Source of the DNA: Acidimicrobiia bacterium
GTDB lineage: Bacteria; Actinomycetota; Acidimicrobiia; Spongiisociales; UBA11373
Reading direction: 5' to 3'
NCBI GenBank assembly: GCA_040878325.1
Contig: JBBDMM010000001.1
Span: forward strand, 124,001 to 177,700
DNA length: 53,700 nucleotides
This document shows, piece after piece, positions 1 through 53,700 of the stretch. Position 1 is the stretch's first letter; each line of letters opens with the position of its first letter. The position numbers were made by a program, and so were the translations under genes. The notes beneath the pieces were generated by a model. It was not told where the DNA came from. It saw only the letters and a list, made by a program, of their open reading frames with translations, and made no database searches.

Positions 1-166
1 GATCGAACCCGGTCGCGATCAATGCCTTTCCCGCACGCTTTACCTGATCGGCGAATTCGGACCACGACGTGGCCCGATACTCGCCATCGATCTTTTCGAA
101 GTAGGCCGGGCTACCCGGCCGTATCTCGGCCTGCCGCAGCAGCCGGGCGGGAATCGTGTCGGCCAC
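1..166 (-). CDS. 5' part of an AMP-dependent long-chain fatty acid-CoA ligase (runs off the window)
   Basis: Manual translation from GTG at 166 after a GGAGG RBS: MADTIPARLLRQAEIRPGSPAYFEKIDGEYRATSWSEFADQVKRAGKALIATGFD, resembling the N-terminus of FadD-type ligases. Not in the ORF track. Confidence 0.75.
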   Translation of the reverse strand, partial: MADTIPARLLRQAEIRPGSPAYFEKIDGEYRATSWSEFADQVKRAGKALIATGFD

Positions 167-312
167 GTGACCTCCGTTGGGAAACGAGCAGATCGTACCC
201 GGCCCTCGAACGAGGAATCAGATGCGGGCTCATTTCGCGCTCCACGGCCCCGATCTGACATTCGACGACGCCTCGCAGGATCGTCCCGGCGCGGTTCGAT
301 ATCCTCGGGGCC

Positions 313-585
313 ATGAGCACCCTCGACCGGACATTCACGGCCATCCTCCACAAGGGCACCTCAGAGGGGGCGTGGACCTACGTGATGATGGAAGGCTCGG
401 CGAACTTCTTCGGCACCCGTGGCCTGGTCAAGGTGGCCGGCACGATCGATGGCCATCCGTTTCGCTCGTCGTTCATGGCTCGAGGCGATGGCACTCACAT
501 GCTCCCGGTGAAGGCAGACATCCGCGCCGCGATCCGCAAGCAGGCGGGCGACACCGTCACCGTTCACCTCGCCCCCAACGGCTGA
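313..585 (+). CDS. DUF1905 domain protein
   Basis: 90 aa with [22 protein letters not shown] and [10 protein letters not shown] motifs typical of DUF1905. Confidence 0.8.
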
Positions 586-586
586 G

Positions 587-1711
587 TTAGAAGTCGCAGT
601 CGATCAGCGCGGTCAGGCCGAGCAACTCGGTGAGCGCCGCCCTCGTCCCCCGACCGATGATTCCGTCGACTCCCAGGCCCCTCGCCTCCTGGAATGCCCG
701 CACCGAGTTGTAGGTCTTCGCACCGAAGTGTCCATCGGGCGGGCCAGGATCGTGTCCGACGACTGCCAGCAAGCCCTGGAGCTGGGCGACGTCCGCACCA
801 GAGGCGCCGTACCCGATTGAGCGGCTATCGGGGTTGAGGACCGATGCCTTGTCGGCGAGGTCGGACAGTTGGATGATCGCCGACCTGGTGGGCTTCTTGA
901 CCTTGCCGTTGACCTTCAGGTCGTACGCCTCCTGGAACGCCTTCACCGCCCGCTTGGTGAGGCTGCCGAAGATTCCGTCGATCGGTCCGGGCTGGAATTC
1001 GAATGTGTTGAGGAACACCTGGAGGGCGCGCACCTGCTCACCAGCGCTCCCCTTCATCAGCCGACCTCTGCCTTCTACCAACGCCGACACATCGCTCAGC
1101 TCCCTGACGGAACAGACCGAGAGGCCCTGTGACTTGCGCAACGCATCGAATGGGTTGACGAGGACGCCGTCGGGGTCATAGAGCTCGAAGTGGAGGTGGG
1201 GTGCGGTGTTCTCGGCGTTGCCGGAGTCGCCGACCCAGCCGATCACGTCGCCGGCGTTGACCCTCGTTCCAGGGACGATGCCGGGGGCGATTCCCCACGC
1301 CTGGCCGTCGTCGGTGCCCGGAGTGTCGTTGTTGAGGTGGATGTACCAACTCTGCCAACCGTCGTCGTGGCGAATCACCAGGTTGCAGCAACGGTGCGGG
1401 TTGAGGTTTGCGGGGTCGGTCGACCAGTTGACATAGGTCACAGTGCCGGTGGCAGCGGCGACGACCGGCACCATCTTCTCGGCCATGATGTCCTGGGCGT
1501 GATGGAGTCCGTTCCCCCGATATGCCCAGAACCAGTCGTAGTACCAGTGGTCTCCCTGCACCGGAAACACCAGTGGATAGTCGACCATCTGACCGTACGA
1601 ATGAACCGTCCCGCCGAAGGGGGTCTGGTGGTTGGCCGAGGCGACAGGCGCCATCCCGATTCCCGACACCGCCAGTGCTCCAACGATCATCAGCCGCAAA
1701 AATCCTCGCAT
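587..1711 (-). CDS. Secreted M23 peptidase with two C-terminal peptidoglycan-binding domains
   Basis: Signal peptide; HHAQD (HxxxD), YIH and HLHFE zinc motifs; two DGxFGxxTxxAVxxFQ repeats. Confidence 0.9.
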   Translation of the reverse strand: MRGFLRLMIVGALAVSGIGMAPVASANHQTPFGGTVHSYGQMVDYPLVFPVQGDHWYYDWFWAYRGNGLHHAQDIMAEKMVPVVAAATGTVTYVNWSTDPANLNPHRCCNLVIRHDDGWQSWYIHLNNDTPGTDDGQAWGIAPGIVPGTRVNAGDVIGWVGDSGNAENTAPHLHFELYDPDGVLVNPFDALRKSQGLSVCSVRELSDVSALVEGRGRLMKGSAGEQVRALQVFLNTFEFQPGPIDGIFGSLTKRAVKAFQEAYDLKVNGKVKKPTRSAIIQLSDLADKASVLNPDSRSIGYGASGADVAQLQGLLAVVGHDPGPPDGHFGAKTYNSVRAFQEARGLGVDGIIGRGTRAALTELLGLTALIDCDF

Positions 1712-1802
1712 GATCCTTCTCCGCTAGCTCCGCCGGCCACCCGGCGTCACAGATCGAATCGGCGGGAAAGTCGCGAAACCTAAGACAAGTCGCGCGGGAG
1801 GA

Positions 1803-2807
1803 TCAAAAAACTCGGCCGGAGGGCGAGTGGCCTCGCAGGGCCCCCAAGGAATCCCGCAGCAAACGGGGCCCGGAATAAACCAAGCCCGTGTACATCTGAA
1901 CGAGCACCGCCCCCGCCTCGAGGCGGTCCCGCACGTCATCCGGGCTCATCACGCCGCCCGACGCGACGATCGGCAACGAGGTCGCCGCCACGGCGCGCCG
2001 AAGCCGGTCGAGCGCGATCGGCGCCAGCGGGCTGCCGCTCAGCCCACCATCCGGACTGTCGACGATGCCCGGCCGGGCGGTGGTGGTATTGCCCACGACG
2101 AAGCCGTCGACGCCGGTGGACTCGGCGGCGCCGATCGCCGTCTCGAACTCCTCCGAGTCCGGCGACAGCTTCACCAGCAGCGGTAGCCGCCGCCCGAGAC
2201 GTCGCGCCCATTCATCGCGGCGCCCGACGATCGGGCCGAGCAACTCCGCTAGATCACTTTCCAGGTCACGGAGACCAGGGGTGTTCGGTGACGAGACATT
2301 GACCGCCAGGTAGTCGGCGAGCGGACTGAACCGATCGACGAGGGTCAGGTAGTCGGCGATCCGCTGGTCGGGCGGGGTGTCGGCGTTCGGCCCGATCGAC
2401 ACTCCCACCACCACCCCACCGGGCCGGCTCCGGCCGGCAAGGCGCGCCGCAACCCGATCGGCCCCGACACTGGGGAACCCCATGCGATTGATGAGCGCGG
2501 TCTGTTCCGGCAGCCGATGGACCCTCGGCCGGGGGTTTCCCGGCTGCGGCCGAGGCGTCACGGTCCCGACCTCGACGTGTCCGAATCCGAGTGCCGCCAG
2601 GGCCCTCCAGGCCGATCCGTCTTTGTCGTATCCGGCAGCGAGGCCGAGAGGGTTGCGGAAGCGCAGGCCGAACGCCTCCACCGGTTCGACCACGAACCGG
2701 CTGCGGCGCCGCGGCGCCCAGCGGGCCAGACGAACTCCGCGAAGAGCCAGACGATGTGCCCGCTCGGGATCCAGCCGGAAGCCGAGAGCGCGTAGTGCCC
2801 GGTACAT
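1803..2807 (-). CDS. pyrD: Quinone-dependent dihydroorotate dehydrogenase (class 2)
   Basis: GLAAGYDK, GTVTPRPQPGNPRPR, NRMGF, NVSSPNTPGLR, KLSPD, GGLSG; ATG overlaps the upstream stop (TGATG). Confidence 0.95.
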   Translation of the reverse strand: MYRALRALGFRLDPERAHRLALRGVRLARWAPRRRSRFVVEPVEAFGLRFRNPLGLAAGYDKDGSAWRALAALGFGHVEVGTVTPRPQPGNPRPRVHRLPEQTALINRMGFPSVGADRVAARLAGRSRPGGVVVGVSIGPNADTPPDQRIADYLTLVDRFSPLADYLAVNVSSPNTPGLRDLESDLAELLGPIVGRRDEWARRLGRRLPLLVKLSPDSEEFETAIGAAESTGVDGFVVGNTTTARPGIVDSPDGGLSGSPLAPIALDRLRRAVAATSLPIVASGGVMSPDDVRDRLEAGAVLVQMYTGLVYSGPRLLRDSLGALRGHSPSGRVF

Positions 2808-4177
2808 CACCGTCCCGCGAGAAACGAAGCGACTGCCCGCCGCTCGTCTTCGCCGATCGCCCCGGCTTCTCCTAGTTCGTCGACGAGGGTCTCCAGGTTG
2901 GTGATGGCGTGCATCTTGATCCCTTCGCCGGCAAGGGCCGCCCTCGCTCCGCTGTCCCGCTCGATCAGCACCACCAGGTCCTCGACGACCAGTCCGGCGT
3001 CACGCAGCAGACCCGCCGCTTCGATCGCGCTAATTCCGCTGGTGACCACATCGTCGACAAGCACCACCCGATCCCCCGCTCGCCATTCGCCCTCCACCCG
3101 GGCACCGGTGCCGTGCTCTTTGGACTCCCGGCGCGGCCATACCAGCGACTTCGATCGCTCGAGGGCAACCGCCGTCGCCAGGGGCAGTGCCCCGTAGGGA
3201 ACTGCGCCGACGTGGTCATACGTGAGCGTCTCGAGAACCGAGCCGTACGAGGCGGCGACCCGACGAAGGAGACCGGGCCGGCCGGACACTCGCCGGAGAT
3301 CCACATAGATGGGAGAGACCACCCCCGACCGGAGAGTGAACTCGCCGAAGCGCACGCATCCAGAGGCGTGGAGATCGTAGGCGAGGCCGCGAGGCCGGGG
3401 GACAGCCTCACGGGGTCGGACCCCGCGAAATGCATCCCGCAGATCCGTGGCCATGACGCCCGGATCCGGCGAGTCTCCGACGAGGCGCGAGGAAGGGATC
3501 AGCACCCCGCGGCCGTCGGACCGCAATGCCACCCCGATTGCCTCAGGATCGGCTCCCTGCGGGCCGACTCCCGGTACGAGGATCCAGTGCTCGGGCATCA
3601 TCGCCCGCACTTTGGCCATGGCGCCCGGAAAGGTTGCTCCCACTACGACTCCCAGCCGATCGGATTCCGCCCACCCCGCGGCGAGCCGAGCCACACGCTC
3701 GTAGATCAACTCGCCGGTGTCGAGAGTGGCGTCCTGGAGATCGGCACTGCTCGGGTTCGACGTGCGGCACAGCAACCAGACCCCCCGGCCGGGGTGGGCC
3801 AGAAAAGGGTCCACGGCGTCGCGGCCCAGGTAGGGGCTCAGTGTCACGGATCCGGCCCCAACGACGCCAAAGCACGCCTCGGCGTAGGCGGCCGCAGTCG
3901 ATGCGATGTCCCCGCGTTTCGCGTCGAGGATCGTCGGAATCTCGTCGGGGACCGATGCCACCACTTCGATCAATGCCTCGATGCCGGCGGCCCCATGGGC
4001 TTCGAAGAACGCCGAGTTGAACTTGAACGCCGCGGCGGCATGGGCGGTGACGGCGATCAGGTCGAGCGACACCCGACGCGCCTCGACGGCATCCTTGGCC
4101 CGCGGGTCGATCCCGACGCACAGCAAGGAGTCGACCGCACGCGACCGCTCGTCAAGGGCCTCGAAGAACGCCTTCAC
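2807..4177 (-). CDS. pyrF-pyrE: Fused OMP decarboxylase / orotate phosphoribosyltransferase (PyrF-PyrE)
   Basis: N-terminal [24 protein letters not shown]-terminal [17 protein letters not shown] and [15 protein letters not shown] motif; one 456-aa ORF. Confidence 0.93.
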
Positions 4178-5148
4178 GCCTTGCCCAGCACCATCGCCAG
4201 CAGCGCCATCCGCACATACATGCCGTACTCCATCTGTCGGAAATAGGCCGCCCGGGGATCGGCGTCGACCTCCATCGCGATCTCGTTCACCCTGGGGAGG
4301 GGATGCATCACGATCATCCGCTCCTTTGCGGCTTCCAGTGTGGCGGGTGTCACGACGAACCCGTCCTTCACTGCGTCATAGGCGGCGGGTTCTTCGAAGC
4401 GCTCCTTCTGTACCCGGGTGACGTAAAGCACGTCGGTCGCCGGCAACACCGAGTCCAGCGAGCCGTGCACCGCGAACGGGGTCTTCGCCTCTTCCAACTC
4501 CTCGAGTATCTCCGCCGGCATCTGGAGGATCTCCGGCGAGACCAGGTTGAGGGTCACCTCGAACTTGGAGAGCAGGCGGGACAGCGAGTGCACCGTGCGT
4601 CCGTACTTGAGGTCGCCGACCATGGTCACCGTGAGCCCGTCGACCTCCCCAAGCTCTTCCCGGATCGTGAAGAGGTCGAGGAGGGCCTGGGTGGGGTGCT
4701 CCCCCACACCATCACCGGCGTTGATGATCGGCTTGGTGGCGTACTCGGCGGCGAGGGCGGAGGCCCCGACATCGGGATGACGGAGCACGATCACATCGGC
4801 GTACCGCTCCAGAGTGCGGACGGTGTCGGGCAGCGACTCGCCCTTCGACACCGACGAGTAGGTCACCTCATTGATCGAGATCACGCTCCCACCGAGCCGC
4901 TCCATCGCTGCCGCGAAAGAGGACGAAGTCCTGGTCGACGGCTCGTAGAACAGGTTGGCGAGAAGCTTGCCCTTCAGCAGGTCGAAAGTGCCGACGCGGG
5001 CGACCATCGCCTGCATCTCGTGCGCCACCTCGAAGATGTAGTCGAGGTCGTCCTTGTCGAACTGCCGTACCGACACGATGTCACGCCCGTAGAACGGTGC
5101 GTCCTGCCTGTCCCCAAAGGGAAGGTGGCTGCGCGCTTCTCGATCCAT
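4174..5148 (-). CDS. pyrB: Aspartate carbamoyltransferase catalytic subunit (CAD-like)
   Basis: [33 protein letters not shown]. Confidence 0.97.
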
Positions 5149-6212
5149 CAGCTCTCCTTTGTGCGTACGTCCTGACCGAACCCCGGATCGGCGAGAACCT
5201 CACCGTCCCGAAACACCTCCACCCCTCGCAGCGTCACCCGTGTCACCTTGCCGCGCATCGGGCGCCCCTCGAAGGGCGTCCACCCTGCCCGGGTGTGCTG
5301 CTGCGACCCGATGACGGTCCAGGCCTCATCGGGGTCGACCTCCACCACGGCCTCCTGCGGCGGAAGCCCGAAGATTCGCCGGGGACTGTCGTGGAGTCGG
5401 GCGGTCACCTGATCCAGGGTCAGCCGGCCATCGTCGACGGCGCCCAAGAAGAGGGGAAGGACCGTCTCGAGCCCGGGGAACCCCGGTGGCGGGGCATCCC
5501 CGGCCTTCTCCGCGCTGGTGTGGGGGGCGTGATCGGTGGCAAAGCAGTCGATGTCATCGAGATGGCGCCACAGCGCCTCGCGGTCGGCGGGCGAAGCCAG
5601 CGGCGGGCGCACCTCGGCGAGGGGGCCGAGATCCGCGGCAATGGCCGTATCGAGGAAGAGGTGGTGAGGGGTCACCTCGCAGGTCACCGCCAACCCGCGA
5701 TCCCGGGCCCGCAGCACCATCACCATCTCCTGCTCGGTGGCGAGATGGCAGACGTGCACCGGGCGCTCGAGCAGGGTGGCGATGAGAAGCAGCGCCCCGA
5801 GGGTCGACCCCTCGGCGTGGACCGCCACCGGGCGATCCGTTGGCCAGGCCTCCAGGTGGCGCGACCAGGATTCCGGATCGAGCAGACGGAGGTCGCCGAA
5901 GGTGGAGTCGAGGTACATCTTCAGCCCGGCGGCGCCGGGGGCGAGCGCCGCCGCGTCGGCAAAGTTCGTCTCGGTGGCCCCGACGAAGAGGCCGTAGTCG
6001 CAGCGCGCCCGGGCCTGAGCCGCCTGCTGCGCCTCGTCGAACGAGGCTCGATCGACCACCGGAGGCTTGGTGTTCGGCATGGCCAGCACCGTGGTGAAAC
6101 CCCCCGCCAGCGCTGCAGCCGTGCCCGACGCCCAGTCCTCCTTGTGGGTCTGACCAGGGTCGCGCATGTGCGTATGGACATCGACGAGGCCGGGGAGCCG
6201 GATGGTGGTCAT
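5148..6212 (-). CDS. pyrC: Dihydroorotase (CAD-like)
   Basis: [41 protein letters not shown]; first gene of the pyr operon. Confidence 0.93.
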
Positions 6213-6224
6213 CGCTCCTCCCCC

Positions 6225-6251
6225 AAGAAAAGGACCCCCACATCGGGGGCC
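6225..6251 (-). terminator. Intrinsic terminator/attenuator hairpin in the pyr leader
   Basis: Minus strand GGCCCCC-GATGT-GGGGGTC followed by CTTTTCTT, just upstream of the pyrC RBS. Confidence 0.65.
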
Positions 6252-6338
6252 GGGGAGGTTCGATCGCCAACGGATCGAGAGTCAGCCAAGGTGACCTTTT
6301 CCGTTCGTACTCACTCCACTCCCTGTTCGGGCGACAGG

Positions 6339-6367
6339 ATTCTATGTCATCGCGACTTTCGCGCCAA
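6339..6367 (-). promoter_or_regulatory. sigma70-type promoter of the pyr operon
   Basis: TTGGCG-N17-TAGAAT on the minus strand. Confidence 0.6.
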
Positions 6368-6492
6368 GAGGCGAATACTCAACGCATCCAGCGAACACCC
6401 AAAGTAACGTTGGTTGTTGGGTAGGGTGGATTGGAAGATAGAGGGGACCATTCGCGATCGTGGTCTCGATCGCGACCGAGAGGAGCTTTCTG

Positions 6493-7539
6493 ATGAGACG
6501 ATTCAACACGATTTTCGCTGTCGCCGTCCTCCTACTGACGGTGATGAGCCCAGTGCACGCCGGTAACGACACACTCTGGGTGGACGACGACGGTGGCCAG
6601 TGCAAAAGCGCCGATCACACCACCATTCAAGACGCCATCGATGCGGCGGTCGCAGGAGCCACCATCCGAGTGTGCGCCGGCACCTACGCCGGGGCCACCG
6701 TCGACAAGATGGTGAACCTCGAGGCCGTCGGCCACGTCGTGATCGACACTGGTCCCTACTCGCACCCCGGTTTTCTGGTTGCTGGATTTCTGTTCCCACC
6801 CGACTACAGCGGCAGCGGCAGCTCCATCAGGGGCTTCCACTTCCAAGGCACTCAGCAGACCGGCGGCGATGACGGCGAGCTCGACTTTCCCATCTTCAGC
6901 CGGGGCGCCAATGGAGTCGCGGTCAGTCACAACACGATGAACGACTCTCTCCAGGGCATCACCAACTGGAACGGGAGTGACTGGGTGATCGACCACAACA
7001 CCCTCACCGATCTGTGGACCTTCTGCGGAGGGGGTATCGGCATACTGGCCGGCGGCTTCGACGGCGGAGCACATGGCGACAACGAGATCTCGCACAACGA
7101 GGTCAGTGGGACCCTTCATGTGTCGTCGGGTGACTGTGGTGGCTACGACGGCACCGGCATCGTCCTCTTCGCAGACTTCCGCTCAGGTCGGGCAGGCGCC
7201 ACTTCCCTGAGTGGGAACACGATCCACCACAACACGGTGGAGCTGGTCAGCGACACTCCGGGAGTGGTGAACGTCAACGGGTTCGAACTCACCGACACTC
7301 GGGACACGGTTCCCGTGATCACCGGCAACAACCTCTCCCACAACCAGGTGCCCTCGATCGGTGACGACGGCTTCACCGTTAGCGGAGCTCCAGGGAACTT
7401 CTTCGGATTCAACAAGATCGGAGTCAGTGGCGGATTCGACATCTCCGACGACACCCTCGGCGCTGGCACCGGCGGCACGGCCAACACCTGGGACAAGAAC
7501 CGGTGCGACACCAGCTCGCCGGGAGGGCTCTGCAAGTAG
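6493..7539 (+). CDS. Secreted right-handed parallel beta-helix (pectin-lyase-fold) protein
   Basis: AGGAG RBS, signal peptide MRRFNTIFAVAVLLL..AG, TTIQDAIDAA..G.TI.V..GTY cap motif, repeated (I/V)xHN turns. Confidence 0.8.
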   Translation: MRRFNTIFAVAVLLLTVMSPVHAGNDTLWVDDDGGQCKSADHTTIQDAIDAAVAGATIRVCAGTYAGATVDKMVNLEAVGHVVIDTGPYSHPGFLVAGFLFPPDYSGSGSSIRGFHFQGTQQTGGDDGELDFPIFSRGANGVAVSHNTMNDSLQGITNWNGSDWVIDHNTLTDLWTFCGGGIGILAGGFDGGAHGDNEISHNEVSGTLHVSSGDCGGYDGTGIVLFADFRSGRAGATSLSGNTIHHNTVELVSDTPGVVNVNGFELTDTRDTVPVITGNNLSHNQVPSIGDDGFTVSGAPGNFFGFNKIGVSGGFDISDDTLGAGTGGTANTWDKNRCDTSSPGGLCK

Positions 7540-7656
7540 ACGTCGACCCTCGACACAGCTGCCGTCTGAGCAGTAGAGGGGATCCGCGCCTGTGAGCTGA
7601 ACATGCGTTTCCGACGGAATCGGGCCGCCTGAACCGACGAGCTGACCAATGCGATA

Positions 7657-7684
7657 GAAGGGGCCGCCATTAGGCGGCCCCTTC
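7657..7684. terminator. 12-bp perfect hairpin, probable terminator
   Basis: GAAGGGGCCGCC-ATTA-GGCGGCCCCTTC between the beta-helix gene and the dehydratase gene. Confidence 0.5.
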
Positions 7685-7712
7685 CTCGTGATCCCCCGGG
7701 TACCCTCACCCA

Positions 7713-9176
7713 ATGGCGTGGCAACCCGGTGACCCCATCCGCGACGGCACCGAGTACCTGGAGAGCCTGCGCGGCCGTGACCTCGCCGTCTACCTCTTCG
7801 GCAAACTGATCGCCGAGCCGGTGGACCACCCGATCATCCGGCCCTCCATCAATGCCATCGCCGCCACCTACGACCTGGCGGTCGACGACCCCGAACTCGC
7901 CGCGGCGAAATCCGAACTCACCGGCGGCACCGTCAACCGGTTCCTCCACATCACCGGCAGCGCCGATGACGTGGTGGCGCAGAACAGGATGCAGCGGCAG
8001 CTGGGCCGAATGACCGGCACCTGCTTCCAGCGGTGCGTCGGCATGGACGCGGTCAATTCGCTCTTCTCGCTGACGTTCGACCTCGACGCCGCCCATCAGA
8101 CCGGGTACCACCAGCGCTTCACCGCGTGGCTCACCGAGATGCAGCGGCTCAATGTGGTCATTGGAGGTGCGATGACCGACGTCAAGGGCGATCGCAGCAA
8201 GGGCCCCGGCGGCCAGGTGGACCCCGACCTCTATGTCCGAGTAGTGGAACGGCGCGGCGACGGCCTGGTGATCCGGGGGGCGAAGGCCCATCAGACCGGA
8301 GCGATCAACTCACACTGGATGCTGGTGATGCCCACCGCCCGGCTCGCCCCCGAGGACCGCGACTACGCCGTGGTGGCTGCGCTCCCGGTGGAGGCACCCG
8401 GGATCACCTATGTGTACGGGCGCCAGTCGAGCGACACCCGGAGCATGGAGGGCGACATCGACGTCGGCAACGCCCAGTTCGCCGGCCAGGAGTGCCTGGT
8501 GGTGTTCGACGACGTGTTCGTGCCGACGGAGCACGTGTTCATGGACGGCGAGACGGAGTCCGCCGCGGAACTGGTGGACCGGTTCACTTCGTACCACCGC
8601 CGGTCATACGTCTGTAAGTCCGGGGTGGGAGATGTGCTCATCGGAGCGGCGGCGCTGATCGCCGACTACAACGGCGTGCCCAAGGCTTCGCACATTCGCG
8701 ACAAGCTGGTCGAGATGTCCCACCTCAACGAAACGATCTACGGGCTGGGGATGGCGGCATCACACGAGTCGACCGAGCGACCCGCCGGCAACTGGGAGCC
8801 TGAGCCGCTACTCGCCAACTCGTGCAAGCTCAACGTCACCCGCTATCCCTACGAGATCGGCCGCCTCGCCCAGGATCTCGCCGGCGGCGCGGTGGTAACC
8901 CTTCCCTCGGAGCAGGATTTCGACCACCCCGACGTCGGCCCGCTGCTCGAGAAGTACTTCCAGGGCAGGCCGGGCGTTCCCACCGCCGACCGGGTGCGGA
9001 TCCTCCGGCTCATCGAGAACATGACGATGGGCCGCAACGCGGTGGGCTACCTGACCGAGTCCCTGCACGGGGCGGGCTCCCCGCAGGCGCAGCGGATCAT
9101 GATCGAGCGTGGCTCGGACATCGAGGGCAAGAAGCGGCTCGCCGAGAAACTGGCAGGAATCGACGTCGGCGGGTAG
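7713..9176 (+). CDS. 4-hydroxybutyryl-CoA dehydratase-like flavoprotein (AbfD/HpaB family)
   Basis: TGTCFQRCVGMDA (CX3C), AMTDVKGDRS, GAKAHQTG, YHRRSYVCK, ESLHGAGSPQAQRI. Confidence 0.85.
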   Translation: MAWQPGDPIRDGTEYLESLRGRDLAVYLFGKLIAEPVDHPIIRPSINAIAATYDLAVDDPELAAAKSELTGGTVNRFLHITGSADDVVAQNRMQRQLGRMTGTCFQRCVGMDAVNSLFSLTFDLDAAHQTGYHQRFTAWLTEMQRLNVVIGGAMTDVKGDRSKGPGGQVDPDLYVRVVERRGDGLVIRGAKAHQTGAINSHWMLVMPTARLAPEDRDYAVVAALPVEAPGITYVYGRQSSDTRSMEGDIDVGNAQFAGQECLVVFDDVFVPTEHVFMDGETESAAELVDRFTSYHRRSYVCKSGVGDVLIGAAALIADYNGVPKASHIRDKLVEMSHLNETIYGLGMAASHESTERPAGNWEPEPLLANSCKLNVTRYPYEIGRLAQDLAGGAVVTLPSEQDFDHPDVGPLLEKYFQGRPGVPTADRVRILRLIENMTMGRNAVGYLTESLHGAGSPQAQRIMIERGSDIEGKKRLAEKLAGIDVGG

Positions 9177-9178
9177 CG

Positions 9179-10048
9179 GTGAGATCAGGGCTCCCGTTCG
9201 ATCTGATCCGGCCCTTCTCCGAGTCGCGGACTCGCAGGGAGATACTCCAGGTCCGTGCCGTATCGGCCTGGGGAGGCTTCCGCCGCCAGTCATCTTTCGG
9301 CTCCGTCCGGACATTCTGCTTGTTCGTCGGCTACCCGCGCAGCGGCCACACCCTCGTCGGGTCGTTGGTGGATGCCCATCCCAACGCGGTGATCGCCCAT
9401 GAACTCGATGTCATCGCGTTTCTGGCGGCCGGGTTCGGGCGTCTCCAGTTGTACGACCTGATCCTGCGGAACAACCGCGCCTTCACCGAGATGGGCCATC
9501 GGTGGGCCGGCTACGACTACGCGGTCGACGGTCAATGGCAGGGCCGGCACGACGAGATGCTCGTCCTGGGTGACAAGAAGGGAGGCCGTTCGACGCTGCG
9601 ACGCCAGGAGACCCCTGCGCTGCTCGACCGCCTGCGGGCGACGGTGGGCGTTCCGGTGCGACTGATCCATGTCGTCCGTAACCCCTACGACAACATCGCT
9701 TCGAGTCATGCCAGAAAGGGTGGTCGCGGCAAGGTGACGCCGAGGATCGAGCGCTACTTCCAGCTGTGCGACGGGGTCAGCGAGATCAAGCGCCGAACCG
9801 ACCCGCAAGACATCCTCGACGTTCGACTCGAGCAACTCACCGCGGCTCCGGTGGCCACCCTCCGGGTCGTGATGGATTTCCTCGGCCTCGAACCGACCGA
9901 GGAGTACCTCACCGCGACCGCCGCCAAGGTGTTCACCTCACCGAAGAGGAGTCGGCACAGCATCGACTGGTCGGAGCGCGATCGAACCCGGATCGCACGG
10001 GGGATCGAGACCTACGAACACCTGGCGGGATACACGTTCGACTCCTGA
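9179..10048 (+). CDS. Sulfotransferase family protein
   Basis: PAPS-binding FVGYPRSGHT, AHPN, IHVVRNPYD; GTG start 2 nt after the upstream stop (the ORF-track start at 8822 is an overlapping extension). Confidence 0.8.
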   Translation: MRSGLPFDLIRPFSESRTRREILQVRAVSAWGGFRRQSSFGSVRTFCLFVGYPRSGHTLVGSLVDAHPNAVIAHELDVIAFLAAGFGRLQLYDLILRNNRAFTEMGHRWAGYDYAVDGQWQGRHDEMLVLGDKKGGRSTLRRQETPALLDRLRATVGVPVRLIHVVRNPYDNIASSHARKGGRGKVTPRIERYFQLCDGVSEIKRRTDPQDILDVRLEQLTAAPVATLRVVMDFLGLEPTEEYLTATAAKVFTSPKRSRHSIDWSERDRTRIARGIETYEHLAGYTFDS

Positions 10049-10089
10049 CCGAGAGCCCGCGTCCAGAAGTCCGCCTCGCCAGGTGCCCC

Positions 10090-10158
10090 CGAGTTCGGCA
10101 AAGCCGAACTCGCAAGGAACCCAGCAGAGTCCGGCTTTGCCGAATTCTGCTGGGTTCC
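10090..10158. repeat. Inverted doublet of REP-like hairpins
   Basis: CGAGTTCGGC-AAA-GCCGAACTCG (10090-10112) and a 20-bp stem with TTT loop (10116-10158) whose core is an inverted copy of the first. Confidence 0.7.
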
Positions 10159-10160
10159 CG

Positions 10161-10232
10161 TGGGCGCTACTGGGATCGAACCAGTGACCTCTTCCGTGTC
10201 AGGGAAGCGCTCTTCCGCTGAGCTAAGCGCCC
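10161..10232 (-). tRNA. tRNA-Val(GAC)
   Basis: GGGCGCTTAGCTCAGCGGAAGAGCGCTTCCCT-GAC-ACGGAAGAGGTCACTGGTTCGATCCCAGTAGCGCCCA; CCA not encoded. Confidence 0.97.
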
Positions 10233-10271
10233 TTCAGGGGCGGGACTGTAGTGGTACCCGGTGCGGGTCCG

Positions 10272-10574
10272 TCACCGCCTCGAGCGGTCGGTTCGGTCCC
10301 TCTGGGTCTGCCGACGATGCGACTTCCGGGTCTGGGCGAGGCGCTCGACGTGGTCGATCACGCTACCCAACAAGGCGAGACGCTCGTCGGCGGTCGAGGC
10401 CCTGATGGGCTCGAAGCCCGCAGTCCCGAGGCGGACATCGGCGTAGGTACCCCGGTCGTCCTCGTGGAAGTGGAGGAACGGTCGCGAGCGAAATTGGAAG
10501 TTGGGCGAGCCGCCACCGTGATCGACGAGCCCGTCGATCGACCGCAGTGCCTCCACCAACTCGTCGTGGGTCAT
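10272..10574 (-). CDS. Small hypothetical protein (100 aa) between tRNA-Cys and tRNA-Val
   Basis: GGAG RBS and ATG at 10574; MTHDELVEALRSIDGL..RPFLHFHEDDRGTYADVRL. Confidence 0.7.
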   Translation of the reverse strand: MTHDELVEALRSIDGLVDHGGGSPNFQFRSRPFLHFHEDDRGTYADVRLGTAGFEPIRASTADERLALLGSVIDHVERLAQTRKSHRRQTQRDRTDRSRR

Positions 10575-10583
10575 GTCTCTCCG

Positions 10584-10654
10584 AGGCGGCGCCCGGAATT
10601 GAACCGGGGTAGAGGGTTTTGCAGACCCTTGCCTAACCACTCGGCCACGCCGCC
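10584..10654 (-). tRNA. tRNA-Cys(GCA)
   Basis: GGCGGCGTGGCCGAGTGGTTAGGCAAGGGTCT-GCA-AAACCCTCTACCCCGGTTCAATTCCGGGCGCCGCCT. Confidence 0.97.
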
Positions 10655-10655
10655 C

Positions 10656-10847
10656 TATCCGTCAGACCCGGTCGGGGCCCAACCCCGACCTCCTCCCGAG
10701 CATGGGGCCCCAACCCCATGCCGGGCCGTATCCGTCAGACCCGGTCGGGGCCCAACCCCGACCTCCTCCCGAGCATGGGGCCCCAACCCCATGCCGGGCC
10801 GTATCCGTCAGACCCGGTCGGGGCCCAACCCCGACCTCCTCCCGAGC
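10656..10847. repeat. 73-bp direct tandem repeat, 2.6 identical copies, two hairpins per unit
   Basis: Units start at 10656, 10729 and 10802 (partial); hairpins GGTCGGGG-CCCAA-CCCCGACC and GCATGGGG-CCCCAA-CCCCATGC. Confidence 0.95.
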
Positions 10848-10885
10848 CCGACTAATAGGAAGGGGCGACTCTCGCCGCCCCTCGG

Positions 10886-10958
10886 AGCGGACGACCGGTC
10901 TCGAACCGGCGACCTTCACCTTGGCAAGGTGACGCTCTACCAACTGAGCTACGTCCGC
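10886..10958 (-). tRNA. tRNA-Gly(GCC)
   Basis: GCGGACGTAGCTCAGTTGGTAGAGCGTCACCTT-GCC-AAGGTGAAGGTCGCCGGTTCGAGACCGGTCGTCCGCT. Confidence 0.97.
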
Positions 10959-10968
10959 GAGAACGGTG

Positions 10969-10977
10969 AATATATCA
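10969..10977 (-). promoter_or_regulatory. Extended -10 element for the tRNA cluster
   Basis: TGaTATATT 10 nt upstream of tRNA-Gly. Confidence 0.55.
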
Positions 10978-10992
10978 CGAGGCATTCTTCGG

Positions 10993-11421
10993 TCAGGAGC
11001 CCGTGGAACCGAACCCCCCGGCCCCACGCGATGACTCCGGAAGGTCATCGACCGCCTCGAATTCTTGTGAGGCGACGGGTACCACCACCATCTGGGCGAC
11101 TCGATCACCTCGCTCGATCTGGATCGCTTCTGAGCCCAGATTCACCAGGATCACCTTGATCTCGCCGCGATAGCCGGAGTCCACCAGCCCCGGGCTGTTG
11201 ACCACCCCGAGCCCCGAACGGGCGGCGAGGCCGGACCGCGGGGTGACCAGACCGGCGAACCCATCCGGGATCGCCACCGCCACGCCGGTGGGAACGACCC
11301 CCCGCTCCCCAGGCTCGAGTGAGGTGGCCTCGCGGGCGTAGAGGTCCACGCCGCCATCGCCCGGATGGGCGTGAGCGGGCATCGGAAGGTCGGGGTCGAG
11401 CCGCTTGAGCGGGATGCGCAT
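10993..11421 (-). CDS. dut: dUTP diphosphatase
   Basis: [41 protein letters not shown] at 11421 lies 7 nt after CATAAT (likely leaderless). Confidence 0.96.
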
Positions 11422-11445
11422 GATGTCGATTATGCCCCTGGGAAG

Positions 11446-12411
11446 ATGACAGACGTGAGCCGGCTGAGGACACCCGAACGAGAAGCGTCCCGTAGGACGA
11501 TTCTCGGCATGCTGGAGACCACTCCAGCGACGGTGGCGCGCGCCGGCACCCACGGCGATCTGGAGGAGCCGGTCCCCGACCTCGACTTCGACTGGCGACC
11601 CACCCCCCTGGGGAAGGTGGTGGAGTCGAAACGGGAGTATCGGTACCCGATCGTCGCCGGGGCGGCGCTCGTTGGGTTGGCGGTGCTCTTCGTGGCGCGG
11701 TTCGTCATCTACCTCCCCGCCGACCAGGCGGAGGCCCGCCTCGTCGAATACGCCACGGCAGTCGACGATTTCTCCGCTGCCATCGAGGCGATGGAGGAGG
11801 CGGCGACCCTCACCGACCCGGCCGCCGCCGGGCAGTTTCTCGAAGCGGCCGGGGAGCTCCTCGTGGTCGCCCGTCCCGGACCACCGGGGTTCCTGCCGTT
11901 CATGCCGGCCGGACCCGTGGCGGATGTGCGATCCGTCCGCCACCGGCTCCTGATCCTGGCCGACGCCGCCGACTCGATCGCCGCCCGACTCGCCCGCGCC
12001 GCCCAGTACCGCGAGGCGGCCGGGGAAATCCTCGAGATCCCGCTGCTTCCCTCGAGCGCTCCCCCCGAGTTGATCGATCCGGCCGCCCGGGCCCTCGCCG
12101 CCATGCTCAGCCAATCGGCAGCGGCGGCAGGACGCCTCGACGACAGCGACGAGTACGCCGCGTATCGGGAAAGCGTGGAACAGGCCCTGGCCACGGTGCC
12201 GGGGCGGATCGACCGCTATCTCCTGGCGCTCCGGCGCGGGGAGGAGGCGACCGCGGTGGCGCTCATCGCCGAGCTGGAGGCGACCCGGGCGGACACCCTC
12301 GCCGAAGTCGAAGCAGTACTCGGGCAGGTCGAAGCGGACGCCGCCACCCTGATCCTGGAACTGAAGCGCGGGATCGCCGAGGTGAGGATCCTTCTAGGGG
12401 GTGCGGGCTGA
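11446..12411 (+). CDS. Hypothetical single-pass membrane protein, alpha-helical
   Basis: One hydrophobic segment ([22 protein letters not shown]) followed by Ala/Glu-rich helices; start uncertain (11446 or 11509). Confidence 0.65.
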
Positions 12412-12430
12412 CCGGCGATTCGAACAGGGT

Positions 12431-12877
12431 TCAGCCCGGGTCCTCGAGGGCGGCCATCTCTCGCTCGAAGTCGCTGGCCCCCTCGAAGTCCTTGTATACC
12501 GAGGCAAATCGGAGATAGGCCACCTCGTCGAGATGGCGGAGCGCTTCGAGCACCCGCCGGCCGATCTCGTCGGTTGCCGATTCGCCTTCGGCCTCGACGA
12601 AGGCCTCGATCTCGCCCACGAGGGCGTCGATGGCCCCTGGGGGAACCTCCCGACCGGCGACCGCGTTCGCCACCCCCGCCCGTACCTTCTCGGGGACGAA
12701 GGGCTCGATGCGGCCATCCCGCTTGCGCACCGTGAGACTGCTCTCCCGCCGCTCATAGGTGGTGAATCGGTTGGCGCACACCTCGCACGCCCGGCGGCGG
12801 CGGATGGCCGACCCGCCTTCAGCGGGACGACTGTCGACGACCCTGGTGTCCTCGGCCGAGCAATAGGGGCATCGCAT
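12431..12877 (-). CDS. nrdR: Transcriptional repressor NrdR
   Basis: MRCPYC..VVDSR..IRRRRAC..C..RFTTYE; ATP-cone; VAYLRFASVY. Confidence 0.97.
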   Translation of the reverse strand: MRCPYCSAEDTRVVDSRPAEGGSAIRRRRACEVCANRFTTYERRESSLTVRKRDGRIEPFVPEKVRAGVANAVAGREVPPGAIDALVGEIEAFVEAEGESATDEIGRRVLEALRHLDEVAYLRFASVYKDFEGASDFEREMAALEDPG

Positions 12878-12958
12878 GGCCTCGAAGGGTACCGGTGCCG
12901 CCGACCAGGCGTTCTCAACAGGAACCACGGAGGGTGCCCGACGACGACGATCCGTGGT

Positions 12959-13264
12959 CTAGGGGACCGGGATCCGGAGCACCTGGCCCGGCTGAATGCT
13001 GCTCGTCTCGAGGCCGTTCACTGCTTTCAGGTCGAAAACGAAGTCACGAACGTCGGAATCCTCGGGAGCGTGAACCATGGCGATATCCCACAAAGTGTCG
13101 CCAACCCGAACCGTATGGGTGACGAAGCTGATTTCGTCGTGCGAGGCGACCGTTGGCCCCTCGGCGCGAGCGGCAACGGCGACAGCGAGCAGGAGGGCCA
13201 GCGCCACGGCGACCGAGGTGAGGAGAACCACGACCCTGGTGCGGGTATTGGCGGAGATCGTCAT
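12959..13264 (-). CDS. Membrane-anchored LysM protein, probable SOS cell-division inhibitor (YneA/ChiZ/DivS-like)
   Basis: AGGAGG RBS, N-terminal TM helix, LysM motif HTVRVGDTLWDIA..IQPGQVLRIP; divergent from lexA and upstream of nrdR. Confidence 0.85.
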   Translation of the reverse strand: MTISANTRTRVVVLLTSVAVALALLLAVAVAARAEGPTVASHDEISFVTHTVRVGDTLWDIAMVHAPEDSDVRDFVFDLKAVNGLETSSIQPGQVLRIPVP

Positions 13265-13328
13265 TGCGCTGGCACCTCCTACTTTGCTGTCTGTCTCGGG
13301 GGCCTTGGTTACCCCCCACACGCTGCAC

Positions 13329-13350
13329 ACCCTATGGACCCGGTGTGACA
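13329..13350 (-). promoter_or_regulatory. RecA-NDp (PafBC-type) promoter of the LysM gene
   Basis: TGTCAC-N10-TAGGGT. Confidence 0.6.
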
Positions 13351-13440
13351 CGAACGTGTGTTCGCTCTGAGGTGACCAATGTACCGAACGGGTGTTCGCC
13401 TGTCAAGTCGAACATATGTTTGTCGGTGAACACCTGTTCG
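13351..13440. promoter_or_regulatory. Four LexA (SOS) boxes overlapping divergent promoters
   Basis: CGAACGTGTGTTCG 13351-13364, CGAACGGGTGTTCG 13385-13398, CGAACATATGTTTG 13409-13422, TGAACACCTGTTCG 13427-13440; promoters TTGACA-N17-TACATT (minus, 13406-13378) and TTGTCG-N17-TATCGT (plus, 13420-13448). Confidence 0.9.
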
Positions 13441-13473
13441 GCTATCGTTCGGCGATAAGAAAGGGAGGGCCCC

Positions 13474-14103
13474 ATGTCCCCGAGCGACATAAGCGATCGC
13501 CAGAAGCAGATTCTCGAGCTCATCTACGAGACGGTGCAGCGTCGGGGCTATCCCCCATCCGTACGGGAGATCGGGGAGGCCGTCGGTCTCAGCTCGCCCT
13601 CCACCGTCCACAGTCACCTTTCGGCCCTGGTGGAGGGCGGATACCTCCGCCGCGATGCCACCAAGCCGCGCGCCATCGAAGTCATCGACACCGGCGGTGA
13701 CGGCGAACTGCGCCGCGCCCCGGTACGCGATGTCCCCCTCGTTGGGCGAATCGCCGCCGGCTCTCCGATGCTCGCCGAGGAGGACATCGAGGAGATCTTC
13801 CCGCTGCCCACCGAGCTGGTCGGCAACGAGCCTGTCATCATGCTGCGGGTCCAGGGCGACTCGATGATCAACGCGGGGATCTTCGACGGCGACCTCGTCG
13901 TCGTGCGACGCCAGCCCGACGCCCGGAACGGCGAACTGGTGGCCGCCCTGATCAACGGCGAAGAAGCCACCGTCAAGCGATTCCGCCGTGAGGGCGACCG
14001 GGTGCTACTGATCGCCGAGAACCCTGCCTACGAACCGATCGTGCTCACCAGCGGCGTCGAGATCGTGGGGAAGGTCGTCGCGGTCCTGCGAACGGTGAAG
14101 TAA
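13474..14103 (+). CDS. lexA: SOS repressor LexA
   Basis: GYPPSVREIG winged HTH, IAAG cleavage site, GDSM catalytic Ser, TVK catalytic Lys. Confidence 0.98.
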   Translation: MSPSDISDRQKQILELIYETVQRRGYPPSVREIGEAVGLSSPSTVHSHLSALVEGGYLRRDATKPRAIEVIDTGGDGELRRAPVRDVPLVGRIAAGSPMLAEEDIEEIFPLPTELVGNEPVIMLRVQGDSMINAGIFDGDLVVVRRQPDARNGELVAALINGEEATVKRFRREGDRVLLIAENPAYEPIVLTSGVEIVGKVVAVLRTVK

Positions 14104-14118
14104 GAGGGCCCTTCGAGC

Positions 14119-14136
14119 GCGATTGGCGATTGGCGA
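14119..14136. repeat. Short heptamer array (GCGATTG)x2.6
   Basis: Between convergent lexA and dapF; same unit as 48604-48627. Confidence 0.6.
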
Positions 14137-14150
14137 GCCTGCTCGCAGGG

Positions 14151-14951
14151 TCAGCTGCCCCCCTCCCCCCTTCGGGGTACTCCCCCCGGAAGCCGGGGGA
14201 AGACGATCGTTCCTGAGAAGACCTCGCGGGCGGGGCCTTCGATCCAGGCTTCGCCTTCGATGATCTCCACCAGCAGTGGGCCACCGGGGAGCATCACGGT
14301 CACCTTGGGATCGGTCAGGCCGCGGTGGATGGCGGCTGCCACCGTGGCGGCGGCACCGGTGCCGCAGGCGAGGGTCTCGCCCACTCCCCGCTCCCACACC
14401 CGGAGGTCGATTCGGTCCGGAGCGACGACCGTGGCGAACTCCACATTGGTGCGGTCGGGGAACGCTGGATCGCCTTCGACCAGGGGGCCGGCGGCGCCGA
14501 CGGGCACCGCCCCGGTGTCGGAGACGAAGGCGACGGCATGGGGATTCCCGACGTCGACCCGCTCCAGCCGATAGCCGATCAGTTCCACCGGGTCACCGGA
14601 GACCGCAACCGGGCCGAGTTGGGCGCGGACGGTCCCGTCTCGCACCACGGTGCTCCTCGGCCCGACCGGGGTGTCGACCGTCACTTCGGGGCCGGGGACC
14701 ATCCCGTGCGTCACCGCATATAGGGCGACACACCGCAAGCCGTTCCCGCACATTTCGGCGGCCGATCCATCGGCGTTCCAGTAGCCCATGGACACGGTCC
14801 CGGCGTCCACCGGAGTCACCACCAGGACCCCATCGGCTCCGATCCCGCGCCGGCGGTCGCACCAATCAGCCACCTGCGCCGGAGATGGGTCGAATGGGCC
14901 ACCGAAGACGACGAAGTCGTTGCCCAGGCCCTCCATCTTCACGAAGTCCAT
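14151..14951 (-). CDS. dapF: Diaminopimelate epimerase
   Basis: KMEGLGNDF, EMCGNGLRC, GNPH, ERGVGETLACGTGA. Confidence 0.97.
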   Translation of the reverse strand: MDFVKMEGLGNDFVVFGGPFDPSPAQVADWCDRRRGIGADGVLVVTPVDAGTVSMGYWNADGSAAEMCGNGLRCVALYAVTHGMVPGPEVTVDTPVGPRSTVVRDGTVRAQLGPVAVSGDPVELIGYRLERVDVGNPHAVAFVSDTGAVPVGAAGPLVEGDPAFPDRTNVEFATVVAPDRIDLRVWERGVGETLACGTGAAATVAAAIHRGLTDPKVTVMLPGGPLLVEIIEGEAWIEGPAREVFSGTIVFPRLPGGVPRRGEGGS

Positions 14952-15856
14952 CCGGCCCCCTCGAGGCTCGCCACCGCCGTCTCGGCAAGCAAAGCGGGGT
15001 CATCTTGCCACCCCAGCCAGTCGATCCTCGGGTCGCGCCGGTGATAGGTGCGCTGGCGCCGCGCCAGCGCGGTAGTGGCGTCGATCGCCCGCCTGCGAGC
15101 GGTGGCCAGGTCCCACTCCCCCTCGACCACCCGCATCATCTCGCGGTACCCGACCGCGGTGGCGGCGGTGGGGCCTAACCGGCCGCGCAAGCCATCGACT
15201 TCGTCGAGCAGACCGCCCTCGATCATCCGGTCGAGCCGCCGCTCCACCCGGGCGGGAAGCTGCTCCCCCGGATCGACACCCACCACGGCCACCGGGATCT
15301 CGGGCCGATACTCCCGGACGGCATCGGCAGTTGGCGCAGTCGCCCGGGCCGTAGGCGTCAACCCGGTGAGCCGGTGGATCTCCAGGGCGCGGATCACCCG
15401 GCGCGGGTTGCTCAGATCGACCCACACCCCTGCTTCCGAATCAGCCGCGAGCAGTTCCGCGGTTGCCTCCTCGGCCGACATGCCCTCGATGACCTCCCGC
15501 AGGCTCTCGTCCGTCGGAGGAAACTCCAGCGGATCCACCAGCGACCTGAAGTGCAGCCCGCTGCCACCCACGATCAGGACCCGAGCTCCCCGACCCTCGA
15601 TCTCGGCCATCGCCAGACGTCCGCGCACCTGAAACTCGGCCACGGAGAAGGCCACCTCCGGATCGACGATGTCGATCATGTGATGCGGCACACGGGCGAC
15701 CTCGCCGGCCGCCGGCTTGGCGGTCCCGATGTCCATGCCCCGATAGACCTGCATGCTGTCTACCGAGACGATCTCCGCGCCGAGCCGCTCGGCGACGAGC
15801 AGGGCGACATCGCTCTTACCGGCCGCAGTGGGGCCGAGAATCGCCCCGACCTTCAG
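14939..15856 (-). CDS. miaA: tRNA dimethylallyltransferase; probable CTG start
   Basis: GPTAAGKS P-loop and VDSMQVYRGMDIGTAKP. The P-loop lies upstream of the ORF-track ATG (15754), so the start must be earlier. Confidence 0.92.
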   Translation of the reverse strand: MKVGAILGPTAAGKSDVALLVAERLGAEIVSVDSMQVYRGMDIGTAKPAAGEVARVPHHMIDIVDPEVAFSVAEFQVRGRLAMAEIEGRGARVLIVGGSGLHFRSLVDPLEFPPTDESLREVIEGMSAEEATAELLAADSEAGVWVDLSNPRRVIRALEIHRLTGLTPTARATAPTADAVREYRPEIPVAVVGVDPGEQLPARVERRLDRMIEGGLLDEVDGLRGRLGPTAATAVGYREMMRVVEGEWDLATARRRAIDATTALARRQRTYHRRDPRIDWLGWQDDPALLAETAVASLEGAGWTS

Positions 15857-17241
15857 GTCGCCACCCGCCCGACCAGGTGGCTGGGGGCGGCACGCTCGAC
15901 GACGGCGTCAAGAAAGGACCCTGGGGCGTGCTCACCGGGAACGTGCAAGACCTTGTTGGTCCTCGTCCTCGCCGTCACCACTCCAGGATCCTTCCTCGAA
16001 GGACCCTCGACGAGACCCTCGACCGTGCTGCCCACCAACGCCTGGTTCTTCTCCAGCGACACCTGGCGCTGCAGATCGGCCAACCGGGTGAACCGCGCGG
16101 ACGCCACTGCGGGGTCGACCTGCCCGTCCATGTCGGCTGCAGGGGTCCCCGGTCGGGGCGAGTAGATGAACATGTAGGCACCGTCGAAGCGGGCTTCGGC
16201 CACCACATCGAGTGTCCGCTGGAAGTCATCCTCCGTCTCGCCGGGGAACCCCACGATGACGTCGGTGGAGGTCGCCAGGCCGGGAATCGTCGCCTCGGCG
16301 GCCCGCAGCTTCTCGATGAAACGATCCGGGGTGTAGCCGCGTTGCATCGCCCGCAGGATCCGGGCGCTGCCGCTCTGAAGGGGCAGATGGAGTTGCTCGC
16401 ACACCGCAGGTGTCTCGGCCATCGCCTCGAGCACATCCTGCTTGATGTCCTTGGGGTGCGGGCTGGTGAACCGGATCCGCCGGATCCCTTCGATCTCGCC
16501 CACTCGCCGCAGCAGGTCGGCGAAGATCGGACGGCGGCGGCCATCGATCGCCAGGTCCCGCCCGTAGGAGTTGACGTTCTGGCCGAGAAGGGTCACCTCG
16601 ACCACCCCGTCGGCAACCAGATCGCGCACCTCGCGGACGACGTCGCCCGGACGCCGCGAGATCTCCTTGCCCCGGACGATCGGCACGATGCAGAAGGTGC
16701 ACCCGTTGTTGCACCCGATCGTGATCGTCACCCAGGCCGAATGCGGAACCTCCCGGTGGGCCGGCAGGGTGGACGGCACATCGTCGATCGAGGCGGTCTC
16801 GTCCCAGATCTCGGTGACCGGGCCCCACTCCTCGGCGTGATCGAGGAGGGTGATCACCCGATGGAGGTTGTGCGTACCGAAGACCACATCCACCCACGGC
16901 GCCTTTGCCTGAACGACCTCTCGATCCTTCTGGGCGAGGCACCCACCCACCAGGATCCGCATGCCGGGGCGTTCGTCCTTCACCGCCTTGAGTTGACCGA
17001 GGTTCCCATAGAGGCGGTTGTCGGCGTTCTCGCGGATACAGCAGGTGTTGATCATCACCACGTCGGCATCGGCGAGCCCGGCGGCGGGAACCATCCCATC
17101 GGCTTCGAACAGCCCTCCAATGCGTTCGGAATCGTGCTCGTTCATTTGACAGCCGAAGGTCCGCACCAGGTACCGGCGCCCGGTGCGCGTCGGAACGCGA
17201 CGCTCGCGCACCACGGGGATACCGAGTTCGACGGTGGTCAT
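15853..17241 (-). CDS. miaB: tRNA-2-methylthio-N6-dimethylallyladenosine synthase
   Basis: TFGCQMNEHDSE, CNNGCTFC radical-SAM motif, C-terminal TRAM domain. Confidence 0.96.
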   Translation of the reverse strand: MTTVELGIPVVRERRVPTRTGRRYLVRTFGCQMNEHDSERIGGLFEADGMVPAAGLADADVVMINTCCIRENADNRLYGNLGQLKAVKDERPGMRILVGGCLAQKDREVVQAKAPWVDVVFGTHNLHRVITLLDHAEEWGPVTEIWDETASIDDVPSTLPAHREVPHSAWVTITIGCNNGCTFCIVPIVRGKEISRRPGDVVREVRDLVADGVVEVTLLGQNVNSYGRDLAIDGRRRPIFADLLRRVGEIEGIRRIRFTSPHPKDIKQDVLEAMAETPAVCEQLHLPLQSGSARILRAMQRGYTPDRFIEKLRAAEATIPGLATSTDVIVGFPGETEDDFQRTLDVVAEARFDGAYMFIYSPRPGTPAADMDGQVDPAVASARFTRLADLQRQVSLEKNQALVGSTVEGLVEGPSRKDPGVVTARTRTNKVLHVPGEHAPGSFLDAVVERAAPSHLVGRVAT

Positions 17242-18770
17242 CGGGCGAAATCGGTGGCGCGCAGCTCGCGGATGACCGTTACCCGGATCTGACCCGGATA
17301 CTGAAGGTCCTCTTCGAACCGCTTGGAGATTCGCCGGGCGAGATCGTGAGCGCCGAGATCGTCCACCGATCCGGGATCGACCACCACTCTCACCTCGCGT
17401 CCGGCCTGCATCGCGTACACCCGCTCGACCCCGTCGAACTCCATGGCGATCGCCTCGAGCTGCTCGAGACGACGAACGTAGGAGTCGACCGCCTCGCGAC
17501 GGGCTCCGGGGCGGCTGGCAGACACGGCGTCCGCCGCCTGCACCACCACCGCGGTAAGGGTTCGGGGCTCGACTTCGTTGTGGTGGGCCTCGATGCCGTG
17601 GACAATCGCCGGGTCTTCACCGAACCGGCGGGCGATCTCGGCGCCCACCAGCGCGTGAGAGCCGCCCAACTCGTGACTGACGGCCTTCCCGATATCGTGG
17701 AGGAAGGCCGCCCGCTTCGCCTCTTCTGGATTGATACCGATCTCCGCCGCCAGCATCCCCGCCACCTTTGCCGACTCGATGAGGTGGTGGAGCACGTTCT
17801 GTCCGTACGAGAGCCGGTATTTGAGCCGGCCGAGCAGTGTGACGATCTCGGGATGTACCCGGGAGACCCCGACCTCCAGCAGCGCCCACTCGCCGGCATC
17901 GCGCACTCCCTGCTCCACCTCCGCCAAGGCCTTCTCGTAGGCGTCCTCGATCGATGATGGGTGGATGCGACCGTCGGCGATGAGGCGTTCGAGGGCGATT
18001 CGGGCCACTTCACGCCGCACCGGGTCGAACGCCGAGATGGCGACCGCCTCGGGGGTGTCGTCGACGATGATGTTCACCCCGGTGACCGACTCGAAAGCGC
18101 GGATGTTGCGACCGTCCCGCCCGATGATGCGGCCCTTCATGTCGTCCGACGGCAGGGCGACGGTCGATACGGTCGTCTCGGCTACCACTTCCGACGCAAG
18201 CCGTTGCACCGCGGTGGCAAGAATGCGTCGGGCTCGCCGGTCGGCCTCTTCTCGAGCCTTGGTCTCCATGTCGCGCATGAGAACCATCGCATCGCGGCGT
18301 GCCTCGTCTTCGACCCGATGCAGCAACTCTTCCTTCGCAGCGCGCGCATCGACGCCGGCGAGCGCTTCCAGCGCGGCCCGTGCCTCCTCACGAAGCGCCT
18401 CGACGTCGCGGCGCGATGACGACACGTCGCGCTCGCGGTCAAGGATCAGGGTCTCGCGCTGCGCAAGATTCGAGGCACGCTGTTCGAGGGTCGCCTCGCG
18501 CTGGATGATCCGCTCCTCCTGAGATTCGATCTCGACGCGACGATGCTCGAGAGTCGCCTCTTCGCGCTCGCGATAGGTCTCTGCCTTGGCGCGGGCCTCC
18601 TCTTCGGCCCGTTCCAGCATCCGCTGTGAGGAGGTGCGGGCGTCGCGAACCAATAGGTCGGCCGTCGTCGCGGCCCGGCCCAGGCTTCTTCGCTGAAGCC
18701 AGCGGCCTATGAGAATCCCGGCGCCGAGCGCCACGATCCCGGCGATCGAACCGATCACCGCGGTGGCCAT
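17238..18770 (-). CDS. rny: Ribonuclease Y
   Basis: N-terminal TM helix, coiled coil, KH (MKGRIIGRDGRNIR), HD domain (FLHDIGK); AAGGAG RBS before ATG 18770. Confidence 0.97.
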   Translation of the reverse strand: MATAVIGSIAGIVALGAGILIGRWLQRRSLGRAATTADLLVRDARTSSQRMLERAEEEARAKAETYREREEATLEHRRVEIESQEERIIQREATLEQRASNLAQRETLILDRERDVSSSRRDVEALREEARAALEALAGVDARAAKEELLHRVEDEARRDAMVLMRDMETKAREEADRRARRILATAVQRLASEVVAETTVSTVALPSDDMKGRIIGRDGRNIRAFESVTGVNIIVDDTPEAVAISAFDPVRREVARIALERLIADGRIHPSSIEDAYEKALAEVEQGVRDAGEWALLEVGVSRVHPEIVTLLGRLKYRLSYGQNVLHHLIESAKVAGMLAAEIGINPEEAKRAAFLHDIGKAVSHELGGSHALVGAEIARRFGEDPAIVHGIEAHHNEVEPRTLTAVVVQAADAVSASRPGARREAVDSYVRRLEQLEAIAMEFDGVERVYAMQAGREVRVVVDPGSVDDLGAHDLARRISKRFEEDLQYPGQIRVTVIRELRATDFAR

Positions 18771-18965
18771 GATTCTCCTTCCGGCCGACCCCGCCGGACA
18801 AACTGCGCGTCGAGCCACCCGGCTCGACGCGCACCCTCAGACCCAGTCATCCACAGACTCGGTCGATCACACCTCCCGGCAGGGCCGTAACTTCAGAACG
18901 TTTTGTTTCAATTGCGTGTGCGCGTTGGGAGGTAATCGTACCGCGCCCCGGCCGATCTGCCAGGA

Positions 18966-20066
18966 TCAGTCTTCCGGAATGTCGTCGATGGAGATTTTCT
19001 CCACCGAACCCTTGGTTTTCGCCGGGGCGACGGTCTCGTCGTCGGATTCCACATCATCCTCGTCGAACGACTCCATCACCTTGCCGGCGAGACCGACCGC
19101 CTCGAGCACTCGGGCCTGGAGTTGCATGGCGACCTCCGGGTTCTCCTTGAGGAAGCGCTTGGCGTTCTCCCGACCCTGGCCCAGCTGATCGTCCTCGTAC
19201 GTGTACCAGGCGCCGCTCTTACGGACCACGTCCTGCTCCACCGCCACGTCGAGGAGGCTTCCCTCCCGGGAGATGCCGGTGCCGAACATGATGTCGAACT
19301 CGGCCTTGCGGAAGGGCGAAGCCACCTTGTTCTTGACCACCTTGGCGACCACCCGGTTGCCGATCGATTCCTGGCCGTCCTTGATCGTCTGGATACGACG
19401 GACCTCGATCCGCACCGACGAATAGAACTTCAGGGCGCGACCACCGGGGGTTGTTTCGGGAGAACCAAATAGGACGCCGATCTTCTCGCGGATCTGGTTG
19501 ATGAAGATGGCGGTGGTGTGTGAGCGGTTGATCGAGCCGGCCAACTTGCGCAGCGCCTGCGACATCAGGCGGGCCTGGAGGCCCATGTGGGTGTCGCCCA
19601 TCTCGCCTTCGATCTCGGCCCGGGGGGTGAGGGCGGCCACCGAGTCGATGATGATCACGTCGAGCGAGCCCGAACGGATCAGCATGTCGGTGATCTCCAG
19701 GGCCTGCTCCCCGGTGTCTGGCTGCGAGATCAGCAACTCGTCCACATCGACCCCAAGGGCCGAGGCGTAGCTCGGATCGAGAGCGTGCTCGGCATCGATG
19801 AAGGCGGCAATACCCCCGTTGCGCTGGGCTTCGGCGGCGATGTGGAGCGCGAGGGTCGTCTTTCCGCTGCTCTCAGGTCCGTATATCTCGACGATCCGAC
19901 CGCGGGGAACGCCTCCGATACCCAATGCGAGGTCGAGCGACAGGGCACCCGTCGGGATCGCCTCGATCTTCACGATGTTGTCGGTGCCGAGCCGCATGAT
20001 CGCGCCCTTGCCGAACTGGCGCTCGATCTGCGAGAGGGCCATCTCGAGGGACTTGTCTCGTTCCAC
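18966..20066 (-). CDS. recA: Recombinase A
   Basis: [38 protein letters not shown]; no intein. Confidence 0.99.
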
Positions 20067-20096
20067 CTTCGGACTCCTTTAGTGATGATGCGGCTG

Positions 20097-20118
20097 ACGC
20101 TACGCCGGGCCTGTGACA
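20097..20118 (-). promoter_or_regulatory. RecA-NDp (PafBC-type) proximal recA promoter
   Basis: TGTCAC-N10-TAGCGT. Confidence 0.65.
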
Positions 20119-20166
20119 CATCCGGGAGAGAATTACATCAATGGTATCTCACTCGGGCTGTCGGTG

Positions 20167-20195
20167 ACAGTAGACGAACACATGTTCGATTACAA
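20167..20195 (-). promoter_or_regulatory. Distal recA promoter with a LexA box in the spacer
   Basis: TTGTAA-N17-TACTGT enclosing CGAACACATGTTCG (20175-20188). Confidence 0.85.
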
Positions 20196-20203
20196 GGAGT
20201 CAG

Positions 20204-20355
20204 GCAATTCGCGATACGCAATACCGCAATACGCGACGCGTCGTATCGCGTTCGAAGGGCCAGCCAACTCCGTCGGATTGGCGCGTCCTGAACAAGGACA
20301 GGTTCGTTGGGAAAATCACTCCCGGCGCGTAGCGCATTGCGCATCGCGCATTGCG
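20204..20355. repeat. Inverted heptamer arrays
   Basis: GCAATTC GCGATAC GCAATAC C GCAATAC (from 20204) and GCGTAGC GCATTGC GCATCGC GCATTGC (20327-20355). Confidence 0.8.
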
Positions 20356-20362
20356 GGTTTCT

Positions 20363-20899
20363 TCAGAGGGCGAACTCGTCCACTATCGAATAGCTGGCGC
20401 CTCCCCGTCCCAGGCGGCTCTGGAAGAGGGTGATTCGGTCGACTTTCATGGGGACGTTGGCCAACGGCTCGCCACCAACCACCAGGCTCACGTCCTCGGG
20501 CGGCCGAATCCGGGCGATCGTTAGGTGGGGGCGGAAGGGACGATCCTCGGGAGGAAATCCGGCATCCTCGAGAGCCAGTTCCGTCGCCATCCACAGAGAG
20601 CGCAACTCGTCGGCGCCCCGAGGGACTCCCACCCACAACACCGAGGCGCGTGCCGGACGGGGAAACGCCCCCAACCCACCCCAGGTCACGCTGAACGGAC
20701 CGCCCAGGTCGGCCGTGTCGAGCGAGTGTCGAATCCGGTCTACCTCGACCTCGCCGACCTCACCGAGGAAGCGCAAGGTGAGATGCCATTTCTGCGGGTC
20801 GACGGCGCCGCCCGGAATCTCGGGAACCCGCTCGGCCACCACATGGGCCAGCCGGTGGCGGGTCTCCTCATCGAGGGGGACCGCCACGAACACCCGCAT
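20363..20899 (-). CDS. thpR: RNA 2',3'-cyclic phosphodiesterase
   Basis: MRVFVAV, two HxT motifs (WHLTL, PHLTI), GAFP. Confidence 0.92.
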   Translation of the reverse strand: MRVFVAVPLDEETRHRLAHVVAERVPEIPGGAVDPQKWHLTLRFLGEVGEVEVDRIRHSLDTADLGGPFSVTWGGLGAFPRPARASVLWVGVPRGADELRSLWMATELALEDAGFPPEDRPFRPHLTIARIRPPEDVSLVVGGEPLANVPMKVDRITLFQSRLGRGGASYSIVDEFAL

Positions 20900-22149
20900 C
20901 AGTTCGGCCACCACTCCCCCGTCACCGCCAGTCGCAGGAGATGGAGTGCAGTCGTCGTGCTGTAGGCGCGGACCCGCTCCCGATCCCCGGGGAAGGTGAG
21001 CATTCGCGCCTGCGCCCGCTCGGGGGTGCGCACTGCGAAGACCATGGTCCCCGGCCGGTGTTCGAGCGGGTCCGGCCCGGCCGACCCGGTCACCGCTACC
21101 ACGACATCTGCCCCGAGTCGCTCTGCAGCCCCTGCGGCCATCGCCAGGGCCGTCTCCTCGCTGACCAGTCCGTGATCGTCCATCAGGCCGGCCGGCACCC
21201 CGAGCAGCGCCTCCTTGGCACCGCGGGTGTATGCCACCACCGAGCCACGGAACGTTTCGGAGGCGCCGGGCACCGCCGTGATTGCCGCCGCCACCAGGCC
21301 CCCGGTCGCCGACTCAGCAGTGGCGAGCGACCAGCCGCGCTCGGCGCACCGGGCCAGGACGATCCGCTCCACAGTGTCCTCATCGGCCCCGAAGACCATT
21401 CGACCGAGACGCCGGCGGATCTCGGCATCGATCGGATCGATGAGGCGCGCTGCTTCCTCTCTCGTTTCGGCGCGGGCCGTGAGCCGCAGCTTGATCTCCC
21501 CGCCCGAAGCGAGAAAGGCGAGCGTCGGGTTCTCACCCTGCTCGTACAGGTCGGCGAGGACCACCGCGATCCGCGACTCCGACTCACCCCAGGTCCGCAG
21601 CAGGCGGCTGGCGATGACGCCGCGGTCGTCACCCGCCCGGGCGGCGAGGAAGGGGATCACGTCGGAGTGGAGCATCGGGCGCATCTCCTCGGGGACCCCG
21701 GGAAGGGCGAACACCCAGCAAGACCCGATCTGCATCCGCAGTCCCGGTGCGGTCCCTTTCGGATTGGGGATCAGCACCGATCCTTCGGGATGCTCGGCCT
21801 GACGCAGGTTGGTTTCGGGCATTTCCCGGCCGCGCCGCGCCCAGATAGCCCGCAGGCGCTCAGCGTGCTCCTCGTCGAATTCCATCGCCACCCCGGCGCA
21901 CACCGCCAGGGCCTCACGGGTGAGATCGTCCTGGGTGGGGCCGAGACCGCCGGTGATCACCAGGGCGTCCGAGCGGCCGACCGACTCGGCCACCGCCGCG
22001 GTGAGGCGCGGCAGGTTGTCGCCGACGACGCCCTGCCGGTAATGGGTGAGCCCGGCGTCGGCGAGGAGGCTGCCGATCTCCGCACCGTTGCCGTTGACGA
22101 TCTGACCCAAGAGGAGCTCGGTGCCCACGGCGAGGACTTCGACGATCAC
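20899..22149 (-). CDS. cinA: CinA competence/damage-inducible protein with NMN deamidase domain
   Basis: VGTELLLGQIVN, TGGLGPTQDDLT, LPGVP, AESATGG; GTG overlaps the rimO stop. Confidence 0.93.
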   Translation of the reverse strand: MIVEVLAVGTELLLGQIVNGNGAEIGSLLADAGLTHYRQGVVGDNLPRLTAAVAESVGRSDALVITGGLGPTQDDLTREALAVCAGVAMEFDEEHAERLRAIWARRGREMPETNLRQAEHPEGSVLIPNPKGTAPGLRMQIGSCWVFALPGVPEEMRPMLHSDVIPFLAARAGDDRGVIASRLLRTWGESESRIAVVLADLYEQGENPTLAFLASGGEIKLRLTARAETREEAARLIDPIDAEIRRRLGRMVFGADEDTVERIVLARCAERGWSLATAESATGGLVAAAITAVPGASETFRGSVVAYTRGAKEALLGVPAGLMDDHGLVSEETALAMAAGAAERLGADVVVAVTGSAGPDPLEHRPGTMVFAVRTPERAQARMLTFPGDRERVRAYSTTTALHLLRLAVTGEWWPN

Positions 22150-23453
22150 ACGACCTCCGCCATCAGGTCCGATCCGTAAGTAGCGGTGACCCGGGCGCGC
22201 AGCCACTCGCCGGGGGATCCGCGGTCGAGCAGCACCACCCCGTCGATCTCGGGCGCTTCTCGATACGACCGCGCCACCGGCGTGCCGTCCTCCACCTGGT
22301 CGACGACCACATCCAGTACCCGACCGATCTGCTCGGCGCCGAGGCGAGCGGTGATCTCCTCCTGCACCTCCTGCAGCCGGCGGGTCCGTTCGGCGGCTTC
22401 CACGCCCTCGACCTGATCGAGCAGGTCGGCCGCCGGAGTCCCCTCCTCCGCCGAATAGGGGAAGAATCCCGCCCAGTCGAGTTCGGCGTCGACCAGGAAC
22501 TGCTCGAGCAGGTCGACATCTGCCTCCGTCTCCCCGGGGAACCCGACGATGAACGACGACCGGAAGGCGGCATCGGGAGCCGCCTGGCGGATCTGCCGGA
22601 TCAGCTCGAGGTGGCGGGCACCGTCGCCGGGTCGGCGCATCGCCCGCAGCAGGCGGCCCGACGCGTGCTGCAGGCTGAGGTCGAAATACTGCGTCACGAC
22701 CGGGTTCGAGGTCATCTCTTCGATCAGCGCCGGCGTGATCTCGCGGGGATACAGATAGAGCAGCCGAAGCGCTCGCAGGCCGCCGACATCCGACACGAAT
22801 CGCAGCAGATCGACGATCCCACCGGGGGCTTCGATGTCCCGCCCATACGCCGCCAGATCTTGTGCCACGAGCACGATCTCCCCCACCCCGGCGGCGGCCA
22901 AGCCGGCGATCTCCTCCCGGATCCCCACCGGCGGCCGCGAGCGCTGCTTGCCGCGGAACTGGGGGATGGCGCAGAACGAACAGGTCTTGTCGCAACCCTC
23001 CGCCACCTTCACGTATGCATAAGGCGTGGTGGGAGTGGGCCGGCGCACCTCGTAGAGGATGTCCATCGGGCTGATCCGCAGCCGCAGCGGCGACCAGCCG
23101 GTGAGCCGGTCGAGGTCGGCGATCAACTCCCCATACCGCTCCATGCCGAGCACGGCATCGGCTTCAGGCAGGGATTCGGCGAGTTCCGCCTGGTAGCGCT
23201 GGGCCATGCAGCCCAAGACGACCAGGCTGGCGTCGGCACGCTTCCGATCGGCATGCTCGAGGATCGTGTCGATCGACTCGCGCCGGGCCGCCTCGATGAA
23301 GGCGCAGGTGTTGACCATGACCACGTCGGCGGTCTCCGGTGACTCGGCAAAGACATATCCGGATTCGCCGAGCCGCGCTTCGAGCTTGTCGGAATCGACC
23401 TGGTTCTTGGCGCAGCCGAGCGTGGTGAGCCAGACGGACGGGGCGGCCTTCAC
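22146..23453 (-). CDS. rimO: Ribosomal protein S12 methylthiotransferase
   Basis: TLGCAKNQVDS, NTCAFIEAARRES, CDKTCSFCAIP, APEIDG. Confidence 0.95.
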   Translation of the reverse strand: MKAAPSVWLTTLGCAKNQVDSDKLEARLGESGYVFAESPETADVVMVNTCAFIEAARRESIDTILEHADRKRADASLVVLGCMAQRYQAELAESLPEADAVLGMERYGELIADLDRLTGWSPLRLRISPMDILYEVRRPTPTTPYAYVKVAEGCDKTCSFCAIPQFRGKQRSRPPVGIREEIAGLAAAGVGEIVLVAQDLAAYGRDIEAPGGIVDLLRFVSDVGGLRALRLLYLYPREITPALIEEMTSNPVVTQYFDLSLQHASGRLLRAMRRPGDGARHLELIRQIRQAAPDAAFRSSFIVGFPGETEADVDLLEQFLVDAELDWAGFFPYSAEEGTPAADLLDQVEGVEAAERTRRLQEVQEEITARLGAEQIGRVLDVVVDQVEDGTPVARSYREAPEIDGVVLLDRGSPGEWLRARVTATYGSDLMAEVV

Positions 23454-23965
23454 GGGGTCTCGCTCCGCAAGTAGCGGCCCCGGAAGTACTGCAGGGGCCG
23501 GCTCACGTCGGACAGATCGACGCGGTCGACGATCCCGTCGACCAGGGCGTAGATCTCGGTCTCGGTGTGGCCGCTGAAACGACAGAAGGCCCGGGTTTCC
23601 ACCGAAGGGATCAGCGGGCCCCAATCGGTATCGACCGGGTCGAGCCCGGCGAACAACCCTCCGGGGCTGGGGCGGATGCCGGCGAAGCGGTCCGAGATCT
23701 CGCGGTGGCTCTCCTCGAGCACGTGGACGATGAAATGGCCCGACGCCACGATGGCGCTCCACAGATCGGTGTTGGTGCCGCACAGGAAGATCACGTGGGA
23801 AGGCTCGCCCTCGGCAACGACCAGCGAGGACACGGTGAGACCACTGTGGTTCCCCGGTCCTCCGGCGGTGATCACCGTGACGGGCGCGGCGAGCCGGCCC
23901 CGGAATCGTCGAACCGGGTCACGCATGTCTTCGGGGTCCGCAAACGGATGCTCGTCGTGAATCAC
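23450..23965 (-). CDS. Flavin reductase-like protein
   Basis: RRFRGRLAAPVTVIT, GLTVSS, PLQYFRGRY; start chosen at GTG 23965 (the ORF-track extension runs through a repeat). Confidence 0.85.
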   Translation of the reverse strand: MIHDEHPFADPEDMRDPVRRFRGRLAAPVTVITAGGPGNHSGLTVSSLVVAEGEPSHVIFLCGTNTDLWSAIVASGHFIVHVLEESHREISDRFAGIRPSPGGLFAGLDPVDTDWGPLIPSVETRAFCRFSGHTETEIYALVDGIVDRVDLSDVSRPLQYFRGRYLRSETP

Positions 23966-23993
23966 GAGGGCAAACCGTAGCGACGGTGGAAGG

Positions 23994-24042
23994 AGCCAAG
24001 GGCCAAGAGTCAAGAATCAAGAGGTAGGCGGTAAGAGGCAAG
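23994..24042. repeat. Degenerate heptamer array, 7 units
   Basis: AGCCAAG GGCCAAG AGTCAAG AATCAAG AGGTAGG CGGTAAG AGGCAAG. Confidence 0.7.
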
Positions 24043-24110
24043 CGGACGCACTGAGGCGCAGCCGCTCTGGGGTGTTGCCCGGCGGGGCGGCCTCGGCGAT
24101 CATTCCACCA

Positions 24111-24881
24111 GTGCTTCTTCGCCAAGAACTCCGGGTCGCGCTCGAGGCCGCCGATGCCGCCGACGCGGTCACCGCGCTCAGATTTCGGGCGCACGACCTC
24201 GCCGTCGATGTGAAGTCCGACGCGACGCCCGTCTCCGAGGCCGACCGCAACGCCGAGCAGGCGATCCGCCGGGTGCTCGAGCGAGCCTTTCCCGCCGACG
24301 CGATCCTCGGTGAGGAGTACGGCGAGGAGACACGCGCCGGACGCCGGTGGATCGTCGACCCGATCGACGCCACGGTCAATTACATCCGGGGGGTACCGGT
24401 GTGGGGCACCTTGATCGCCCTCGAGGCCGACGGGGTTATCGTCGTCGGCGTGGTGTCGGCGCCGGCACTGGGCGCCCGCTGGTGGGCCGCCCGCGGCAGC
24501 GGAGCATGGCACAACGCCTCGAAGATCGCGGTGTCGTCGGTCGGTTCGCTCGCCGACGCCCACCTCTCCTTCAACTCGCTGCTGTCCTGCGAGGCAGCCG
24601 GCTTCGGGGATGAGGCACGAGAACTGTCCCGTCGTTGTGGCCGGACCCGGGGCTTCGGTGACTTCTGGTCGTTCATGCTGCTCGCCGAAGGCGCGGTCGA
24701 CGTGGTGGTCGAGCCGGTCGCCGCAATCTGGGATCTCGCCCCACTTCAGGTGATCGTCGAGGAGGCCGGGGGGCAGATGACCGATCGCTCCGGTCGCCGG
24801 GCGGTCGATGGCGGCAACGCGGTCGCCACCAACGGACTGCTCCATGACGCGGTGATGTCGATCGTTGGCTCAAAGGTTTGA
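24111..24881 (+). CDS. hisN: Histidinol-phosphatase (inositol monophosphatase family)
   Basis: KSDATPVSEAD, GEE, WIVDPIDAT, RTRGFGDFW, WDLA. Confidence 0.85.
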   Translation: MLLRQELRVALEAADAADAVTALRFRAHDLAVDVKSDATPVSEADRNAEQAIRRVLERAFPADAILGEEYGEETRAGRRWIVDPIDATVNYIRGVPVWGTLIALEADGVIVVGVVSAPALGARWWAARGSGAWHNASKIAVSSVGSLADAHLSFNSLLSCEAAGFGDEARELSRRCGRTRGFGDFWSFMLLAEGAVDVVVEPVAAIWDLAPLQVIVEEAGGQMTDRSGRRAVDGGNAVATNGLLHDAVMSIVGSKV

Positions 24882-24903
24882 CGGCGCCGCGAGCCGCGGT
24901 AGA

Positions 24904-25182
24904 TCAGGCCCGCTCGGCGGCGAGGTCGGCGACCGCTTGGAGCGGGCCCGGGCCGAGCGCCGCCGACAGCCGCTGCCAGCCCGACCGTGACACGGCGCCC
25001 GTCGCGGCGATCTCGGCGCCTGCGGACGCAACCGCCTCCATCAGCCCGGCGAACACCCCGACCTGGTCGAGCTCTGCGGCGCGTGCCGCTGCCTCCTGCG
25101 CCCGATCAGAATCACCGTCTGCCAGCGCCTGCAGCGCCTGCTCGGCGGCGGTCAACGCCCGGCGCTGCTTATGACCGTCCAC
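24904..25182 (-). CDS. Hypothetical helical protein
   Basis: 92-aa ORF starting 4 nt after the E2 stop, on the same strand. Confidence 0.6.
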   Translation of the reverse strand: MDGHKQRRALTAAEQALQALADGDSDRAQEAAARAAELDQVGVFAGLMEAVASAGAEIAATGAVSRSGWQRLSAALGPGPLQAVADLAAERA

Positions 25183-25186
25183 CGAT

Positions 25187-26320
25187 TCAGCCCCGCACTT
25201 CGATGGCGGCGATCACCGCGCCGAGGAACTCGCGCCCCAACGCCCCATCGATCACCCGGTGGTCGTAGGAGAGCGACAACGGCATCTCGCGACCGACCAC
25301 GATCTTCCCGTCACGCACCACGGGCCTCTCATCGGCCCGGCCCACCGAGAGGATGGCCGTGGTGCCGTAGGGAATGATCGGCGTGCCGTGGCCGCCACCG
25401 ACGGCCCCGATGTTGGAGATGGTGAAGGTTCCCCCGCGCAGCCGATCGCGGCCGATCGTTCGATCGCGGGCTGCGGCGGCGAGCTCGACGATCTGCTCCG
25501 CAACCTCCTCGATCCCCTGCCCTGGAACCCCACGGACGACGGCGACCATCAGCCCCTCGTTCGTCTCCACCGCGAAGCCCAGGTCGTAATACTTGCGGAG
25601 AACCAGGGTCTCGCCCTCGACCGACGCATTGAACGACGGATACTCAGCGAGCAATGGGGCGATCGCCACCATGAGGATGGCTTCGAGGGGAGTCTGCCGT
25701 CCGCTTGCCTCACCGATCCGGTACCGCTCGGCGAGGATTCCCGAGGCGTCCGCTGACCCGAAGGTGGTGACGTGAGGGATCTCCTGCCACGACCGGGTGA
25801 GGTTGCGGGCGATCGCCAGCCGGGTGGGCGACATCCGCACCCGTTCGACCGGTCCCGCGCTGCCGACCGCCGCTTCGACGTCCTCGCGGATGACCATCCC
25901 TCCCGGCCCCGTACCGGTGACGGCCGAGAGATCGACGCCCATGCTGGCCGCCAGCTTGCGCACCAGCGGCAGTGCCTTGGACCGGTCGCCGTCGGGAGCT
26001 TCCTCGAGGTTGCCGACGATGGGAGCGGCGGCCTTCACTTCGGCACGGCGAGGGGCAGTTGCCGTCGCAGTCCACGACTCGCCCTGCGCTCCGATCACCA
26101 CGAGGATCGCCCCAACCGGCAGCGTGGCCCCCTCGGCGGCACCGTGGTAGAGCACGAACCCGGCGTGGGGGGCGGGAATGTCGACCACGGCCTTGTCGGT
26201 CTCCAACTCGACGATTGGCTGGTCCAGGGCCACCGCGGCACCGACCGGCACCAGCCACCGCACCACCGTCGCCTCGGTCAGGCCTTCGCCGATGTCGGGG
26301 AGCCGGAATTCGTGTGCCAT
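25187..26320 (-). CDS. pdhC: Dihydrolipoamide acyltransferase (E2)
   Basis: FRLPDIGEG, lipoyl motif ETDKA, E3-binding PLVRKLA..GTGPGG, catalytic DHRVIDG. Confidence 0.92.
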   Translation of the reverse strand: MAHEFRLPDIGEGLTEATVVRWLVPVGAAVALDQPIVELETDKAVVDIPAPHAGFVLYHGAAEGATLPVGAILVVIGAQGESWTATATAPRRAEVKAAAPIVGNLEEAPDGDRSKALPLVRKLAASMGVDLSAVTGTGPGGMVIREDVEAAVGSAGPVERVRMSPTRLAIARNLTRSWQEIPHVTTFGSADASGILAERYRIGEASGRQTPLEAILMVAIAPLLAEYPSFNASVEGETLVLRKYYDLGFAVETNEGLMVAVVRGVPGQGIEEVAEQIVELAAAARDRTIGRDRLRGGTFTISNIGAVGGGHGTPIIPYGTTAILSVGRADERPVVRDGKIVVGREMPLSLSYDHRVIDGALGREFLGAVIAAIEVRG

Positions 26321-27294
26321 CAGCCTGCCAGTGTCCGTCGGGCGGCAGTCACGATGCGAGCAGGGCTGGGGATGTAGTGGTGCTCGGTGCGCTTGAGCGG
26401 CACCACGGTGTCCCATCCGGTGACACGCTCGACGGGGGCGAGCAGCGAGTAGAGCGCCTGCTCCTGGACGACCGCGGCGATCTCCGAAGCCAGTGAGGCG
26501 GACCGATGGCTCTCCACCACCGCCACCACCCGCCCGGTCTTGCGTGCCGATCCCACGATCGTGGCGTGATCCATCGGCGAGAGCGTACGGAGGTCGATCA
26601 GCTCCACCGACACTCCATCGGCTTCGAGCGTGTCGGCGGCGCGCCCGGCGTCGCGCAGCATCGCCCCATAGGACACCAGGGTGACATCGGCCCCTTCCCG
26701 CACCACCCTGGCCTCCCCGATCGGCACCGTGTAGTGCCCCGCGGGGACCTCCTCCTTGATGGCCCGGTAGACCCGGATCGGTTCGAGGAACACCACCGGG
26801 TCGGGATCGGCAATGGCCGACAGAAGCAGTCCCTTGGCGTCGGCGGGGGTCGCCGGGGCGACCACCTTGATGCCCGGGGTGTGGGCGAAGATCGCCTCCG
26901 ACGACTCACTGTGATGCTCGGCGGCGCCGATCCCACCGCCGAAAGGAATCCGAATGACCAACGGCGCGGTAAAGCGGTGGTTCGAACGGTTGCGGATCCG
27001 GCCGACATGGCTGACGATCTGATCGAAGGCCGGGTAGGCGAATCCGAGAAACTGAAGTTCGGCGACGGGGCGGAGACCGGCGATGGCCATGCCGAAGGCT
27101 GCCCCTACGATCCCCGACTCGGCCACCGGGGTGTCGATCACCCTCCCCCCGTGCCGCTCGTGGAGCCCGTCAGTGACCCGGAACACGCCGCCGGTGACCC
27201 CGACATCCTCGCCGAGGAGGACCACCCGGTCATCGGCGGCAAGGGCGACGTCGAGGGCGTCGTTGAGGGCTTGCGCCAGGTTCAACTCGCTCAC
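26320..27294 (-). CDS. pdhB: 2-oxoacid dehydrogenase E1 beta
   Basis: GEDVGVTGGVFRVTDGL, DTPVAESG, EHHSES, IDLRTLSP. Confidence 0.93.
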   Translation of the reverse strand: MSELNLAQALNDALDVALAADDRVVLLGEDVGVTGGVFRVTDGLHERHGGRVIDTPVAESGIVGAAFGMAIAGLRPVAELQFLGFAYPAFDQIVSHVGRIRNRSNHRFTAPLVIRIPFGGGIGAAEHHSESSEAIFAHTPGIKVVAPATPADAKGLLLSAIADPDPVVFLEPIRVYRAIKEEVPAGHYTVPIGEARVVREGADVTLVSYGAMLRDAGRAADTLEADGVSVELIDLRTLSPMDHATIVGSARKTGRVVAVVESHRSASLASEIAAVVQEQALYSLLAPVERVTGWDTVVPLKRTEHHYIPSPARIVTAARRTLAG

Positions 27295-28325
27295 CCTGGT
27301 TCGTCCCCTTGCAGGCGACGCTGGGCCTCGAGCGAACCGGGCGGCTTGGCATACATCCGATCGAACATCGCGTCGGCAGGGAACGGCTCCAGCCCTTCGG
27401 CCTGGGCGACGGCGGCCTCGATCTCGGTGGAGGCCGACTGCTCGATCGCCCCCTCCCAAGCCTCGTCCCATCCGCCGGCCGAGCGGAGGTGAGCCCTGAG
27501 CCGATCGATCGGGTCCTTCTTGCGCCATGCGTCGACGTCCTCGTCGGAGCGATAGCGCCCGGCGTCATCGGTGGTCGTGTGGGGACCGATCCGGTAGGTG
27601 AGGGCTTCGATCAGGGTGGGTCCCTCCCCCGCCCGTGCCCGCTGCACGGCCGTACGCGCCGCCGTCAACACGGCGAATATGTCGTTGCCGTCGACCAGAA
27701 CGCCCGCCATCCCGTAGGCGTCCGCCTTCTGGGCGATCGTCTCGGACGCCGTTTGGCGGCCGCGGCTCATCGAGATGGCCCATCCGTTGTTCTGACAGAC
27801 GAACACCGTCGGAGTGGAATACACGGCTGCGAAGTTCATCGCCTCGTGGAAGTCGCCTTCCGAGGTCGCGCCGTCACCGAAGAGGGTGAGGGCGATGCGG
27901 TCGCTGCCCTTCATCCGTTCGGCCCACCCCAATCCGACCGCATGGATCATGTGCCCGCCCACGGTTATCGACGGCGGCAGCACGTTCACGCCGGCCGGAG
28001 GGGCACCGCCACGCTCGTCGCCCATCCGACCCAAGAGCAGAGCCTCCCACGGGTAGCCGTGCATCCACATCGCCGCGGCGTCCCGATACGTGCCGACCAG
28101 CCAGTCGTCGGGACGCAGCGCCGCCACCGACCCGATCTGGGCAGCCTCCTGCCCTTCGAACTGCGCGTAGGTGGCCAACCGCCCTTGTCGTTGCAGCGCC
28201 GAGCCCTTGCGGTCGTAGACCCGGGCGGTGACCATCGCCGCAAAGAGCCGACGAGCCTCGTCGAGATCGACCGGAGAATCCCCGATCAACGACCCGTCGA
28301 CATCGAGGATGCGAAGCACTTCCAT
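27291..28325 (-). CDS. pdhA: 2-oxoacid dehydrogenase E1 alpha (pyruvate or branched-chain)
   Basis: LQRQGR, TPP motif FGDGATSEGDFHEAMNFA..QNN, PHTTTDD. Confidence 0.93.
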   Translation of the reverse strand: MEVLRILDVDGSLIGDSPVDLDEARRLFAAMVTARVYDRKGSALQRQGRLATYAQFEGQEAAQIGSVAALRPDDWLVGTYRDAAAMWMHGYPWEALLLGRMGDERGGAPPAGVNVLPPSITVGGHMIHAVGLGWAERMKGSDRIALTLFGDGATSEGDFHEAMNFAAVYSTPTVFVCQNNGWAISMSRGRQTASETIAQKADAYGMAGVLVDGNDIFAVLTAARTAVQRARAGEGPTLIEALTYRIGPHTTTDDAGRYRSDEDVDAWRKKDPIDRLRAHLRSAGGWDEAWEGAIEQSASTEIEAAVAQAEGLEPFPADAMFDRMYAKPPGSLEAQRRLQGDEPG

Positions 28326-28445
28326 TTGCACTGGCGGGATGGTATCTGGTCGGCCGGCTGCGCCGGCCTCCCGCGATGCGCCAGTCCCGCGGCTCGCGCC
28401 AGAGTGCCTCTCAAGGCATCTCAGGGTTGGTCGGGTCGCCGCTCG

Positions 28446-28533
28446 GCGCAATGCGCAATGCGCAATGCGCAATGCGACAGACGCGTCGACGGCGTGTGCT
28501 CGCGTTCCGTCGTATTGCGAATTGCGAATTGCG
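28446..28533. repeat. Inverted heptamer arrays
   Basis: (GCGCAAT)x4 at 28446-28477 facing CGTATTG CGAATTG CGAATTG CG at 28511-28533. Confidence 0.9.
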
Positions 28534-28554
28534 GGCCGAGCGGAGCGAGGCCTC

Positions 28555-30078
28555 CTACACCTCGATCCACTGGAGGGCGGCTACCAGTTCGAGGGCCTCT
28601 GCGTAGTCGCCGCAGCGGGCCTCCACTGAGTCGGTCGGGGCGGTGGGGATCACCATACGGACGGGTGCACCCTCGCTGGAGTAGTCGAGGACTCTGAGCG
28701 GTGGGAGGACCGGGCGTTCCACGGAGATCACCTTCACCGGATCTGGGACTGGACTCGCGTTCACTCGATACAAGCCGACGAGAGTGCATGTCCCTCCCGT
28801 CGGAGTCGAGACTTCGAACCCATGGACCTCGGCGGTTACGTTGCCGTCGGCGTCCATGGTCTGCACCAACCCGATGGCTCGGGCGAAGTGGTATCCGTCC
28901 GGTAGTTCGATGTCGGTGAGCCCGATCGGCAACCGGCGGGGGGCGATCACGCCGTCAGGGGCGAATTCGAGGCGGGACACCTGGCCCGAGAACCAGTAGA
29001 GGGTGTCGGCGGTGGCCAGCATCGTGCCATCGATGCCGATCGGGGGCGAGAACGGGATCCACCCCGCTCCTGCCGCCTCGTAGATGGCCACCCCTACGCA
29101 GGTGCGCACCAGCGGCCGGCCGCCCACCGACAGCACCTCGGGGTCGCAGGCCGAGGCGCGCAGCGGCACAGAATCCACGAATGACCACAACATCGAATCG
29201 GGGGCATCGAGCACCGCCGCCTCGAGGCGCTGGTTCACCAGGAACGCGCCAAGGTCGGTGGCGGCGATGTCCTGCCCATCGGCGGCGATCGGGGTGCCGC
29301 CGAGGTCGAAGTGCCACGAGTCGGAATGAGCCTCCCAGCCGAACAGGAGGCCACGGTCCACCGTGAGGTGCCACTCTCCCGTCCAGGCGGATGAAGCCGG
29401 TCCGGTGATCGGGGGCCCTCCTCCGCTCTCGAGAGAACCCGTGGCTCCTGACACCAGGTCGAAGTAGAGCCCGAGTTCGGGGGCGACGAGACGGCTCGCC
29501 GGCGGAAGCGCAGGGTCGCCGAGCGGAATCTCCTGCCGCGAGACCAGATGATCGGGCCCAAGGAGCTCGAAAAACTCGCCGGTCAGTGGGCGCCACGTGC
29601 GCGACGTCGGGTCCAGGGCGGCCGCGGGGACGCAGGTCGGCTCAGCGGTGCGATCCACCCGGCCCCACAGAACCACCGGCGCCCAGAAGCCTCCAGCGAT
29701 CGCCACCGGGTCGGCCAGATCGCACATCTCGAAGTGGGGCAGCGGCATCAGTGCCCACGAGCCGTCGGCCGGGTCGTATACCCAGGCGTCCTGGAAGAAC
29801 AGCGACGGCGCCAGGTTCTCGTCGCTGTACCCGCCGGTGGTACCGCCGAATACGAAGATCTTCCCGGCGACGTCGGCGACGGCGATCTGCTCGCGGCCGG
29901 CGACCGGTGCACCCGGAACGACCTCCCACGCCGCCCCATACACGCCGTCGATGAAGGGCGCCGTGGTGCTGGTGGAAGCCGACGAAGGCGCCTGCAGCGG
30001 CTGGGTGGTGGGCCACATGAACACGACCGCACCCGCGGCCAAAACCACCGCAATGGGAAGGAAGCGCCGGGCTTTCAT
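28555..30078 (-). CDS. Secreted or membrane-anchored Kelch-like beta-propeller protein
   Basis: N-terminal hydrophobic segment, Ser/Thr linker, Kelch-like GKIFVFGG..YDPADGSW and LDPTSRTWR. Confidence 0.7.
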   Translation of the reverse strand: MKARRFLPIAVVLAAGAVVFMWPTTQPLQAPSSASTSTTAPFIDGVYGAAWEVVPGAPVAGREQIAVADVAGKIFVFGGTTGGYSDENLAPSLFFQDAWVYDPADGSWALMPLPHFEMCDLADPVAIAGGFWAPVVLWGRVDRTAEPTCVPAAALDPTSRTWRPLTGEFFELLGPDHLVSRQEIPLGDPALPPASRLVAPELGLYFDLVSGATGSLESGGGPPITGPASSAWTGEWHLTVDRGLLFGWEAHSDSWHFDLGGTPIAADGQDIAATDLGAFLVNQRLEAAVLDAPDSMLWSFVDSVPLRASACDPEVLSVGGRPLVRTCVGVAIYEAAGAGWIPFSPPIGIDGTMLATADTLYWFSGQVSRLEFAPDGVIAPRRLPIGLTDIELPDGYHFARAIGLVQTMDADGNVTAEVHGFEVSTPTGGTCTLVGLYRVNASPVPDPVKVISVERPVLPPLRVLDYSSEGAPVRMVIPTAPTDSVEARCGDYAEALELVAALQWIEV

Positions 30079-30119
30079 GGGTGAAGAGTAACGGCGGGGC
30101 CCCGATGCGCTGGGCCCCT

Positions 30120-30268
30120 GCAATTCGCAATACGCGATACGCGATACGACGACCACGCGGCTTCAACGCGTGCTGTCGTATCGCGAATTGCGCCGAGCGG
30201 CGACCGCTCCGCCGGCGGAGATGCCTGCAGAGGCACGCTGACGCGAGCCGCGGTTCTTGCGCATTGCG
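30120..30268. repeat. Inverted heptamer arrays
   Basis: GCAATTC GCAATAC GCGATAC GCGATAC GAC (30120-30150) facing GTC GTATCGC GAATTGC (30175-30191); TCTTGC GCATTGCG at 30255-30268. Confidence 0.85.
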
Positions 30269-30290
30269 GGAGGTCGGCGCAGCCGACCGA

Positions 30291-32549
30291 CTACGCCCCC
30301 ACTATCTCCCCATTGAGAAGCGAGTCGAGTTCGTCTACCGATACAAGGACGGCGCGGGCTTTGGACCCCTCGGAGGGTCCGACGATTCCCTGGCGCTCGA
30401 GGATGTCCATCACCCGCCCGGCGCGGGCAAAGCCGATCCGGAGCTTGCGTTGGAGCATCGAGGTGGAGCCGAGCTGGGAGCGGACGATCAGCTCGATCGC
30501 CTGACGAACGATGTCGCCGTCTTCTCCCTCGAACTCTTCCTCGTCGGCCCTTGCCGCCTCGGCTGCCTCGAAGACCGCTTCGTAACGAGCCTTGCGCTGG
30601 TTGCGCACGTATTCGACCACAGCGTGGATCTCGGATTCGCTGACCCACGCGCCCTGAATCCGGCGGGCGTGGGGGTCGCGGGCGGTGACGACGATCATGT
30701 CGCCGAGCCCGATCAGCTTCTCGGCGCCCGACAGGTCGAGGATCACCCGGCTGTCCGCCTGTGACGCCACCGAGAACGCCAGCCGCGACGGGATGTTGGC
30801 CTTGATCACGCCGGTGATCACATCGACCGAGGGGCGCTGGGTGGCGATGACGAGATGGATGCCGACAGCCCGGGCCATCTGGGCGATGCGCACGACAGCA
30901 TCCTCCACCGCGCGGCCCGCGACCATCATCAGGTCGTTCAGCTCGTCGACCACCACCACGATGAACGGGAAGCGGTCGTAGTGCTCGCCCTCGAGCATGC
31001 CGCGATCGAACTTCTCGTGGTAGCCGTCGATGTCACGCACCCCTCCCTCGGCGAGCAGGTCGTACCGGCGATCCATCTCGCGCACCGCCCACTGGAGGGC
31101 GTCGGCCGCCTTCTTCGGGTTGGTGATAACCCGGGTGAGCAGGTGGGGAACGTCGTTGTACTGGCCGAGTTCCACCCGCTTCGGGTCCACCAGGATCATC
31201 CGCACCTCTTCGGGCGTGGTGCGGAAGAGCAGCGACGTGACGATGGCATTGATGCACGACGACTTGCCCGCCCCCGTGGCACCGGCAATGAGCACATGGG
31301 GCAGTTCCCCCAGGTTGATCATCTGGGCGCGGCCGGAGATGTCCATGCCGAGGGCGACCTCGAGGGGGTGGACCGCCTCCTTGGCCTCGGGACTGCGCAG
31401 GATGTCACCGAGGGTCACCAAACGACGACGCCGGTTGGGTACCTCGACGCCGATCGCGCTCTTCCCGGGGATCGGGGCGAGGATGCGGACGTCGGGGGTG
31501 GCGAGGGCGTAGGCGATGTCATGCGACAGCCCGGTGACCCGGGCGACCTTGACCCCGGGAGCGAGCTCGATCTCGAATCGGGTGACCGTGGGGCCGGGGA
31601 CGATCCGGGTGAGACGGGCATCCACGCCGTGCTGGATGAAGGTCTGCTCCAACTCGCGCGCCGTCTCGTCGAGCGCCTTCTTCGACTGGCCGGCGCCACC
31701 TCCGAGTTCGAGCAGTTCGAGCGGCGGGAGCGAGTAACCCTGTGTCGGCGCGGACCGCACGGGCTGGGGCGATGCGCCAACACGCCGCTTGGGCACCGAC
31801 CCCGGATTGCCCTGGACGAGAATCTCCGGCCCGGGATCGGGTCGCGGTTCGGGCTTGGAAGACACCAGCCGCGGCGGTGACTGGCGCACCTCGACCACGG
31901 GGGCCCGACGGCGGTTGCCGCTACCTCTGATTCGAGCCCAGCCAGCGCGGAGCAGGTCGGCAACCGTGTGACCCGCCTCGCGCACCGTGGTGCGGGTCAT
32001 CAGCAGCACCCCCAGCGCGGTGAACGCCACCAGGATGGTGAACGCACCCCAGAACCCGACGACGCGGCGCAACGGGAACGCGATCAGCGAGCCGATCGCT
32101 CCGCCCCTCTCCTTGACGAGGTCGAGCGAGTCGGCAAGCGACACCGTGCCGGTCATCAAATGGAACATCGCCAGCGTCGAGAGGAAGGTGATGATGAACC
32201 CGCTCACCAGGCGGCGGTACTCCTCGCGGCGTCGGGTGATCACCAGAAGTGCGCCGAGGACGACGAGCAGCACGCCGACGACATAGCCCCAGACTCCGAA
32301 CAAGACCTGCAGACCGGTTACCAGGCCCTTTCCGAACGGACCGGCGAGGCCAAAGAAGGCGAGGCCGACGAGGACGCCGCCGACGAGCAGGATCACGCCC
32401 CAGACGTCGTCGGCGTTGCTCCCGAACCCGTCGCGGATTCGTTCTCTCAGGGCCGCCAGCGCGGAAGACCCCGATTTTTGCTGAGTTTTGGTGGTGCCGG
32501 TAGCCCGCGCCCGCCCCGAGCCCCGGCGGGCAGGCTTCCGTGTTGCCAT
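30291..32549 (-). CDS. ftsK: DNA translocase FtsK
   Basis: N-terminal 4-TM domain, GATGAGKS, DPKRVE, ATQRPSVDV, gamma domain STSMLQRKLRIGFARAGR. Confidence 0.97.
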   Translation of the reverse strand: MATRKPARRGSGRARATGTTKTQQKSGSSALAALRERIRDGFGSNADDVWGVILLVGGVLVGLAFFGLAGPFGKGLVTGLQVLFGVWGYVVGVLLVVLGALLVITRRREEYRRLVSGFIITFLSTLAMFHLMTGTVSLADSLDLVKERGGAIGSLIAFPLRRVVGFWGAFTILVAFTALGVLLMTRTTVREAGHTVADLLRAGWARIRGSGNRRRAPVVEVRQSPPRLVSSKPEPRPDPGPEILVQGNPGSVPKRRVGASPQPVRSAPTQGYSLPPLELLELGGGAGQSKKALDETARELEQTFIQHGVDARLTRIVPGPTVTRFEIELAPGVKVARVTGLSHDIAYALATPDVRILAPIPGKSAIGVEVPNRRRRLVTLGDILRSPEAKEAVHPLEVALGMDISGRAQMINLGELPHVLIAGATGAGKSSCINAIVTSLLFRTTPEEVRMILVDPKRVELGQYNDVPHLLTRVITNPKKAADALQWAVREMDRRYDLLAEGGVRDIDGYHEKFDRGMLEGEHYDRFPFIVVVVDELNDLMMVAGRAVEDAVVRIAQMARAVGIHLVIATQRPSVDVITGVIKANIPSRLAFSVASQADSRVILDLSGAEKLIGLGDMIVVTARDPHARRIQGAWVSESEIHAVVEYVRNQRKARYEAVFEAAEAARADEEEFEGEDGDIVRQAIELIVRSQLGSTSMLQRKLRIGFARAGRVMDILERQGIVGPSEGSKARAVLVSVDELDSLLNGEIVGA

Positions 32550-32602
32550 GTGCGAGCCAGGGTAGGGCAGGGGTGGGCTAGAACAAACGATTGTCCGACA
32601 AA

Positions 32603-32698
32603 GCCCCGGCTCCAGCCCCGGCCCCAGCCAGACCGGTACCAGTAAGGGCCGACCCCGATGCCTCTGGCTGGAGCAGGAGCAGTGGCTGGAGCTGGAGG
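32603..32698. repeat. Inverted hexamer arrays
   Basis: GCCCCG GCTCCA GCCCCG GCCCCA GCCAGA facing TCTGGC TGGAGC AGGAGC AGTGGC TGGAGC TGGAGG. Confidence 0.7.
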
Positions 32699-32712
32699 TC
32701 TAGCCCGGAGGG

Positions 32713-34344
32713 CTAAACCTCCAGGACTACTGGTATCACCACCGGCTTCTTCTGGGTTTCGTTGCTGATTACCCGGTTGACGGCGCCGCGGGCATGGCGT
32801 TCGACTTGTTCTGCATCGACCGGCACTTCGATCGAGCCGAGAACGTCGACCACGGCCTTGGCCGCCTTGGCGAACACGGCCTCGGGATCGTCCATGAAGC
32901 CGTGGCTGTCGAGGTCGGGGCCCTGGATGATCTCTCCGGTGGACACGTCGACGGCGAGCGTGACCACCACCACCCCATCCTCGGACAGGTGCCTGCGGTC
33001 ACGGATGATCCCGTGCACCGAGCCGGCCACCTCGAGGCCGTCGACATACACATGCGAGGCAGAGATCGCCCCCTTCTCCATCCGGGCCTTGCCCTTGTCG
33101 AGGACGATGGCGTCGCCGTCGGCGCAAAGGAACACCTCCGGAACCTTCATCTCCTCGGCTAGCTCGGCGTGGGCCTTCAAGTGGCGATATTCGCCGTGGA
33201 TCGGTACCAGCGCTTGGGGCCTGACGACGTTGATGAAGGTCTTCAACTCGTCCCGGGCCGCATGTCCCGACACGTGGACCTCGGAGTTGTTGCCGTGGAA
33301 CACCCGGGCGCCACGGCGCAACAGGCCGTTGATCACCCGCGACACTTTCATCTCGTTGCCGGGGATCGGCCGGGCCGAGATCAGGACGGTGTCGCCCTCG
33401 GTGATCTTCACCCAACGGTGCTCCCCCGCCGCCATCAATGAGAGCGCCGAGAACGGCTCGCCCTGGCTGCCGGTCGACACGAGCGCGGTCTTCTCCGGGG
33501 GAAGGCGCAACAGCTCCTCGATCGGGAGCACCGCGTCAGGAGGGACGTCGATCAACCCGAGCGACTCGGCGATGGGGACGTTGCGCACCATCGACCGTCC
33601 CATCAGTCCGACGAACCGACCCGCGTCGACCGCGGCGTTCACTATCTGTTGCACCCGATGAATGTGGCTGGCGAAGCACGCCGCGATCAACCGGCCCTTG
33701 GTCTCCACCACGATCTCATAGAGCGGCTGGGCGAGGCTCGACTCGGAGGGGACGAACCCGGGCACCTCGGCGTTGGTGCTGTCGGATAGCAGCAACCTCA
33801 CTCCCTGGCGGCCGAGGTCGGCGAATTGGGGCAGGTCGGTGGGCACGCTGTCGATGGGGGTCGGATCCAGCTTGAAGTCGCCGCTGTGCACCACGATCCC
33901 CTCGGGCGTGTCGAAGGCGATCCCGGCACCCTGGGGAATGGAGTGCGACACCGGGATCAGCATGAAGCGGAAGGGCTTGTGGTCGATCCACTCGCCGGTG
34001 GCGACGGCACGCATGTCGGCATCGATACCGGCTTCGTCGATGCGCGACCGGGCGAATGCCACCGCCAGCGGGGTGCCATAGACGGGCACGTTCACCTCGC
34101 GCAGGAGGTAGAAGAGGGCCCCGACATGGTCCTCGTGTCCGTGGGTGAGGACCACGCACTCGAGGTCGTCAGCCCGTGCCACGATCGGAGAGAGGTCGGG
34201 TAGCACCAGATCCACCCCGAGCATGTGCTCGTCCGGGAACATGAGCCCGCAGTCGATCAGCGCCAGTTTCCCGTCGATCTCGAGAACCGCGCAGTTGCGA
34301 CCAATGTTGCCCAGCCCACCGAGAAACGAGACGCGGACGCTCAT
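32713..34344 (-). CDS. rnj: Ribonuclease J
   Basis: LGGLGNIGRN, THGHEDHVG, HSGDFK, TGSQGE, HVSGH, PIHGE. Confidence 0.96.
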   Translation of the reverse strand: MSVRVSFLGGLGNIGRNCAVLEIDGKLALIDCGLMFPDEHMLGVDLVLPDLSPIVARADDLECVVLTHGHEDHVGALFYLLREVNVPVYGTPLAVAFARSRIDEAGIDADMRAVATGEWIDHKPFRFMLIPVSHSIPQGAGIAFDTPEGIVVHSGDFKLDPTPIDSVPTDLPQFADLGRQGVRLLLSDSTNAEVPGFVPSESSLAQPLYEIVVETKGRLIAACFASHIHRVQQIVNAAVDAGRFVGLMGRSMVRNVPIAESLGLIDVPPDAVLPIEELLRLPPEKTALVSTGSQGEPFSALSLMAAGEHRWVKITEGDTVLISARPIPGNEMKVSRVINGLLRRGARVFHGNNSEVHVSGHAARDELKTFINVVRPQALVPIHGEYRHLKAHAELAEEMKVPEVFLCADGDAIVLDKGKARMEKGAISASHVYVDGLEVAGSVHGIIRDRRHLSEDGVVVVTLAVDVSTGEIIQGPDLDSHGFMDDPEAVFAKAAKAVVDVLGSIEVPVDAEQVERHARGAVNRVISNETQKKPVVIPVVLEV

Positions 34345-35231
34345 GTGTCGCGGGCGCCCGCCAGCGCCTCCTTGATGCGGTCCACCGTGTCGGATGCCGC
34401 CGCCACCAGGGGCAGGCGGGGCCGACCCACCGGACGCCACAACGCGTCCATTGCCGCCTTCACCGGGATCGGGTTGGGCTCGACGAACAGCGAGGTGAAC
34501 AGCGGCGTCAGAGCGAGGTGCAGGCGACGGGCCTCGGCGAAGTCGCCCTCGGCTGCTGCAGCCACCATCGCGGCGATTTGGTCGCCGGCGAGGTGCGCTG
34601 CCACCGACACGATCCCCACCGCCCCCACCGCCATCATCGGCAAGGTGAGGATGTCGTCCCCGGAGTAGATCGCGAAGTCGTCGGGGCAGGCACGCCGGGT
34701 GCTGGTAGTGAAGGCCAAGTCGCCCACCGCATCCTTCACGGCAACGATCCGCTCGTGCGCCGCCAGGCGGGCCAGCGTGTCGACTTCGATCAAGCGGGCG
34801 GTACGGGACGGGATGTTGTAGAGCAGGACGGGCACTGTCGAGGCGTCGGCGATCGCGGTGAAGTGCTCGAAGAGGCCCTGCTGGGGCGGGCGGGAGTAGT
34901 AGGGCGTCACCGCCATGACTCCCGAACAGCCCAACTCGCAGGCCAATCTCGTCAGGTGGACCGACTCGGCGGTGTCGTACGAGCCGGTGCCGGCCAGCAC
35001 CGCAGCACGGTTACCCACCGCTTCGACGACCGTGCGGAACAGCGAGAGCTTCTCGTCCTCCGAAAGGGTGGGCGACTCGCCGGTGGTGCCCGCCACCACG
35101 ACGCCGTCGGACCCGGTCTCCACCAGATGGACCGCCAGCTCCCAAACCGCCCCGTAGTCGACCGCCCCCTCAGAGTCGAAGGGCGTGATCATTGCAGTCA
35201 GCACGCGGCCGAATGGTGGGGTCAGGGACAT
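34341..35231 (-). CDS. dapA: 4-hydroxy-tetrahydrodipicolinate synthase
   Basis: GTTGESPTL, TPYYS, LYNIP, VKDA, SGDD, EPNPIPVK. Confidence 0.96.
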   Translation of the reverse strand: MSLTPPFGRVLTAMITPFDSEGAVDYGAVWELAVHLVETGSDGVVVAGTTGESPTLSEDEKLSLFRTVVEAVGNRAAVLAGTGSYDTAESVHLTRLACELGCSGVMAVTPYYSRPPQQGLFEHFTAIADASTVPVLLYNIPSRTARLIEVDTLARLAAHERIVAVKDAVGDLAFTTSTRRACPDDFAIYSGDDILTLPMMAVGAVGIVSVAAHLAGDQIAAMVAAAAEGDFAEARRLHLALTPLFTSLFVEPNPIPVKAAMDALWRPVGRPRLPLVAAASDTVDRIKEALAGARDT

Positions 35232-35261
35232 CAAGATCTCCTGTGTGTCTGGTAGGACGGT

Positions 35262-35367
35262 AGTCGCGAGTCTCCAGTCGCCAGTCCCCAGTCCCCAGCA
35301 AGAACGAAGTGGGCGCGCCGATTCGGATCGGGTCTGCCTGGTGACTGGCGACTGGTGACTGGAGACT
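35262..35367. repeat. Inverted heptamer arrays (AGTCNCC family)
   Basis: AGTCGCG AGTCTCC AGTCGCC AGTCCCC AGTCCCC AGCAAGA facing CTGGTGA CTGGCGA CTGGTGA CTGGAGA CT. Confidence 0.92.
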
Positions 35368-35413
35368 CACCTATCCTCGGAATCCCAACGGCGCGCGATC
35401 CGTTGTAACGCAC

Positions 35414-36247
35414 ATGGACCATGTCAAGGACATCGATCAGCAGGACTTTGGGCGCGAGGTGCTGCAGCGCAGCGAGGAAGTGCCGGTCGTCGTCGACTTC
35501 TGGGCCGAGTGGTGCGGGCCGTGCAAGACGCTCGGGCCGACGCTCGAGAAGGTGGCCGAGGCCCATAGGGGTGCCTTCGAGCTGGTGAAGATCGATGTCG
35601 ACGCCAACCAGGCGCTCGCCGCTCAGTTCGGCATCAAGTCGATTCCCACCGTCATGGCCTTCAAGAACGGCAAGCCCGTCGGCCAGTTCATGGGGGCAAT
35701 CCCTGAGACCCAGGTGCGCCAATGGGTCGACACGCTCCTCCCCACCGAAGAGGACCGCATGGTCGACCGGGCCAGAGACCTGGTACTCGACGGCGACGAG
35801 ACCGCGGCCGAGACCATCCTCCGCGACGTGGTCGCGCGGGTCCCCGGCCATGAGGAGGGCGCCACCGCCCTGGCCTCGATGCTGATCGCCCGCGGCGACA
35901 CCGAAGAAGCCCTGATCGTTCTCGGGCGGCTCCCCCGAACCGCCGAGGTGGAACGCCTCGAGGCCGCCGCCCGGGTGACCGCAGCGCAAGAGATCGACCT
36001 CACCGCCATCGAACGTCGCCTCGCCGCCGACCCCGACGACCAGTCCGCTCTGCTCGAACTGGGTCAGGCCCTGGCGGCCCGCGGCGAGTACGAACCGGCT
36101 CTCGACCGCCTCCTCGAAGTCGTCAAGGCAGGCGGCGACCTACGCGATCCCGCCCGCCAGGCGATGGTGGACGTCTTCGGAATCCTGGGGGCGGATCATC
36201 CGGTAGCGGTCTCGTATCGGAGAGCGCTGGCGAACGCGCTGTTCTGA
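35414..36247 (+). CDS. Thioredoxin with C-terminal TPR domain (YbbN/CnoX-like)
   Basis: VDFWAEWCGPCK, SIPTV, helical C-terminus ending YRRALANALF. Confidence 0.92.
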   Translation: MDHVKDIDQQDFGREVLQRSEEVPVVVDFWAEWCGPCKTLGPTLEKVAEAHRGAFELVKIDVDANQALAAQFGIKSIPTVMAFKNGKPVGQFMGAIPETQVRQWVDTLLPTEEDRMVDRARDLVLDGDETAAETILRDVVARVPGHEEGATALASMLIARGDTEEALIVLGRLPRTAEVERLEAAARVTAAQEIDLTAIERRLAADPDDQSALLELGQALAARGEYEPALDRLLEVVKAGGDLRDPARQAMVDVFGILGADHPVAVSYRRALANALF

Positions 36248-36249
36248 AG

Positions 36250-36378
36250 AGTCTCCAGTCGCCAGTCTCCAGTCCCCAGTCAAACAAGACATCGCCATCG
36301 CTCAAAGACGGGAGGAGATCGCGTTCGCGTGGTCGAGCGCTTCTTGCTGGAGACTGGAGACTGGAGACTGGGGACTGG
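36250..36378. repeat. Inverted heptamer arrays (AGTCNCC family)
   Basis: AGTCTCC AGTCGCC AGTCTCC AGTCCCC AGTC facing TCTTG(CTGGAGA)x3 CTGGGGA CTGG. Confidence 0.92.
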
Positions 36379-36380
36379 CC

Positions 36381-37142
36381 TCAAATCCCCAACAACCCCT
36401 CCAAACCCACCGTCACTGGATCGGGTAGTCCGGCCACCGATCGGATGGCGAGCAGGACTCCTGGCATGAATGATGCCCGGTCGGTGGTGTCGTGGCGGAT
36501 GGTCAGGGTTTCGCCGGGGGAGCCGAACAGCACCTCTTGATGGGCAAGCATCCCCGGCAGGCGAATCGAGTGGATGCGGGGGCCGGCCGCCGCACCGCGC
36601 GCACCGGGAAGCAGCTCCTCCGATTCGACCGTGCGCTCCTGACGGCCCCCGGCTTCGGTGATCCGCGCTGCGGTGGTGATGGCCGTCCCCGAGGGGGCAT
36701 CCGCTTTCTTGTCGTGATGCAGTTCGACGATCTCCGAAGCGGAAAAGTGCGGGGCGGCGAGTTCGGCGAACCGCATCATCAGGATCGCCCCGATGGAGAA
36801 GTTGGGAACCACCAGGCAATTGGGCGGCCCGCCCCCCCACTGTTCCCTGAGGGCTGCGATCCGGGCCGCGTCGAATCCGGAGGTGCCCACCACCGCGTGG
36901 ACTCCGAGATCGCGCCACGCTGCCAGGTTGGGCATCACCACGTCAGGCATCGTGAACTCGACGACCACCTCGGCCTCGCCGACGACGACGGGATCCGATG
37001 CGACGACGACCCCGGAGATGGTCTCGCCGGCGTGGGAAGGATCGAACGCCGCCACCAGTTCGAGGTCGGGCTCCCCAGCAACCGTCTCGATGACGAGGCG
37101 GCCCATCCGGCCGCCCGCCCCGGATACGGCGACGCGTGTCAT
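36381..37142 (-). CDS. dapB: 4-hydroxy-tetrahydrodipicolinate reductase
   Basis: GAGGRMG, VGTSG, PNFSIGA, ELHHDKKADAPSGTA. Confidence 0.97.
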   Translation of the reverse strand: MTRVAVSGAGGRMGRLVIETVAGEPDLELVAAFDPSHAGETISGVVVASDPVVVGEAEVVVEFTMPDVVMPNLAAWRDLGVHAVVGTSGFDAARIAALREQWGGGPPNCLVVPNFSIGAILMMRFAELAAPHFSASEIVELHHDKKADAPSGTAITTAARITEAGGRQERTVESEELLPGARGAAAGPRIHSIRLPGMLAHQEVLFGSPGETLTIRHDTTDRASFMPGVLLAIRSVAGLPDPVTVGLEGLLGI

Positions 37143-38389
37143 GCCACGTACGTTTCCAGGTCGGCGGCGTCGAAGGGGCCGACGGCGCCGATGACGTACG
37201 GGCCTGAATAGACCTCTTTGGCGACCGCGTGGACATCCTCGAGGCTCACCGCGTCGATGCTGGCCACGGTCTCGTCGAGGGAGAGGTGGGGAACACCGGT
37301 CAGCTCATGCCGGCCCAACCGCACCATCCGGCTGTTGGTGTCCTCCATCGACAGGGCAAGGGATCCCTTCATGTTGCCTTTGGCGCGGTCCAGTTCCTCG
37401 GGCGTGATCCCCCACTCGATCAGTTGGCCGAGTTCCGCCCGGATCAGTTCGAGTACCTGCTGGGTCTGGGTCGGAGTAGTGCCCACGTAGACGCCAAAGG
37501 CACCGGAGTCGGCGTACGGCATCCGGAAGGCGTACACCGCGTAGGCCAGACCGCGCTCTTCCCGGATCTCCCGGAACAGGCGGCTCGACATGCCGCCGCC
37601 GAGGACATGGTTGAGGATCCCGAAGGCGAATCGGCGGTCGTCGCCGCGGGTGAGCGCCTCGCCCCCGATGACCAGGTGGGCCTGCTCGGTGTCGCGGCGC
37701 ACCACTTCAACGTTCGACCTCATCGTCGGAGGCTCCAGGTCGCGTCCGGGCACGGTGCCGTCCCAGGTGCCGAACCGATCGGCGGCCATCTTGACCACCT
37801 CGTCGTGGTCGATGTGCCCGGCGGCGGCGATCACCACCGTGGAAGGGTGATAGCGCCGTGACCAATACTCCGAGATGACTTCTCGACCCATTGCGTTGAT
37901 CGACTCTCGGGTGCCCAGCACCGGCTTCGCCAGAACGTGCTGGTCCCACAGCGCCTGCGCGAACTGATCGTGGGCGACGTCGGACGGGTCGTCCTCGTTC
38001 ATGTTGATCTCTTCGAGGACCACGTTCGACTCGGAGGCGATGTCGTCCGCACGGAAGGACGGGCGCTGAAGCATCTCGGAGAGCAGACCGAGACCCATGG
38101 AGACATCCTCGTCGCGCAACTGCGCCCAATAACAGGTGTACTCCTTCGAGGTGAAGGCATTGGAGCGAGCGCCGACCGAATCAAAAGCCTCGGCGATCTC
38201 GCGGGCACCCAGTAGTTCGGTCCCCTTGAAGAGCAAGTGCTCGAGAAAGTGCGAGCAACCGGCCTCAGCACCGATCTCGTCACGGCTCCCCGTATCCACC
38301 CAACACCCCACAGCCACCGACCGCACCGAAGGCATGGTCTCGGTGATCACACGCAAACCATTGGGAAGAACGGTGAGGAGGTGGTCCAT
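37139..38389 (-). CDS. M16 family zinc peptidase
   Basis: HFLEHLLFKGT (HxxEH), NAFTSKE, GGGMSSRLF.EIRE.RGLAY. Confidence 0.95.
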   Translation of the reverse strand: MDHLLTVLPNGLRVITETMPSVRSVAVGCWVDTGSRDEIGAEAGCSHFLEHLLFKGTELLGAREIAEAFDSVGARSNAFTSKEYTCYWAQLRDEDVSMGLGLLSEMLQRPSFRADDIASESNVVLEEINMNEDDPSDVAHDQFAQALWDQHVLAKPVLGTRESINAMGREVISEYWSRRYHPSTVVIAAAGHIDHDEVVKMAADRFGTWDGTVPGRDLEPPTMRSNVEVVRRDTEQAHLVIGGEALTRGDDRRFAFGILNHVLGGGMSSRLFREIREERGLAYAVYAFRMPYADSGAFGVYVGTTPTQTQQVLELIRAELGQLIEWGITPEELDRAKGNMKGSLALSMEDTNSRMVRLGRHELTGVPHLSLDETVASIDAVSLEDVHAVAKEVYSGPYVIGAVGPFDAADLETYVA

Positions 38390-38416
38390 GGCTGGACGAT
38401 GGTACCCATCGTCCAG

Positions 38417-38433
38417 AGTCTCCAGTCTCCAGT
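38417..38433. repeat. Left heptamer arm of the four-helix-bundle locus
   Basis: AGTCTCC AGTCTCC AGT. Confidence 0.8.
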
Positions 38434-38441
38434 TCCGCTCA

Positions 38442-38810
38442 TCAGCTGCTGGCTGATGTCCTCAAGAGAGTCCGCTGGAGGCTTGTCAGCATGGCTCGCA
38501 GCTCCGACAATTCCTGGCTCATAGCCTCGAAATCCGAATCTGCCAGATATCCAAGATCTCGACCCAGGAGGAGCTGGTATTCGGCTTCGTTGCATGACGC
38601 CGAGGCGTACCCGATGAACCGGGAATAGTCGGCACGCGTCATCCGCCCCGAACCTTCGGCGATATTCATCGGAATCGACGACACCGACCGGCGCGTCTGC
38701 GACACGAGTCCGAACCGCTCGTCGGGTGGATACGCCCCGGTGACCAAGTATGAGCGAAGTGTCAGGGCGTGCGACCGCTCCCAGACTTTGAGCTGCCGGT
38801 AGTCACGCAT
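38442..38810 (-). CDS. Four-helix-bundle protein (23S rRNA-IVP / TIGR02436-like)
   Basis: MRDYRQLKVW..YPPDERFGLVSQTRRSVSSIPMNIAEGSGR..S..E..YQL....DLGY. Confidence 0.93.
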   Translation of the reverse strand: MRDYRQLKVWERSHALTLRSYLVTGAYPPDERFGLVSQTRRSVSSIPMNIAEGSGRMTRADYSRFIGYASASCNEAEYQLLLGRDLGYLADSDFEAMSQELSELRAMLTSLQRTLLRTSASS

Positions 38811-38852
38811 GCCTGTTTCATGTCACAACCCGCGGGCCAGGTCAAGGGGTCT

Positions 38853-38884
38853 GACTGGAGACTGGAGACTGGTGACTGGAGACT
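38853..38884. repeat. Right heptamer arm of the four-helix-bundle locus
   Basis: GACTGGA GACTGGA GACTGGT GACTGGA GACT, reverse complement of the left-arm unit. Confidence 0.9.
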
Positions 38885-38890
38885 TCCTGC

Positions 38891-40394
<1,504 letters not shown>

Positions 40395-40395
<1 letters not shown>

Positions 40396-42332
40396 CAGGA
40401 CCCGTCCTCGTCGTGCTCGCCTGCTGCCGCGGCGCGCAACCAGACATCCTGCAAGGCCTCATCCTGGTGCAACTCACGGGCGCGCCGCCGGCTGGGCAAG
40501 AGCCCCTCAGGACGCTTGAGCATCATCAAGATCAGCAGAGCGCCGTAGATGAGGAGTTTGAAGCCCTCGAACTCGCGCAGCAGGCCGGGTGAGTTGCGTC
40601 CCCCCAGCACTCCGATCATCACCAACGCGCCGACCGCAACACCAGGGATGTTGCCCATGCCGCCGACGATGATGACCACCAGGACGGTGATCGACACGAT
40701 CAGGGAGAACGACGCAGGGAAGATCGTCCCGAATTTGACTGCGAACACTGCGCCGCTGAAGGAGGCGATGATCGCTCCGATTACGAACGCTTGCAGCTTG
40801 GCCCGGACGATGTTGACGCCCATCGTCTCGGCAACCTGCTCGTCCTCGCGCATGGCCATCCACGACCGCCCGATGCGAGAGTCCTGGAGCCGCCACGAGA
40901 TGTAGGCCGCGATGAGAACGAAGAAGAACACCGCATAGAAGATCATCTGTTGATCGGTGCCCTTGATCTCGGTGAACCCGAGGGGGATCGATGGGATCCG
41001 TGAGATGCCCTGCGCGCCGCCGGTGGTGCCGCTGAGCCAGTCGGAGAGGAAGAGGATTCGGGCGATCTCTCCGAATCCCAGGGTGACGATTGCCAGGTAG
41101 TCGCCCCGCATGCGGATGACCGGTGTGCCCACGATGATGCCGGCGATGGCGGCGGCGACGATCACAAAGGGCATCGCCTCCCAGAAGTTGAGGGGCGTGG
41201 CGATGAAGCCCCAATCGAAGGAGACCTTCGACAATGGAGATGTGAGGATCGCGGTCGTGTAGGCGCCGACCGCGAAGAACGCCACATATCCCAGGTCGAG
41301 CAGGCCGGCATAGCCGATCACGATGTTCAACCCGAGGCCCATCAGCAAGAAGATCCCTGTCGTCGCCAACAACTCGTTGACGACGCTGCCGAGGAGCATC
41401 GGGAGGAAGATGCCAAGGCCGAGGAACACCGCGACGCCCCCGAACAGCCAGCGCTGGCGCTCCTCTGGGTCCATCGCGGCGATTCGCGCTCGAGCCCGCT
41501 TGCGGGGCCGTTCGGTGACCACCACCAGGACAAAAGCCAGCACGAAGATCACCGCCGCCGCCGGGGTGGTCAACGCCCGGCCACCCACCCTGCTCTCGTA
41601 CAGGAAGTCGATCAGGAAGGTCATGCTCAGGCCGACGCTCTCGAGGTTGATGGCGGAATAGATACCGAGCGCCACCGCAGCGAGCAGCCCGAAAACGAGC
41701 GCCGGACCCCGCTGCAGGAACCGCCCCAGTACCAAAGCGGCGACGGAGGGGATCGCCAGCCCGACGATGAAACCCAGGTGGAGCTCACGGAGGATCTGGC
41801 TGATCACCACCTCGAGGAACCCCACGATCAACACCCACAGGAACGCGCCGATCAAGGCGCGCCGCATCAGCGGGGAGGCCAGCGACAGCAGGGCGCCGAC
41901 CGCTCCACCCACCAACCCACCGACGATGGCCAGGGTGATCCCCGACCCCATCCCGCCGCCGAAGTTGAGCAGTTCGATCAGCCGGGGCGAGATGTTGCTG
42001 AGAACCTCGCGCACCACGAAGGTGTTGATCCAGACCACGTAGATGGCGCCGACCAGGCCACCGACCAAACCGGCGGCGGCCCCGGAGAGAATCCGTTCTG
42101 CCGCTCTCGCCTCACGATCGACGGCGGCCGCCTTCGCTCCCCGGTACCCGGTCCACACCGCGATGCTCATCAGCACCGTGTATCCGAGGCTCAGGATCGG
42201 GTCGATGACGTTCTTTGTCGAGAAAGTCTCGACCATGCCGATGGTCGAGACAAACACGAAACCGAGCCCACCGAGAAGGCCCGCCCGCAGCACTTTGCGC
42301 CGGTCGACCGGGGGCGCTTCGGAGACAGCCAT
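40395..42332 (-). CDS. livM: Branched-chain amino acid ABC permease (LivM-like) with a long extra N-terminal membrane region
   Basis: GLNIVIGYAGLLDLGYVAFF, RMRGDYLAIVTLGFGE, GGMGN; 645 aa. Confidence 0.9.
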
Positions 42333-43417
42333 CAGCCGCGCTCCTCTACTGCGAGCCGTTCACCGAGAAGGCCGGTCGGGCGGAAAATGAGGATGAGCAC
42401 GAGGGCGCTGAAAGCCACCACATCCTTCAACTGGCTCACCGAGGGGATGTCCCAGCCGTCGAGGACCAGCAGCGGCCCCAAGGATTCGAACAGGCCGAGG
42501 GCGAGCCCGCCGACATACGCCCCGGCCATGTTGCCGATGCCGCCGAGCACCGCGGCGGTGAAGGCCTTGATCCCCGGCAGGAATCCGGTGAGGAAGTAGA
42601 CCTGGCGGAACAAGAGTGCCCACAGGACACCGGCGACGCCCGCCATCGCCCCGCCCACGGCGAAAGTGAGGGCGATCACCCGATCGACATTGACCCCCAT
42701 CAGTGCGGCGATCTCACGGTCTTCGGCGATCGCCCGCATCGCCCGGCCCATCCGGGTCCGGGTTACATAGGTGTAGAGGCCGGCCATCGCCACCGCAGCC
42801 ACGATGATCACTACCAACTGCGTCTTGAGGATTTCGATGCCGAGTAGGGAAATCCGCCCCTGCATCACCGTGGGCAGGACGGGATAGCTCTTGAAACTCT
42901 CGCCGAACAGCCCGCGGAAGGTGTACTGGACGAAGAAGGACATCCCGATCGAAGTGATCAGCGGGATGAGACGCGGGGCGCCGCGAAGCGGCCGGTAGGC
43001 GAGCCGCTCGATCAGCACCGCCACCAGCATCGAGGTGGCCATCGAGACCAGGATGGTGACACCGAGGCCAACGATTGGCTGGCTGTCCCAGACCCCGGCG
43101 TCGGCCAGCGCATTGGCGGCGAAGAATCCGGTCACCGCCCCGCTCATGAACACCTCGCCGTGGGCGAAGTTGATGAACCCGAGCACGCCGTACACCATCG
43201 AGTATCCGAGGGCGATCAGGCCGTACATCGACCCCTGGGCGAGCCCGGTGACAACCAGCTCCCGCCACGCTTGCGCGGTGAGCCCCTCACCGTCGACCGC
43301 CTTCGAAACGGTCCCCAGCACACCCACGACGATGAAGACGAGCGCGCCGATGCGGATCGCCCACAGGAACGTGTCGACCCAACTGAAACGGAAGCTTCGG
43401 GGCTTGAGCAGTTGCAT
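42332..43417 (-). CDS. livH: Branched-chain amino acid ABC permease (LivH-like)
   Basis: YGLIALGYSMVYG..INFAHG, KAFTAAVLGGIG, FRPTGL; start uncertain. Confidence 0.9.
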   Translation of the reverse strand: MQLLKPRSFRFSWVDTFLWAIRIGALVFIVVGVLGTVSKAVDGEGLTAQAWRELVVTGLAQGSMYGLIALGYSMVYGVLGFINFAHGEVFMSGAVTGFFAANALADAGVWDSQPIVGLGVTILVSMATSMLVAVLIERLAYRPLRGAPRLIPLITSIGMSFFVQYTFRGLFGESFKSYPVLPTVMQGRISLLGIEILKTQLVVIIVAAVAMAGLYTYVTRTRMGRAMRAIAEDREIAALMGVNVDRVIALTFAVGGAMAGVAGVLWALLFRQVYFLTGFLPGIKAFTAAVLGGIGNMAGAYVGGLALGLFESLGPLLVLDGWDIPSVSQLKDVVAFSALVLILIFRPTGLLGERLAVEERG

Positions 43418-43482
43418 CGGATCTGGGTGAGCAGAGACCCGGCACCCGAGGGTGCCGGGTCTCCACCCGGTCAATCAGCCGA

Positions 43483-44859
43483 TCAGGAGTCGATGACGAC
43501 GACTTCGCCGCCAGCGCCCTTGCCGGCACGGAACACGACGTTGGCGATACCCGCCTGAGGATCCGTCGGATCCTCGTTCAGGACCACGGACACCGTGTTG
43601 GCGCCGCAGTCACCGAACGCGTCGCAGCTGAGCGTTCCCGTCACGCCGGGGAAGTCCACCGTCGCATACAGGAAGTCGCGCAGTTCCTGACGGTCGACCC
43701 ACAGCTCGCCGTTCGGACCCTGCACCCCGACCGACGCGATGGCATTGAGCAGCATCATCGTCGCGTCATAGGTGTGGGCATGGAACGCGGCCACCGGGGC
43801 CTCGCCGTAGGCGGCCTCGTAACGGGCCACCAGGTTCGTGTAGCTCTCACCGGTGAAACCGGCGTTGCCTTCGAACCCGAGATCCGGACCCGAGAAGTAC
43901 GCGCCCGCGGCCTCAGGCAGCGAGAACAGGTCCGGGGTGATCAGGCCATCGGCGCCGTACATCACCACTTCCTCAAGACCGGCAACCCCGCCCCGCTGCT
44001 GAAGGATGAAGTCACCCTCAGGCTGGAAGATCGGGAAGTAGATCCCTTCGGGTGCACCATTGGCGCACTCGGTCAGGACGGGCACCATGTCGGTGTCGCC
44101 CTTGTTGATCGAGGTGGCCACCGAGATTTCCCCACCAAGGGTCTCGAACGCGGCGCCGAAGGCACCGGCGAGGCCGCTGGTATAGGGGTCACCGTCGTGG
44201 ATGGTGCACATGTTCGTGAGTCCAAGCACGTCGAAGGCGAACAGAGCCGCCGCGCCGCCCTGGATCAGGTCGTTGTGCGCCGTGCGCAGGTAGAACGGGA
44301 AGTAGTTCTCCCCGGCGTTCCCCTGGAAGTCGGAGGTGAGTGACGGGCCCGTGTTGGAACCCGAGATCATCACGATTCCGGCTTCATTGAAGATCGCCAT
44401 CGCCGGCACCGCAGCACCCGAGCAGGTCGTCCCGATGACGCCCAAGACTCCAGGCTGCGCCGAAATGACGGTGGCACCGGCGCCGCCGCCCTCGCCCAGG
44501 CACAGATCGTCCTCGACGGTGCCGAGGTTGACCGCGTGACCGTGGACGTCGCCGAAGTCTTCTATCGCGAGTTCGATCCCTCGCTGCTGGTCGATGCCAA
44601 GGAAGGCGACCTCGCCGCTGATGGCCTGCAGGGCGCGGATCTCGACCGGTGCACCGGCCTCGATCAGCACTCCGCCGGCAGGACCAGCCTCCGGCGGGAA
44701 TGCTTCTCCCGCGGTGGTCGTGGTCGCCGCAGCGGTGGTAGTGGTAGCGGCCGCGCCGGTGGTCGTCGTGGTGGCATCGTCGTCGCCGCAGGCGGCGGCA
44801 AACAGCGCAAACACCACGAGCAACACACCGAGGTGCCGCATCTTCGTGAATCGATTCAT
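43483..44859 (-). CDS. Branched-chain amino acid ABC substrate-binding lipoprotein
   Basis: Lipobox FAAAC, Thr-rich linker, DD.C, IGTTCSG, YDA, GVTG. Confidence 0.9.
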   Translation of the reverse strand: MNRFTKMRHLGVLLVVFALFAAACGDDDATTTTTGAAATTTTAAATTTTAGEAFPPEAGPAGGVLIEAGAPVEIRALQAISGEVAFLGIDQQRGIELAIEDFGDVHGHAVNLGTVEDDLCLGEGGGAGATVISAQPGVLGVIGTTCSGAAVPAMAIFNEAGIVMISGSNTGPSLTSDFQGNAGENYFPFYLRTAHNDLIQGGAAALFAFDVLGLTNMCTIHDGDPYTSGLAGAFGAAFETLGGEISVATSINKGDTDMVPVLTECANGAPEGIYFPIFQPEGDFILQQRGGVAGLEEVVMYGADGLITPDLFSLPEAAGAYFSGPDLGFEGNAGFTGESYTNLVARYEAAYGEAPVAAFHAHTYDATMMLLNAIASVGVQGPNGELWVDRQELRDFLYATVDFPGVTGTLSCDAFGDCGANTVSVVLNEDPTDPQAGIANVVFRAGKGAGGEVVVIDS

Positions 44860-44990
44860 TAGTTGTTTCCCCTCCATATTGGGAGCCGGCCGCCGGCAGT
44901 GGACCGCGACCCAGAACAATGGAGTGTAACCGGTTGGCCTGGCGGCTGAGAGGCGACCGGGCACAGCACTTCATGAGACAATGAGCGGCT

Positions 44991-47096
44991 GTGCGCGCCC
45001 GAGATGAAGCCCTGCTGACCGAGATACTGCCCCCAGAAGAGCGGGCAGTCGAGGCGGTGGTCGCCCGGTATCAAAGGGTCGCTCCGGCGGTGACCCGCTT
45101 CGCCCGCTCGTTGGCCGACAACGACGAATTGCGGGTCCGCCTCGGTTCGCGGACGGTGGCGGACGCCGGGGAGATCGTTATGGACCCAGGCATTTTCCAG
45201 GCGGCCTACGCCCGCAGGGCACCCGTCACGCCCTCCGAAGTAGCCCTGGCATCTGCACTCCACGAGGTGGTGCACCTGGTTGCCACCGACCTCGACGAGA
45301 AGCGGCCCCTCCCCCCGGAATGGTTCCCCGACCTCGATGAGCCACTCCCGGAGGATCCGGTGACGCTGCTCGATGCCGTCGACCGGGCCGGAGGCCCGGC
45401 CGCCGAAGCGATGTTCCTCGCCATCGAAGACGCCCGCCAGGAGGCTCAGCATCTTGGCATCTATCCGGGCGCCCGTTCGGTGCTCGGGGACCTCTACCGC
45501 GCTTCGATTCCGGGAGCGATGGGGAAGGCGCGCCCCATGGGGCAGTTCGCCCTCTGCTGCTTTCTCGCGGTGGGCGCTTACCAGGACGTCGACACCCTCC
45601 AGGGCCTGTCCGATACGCCGGTGGCCACCGCCCTCGAGGAGTCCCGGGACCTCATCGAACAGGCTCAAGCCGCAGACGGTCCCTGGGAGACGGCCGGGAT
45701 CGGGCTCGCCCTGCTGGCGATCGCCCGCCTGCATGGGCTGCTCACCGAGGCATCCACCACCGAGACCCCGACCCAGACCGAGGCGCGCGAGGAAGTCGAC
45801 CGGGACCGCATCGACGAGGGCGTTGACGGTGTACGGATCATCACGCCGATCCTGCGCGACGCCGAGTCGTACGACGCCACCAAGCGTTCCGCCCAGGCGA
45901 TGGCGGCCGAGAGGGGCACGAAAGCCGACATCGACGAGGCTGGTGACCCCGCCACCGACCAGATCCTGCGGGTTTCGGAAGGGCCTGACGTGTACCTCCC
46001 GACGGGCCAGAGCGGACGGCTGATCGTCTCGGCCATGCCAGACCGATTCACCGCGTTCGCATCCAACGGGCGAGATGCCATCGATGAGGCCGCCCGCAAG
46101 TGGGATGTGGCCCCCCGTCACATCTCCGGTGAGCTTTATCCGCTGTTCGTCGCCAATCAGCGGCGCGGCCTCCGGTCGGGCTACGACGCCGGCGACCTGT
46201 CCCCACACGCCGCCCTGTTCCTGGGCGCGGGCCTGTATCAGCGGATGTTCGAGCGGCGGTCGCTCCCCACCCGCCGCGCCTATGCGGTGAGCCTCCTGGT
46301 CGATGGGTCAGCCAGCATGTTGCAGCCGCGGCCGCTCCCGGGCGGGCTGAAGGCCCCGTGGGCGATGGCGGCCGCCACCCTCGGGGCATGGACCCTCGCC
46401 CGACTCTGTGACGAGTTGCAGGTGGAGTTCGAGGTGGCACTGTTCAACCGGGCGTTTGCCTCCCGGGTCGACGACAGCGAACGCAGCTATGTCGACCGCC
46501 TCAACCAGACCCGGGGAGCCCTGCGCCGTAGCCAGGGCGGCGCCGCCGACCGCCTCACCCGAACCATCAATCACTACCTCGTCAAGACCTTCGATCAGCG
46601 GTGGGAGTCGGCCGAGCCGAGCCTCGCCGGACTCTTCTGGACCGCGGCCCGCCCGGCCGAAGCCGCCACCGTCGCCCGAAAGGATCCGACCGGGTCACCG
46701 CCTGTCTCGATGTTCGAGAAGGCAGCCAACGTCGACGAGTTGAACGTGAGCCACGCGGCCGAGCGCCTCGCCCGCCGCAGCGCCCAGGTGCGGATGCTGG
46801 TGGTGCTCGCCGACGGGATGACCCGCGGCTCGGTGGAGACCCTGGCGGCGTCAGTCGATGCGGTGGAAGCCTCGGGTACCACCGTTCTGGGAATCGGCAT
46901 CGGGGACGCCACGGTCGAAGCCGCCTATTCACGCCGCCAGGTGGTGGGCCGACCGGAAGAATTGACCAAGGCGATGATCGACGGGGTCCGCTCGGCCCTT
47001 CGCAAGAGCATCGCCCTCTCGGGGGGCGACACCTGGTGGGCCCACGAGAGCTTGCTGTCCGAACGCCGTGAGATGACAAGGAGCAACAGTGCCTGA
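44991..47096 (+). CDS. vWA-domain protein (CobT/NorD-like) with N-terminal HEXXH
   Basis: ALHEVVH and IEDAR near the N-terminus; MIDAS LLVDGSASM, VVLADG, LGIGIG. Confidence 0.8.
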   Translation: MRARDEALLTEILPPEERAVEAVVARYQRVAPAVTRFARSLADNDELRVRLGSRTVADAGEIVMDPGIFQAAYARRAPVTPSEVALASALHEVVHLVATDLDEKRPLPPEWFPDLDEPLPEDPVTLLDAVDRAGGPAAEAMFLAIEDARQEAQHLGIYPGARSVLGDLYRASIPGAMGKARPMGQFALCCFLAVGAYQDVDTLQGLSDTPVATALEESRDLIEQAQAADGPWETAGIGLALLAIARLHGLLTEASTTETPTQTEAREEVDRDRIDEGVDGVRIITPILRDAESYDATKRSAQAMAAERGTKADIDEAGDPATDQILRVSEGPDVYLPTGQSGRLIVSAMPDRFTAFASNGRDAIDEAARKWDVAPRHISGELYPLFVANQRRGLRSGYDAGDLSPHAALFLGAGLYQRMFERRSLPTRRAYAVSLLVDGSASMLQPRPLPGGLKAPWAMAAATLGAWTLARLCDELQVEFEVALFNRAFASRVDDSERSYVDRLNQTRGALRRSQGGAADRLTRTINHYLVKTFDQRWESAEPSLAGLFWTAARPAEAATVARKDPTGSPPVSMFEKAANVDELNVSHAAERLARRSAQVRMLVVLADGMTRGSVETLAASVDAVEASGTTVLGIGIGDATVEAAYSRRQVVGRPEELTKAMIDGVRSALRKSIALSGGDTWWAHESLLSERREMTRSNSA

Positions 47097-48081
47097 GAAA
47101 GTGAAGTTCGTCGACCCAACCGGACGGGGCAAGGTGATCCAGCTCACCGCGTTCGAGGTGCCTGCCGACATCCCCGACCACGATCAGCGAGCCGGCAAGA
47201 TCCCGGAGGCCGACCCCAACTATGTCGACCTCGGCATGTTGTACCGCCTCGCCGCGATCGAGCAGGTGCGGCGTGCCGGCCTGGTCGACACGCCGCTCCA
47301 CCTCGCGCTCCGCGGCCACATGGGCACCGGCAAGGACCACGACCTCGAGCAGTTCGCGGCGATGCTGCGGATGCCGTACTACCGGATCCCGCTCACCGGA
47401 GAGGTGCGTGACATCACCCTGATCGGGTCGGTCAAGCTCCACGGCGACGGCCGTGGAGGCACCGAGAGCCGGTGGGAGGACGGCGACATCACCCGGGCAC
47501 TGCGCGGGCCCGCCCTCATCAACCTCTCTGAGCTGAACGCCGCCGGGGCCGAAACGCTGTTCGCCCTGCATGCACTGCTCGATCGGTACCAGGCCCTCGA
47601 CCTCCCCACCGGGGAGACCGTCCATCTGCGCGACGACACGCGGATCTTCGGCACGCTGAATCCCACCGATCTACGCGACTACGCCGGGACCCAGACCCTC
47701 AACAAAGCGTTCGCCGACCGGTGGGTCATCTGGGAGAAGCACTTCCCCGATGTCGAGCAGACCGAGGCGATGCTGGAACGCCGCTATCCGAAGCTCCACG
47801 CGCCCTTCGTGAAGACGATCGCCCGGCTCGCCATCGAGGTGAACGAGTCCTTCACCGCGTCGGATGCCCGCACCCGGGTGGGAACCCCGATGAGCCTGCG
47901 GACCGTGCTCGACCGGATTCCGGCCGGGTTGTGGATGTATGCCGACGACGAGGATCCCCTCCGCCGCACCTGGGAAGAGTTCGTCCTCAGCCACATCGAC
48001 CCCTACGACCTCGACCACTACGAAACAGTGTGGTCAGCAGTAGCAAGACGAGGCCCAGAAGGGCCACCGTTCAAGAAGTAG
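47089..48081 (+). CDS. MoxR-like AAA+ ATPase (CobS/CbbQ/NorQ-like)
   Basis: GHMGTGKD, W.DG, LINLSELN, GTLNP, AFADRW, SLR; overlaps the vWA gene stop. Confidence 0.85.
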   Translation: MPEKVKFVDPTGRGKVIQLTAFEVPADIPDHDQRAGKIPEADPNYVDLGMLYRLAAIEQVRRAGLVDTPLHLALRGHMGTGKDHDLEQFAAMLRMPYYRIPLTGEVRDITLIGSVKLHGDGRGGTESRWEDGDITRALRGPALINLSELNAAGAETLFALHALLDRYQALDLPTGETVHLRDDTRIFGTLNPTDLRDYAGTQTLNKAFADRWVIWEKHFPDVEQTEAMLERRYPKLHAPFVKTIARLAIEVNESFTASDARTRVGTPMSLRTVLDRIPAGLWMYADDEDPLRRTWEEFVLSHIDPYDLDHYETVWSAVARRGPEGPPFKK

Positions 48082-48187
48082 TCCTCAGTCGCCAGTCTCC
48101 AGTCTCCAGTCTCCAGTCTGAAGCAGGTGAACGCGCTTCACAGGGCTGGCGGGTTGCGCATCGCGCATCGCGCATCGCGGATGGCGG
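48080..48187. repeat. Two heptamer arrays
   Basis: AGTCCTC AGTCGCC (AGTCTCC)x3 AGTCT at 48080-48119; (GCATCGC)x3 GGATGGC at about 48158-48187. Confidence 0.9.
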
Positions 48188-48562
48188 TCAAGCCCTCCTC
48201 TCTACGAGACCTACCACATTCCCCTCTGAGTCCTTGAAGAAGGCCATCCACTCCTCGGTGCCGGCGGCGCCGAAGGTGCCGTCGGCGTCGCGGAAGATCA
48301 TGTGGGGGGCGTCGGTCACTTCCACTCCGGCATCGCGGAGGGCGGCGTACTCGGCGTCGATGTCGTCGACCGCGAGGTAGAGCAGTGCCGATGGTGCCCC
48401 CCGCTCGATCAGGAGGCGGGTGTCCCCCAGGTCGAAGAACGCCAGCCCCGGTGGATCGAACGAAGCAATGAAGCGCAGCCCCAGAGTGTCGCGGTAGAAC
48501 GCGATCGCCCGCTCGAAATCCTCAGCCCGCTGCGCCACCTGATGGAGGCGGGAGATGGTCAT
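48188..48562 (-). CDS. VOC/glyoxalase family protein
   Basis: LHQVA..D.ERAIAFYRDTLGL, LYLAVDDID, AFFKDSEGN. Confidence 0.9.
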   Translation of the reverse strand: MTISRLHQVAQRAEDFERAIAFYRDTLGLRFIASFDPPGLAFFDLGDTRLLIERGAPSALLYLAVDDIDAEYAALRDAGVEVTDAPHMIFRDADGTFGAAGTEEWMAFFKDSEGNVVGLVERRA

Positions 48563-48603
48563 GGAATGAGTCTGGCAAGGTCGGCCGCCGTCGGCGACCT
48601 CCC

Positions 48604-48741
48604 GCGATTGGCGATTGGCGATTGGCAGAACGCGTTCGAAGCGTCGGACCCGTCGAGCTGAGTCTTGCGGAAGGCGGAAGGCGGAAGGCGGAAGGCCCTT
48701 CTTCCTGGAGACTGGAGACTGGCGACTGGCGACTGCCGACT
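48604..48741. repeat. Three stacked heptamer arrays
   Basis: (GCGATTG)x3; TCTT(GCGGAAG)x4GCC; CTGGAGA CTGGAGA CTGGCGA CTGGCGA CTGCCGA CT. Confidence 0.93.
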
Positions 48742-48753
48742 ACCTTCCCCCCC

Positions 48754-49818
48754 ATGCCCCGTTACGACCTCGGTGATCCGGAGCTGGACGCTCGGATTGC
48801 CGCGCTTGCGGCCGAGGTGCTCGAACACCACGACGACAACGACCTCGACTTGATCTCGGAGTTGATCGTCACCTCGCTCAAACTCGGCCGTGACCGGGCC
48901 AGCCGGGGTGACCTGAAACTGCTCAACAGCGCGCTCAAGGAGTTGCGGTTCGCCTTCCTGGTGTTCTCCCAGTACCGGCACATCCCCAAGGTGTCCGTCT
49001 TCGGATCGGCCCGCACGGGTCCCGAGCATGCCAACTACCAACTGGCGGCCGACTTTGCCGAACGGATGGTTGAAGTCGAGAAGTGGATGGTCGTCACCGG
49101 GGCCGGCCCCGGGATCATGGAGGCCGCCAACCGCGGCGCCGGCGGGGAATTCTCGTTCGGGGTGAACATCAGGCTGCCGTTCGAGGCTGCGGCGAACCCC
49201 TACGTGGACGACGCCCGGCTCATCAACTTCAAGTACTTCTTCACGCGGAAGCTGATGTTCCTCAAGGAGTCGCACGCATTCGCCCTCTTCCCGGGCGGTT
49301 TCGGAACGCAGGACGAGACGTTCGAACTGCTGACCCTCACCCAGACCGGGAAGACCACAATCCATCCGATCGTCCTCCTCGAGGCACCAGGCTTCGACTA
49401 TTGGAAGGGATGGCTGGACTTCGTGCGAGGGACTCTCATCGAGCGGGGCATGATCGCCCCCGACGATCTCGCCCTCTTCACCCACACCCACGACCTCGAT
49501 GTCGCCGCCCGCGAGATCACCCACTTCTACGCCAACTATCACTCGCAGCGGTTTGTCGGCGATCGGCTGGTCCTGCGACTCCGGACCCCACCCGATGACG
49601 CGCTCGTGCAGCGCCTGAACGACGAATACTCCGACGTGCTCGCTTCAGGGCGGATCGAGTCGGTGGAACCCAGCGACGCCGAGATCGCCGACAACGACCA
49701 TGTCGACCTCCCCCGCCTGCGTTTGCACTTCGACCGGCGGAGCCTGGGAAGGCTCAGGTTGCTGCTCGACACGGTCAATGATGCGGTGGCCGAGTCCGGG
49801 GCCCCTGGGGCGGATTAA
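48754..49818 (+). CDS. LOG family nucleotide phosphoribohydrolase, extended type
   Basis: VSVFGSAR, TGAGPGIMEAANRG, FFTRKLMF, PGGFGTQDE; ATG 7 nt after TACCTT (likely leaderless). Confidence 0.9.
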   Translation: MPRYDLGDPELDARIAALAAEVLEHHDDNDLDLISELIVTSLKLGRDRASRGDLKLLNSALKELRFAFLVFSQYRHIPKVSVFGSARTGPEHANYQLAADFAERMVEVEKWMVVTGAGPGIMEAANRGAGGEFSFGVNIRLPFEAAANPYVDDARLINFKYFFTRKLMFLKESHAFALFPGGFGTQDETFELLTLTQTGKTTIHPIVLLEAPGFDYWKGWLDFVRGTLIERGMIAPDDLALFTHTHDLDVAAREITHFYANYHSQRFVGDRLVLRLRTPPDDALVQRLNDEYSDVLASGRIESVEPSDAEIADNDHVDLPRLRLHFDRRSLGRLRLLLDTVNDAVAESGAPGAD

Positions 49819-49830
49819 TCTTCAGGGTTC

Positions 49831-50562
49831 ATGCGGGAAATCCTGGCCGACCTCGTCGCCGAGCAACAGGGCCTCGATCAGTCGCTGCAACGCGCTCCAG
49901 ATCGAGACTGGAAGAAGCGCGTCGAGGGGAACACAGTCCAAGAGGCGATCGCCATCCTCGCGTGGGAGGAACAGCACGCCGCCCGCGCCCTCGCCGGGGA
50001 CCGCACGGTGCGCAAGGAACTCGCTTCCTACGACGACCTCGACGCCTTCGTGAAGGCGGGGGCGGCCAAGGCCAAGGGCAAGCGGCCGCAGGAAGTCATC
50101 GAATGGTGGCGGTTCGCCCGGGCCGACGTCGTCGACGCCCTCAGCAGGATGAAGCCCACCGACCGGGTTACCTGGGTCGAGGGCAAGGTGAGTGCGCGGT
50201 CGTTTGCGACGCTGCGACTCGCCGAGACCTGGGCCCGGGGCCTGGCGATCCTCGAGGGCCTCGACAAGGAGATCGTCGATACCCCCCGCTTGCGCCACAT
50301 CGCCTGGCTCGGGTGGGCGACCCTCCCCCATGCCTTCAAGGCTGCCGGCGAGCACTATGAGCCAGTCCGGGTCGAGGTCACCGGCCCGGCGTACGCCCGG
50401 TGGGTGTTCGGACCCGAAGGCGGCGATCAGGTGATTCGGGGCCAGGCGGGCGAATGGTGCCGCCTGGTGGTCGGCCGTCTCGACCCCGCCAAGTCGGAAT
50501 CGCTCGCCGCGACCGGTGAGGTGGCCGAGATGGCGCTCGAGGTGGCCGGCATCTTCGTATGA
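49831..50562 (+). CDS. DinB/MDMPI-family protein (maleylpyruvate isomerase-like N-terminal domain)
   Basis: ILADL.AEQ..LD, SARSFATLRLAETWA.G, RLRHIAWLG, W.FGP. Confidence 0.75.
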   Translation: MREILADLVAEQQGLDQSLQRAPDRDWKKRVEGNTVQEAIAILAWEEQHAARALAGDRTVRKELASYDDLDAFVKAGAAKAKGKRPQEVIEWWRFARADVVDALSRMKPTDRVTWVEGKVSARSFATLRLAETWARGLAILEGLDKEIVDTPRLRHIAWLGWATLPHAFKAAGEHYEPVRVEVTGPAYARWVFGPEGGDQVIRGQAGEWCRLVVGRLDPAKSESLAATGEVAEMALEVAGIFV

Positions 50563-51344
50563 GGGCGCCTTCGCTCGGGCACTGGCGGCTCATCGGCATG
50601 GTGCACGTCGGCCCGCTGCCCGGAGCGCCCCGCTTCGACGGCGATCTCGACTCGACGCTCGCCGGTGCACTGCTCGACGCCCGCCGCCTCGCCGACGCCG
50701 GATTCGACGCTCTGATGATGGAGAACTTCGGCGATGCCCCCTTCTTCGCCGACGATGTGCCCAAGGTCACGGTGGCCGCAATGACGCGGGTAGCCACCGC
50801 GATCCGCGAGGCGGTGGACCTGCCCCTCGGGATCAACGTGTTGCGAAACGACGCCCTCGCCGCAGTCGCCGTCGCGGCGGCGTCCGGAGCGTCGTTCATC
50901 AGAGTGAACGTCCTTGCCGGCACGATGAGCACCGACCAGGGGCCCATCACCGGGCGCCCCGCCGAAGTGGCCCGGCTGCGAGCAGCAGTCCATCCGACCC
51001 TTCAGGTGCTCGCCGACGTGTTCGTGAAACATGCGGTCCCCCCGCCCGGCCTCACCCTGGCCCAGGCCGCCCGCGACCTGTGGGAGCGGGGCGGTGCCGA
51101 CGGGATCGTGGCCAGCGGCAGCGGAACCGGCCATCCGGTCGACTTCGACCGGCTGCACGAGATCCGCAAGGTGGTTCCTGATGCACCGTTGTTCGTCGGA
51201 TCGGGAGTCGACGCCGCCACGGTCGGAGAACTCCTGGAGGTCTGCTCGGGCGTCATCGTCGGCACATCGGTCAAGGAAGCCGGCCTGAGCACTGCCCCGG
51301 TCGATCCGGAGCGCGCGGCGGCACTGGTGAAGGCGGCGGGATGA
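50559..51344 (+). CDS. BtpA/SgcQ family TIM-barrel protein
   Basis: IGMVHVGPLPGAP, ENFGDAPF, GINVLRND, ADVFVKH, SGSGTG, VGSGV. Confidence 0.92.
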   Translation: MRAPSLGHWRLIGMVHVGPLPGAPRFDGDLDSTLAGALLDARRLADAGFDALMMENFGDAPFFADDVPKVTVAAMTRVATAIREAVDLPLGINVLRNDALAAVAVAAASGASFIRVNVLAGTMSTDQGPITGRPAEVARLRAAVHPTLQVLADVFVKHAVPPPGLTLAQAARDLWERGGADGIVASGSGTGHPVDFDRLHEIRKVVPDAPLFVGSGVDAATVGELLEVCSGVIVGTSVKEAGLSTAPVDPERAAALVKAAG

Positions 51345-51781
51345 AGGCTCATCGCCGCTTCGAGTCGGGCACCACCCATCTCTTCAGGCTCGAGGCAGGC
51401 GACGACATCGTTCACGAGATCACCCGATTCGTGACCGAGCACGGGATCTCGGTGGCGTGGATCAGCTACCTGGGGGCGGTGCGCAAGGCGTCGCTGCGCT
51501 ACTACGACCAGAACCGCCTCGAATACCAGGACTTCACCATCGACCATCATCTCGAGGTCCTGTCGGGGGTCGGGAACGTCTCGCTTCTCGACGGCAAGCC
51601 CTTCGTTCACACCCACGCGGTCTTCTCGGACGAGGACGGCAAGGCATTCGGCGGCCACCTCAACACCGGCTGCGAGGTCTGGTCGCTCGAGGTGCGGGTG
51701 GAGGAACTCATCGGTGACCCCCCGATGCGCCAATTCGACGAGACCACCGGTCTCGGCCTCTGGCGCCACGACGAGGCCTGA
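51341..51781 (+). CDS. PPC/DUF296 domain protein
   Basis: FRL..GDD, LGAV, GNVS, HTH metal motif, GGHL. Confidence 0.9.
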   Translation: MKAHRRFESGTTHLFRLEAGDDIVHEITRFVTEHGISVAWISYLGAVRKASLRYYDQNRLEYQDFTIDHHLEVLSGVGNVSLLDGKPFVHTHAVFSDEDGKAFGGHLNTGCEVWSLEVRVEELIGDPPMRQFDETTGLGLWRHDEA

Positions 51782-51787
51782 GCCGGC

Positions 51788-52429
51788 CTAGGCCTCGGGC
51801 GGGGCGTCGAGACCCCGCGGTGTGACCTCGAAGCCGCTCTTCAACAGCAGGCTGAGCATCGCCGGCGCCGGGTCGCGGAATTGCACCGGGCGGAACGCCA
51901 GGTCGGTACCCGAGAAGAACCGCATCAGCGTCTGCACCATGTGAGCGTGGGTCATCGTATGAAGGTCACAGTGCGGCGCCCGTCCGAACGCCACCAGCCG
52001 CACCCTGACCTCGCCGCCACCCCGAGCGGGCGCCACGCACAGCTTCGCGGACGACAGGTCGTCGACGATCGACGTCAGTTCGACGGTGAACAACCACTCG
52101 ATGCGGCGCAGCATCTGGTGTAGCACCTTGTGGTCGCGGATCCCCGGGTTGAACTCGGCTTCACTCTGCTTCACCTCGCCGATCACCACATCGATCTGGC
52201 CCGGCTCGAGCCGCAGTTCGGGATCATCGAGGAGAAGCAGCCGGGTGTCGGGCTCGTCGTGCGGATCGCCCGCGTAGATCTTTCCGGGGAAGCGCAACGC
52301 CATGATGTCGATGTCGGTGATCGACTCGAATTCCCCATCAACCCGACGCGCCTGCACCTCGAACTCACTGAGCGTCAGATACCCATTGAGCCGCAAATAG
52401 GTCTCGACCAGATTGACCGCGATGTCCAT
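51788..52429 (-). CDS. Hypothetical protein with PD-(D/E)xK nuclease-like motifs
   Basis: LVETYLRLNGY...E, TDIDIMA, VVIGEVK; start set at ATG 52429 (the extension is repeat-derived). Confidence 0.65.
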   Translation of the reverse strand: MDIAVNLVETYLRLNGYLTLSEFEVQARRVDGEFESITDIDIMALRFPGKIYAGDPHDEPDTRLLLLDDPELRLEPGQIDVVIGEVKQSEAEFNPGIRDHKVLHQMLRRIEWLFTVELTSIVDDLSSAKLCVAPARGGGEVRVRLVAFGRAPHCDLHTMTHAHMVQTLMRFFSGTDLAFRPVQFRDPAPAMLSLLLKSGFEVTPRGLDAPPEA

Positions 52430-52457
52430 GGAGCGATTGTCGGCCGCCAAGGGCAGC

Positions 52458-52583
52458 ATTCGCAATTCGCAATTCGCAATTCGCAATTCGCAATTCGCAA
52501 TTCGCCGGAAGGTCGCGTCCGCTCTTGCTGAAGGCGGAAGGCGGAAGGCGGAAGGCCAGTCTGGAGACTGGAGACTGGAGACT
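52458..52583. repeat. Three stacked heptamer arrays
   Basis: (ATTCGCA)x6.9; TCTTGCTGAAG(GCGGAAG)x3GCC; (CTGGAGA)x3CT. Confidence 0.95.
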
Positions 52584-52644
52584 CCCCTAGCCTCTCCTCA
52601 AGGTCGGCTTCGATTACACCTCTTTCTCTGCGCGGTCTTCGTTC

Positions 52645-53574
52645 GTGGGGGTGCCTCGGCGGGAGATTGGGGAGATCGGCGATGCCGCGGTGGTGATCCT
52701 CGGCGCTCCGCTCGACTGGGGGACCACCAACCGGCCCGGCGCCCGCTTCGGACCGAAGGCGATTCGTGAGGCCGATTACCTCGACCCCGATGGGAAGCGG
52801 CCTCACCTCGACACCGGGATCGATCCGCTCGAAGTGCTCGGCGTGGTCGACATCGGGGATGTGCACGTGCTTACCGGATACATGGAAGAGAGCATCGATC
52901 GGATCCGCGCTGTCGTGTCGACCGTCGCTGGGGCGGGGGCGGTTCCCGTCGTGCTGGGCGGCGATCACACCATCACTTTCCCCGACGCCGGTGGGGTGGC
53001 CGACGTCCACGGCCACGGCGAGATCGCCCTCATCCATTTCGACGCCCACGCCGACACCGGCGAGAGCCACTACGGAAAGCTTCTGGGACACGGAACGCCG
53101 ATGCGTCGGCTGATCGAATCGGGTGCCGTGCCCGGTCACCGCTTCGTCCAGATCGGGCTGCGGGGGTACTGGCCCGATCCGCCGGTGGTCGAGTGGATGC
53201 GGGGCGAGGGGATGCGATCCTTCTTCATGGGCGAGATCGTCGAACGGGGCCTCGGGCCGGTGGTCGACGACGCGGTTGCTCACGCCGCCGACGGCGCCAA
53301 AGGTGTATTCATTTCGGTGGACATCGACGTGGTCGACCCGGGAGCAGCACCCGGCACCGGCACCCCCGAACCAGGAGGGCTCACCGCCCGCGAGTTGCTC
53401 GACACGGTCCGCCGCCTCGGCCGCGACCTCAACGTCCTCGGCGCCGACGTCGTCGAAGTCGCCCCCGCCTACGACACCTCCGACATCACGGCCCTGTTAG
53501 CAAACCGGGTTGTGCTCGAGCTGCTCAACGGGATGGCGCAGCGGGTTTTGGGCCGAGGTGACGCGAGCAGCTAG
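52645..53574 (+). CDS. speB: Agmatinase / ureohydrolase family protein
   Basis: RPGARFGP, GGDH, HFDAHAD, SVDIDVVDP, PGTGTPEPGG, VVEVAP; exact substrate and start uncertain. Confidence 0.88.
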   Translation: MGVPRREIGEIGDAAVVILGAPLDWGTTNRPGARFGPKAIREADYLDPDGKRPHLDTGIDPLEVLGVVDIGDVHVLTGYMEESIDRIRAVVSTVAGAGAVPVVLGGDHTITFPDAGGVADVHGHGEIALIHFDAHADTGESHYGKLLGHGTPMRRLIESGAVPGHRFVQIGLRGYWPDPPVVEWMRGEGMRSFFMGEIVERGLGPVVDDAVAHAADGAKGVFISVDIDVVDPGAAPGTGTPEPGGLTARELLDTVRRLGRDLNVLGADVVEVAPAYDTSDITALLANRVVLELLNGMAQRVLGRGDASS

Positions 53575-53586
53575 CCAAGTTGAGGT

Positions 53587-53621
53587 GGCCTTCCGCCTTC
53601 CGCCTTCCGCCCTCGGCAAGA
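53587..53621. repeat. Heptamer arm inverted relative to 52523-52557
   Basis: GGC(CTTCCGC)x3CCTCGGCAAGA. Confidence 0.9.
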
Positions 53622-53700
53622 CGAGGCTCTCTTCACCGCCTGTCCACTATCTCGGTGGGCTGGCACGTCCGGGGGGGGGGGGGGGGGGGGGGGCGGGGGG

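Follow-up and report, generated by a model that had tools for sequence, protein, structure and literature searches.

The 53,700-nucleotide stretch of DNA analysed here (the window) comes from the 2.2-Mb, 67% G+C genome of an uncultured Acidimicrobiia bacterium and contains short tandem arrays of heptamers in many of its intergenic spacers. The question was whether these arrays are the noise of replication slippage or, as a preliminary description proposed, a propagated element family or gene-cassette boundary system.

Exact arrays of at least three copies were counted genome-wide, and genic DNA was separated from intergenic DNA using genes predicted with our own codon-model gene caller. The comparison of periods that the preliminary description had called for singled out period 7, with 193 arrays; no other period exceeded 36 (period 4, 36; period 5, 6; period 6, 17; periods 8 and 9, 1 each; periods 10 to 12, 0), and three third-order Markov shuffles of the intergenic DNA contained no period-7 arrays. 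Placement outside genes, noted earlier for the window, extended to the genome, 184 of the 193 arrays lying mostly outside predicted genes (0.68 exact arrays per kb of intergenic DNA vs 0.0046 per kb of genic DNA). Arrays were mostly short (median copy number 3.9). The near-neighbour series of units was also borne out: 43 one-mismatch links joined the 33 canonical units, vs 11.5 (maximum 23) for random heptamers, and one connected network took in 162 of the 193 arrays. In the window, Tandem Repeats Finder returned 21 period-7 rows, all within 14119-53611, and a period-7 array was present at every position first described, 20204 and 30175 (short second arms) among them. The statement that the period is conserved went too far, hexamer arms being found at 32597-32700 and in a same-genus genome (G001, thioredoxin-upstream site). 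The features of the window are as follows.

14119..14136, lone right arm (GCGATTG)x2.6 between convergent lexA and dapF (Tandem Repeats Finder and direct reading)
20204..20355, two arrays upstream of recA: CAATTCG/CGATACG-type left array at 20204-20250 and (GCGCATT)x3.4 at 20332-20355
23993..24045, single degenerate CAAGANN-family array (GAGCCAA/GAGTCAA/GAATCAA) in a divergent spacer
28446..28533, hairpin module: (GCGCAAT)x4.4, 37-nt loop, (ATTGCGA)x2.9
30120..30192, hairpin module: left units CAATTCG, CAATACG and CGATACG x2, loop with an inner hairpin, two right units
32597..32700, hairpin module with period-6 arms, CCCCAG/CCCCGG ... CTGGAG (a period-12 row in Tandem Repeats Finder)
35262..35367, hairpin module upstream of the thioredoxin-TPR gene: AGTCNCC x5, 39-nt loop, CTGGNGA x4
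36250..36378, hairpin module 2 nt past the thioredoxin-TPR stop codon: AGTCNCC x4.6, 65-nt loop, CTGGAGA x4.6
38417..38884, minus strand, S23p cassette: left (AGTCTCC)x2.4 at 38417-38433, gene at 38442-38810, right (GACTGGA)x4.6 at 38853-38884
48086..48179, left (CAGTCTC)x4.9 and right (GCGCATC)x3.4 arrays in a convergent spacer
48604..48741, three serial arrays, all of right-arm type, in a divergent spacer: (GCGATTG)x3.3, (GCGGAAG)x4.3, (CTGGMGA)x5.3
52458..52583, three serial arrays in a divergent spacer: (ATTCGCA)x6.9, (GAAGGCG)x3.9, (CTGGAGA)x3.3
53588..53611, single array (GCCTTCC)x3.4, 14 nt past the stop codon of an arginase-family gene

Pairing of neighbouring arrays was compared with 1000 shuffles. 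Complementary inverted neighbours made up 63 of 206 pairs vs 13.8 +/- 3.6 (maximum 27), approximately 4.5 times the mean of the shuffles; direct pairs were depleted (6 vs 13.9 expected). The statement that arrays occur mostly in inverted pairs was therefore retained as an enrichment but not as a majority: detected complementary pairs hold only approximately 126 of 596 arrays genome-wide, and 181 of 341 array-bearing spacers contain a lone array. Sixty-one inverted pairs were folded, giving a median of -49 kcal/mol vs -29 in shuffles, with every z below -2. Stems were interrupted in 50 of 60 cases, and the spacing of unpaired bases peaked at 7. Arm handedness was fixed for each unit family (AGTCNCC 14:0, CAAGANN 15:1, AATGCGC 11:0), and no family with at least two pairs was mixed-handed; ordinary hairpins of array-free spacers had no such bias (66 vs 70). 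The arrays at 48086..48179 have non-complementary units, yet keep the usual left/right handedness. Fixed handedness argues against independent slippage, which would not produce it. Loops were single-copy in the genome in 34 of 37 cases, which argues against copy-and-paste spread of whole modules, and arm length and unit mix differed at every locus.

Orthologous sites were compared in the same-genus genomes G001-G003, the genome of the window being G000. Between lexA and dapF, the hairpin of G001 is complete, its loop lying between a left arm of CGCAATT type and a right arm of GCGATTG. Upstream of recA (20204..20355), copy numbers and units are different in G001, and the one array of G002 is short and from a different family. 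The 23993..24045 array is nearly identical in G001, and its site is empty in G002 (spacer 79 bp). At 28446..28533, a related loop is kept in G001 between GCGATAC/GTATCGC arms, and G002 has GCGATAC with GAATTGC; both arms thus switch unit family around a conserved loop. At 30120..30192, G001 has six left units vs four around the same loop, a two-unit change in copy number. The site at 32597..32700 has heptamer AGTCNCC arms and an unrelated loop in G001, and the thioredoxin-upstream site has hexamer CCNGCC arms there, so period-7 and period-6 modules are exchanged between two sites in the two genomes. The latter site has CCTTCCG arms in G002 and is empty in G003; by reading, no target-site duplication was evident between filled and empty versions of this site. 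In the contigs of runs X2 and X3, 136 other letters stand between 35222 and 35375. The thioredoxin-downstream site has AGCCNCC arms in G001, CGTTNCC arms in G002 and, in G003, CGCCTCC arms enclosing an intact S23p gene; G000, G001 and G002 have gene-less hairpins. At the site of the window S23p cassette, G001 has the same arms and a different 3.6-kb insert.

The filled/empty-site comparison proposed in the preliminary description accordingly yielded filled, half-filled and empty sites in close relatives. Turnover comprised empty sites (one in G003, one in G002), sites with a single arm, changes in copy number, exchanged arms and switches of period from 7 to 6, and modules were replaced whole at 3-4 of approximately 10 compared sites. 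Two array-free spacers kept approximately 88-90% identity between same-genus genomes. An ordinary short hairpin at 43418-43482 is conserved in relatives. Period-7 enrichment, inverted pairing, handedness and site turnover fit a related, propagated family, and the first three also back the earlier judgement that the arrays are not slippage noise.

A boundary system for gene cassettes in general was not supported. Successive arrays spanning a gene were complementary and inverted in 18 of 205 cases vs 13.3 +/- 3.6 expected, and nearly all of these consisted of a right arm followed by a left arm, i.e. two separate hairpins flanking the gene. Arms around whole genes, and with them the boundary idea, survived for S23p (PF05635) genes only: such arms enclose both copies of this genome and 23 of the 26 from relatives (16 genomes of the order). 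The window S23p protein matched Pfam PF05635 (E 1.3e-33) and PDB 2GSC (E 1.1e-19), and TTGAC stands 30 nt ahead of its start codon. Related S23p cassettes occur at non-homologous loci in different genomes; the cassette pairs L112/L168 and L184/L172 are alike only across the cassette, with unrelated flanks. An arm family was common to supported sister S23p proteins in 4 of 5 cases, which could reflect one abundant family and not co-transfer. S23p might instead insert into already existing hairpins. A search of the gene-less loops of this genome gave no sign of S23p remnants (2 matches among 5 candidates); the genome has 2 S23p genes vs approximately 600 arrays, and several of its abundant arm families are without an S23p gene.

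Array richness was compared with possession of PF05635 across genomes. The 15 genomes with PF05635 had a median of 4.1 arrays per 20 kb and the 15 without it a median of 0 (maximum 2.35). A prediction set in advance was then borne out: ten other families of the class supplied 19 genomes without PF05635, and all 19 were array-poor, with 9 arrays in 735 kb (0.24 per 20 kb). All array-rich genomes carried PF05635 and 34 of 34 sampled PF05635-free genomes were array-poor, in raw counts that ignore phylogeny, both traits occurring in one part of the order. G008, G011, G014 and G024 are exceptions that carry PF05635 yet are array-poor. Genera within one family ranged from 0 to 14 arrays per 20 kb, and sister genera do without such arrays.

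We favour, with evenly balanced confidence, the reading that the arrays serve as the arms of intergenic modules able to form hairpins, that these modules have an architecture in common with the arms of S23p genes, and that their stems, if transcribed, would likely be cut by RNase III. The repeat class is likely spread or maintained together with the S23p gene. By analogy with 23S rRNA intervening sequences, stems transcribed with neighbour genes would likely be RNase III substrates; an RNase III gene is present in this genome. At the RNA level, the stem would be excised, or it would only terminate or divide the transcript. In this view a semi-selfish element likely exists in full, self-expressed form as the S23p cassette, and the hairpins that lack the gene likely derive from it or depend on it. 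Remodelling of the arms probably combines replication slippage inside each arm with inter-arm copying (template switching in a quasi-palindrome), and modules are probably tolerated owing to their position outside reading frames. The reading is supported by the specificity for period 7 and for spacers, the stop-proximal placement detailed below, the handed pairing into strong stems, the turnover at orthologous sites, the S23p link and the Coxiella precedent. Points against this reading are equal stability of the two strands, the unbiased orientation of single arrays, arrays in divergent spacers, the few S23p genes relative to arrays, the unique loops, the lack of phylogenetic correction in the S23p association, and the four array-poor genomes with PF05635.

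The arrays could, alternatively, have arisen neutrally from replication slippage whose step is inherently 7 nt (Mrazek and co-workers), accumulating wherever selection permits, with pairs arising by inter-arm copying and neither an element nor an S23p role; we regard this as unlikely. Whole-unit changes between close relatives (4 vs 6), unique loops, the filling of the unconstrained stop-proximal part of spacers, and the lack of orientation bias or sense/antisense difference suit it, and the available parts of PMC4679880 and PMC4692102 ascribe the heptamer excess of many phyla to polymerase contact length. A general polymerase property should not, however, be patchy among genera of one family, nor leave the 19 other genomes of the class so poor; family handedness and the one-step unit network point to common descent or a templated process, and the PF05635 association is left unexplained.

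Placement bears on the rather improbable account that the modules have been selected as devices at transcript ends, serving as bidirectional factor-independent terminators or as 3'-end stabilisers, repeat arms providing an easy way to lengthen stems. Array density was highest in convergent spacers (3.03 per kb; tandem 2.1, divergent 1.53), and arrays lay at a median of 10 nt from a gene 3' end vs 59 nt from a 5' end. In tandem spacers, 124 of 160 array blocks were in the stop-proximal half (median fractional position 0.14). Predicted stems are strong, and their stability did not differ between sense and antisense in 34 tandem spacers (13 vs 21, Wilcoxon p 0.76), which fits bidirectional use. 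Single arrays had no orientation bias relative to genes; together, these two results give no indication of selection on strand-specific RNA. Against such devices, arrays occur in 84 of 301 divergent spacers (28%), which contain no gene 3' end, many arrays stand alone or beside a non-complementary neighbour (137 of 206 pairs), close relatives have empty or lone-arm sites between the same flanking genes, sister genera manage without arrays, and ordinary conserved short hairpins exist, e.g. that at 43418-43482.

We consider a MITE-like nature of the modules distinctly improbable. On that account, each would be a non-autonomous transposon that a transposase from another locus mobilises whole, and the heptamer arrays would serve as its terminal inverted repeats. 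Filled and empty sites, whole-module replacement, S23p cassettes at non-homologous loci and fixed handedness would follow, and like MITEs and REP/BIME the modules are small, palindromic, intergenic, often just past genes and variably present between relatives. Unlike those families, their interiors are not conserved, 34 of 37 loops having no second genomic copy, and their arms are tandem arrays of variable length and unit mix. Binding-site arrays or contingency loci tuning neighbour genes, e.g. by phase variation through gain and loss of units or by periodic binding of a protein such as a cold-shock protein or Rho, are very improbable: relatives differ in unit number, start codons follow 12-60 nt after some arrays (35338, 48705, 52561), and one cold-shock protein per heptamer is discussed for TAACTGA repeats in the available part of PMC4679880, but units differ between sites and between close relatives at the same site, orientation is unbiased, and most arrays follow stop codons of housekeeping genes.

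The preliminary description likened the arrays to cyanobacterial STRR. These were reportedly described by Mazel et al. in 1990, and AGTCCCC is presumably a rotation of STRR1 (CCCCAGT). The parallel is apt as a class resemblance, the host being an Acidimicrobiia bacterium and not a cyanobacterium, and the arrays belong to the known heptanucleotide-repeat (STRR-like) class. Handedness, single-copy loops, module turnover and the S23p link are additions to the earlier sequence-only reading. As far as the available parts of PMC4679880 and PMC4692102 relate the heptanucleotide long simple-sequence repeats of prokaryotes (Mrazek, Guo and Shah 2007), those too are intergenic 7-nt tandem units, over-represented relative to other periods, with several unit sequences per genome and no known function; the present arrays differ from these accounts in being short, handed, often paired into hairpins, PF05635-associated and in a 67% G+C Acidimicrobiia genome.

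The GGGAATC repeats of Xanthomonas and GGGGA(C/T)T repeats of Nostoc (Rehm et al. 2015, PMC4692102, available part) likewise form intergenic arrays, some in inverted pairs between convergent genes, that keep the same gene neighbours in related species and vary in length and sequence. They are G-rich and were studied as quadruplex formers, whereas most of the present units are not G-runs, and numerous families occur together. The TAACTGA direct repeats of marine Beggiatoaceae, cyanobacteria and Bacteroidetes (MacGregor 2015, PMC4679880, available part) are also abundant intergenic arrays (2-6 copies) of patchy phylogenetic distribution. They have one dominant unit, forward and just upstream of start codons, with inverted pairs in 1 of 170 sets; here units are many, stop-proximal and without orientation bias, and inverted pairs are frequent.

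S23p belongs to the same four-helix-bundle fold family as Avd, the diversity-generating retroelement accessory protein, which the available part of PMC10053308 describes as homologous with PF05635/2GSC. No reverse transcriptase (PF00078) was found in G000-G003, so a DGR-like retro-mechanism was set aside as unsupported.

S23p-type 23S rRNA intervening sequences provide the closer architecture. That of Coxiella burnetii has heptamer repeats (GACAGAT) of strain-variable number in its stem, RNase III cleaving at the first repeat (Warrier et al. 2016, PMC4990558, available part, which also cites such sequences in Leptospira and Salmonella). The assembled part of the 23S gene of the present genome contains a group I intron and no S23p-type insert. 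As in those intervening sequences, so far as the available text describes them, the PF05635 gene lies within a long stem formed by terminal inverted repeats; unlike them, the cassettes here stand between protein-coding genes, and gene-less versions far outnumber gene-bearing ones.

The source genome was 2.21 Mb in size with 67% G+C and was assembled in 18 contigs. Genes were mapped with our own codon-usage-model caller, which returned 2044 genes and 87.8% coding sequence; this map was the basis for every intergenic count. Exact tandem arrays of at least three copies were counted across the whole genome by period.

Table. Exact arrays of at least 3 copies in the source genome, by period
Period 4: 36
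Period 5: 6
Period 6: 17
Period 7: 193
Period 8: 1
Period 9: 1
Periods 10 to 12: 0

In three shuffles of the intergenic sequence under a Markov-3 model, exact period-7 arrays never occurred. Intergenic positions accounted for 184 of the 193 arrays, a density of 0.68 per kb of intergenic DNA against 0.0046 per kb of genic DNA. An excess of period 7 confined largely to spacers, as proposed in the preliminary description, was therefore borne out (193 arrays against at most 36 at any other period). Tandem Repeats Finder (TRF) assigned period 7 to 673 of 2246 rows genome-wide. Non-overlapping period-7 arrays numbered 596, with 530 mostly outside predicted genes; they had a median of 3.9 copies and covered 16.9 kb, approximately 6% of intergenic DNA. 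Within the window, 21 period-7 rows were obtained, all between 14119 and 53611; direct reading of the spacers confirmed the arrays and showed the short second arms of 20204 and 30175. By these two means, an array was found at every coordinate where one had been described. The first 14 kb (1-14118) contained no period-7 arrays, despite spacers of 100-250 bp.

The exact arrays comprised 33 canonical units, joined by 43 one-mismatch links (random heptamers: 11.5, maximum 23), and one connected network took in 162 of the 193 arrays. Because the units form a one-mismatch network above random expectation, the near-neighbour series of units described earlier was correct. Heptanucleotide LSSR and STRR-type repeats have in common with these arrays a surplus of 7-nt units relative to other lengths and to chance, a mostly intergenic placement (here 184/193 exact, 530/596 TRF) and multiple unit sequences per genome.

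Neighbour pairs were defined as two arrays no more than 300 nt apart (n = 206 genome-wide). Complementary inverted pairs made up 63 of these, against a null of 13.8 ± 3.6 (maximum 27 in 1000), and the inverted pairing claimed in the preliminary description therefore stood well above shuffled controls. Direct pairs numbered only 6 (null 13.9), and 137 pairs combined different units. A left arm, a loop and a complementary right arm are referred to here as a hairpin module. The 61 pairs with loops of 120 nt or less had a median folding energy of −49 kcal/mol, compared with −29 in shuffles, with all z values below −2. Stems were interrupted in 50 of 60 cases; the spacing of unpaired bases peaked at 7, so the variable position of the unit is often mismatched.

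Handedness followed the unit family (AGTCNCC 14:0, CAAGANN 15:1, AATGCGC 11:0), and no family with at least two pairs was mixed. A C/A-rich left arm followed by a G/T-rich right arm was found in 97 neighbour pairs of the source genome, with 9 in the opposite arrangement. This polarity was rejected as a general property of hairpins, array-free spacers showing no bias (66 vs 70). Nor was an amino/keto strand rule upheld as universal across arms. The claim is limited to a fixed handedness per family because the arms of S23p (PF05635) gene cassettes in relatives carry either sign. A polar motif was seen at the loop base, with A[AG]GA on the 5' side in 11 of 41 hairpins and TC[CT]T on the 3' side in 16 of 41; the reversed arrangement occurred once and not at all, respectively. 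At window 28535-28554, following the right arm, the 19-nt word GGGCCGAGCGGAGCGAGGC was present once, and the orthologous spacer of the same-genus relative G001 carried three tandem copies. The word ggccgagc was also found after right arms at other loci.

A small number of modules enclose a gene. The cassette in the window comprised the following features.

38417-38884: S23p cassette, with arms AGTCTCC and GACTGGA
38442-38810, minus strand: S23p gene (PF05635, Pfam E 1.3e-33), flanked by an AGTCTCC array and by the complementary array

Both PF05635 genes of the source genome were bracketed by arms. Across 16 genomes of the order, inverted period-7 flanks surrounded 23 of 26 full-length PF05635 matches. 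Gene-less hairpins, without a PF05635 ORF, were the great majority of modules. In G003, a further same-genus relative, an S23p cassette complete with arms, inner stem and ORF lay at the exact site of gene-less hairpins in the source genome, G001 and G002 (same genus). In G001, the arms of the window cassette enclosed a 3.6-kb insert, whose 1092-aa ORF (L119 8955-12230) had no Pfam match; only the first ~64 nt of the S23p gene were left, beside the right arm. Related cassette pairs were found twice at non-homologous and three times at orthologous loci. Fragmentary or frameshifted S23p copies were present in G003 and in another relative (G007), and no S23p remnants were detected in gene-less loops of the source genome. 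Of 26 S23p genes, 8 (L112, L162, L164, L171, L172, L175, L177, L184) carried TTGAC at a distance of exactly 30 nt before the predicted start. As read from sequence, this -35-box-like element suggests that S23p cassettes are transcribed from a promoter of their own into a leaderless mRNA. No RNA run was listed as containing 34300-38900. The span 38458-38765 was left uncovered by the contigs of four metagenome runs, which is not evidence of absence. In two contigs (run X2 record 7, run X3 record 14), similarity to the window ended at 38416, immediately before the first base of the left arm, and unlike sequence followed.

S23p-type intervening sequences (IVS) share an S23p/PF05635 ORF with the window cassette and the second cassette of the source genome, but not with the gene-less hairpins. 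A long stem of terminal inverted repeats around the insert is likewise common to IVS and S23p cassettes (23/26 in the order). IVS are sited in a 23S rRNA helix, whereas the cassettes of the source genome lie between protein genes. No IVS and no heptamer arrays were seen inside its 23S rRNA gene, as assembled to model position 2572 at the contig end. The extra length of that gene is explained by a group I intron (Rfam RF00028, 55 bits), outside the window at about 1436-1722 of the same contig (L114).

Placement relative to genes was scored in spacers of at least 40 bp. Convergent spacers bore arrays most often (40%, at 3.03 arrays per kb), against 28% of the divergent ones (1.53 per kb) and 25% of the tandem ones (2.1 per kb). 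The median distance of an array was 10 nt from a gene 3' end and 59 nt from a 5' end, and the stop-proximal half of tandem spacers held 124 of 160 array blocks. Intrinsic terminators combine a G+C-rich hairpin at a gene 3' end with a U-tract. Hairpins and placement at 3' ends were seen here, no U-tract was obvious by eye in the sequences read, and divergent spacers also carry arrays at the frequency given. Hairpin stability in tandem spacers was equal on both strands (sense vs antisense 13 vs 21, p 0.76), and strand-specific RNA selection, sought as a G-U vs C-A asymmetry, was not found.

Orthologous spacers were compared in the same-genus genomes G001 (~90% DNA identity), G002 (~77%) and G003. 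Upstream of the thioredoxin gene, AGTCNCC arms in the window corresponded to hexamer CCNGCC in G001, to CCTTCCG in G002 and to an empty site in G003. Site 23966 was empty in G002, so that filled and empty orthologous sites both occur among close relatives. At 14104, a lone right arm in the window corresponded to a full hairpin in G001. At 30079, four units in the window faced six in G001 around a common loop, and at 28332 the unit had changed on both arms with the loop kept. Site 32397 had period-6 arms in the window and AGTCNCC heptamers in G001. In contigs of two metagenome runs, 35222-35375 of the window was replaced by 136 other letters. Two array-free spacers were conserved to the same degree as genes. 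The single filled/empty comparison made for target-site duplication (thioredoxin-upstream, source genome and G002 vs G003) gave no clear duplication. MITEs have many copies with a conserved interior, unlike these modules, in which 34 of the 37 loops of at least 25 nt were single-copy, with no second match in the genome.

The preliminary description had also raised a gene-cassette boundary system. Arms bracketing whole genes showed no enrichment as a general rule, and a general boundary role of the arrays is not supported. Phase-variable contingency loci have their repeat tract within a reading frame or promoter, where the number of units turns a gene on or off; the arrays here, by contrast, lay chiefly just after stop codons of housekeeping genes, and single arrays showed no orientation bias relative to genes in the source genome. 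A reverse-transcriptase or telomerase-like origin of the arrays was rejected for now, and a diversity-generating retroelement (Avd-RT) is not supported, because PF00078 was found in none of the four genus genomes (the source genome, 98.9% complete, among them); it was present in 2 of 31 relatives searched.

Genera within one family differed in sampled array density, the lowest value being 0 and the highest 14 arrays per 20 kb. In raw counts that ignore kinship, the median density per 20 kb was 4.1 arrays in 15 PF05635 carriers and 0 (maximum 2.35) in 15 non-carriers. In the other orders of the class, PF05635 was found in none of 52 genomes. Genomes of these orders were forecast beforehand to be array-poor, and 19 of 19 were so (9 arrays in 735 kb, kinship ignored). 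The exceptions were four array-poor genomes carrying PF05635, three of them with arm-less copies.

Our reading is that the arrays are the arms of IVS-like hairpin modules, mutually related, fast-evolving and tied to S23p cassettes. A literature search on S23p/PF05635 together with heptamer repeats returned only a Coxiella paper, and no publication was found that connects the intergenic arrays at large with S23p cassettes. RNase III would process the module stems, given the Coxiella precedent (PMC4990558, in part) and the RNase III gene in the source genome. Rho was also present. Earlier publications describe the heptamer excess in general as well as the STRR, Xanthomonas and Beggiatoa cases (PMC4679880 and PMC4692102).

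If the association of S23p with the arrays is causal, the heptamer and S23p puzzles merge into one. Heptamer repeats have been known for decades to be over-represented in many bacterial genomes and are unexplained. For S23p, the '23S rRNA intervening-sequence protein', a structure has been solved but, to our knowledge, no function is known. It is conceivable, if rather unlikely, that S23p cassettes represent a widespread bacterial element in its autonomous form, with the S23p pentamer recognising, protecting or helping to copy the heptamer arms. The excess of intergenic heptamers seen in this lineage would then be the footprint of that element and not a property of DNA polymerase, and the same would extend to STRR-type repeats elsewhere, such as those of cyanobacteria and Xanthomonas. 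If the association is not causal, the hairpins are still a clear case of fast-evolving, structured 'filler' DNA, which annotators should recognise and not take for regulatory sites. A compact natural experiment is offered by this genome and its relatives: sister genera have or lack both features, orthologous sites are filled, half-filled or empty, and one site is occupied by a gene-less hairpin in some genomes and by an S23p cassette in another.

Several further features were recorded. A 73-bp unit repeated 2.7 times (99% matches) at 10652-10847, with two GC-rich hairpins per unit, was placed between two minus-strand tRNA genes (10584-10654 and 10886-10958). The run of 30 G at 53671-53700 coincided with the end of the contig (177700) and is probably a sequencing or assembly artefact. 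RecA of the window (18966-20066) was 366 aa in length and put the genome among uncultured Acidimicrobiia (best match 83%). RecA of G001 (L118 7949-10339) was 796 aa and contained an in-frame insertion of ~430 aa, lacking in the window protein, directly after the P-loop (GPESGGK|C ... SHN|T); from its sequence, this insertion looks like an intein. Palindromes of the GAAC-N4-GTTC type, which we take to resemble actinobacterial SOS boxes, occurred three times upstream of lexA (13330-13450) and once upstream of recA (20176-20192).
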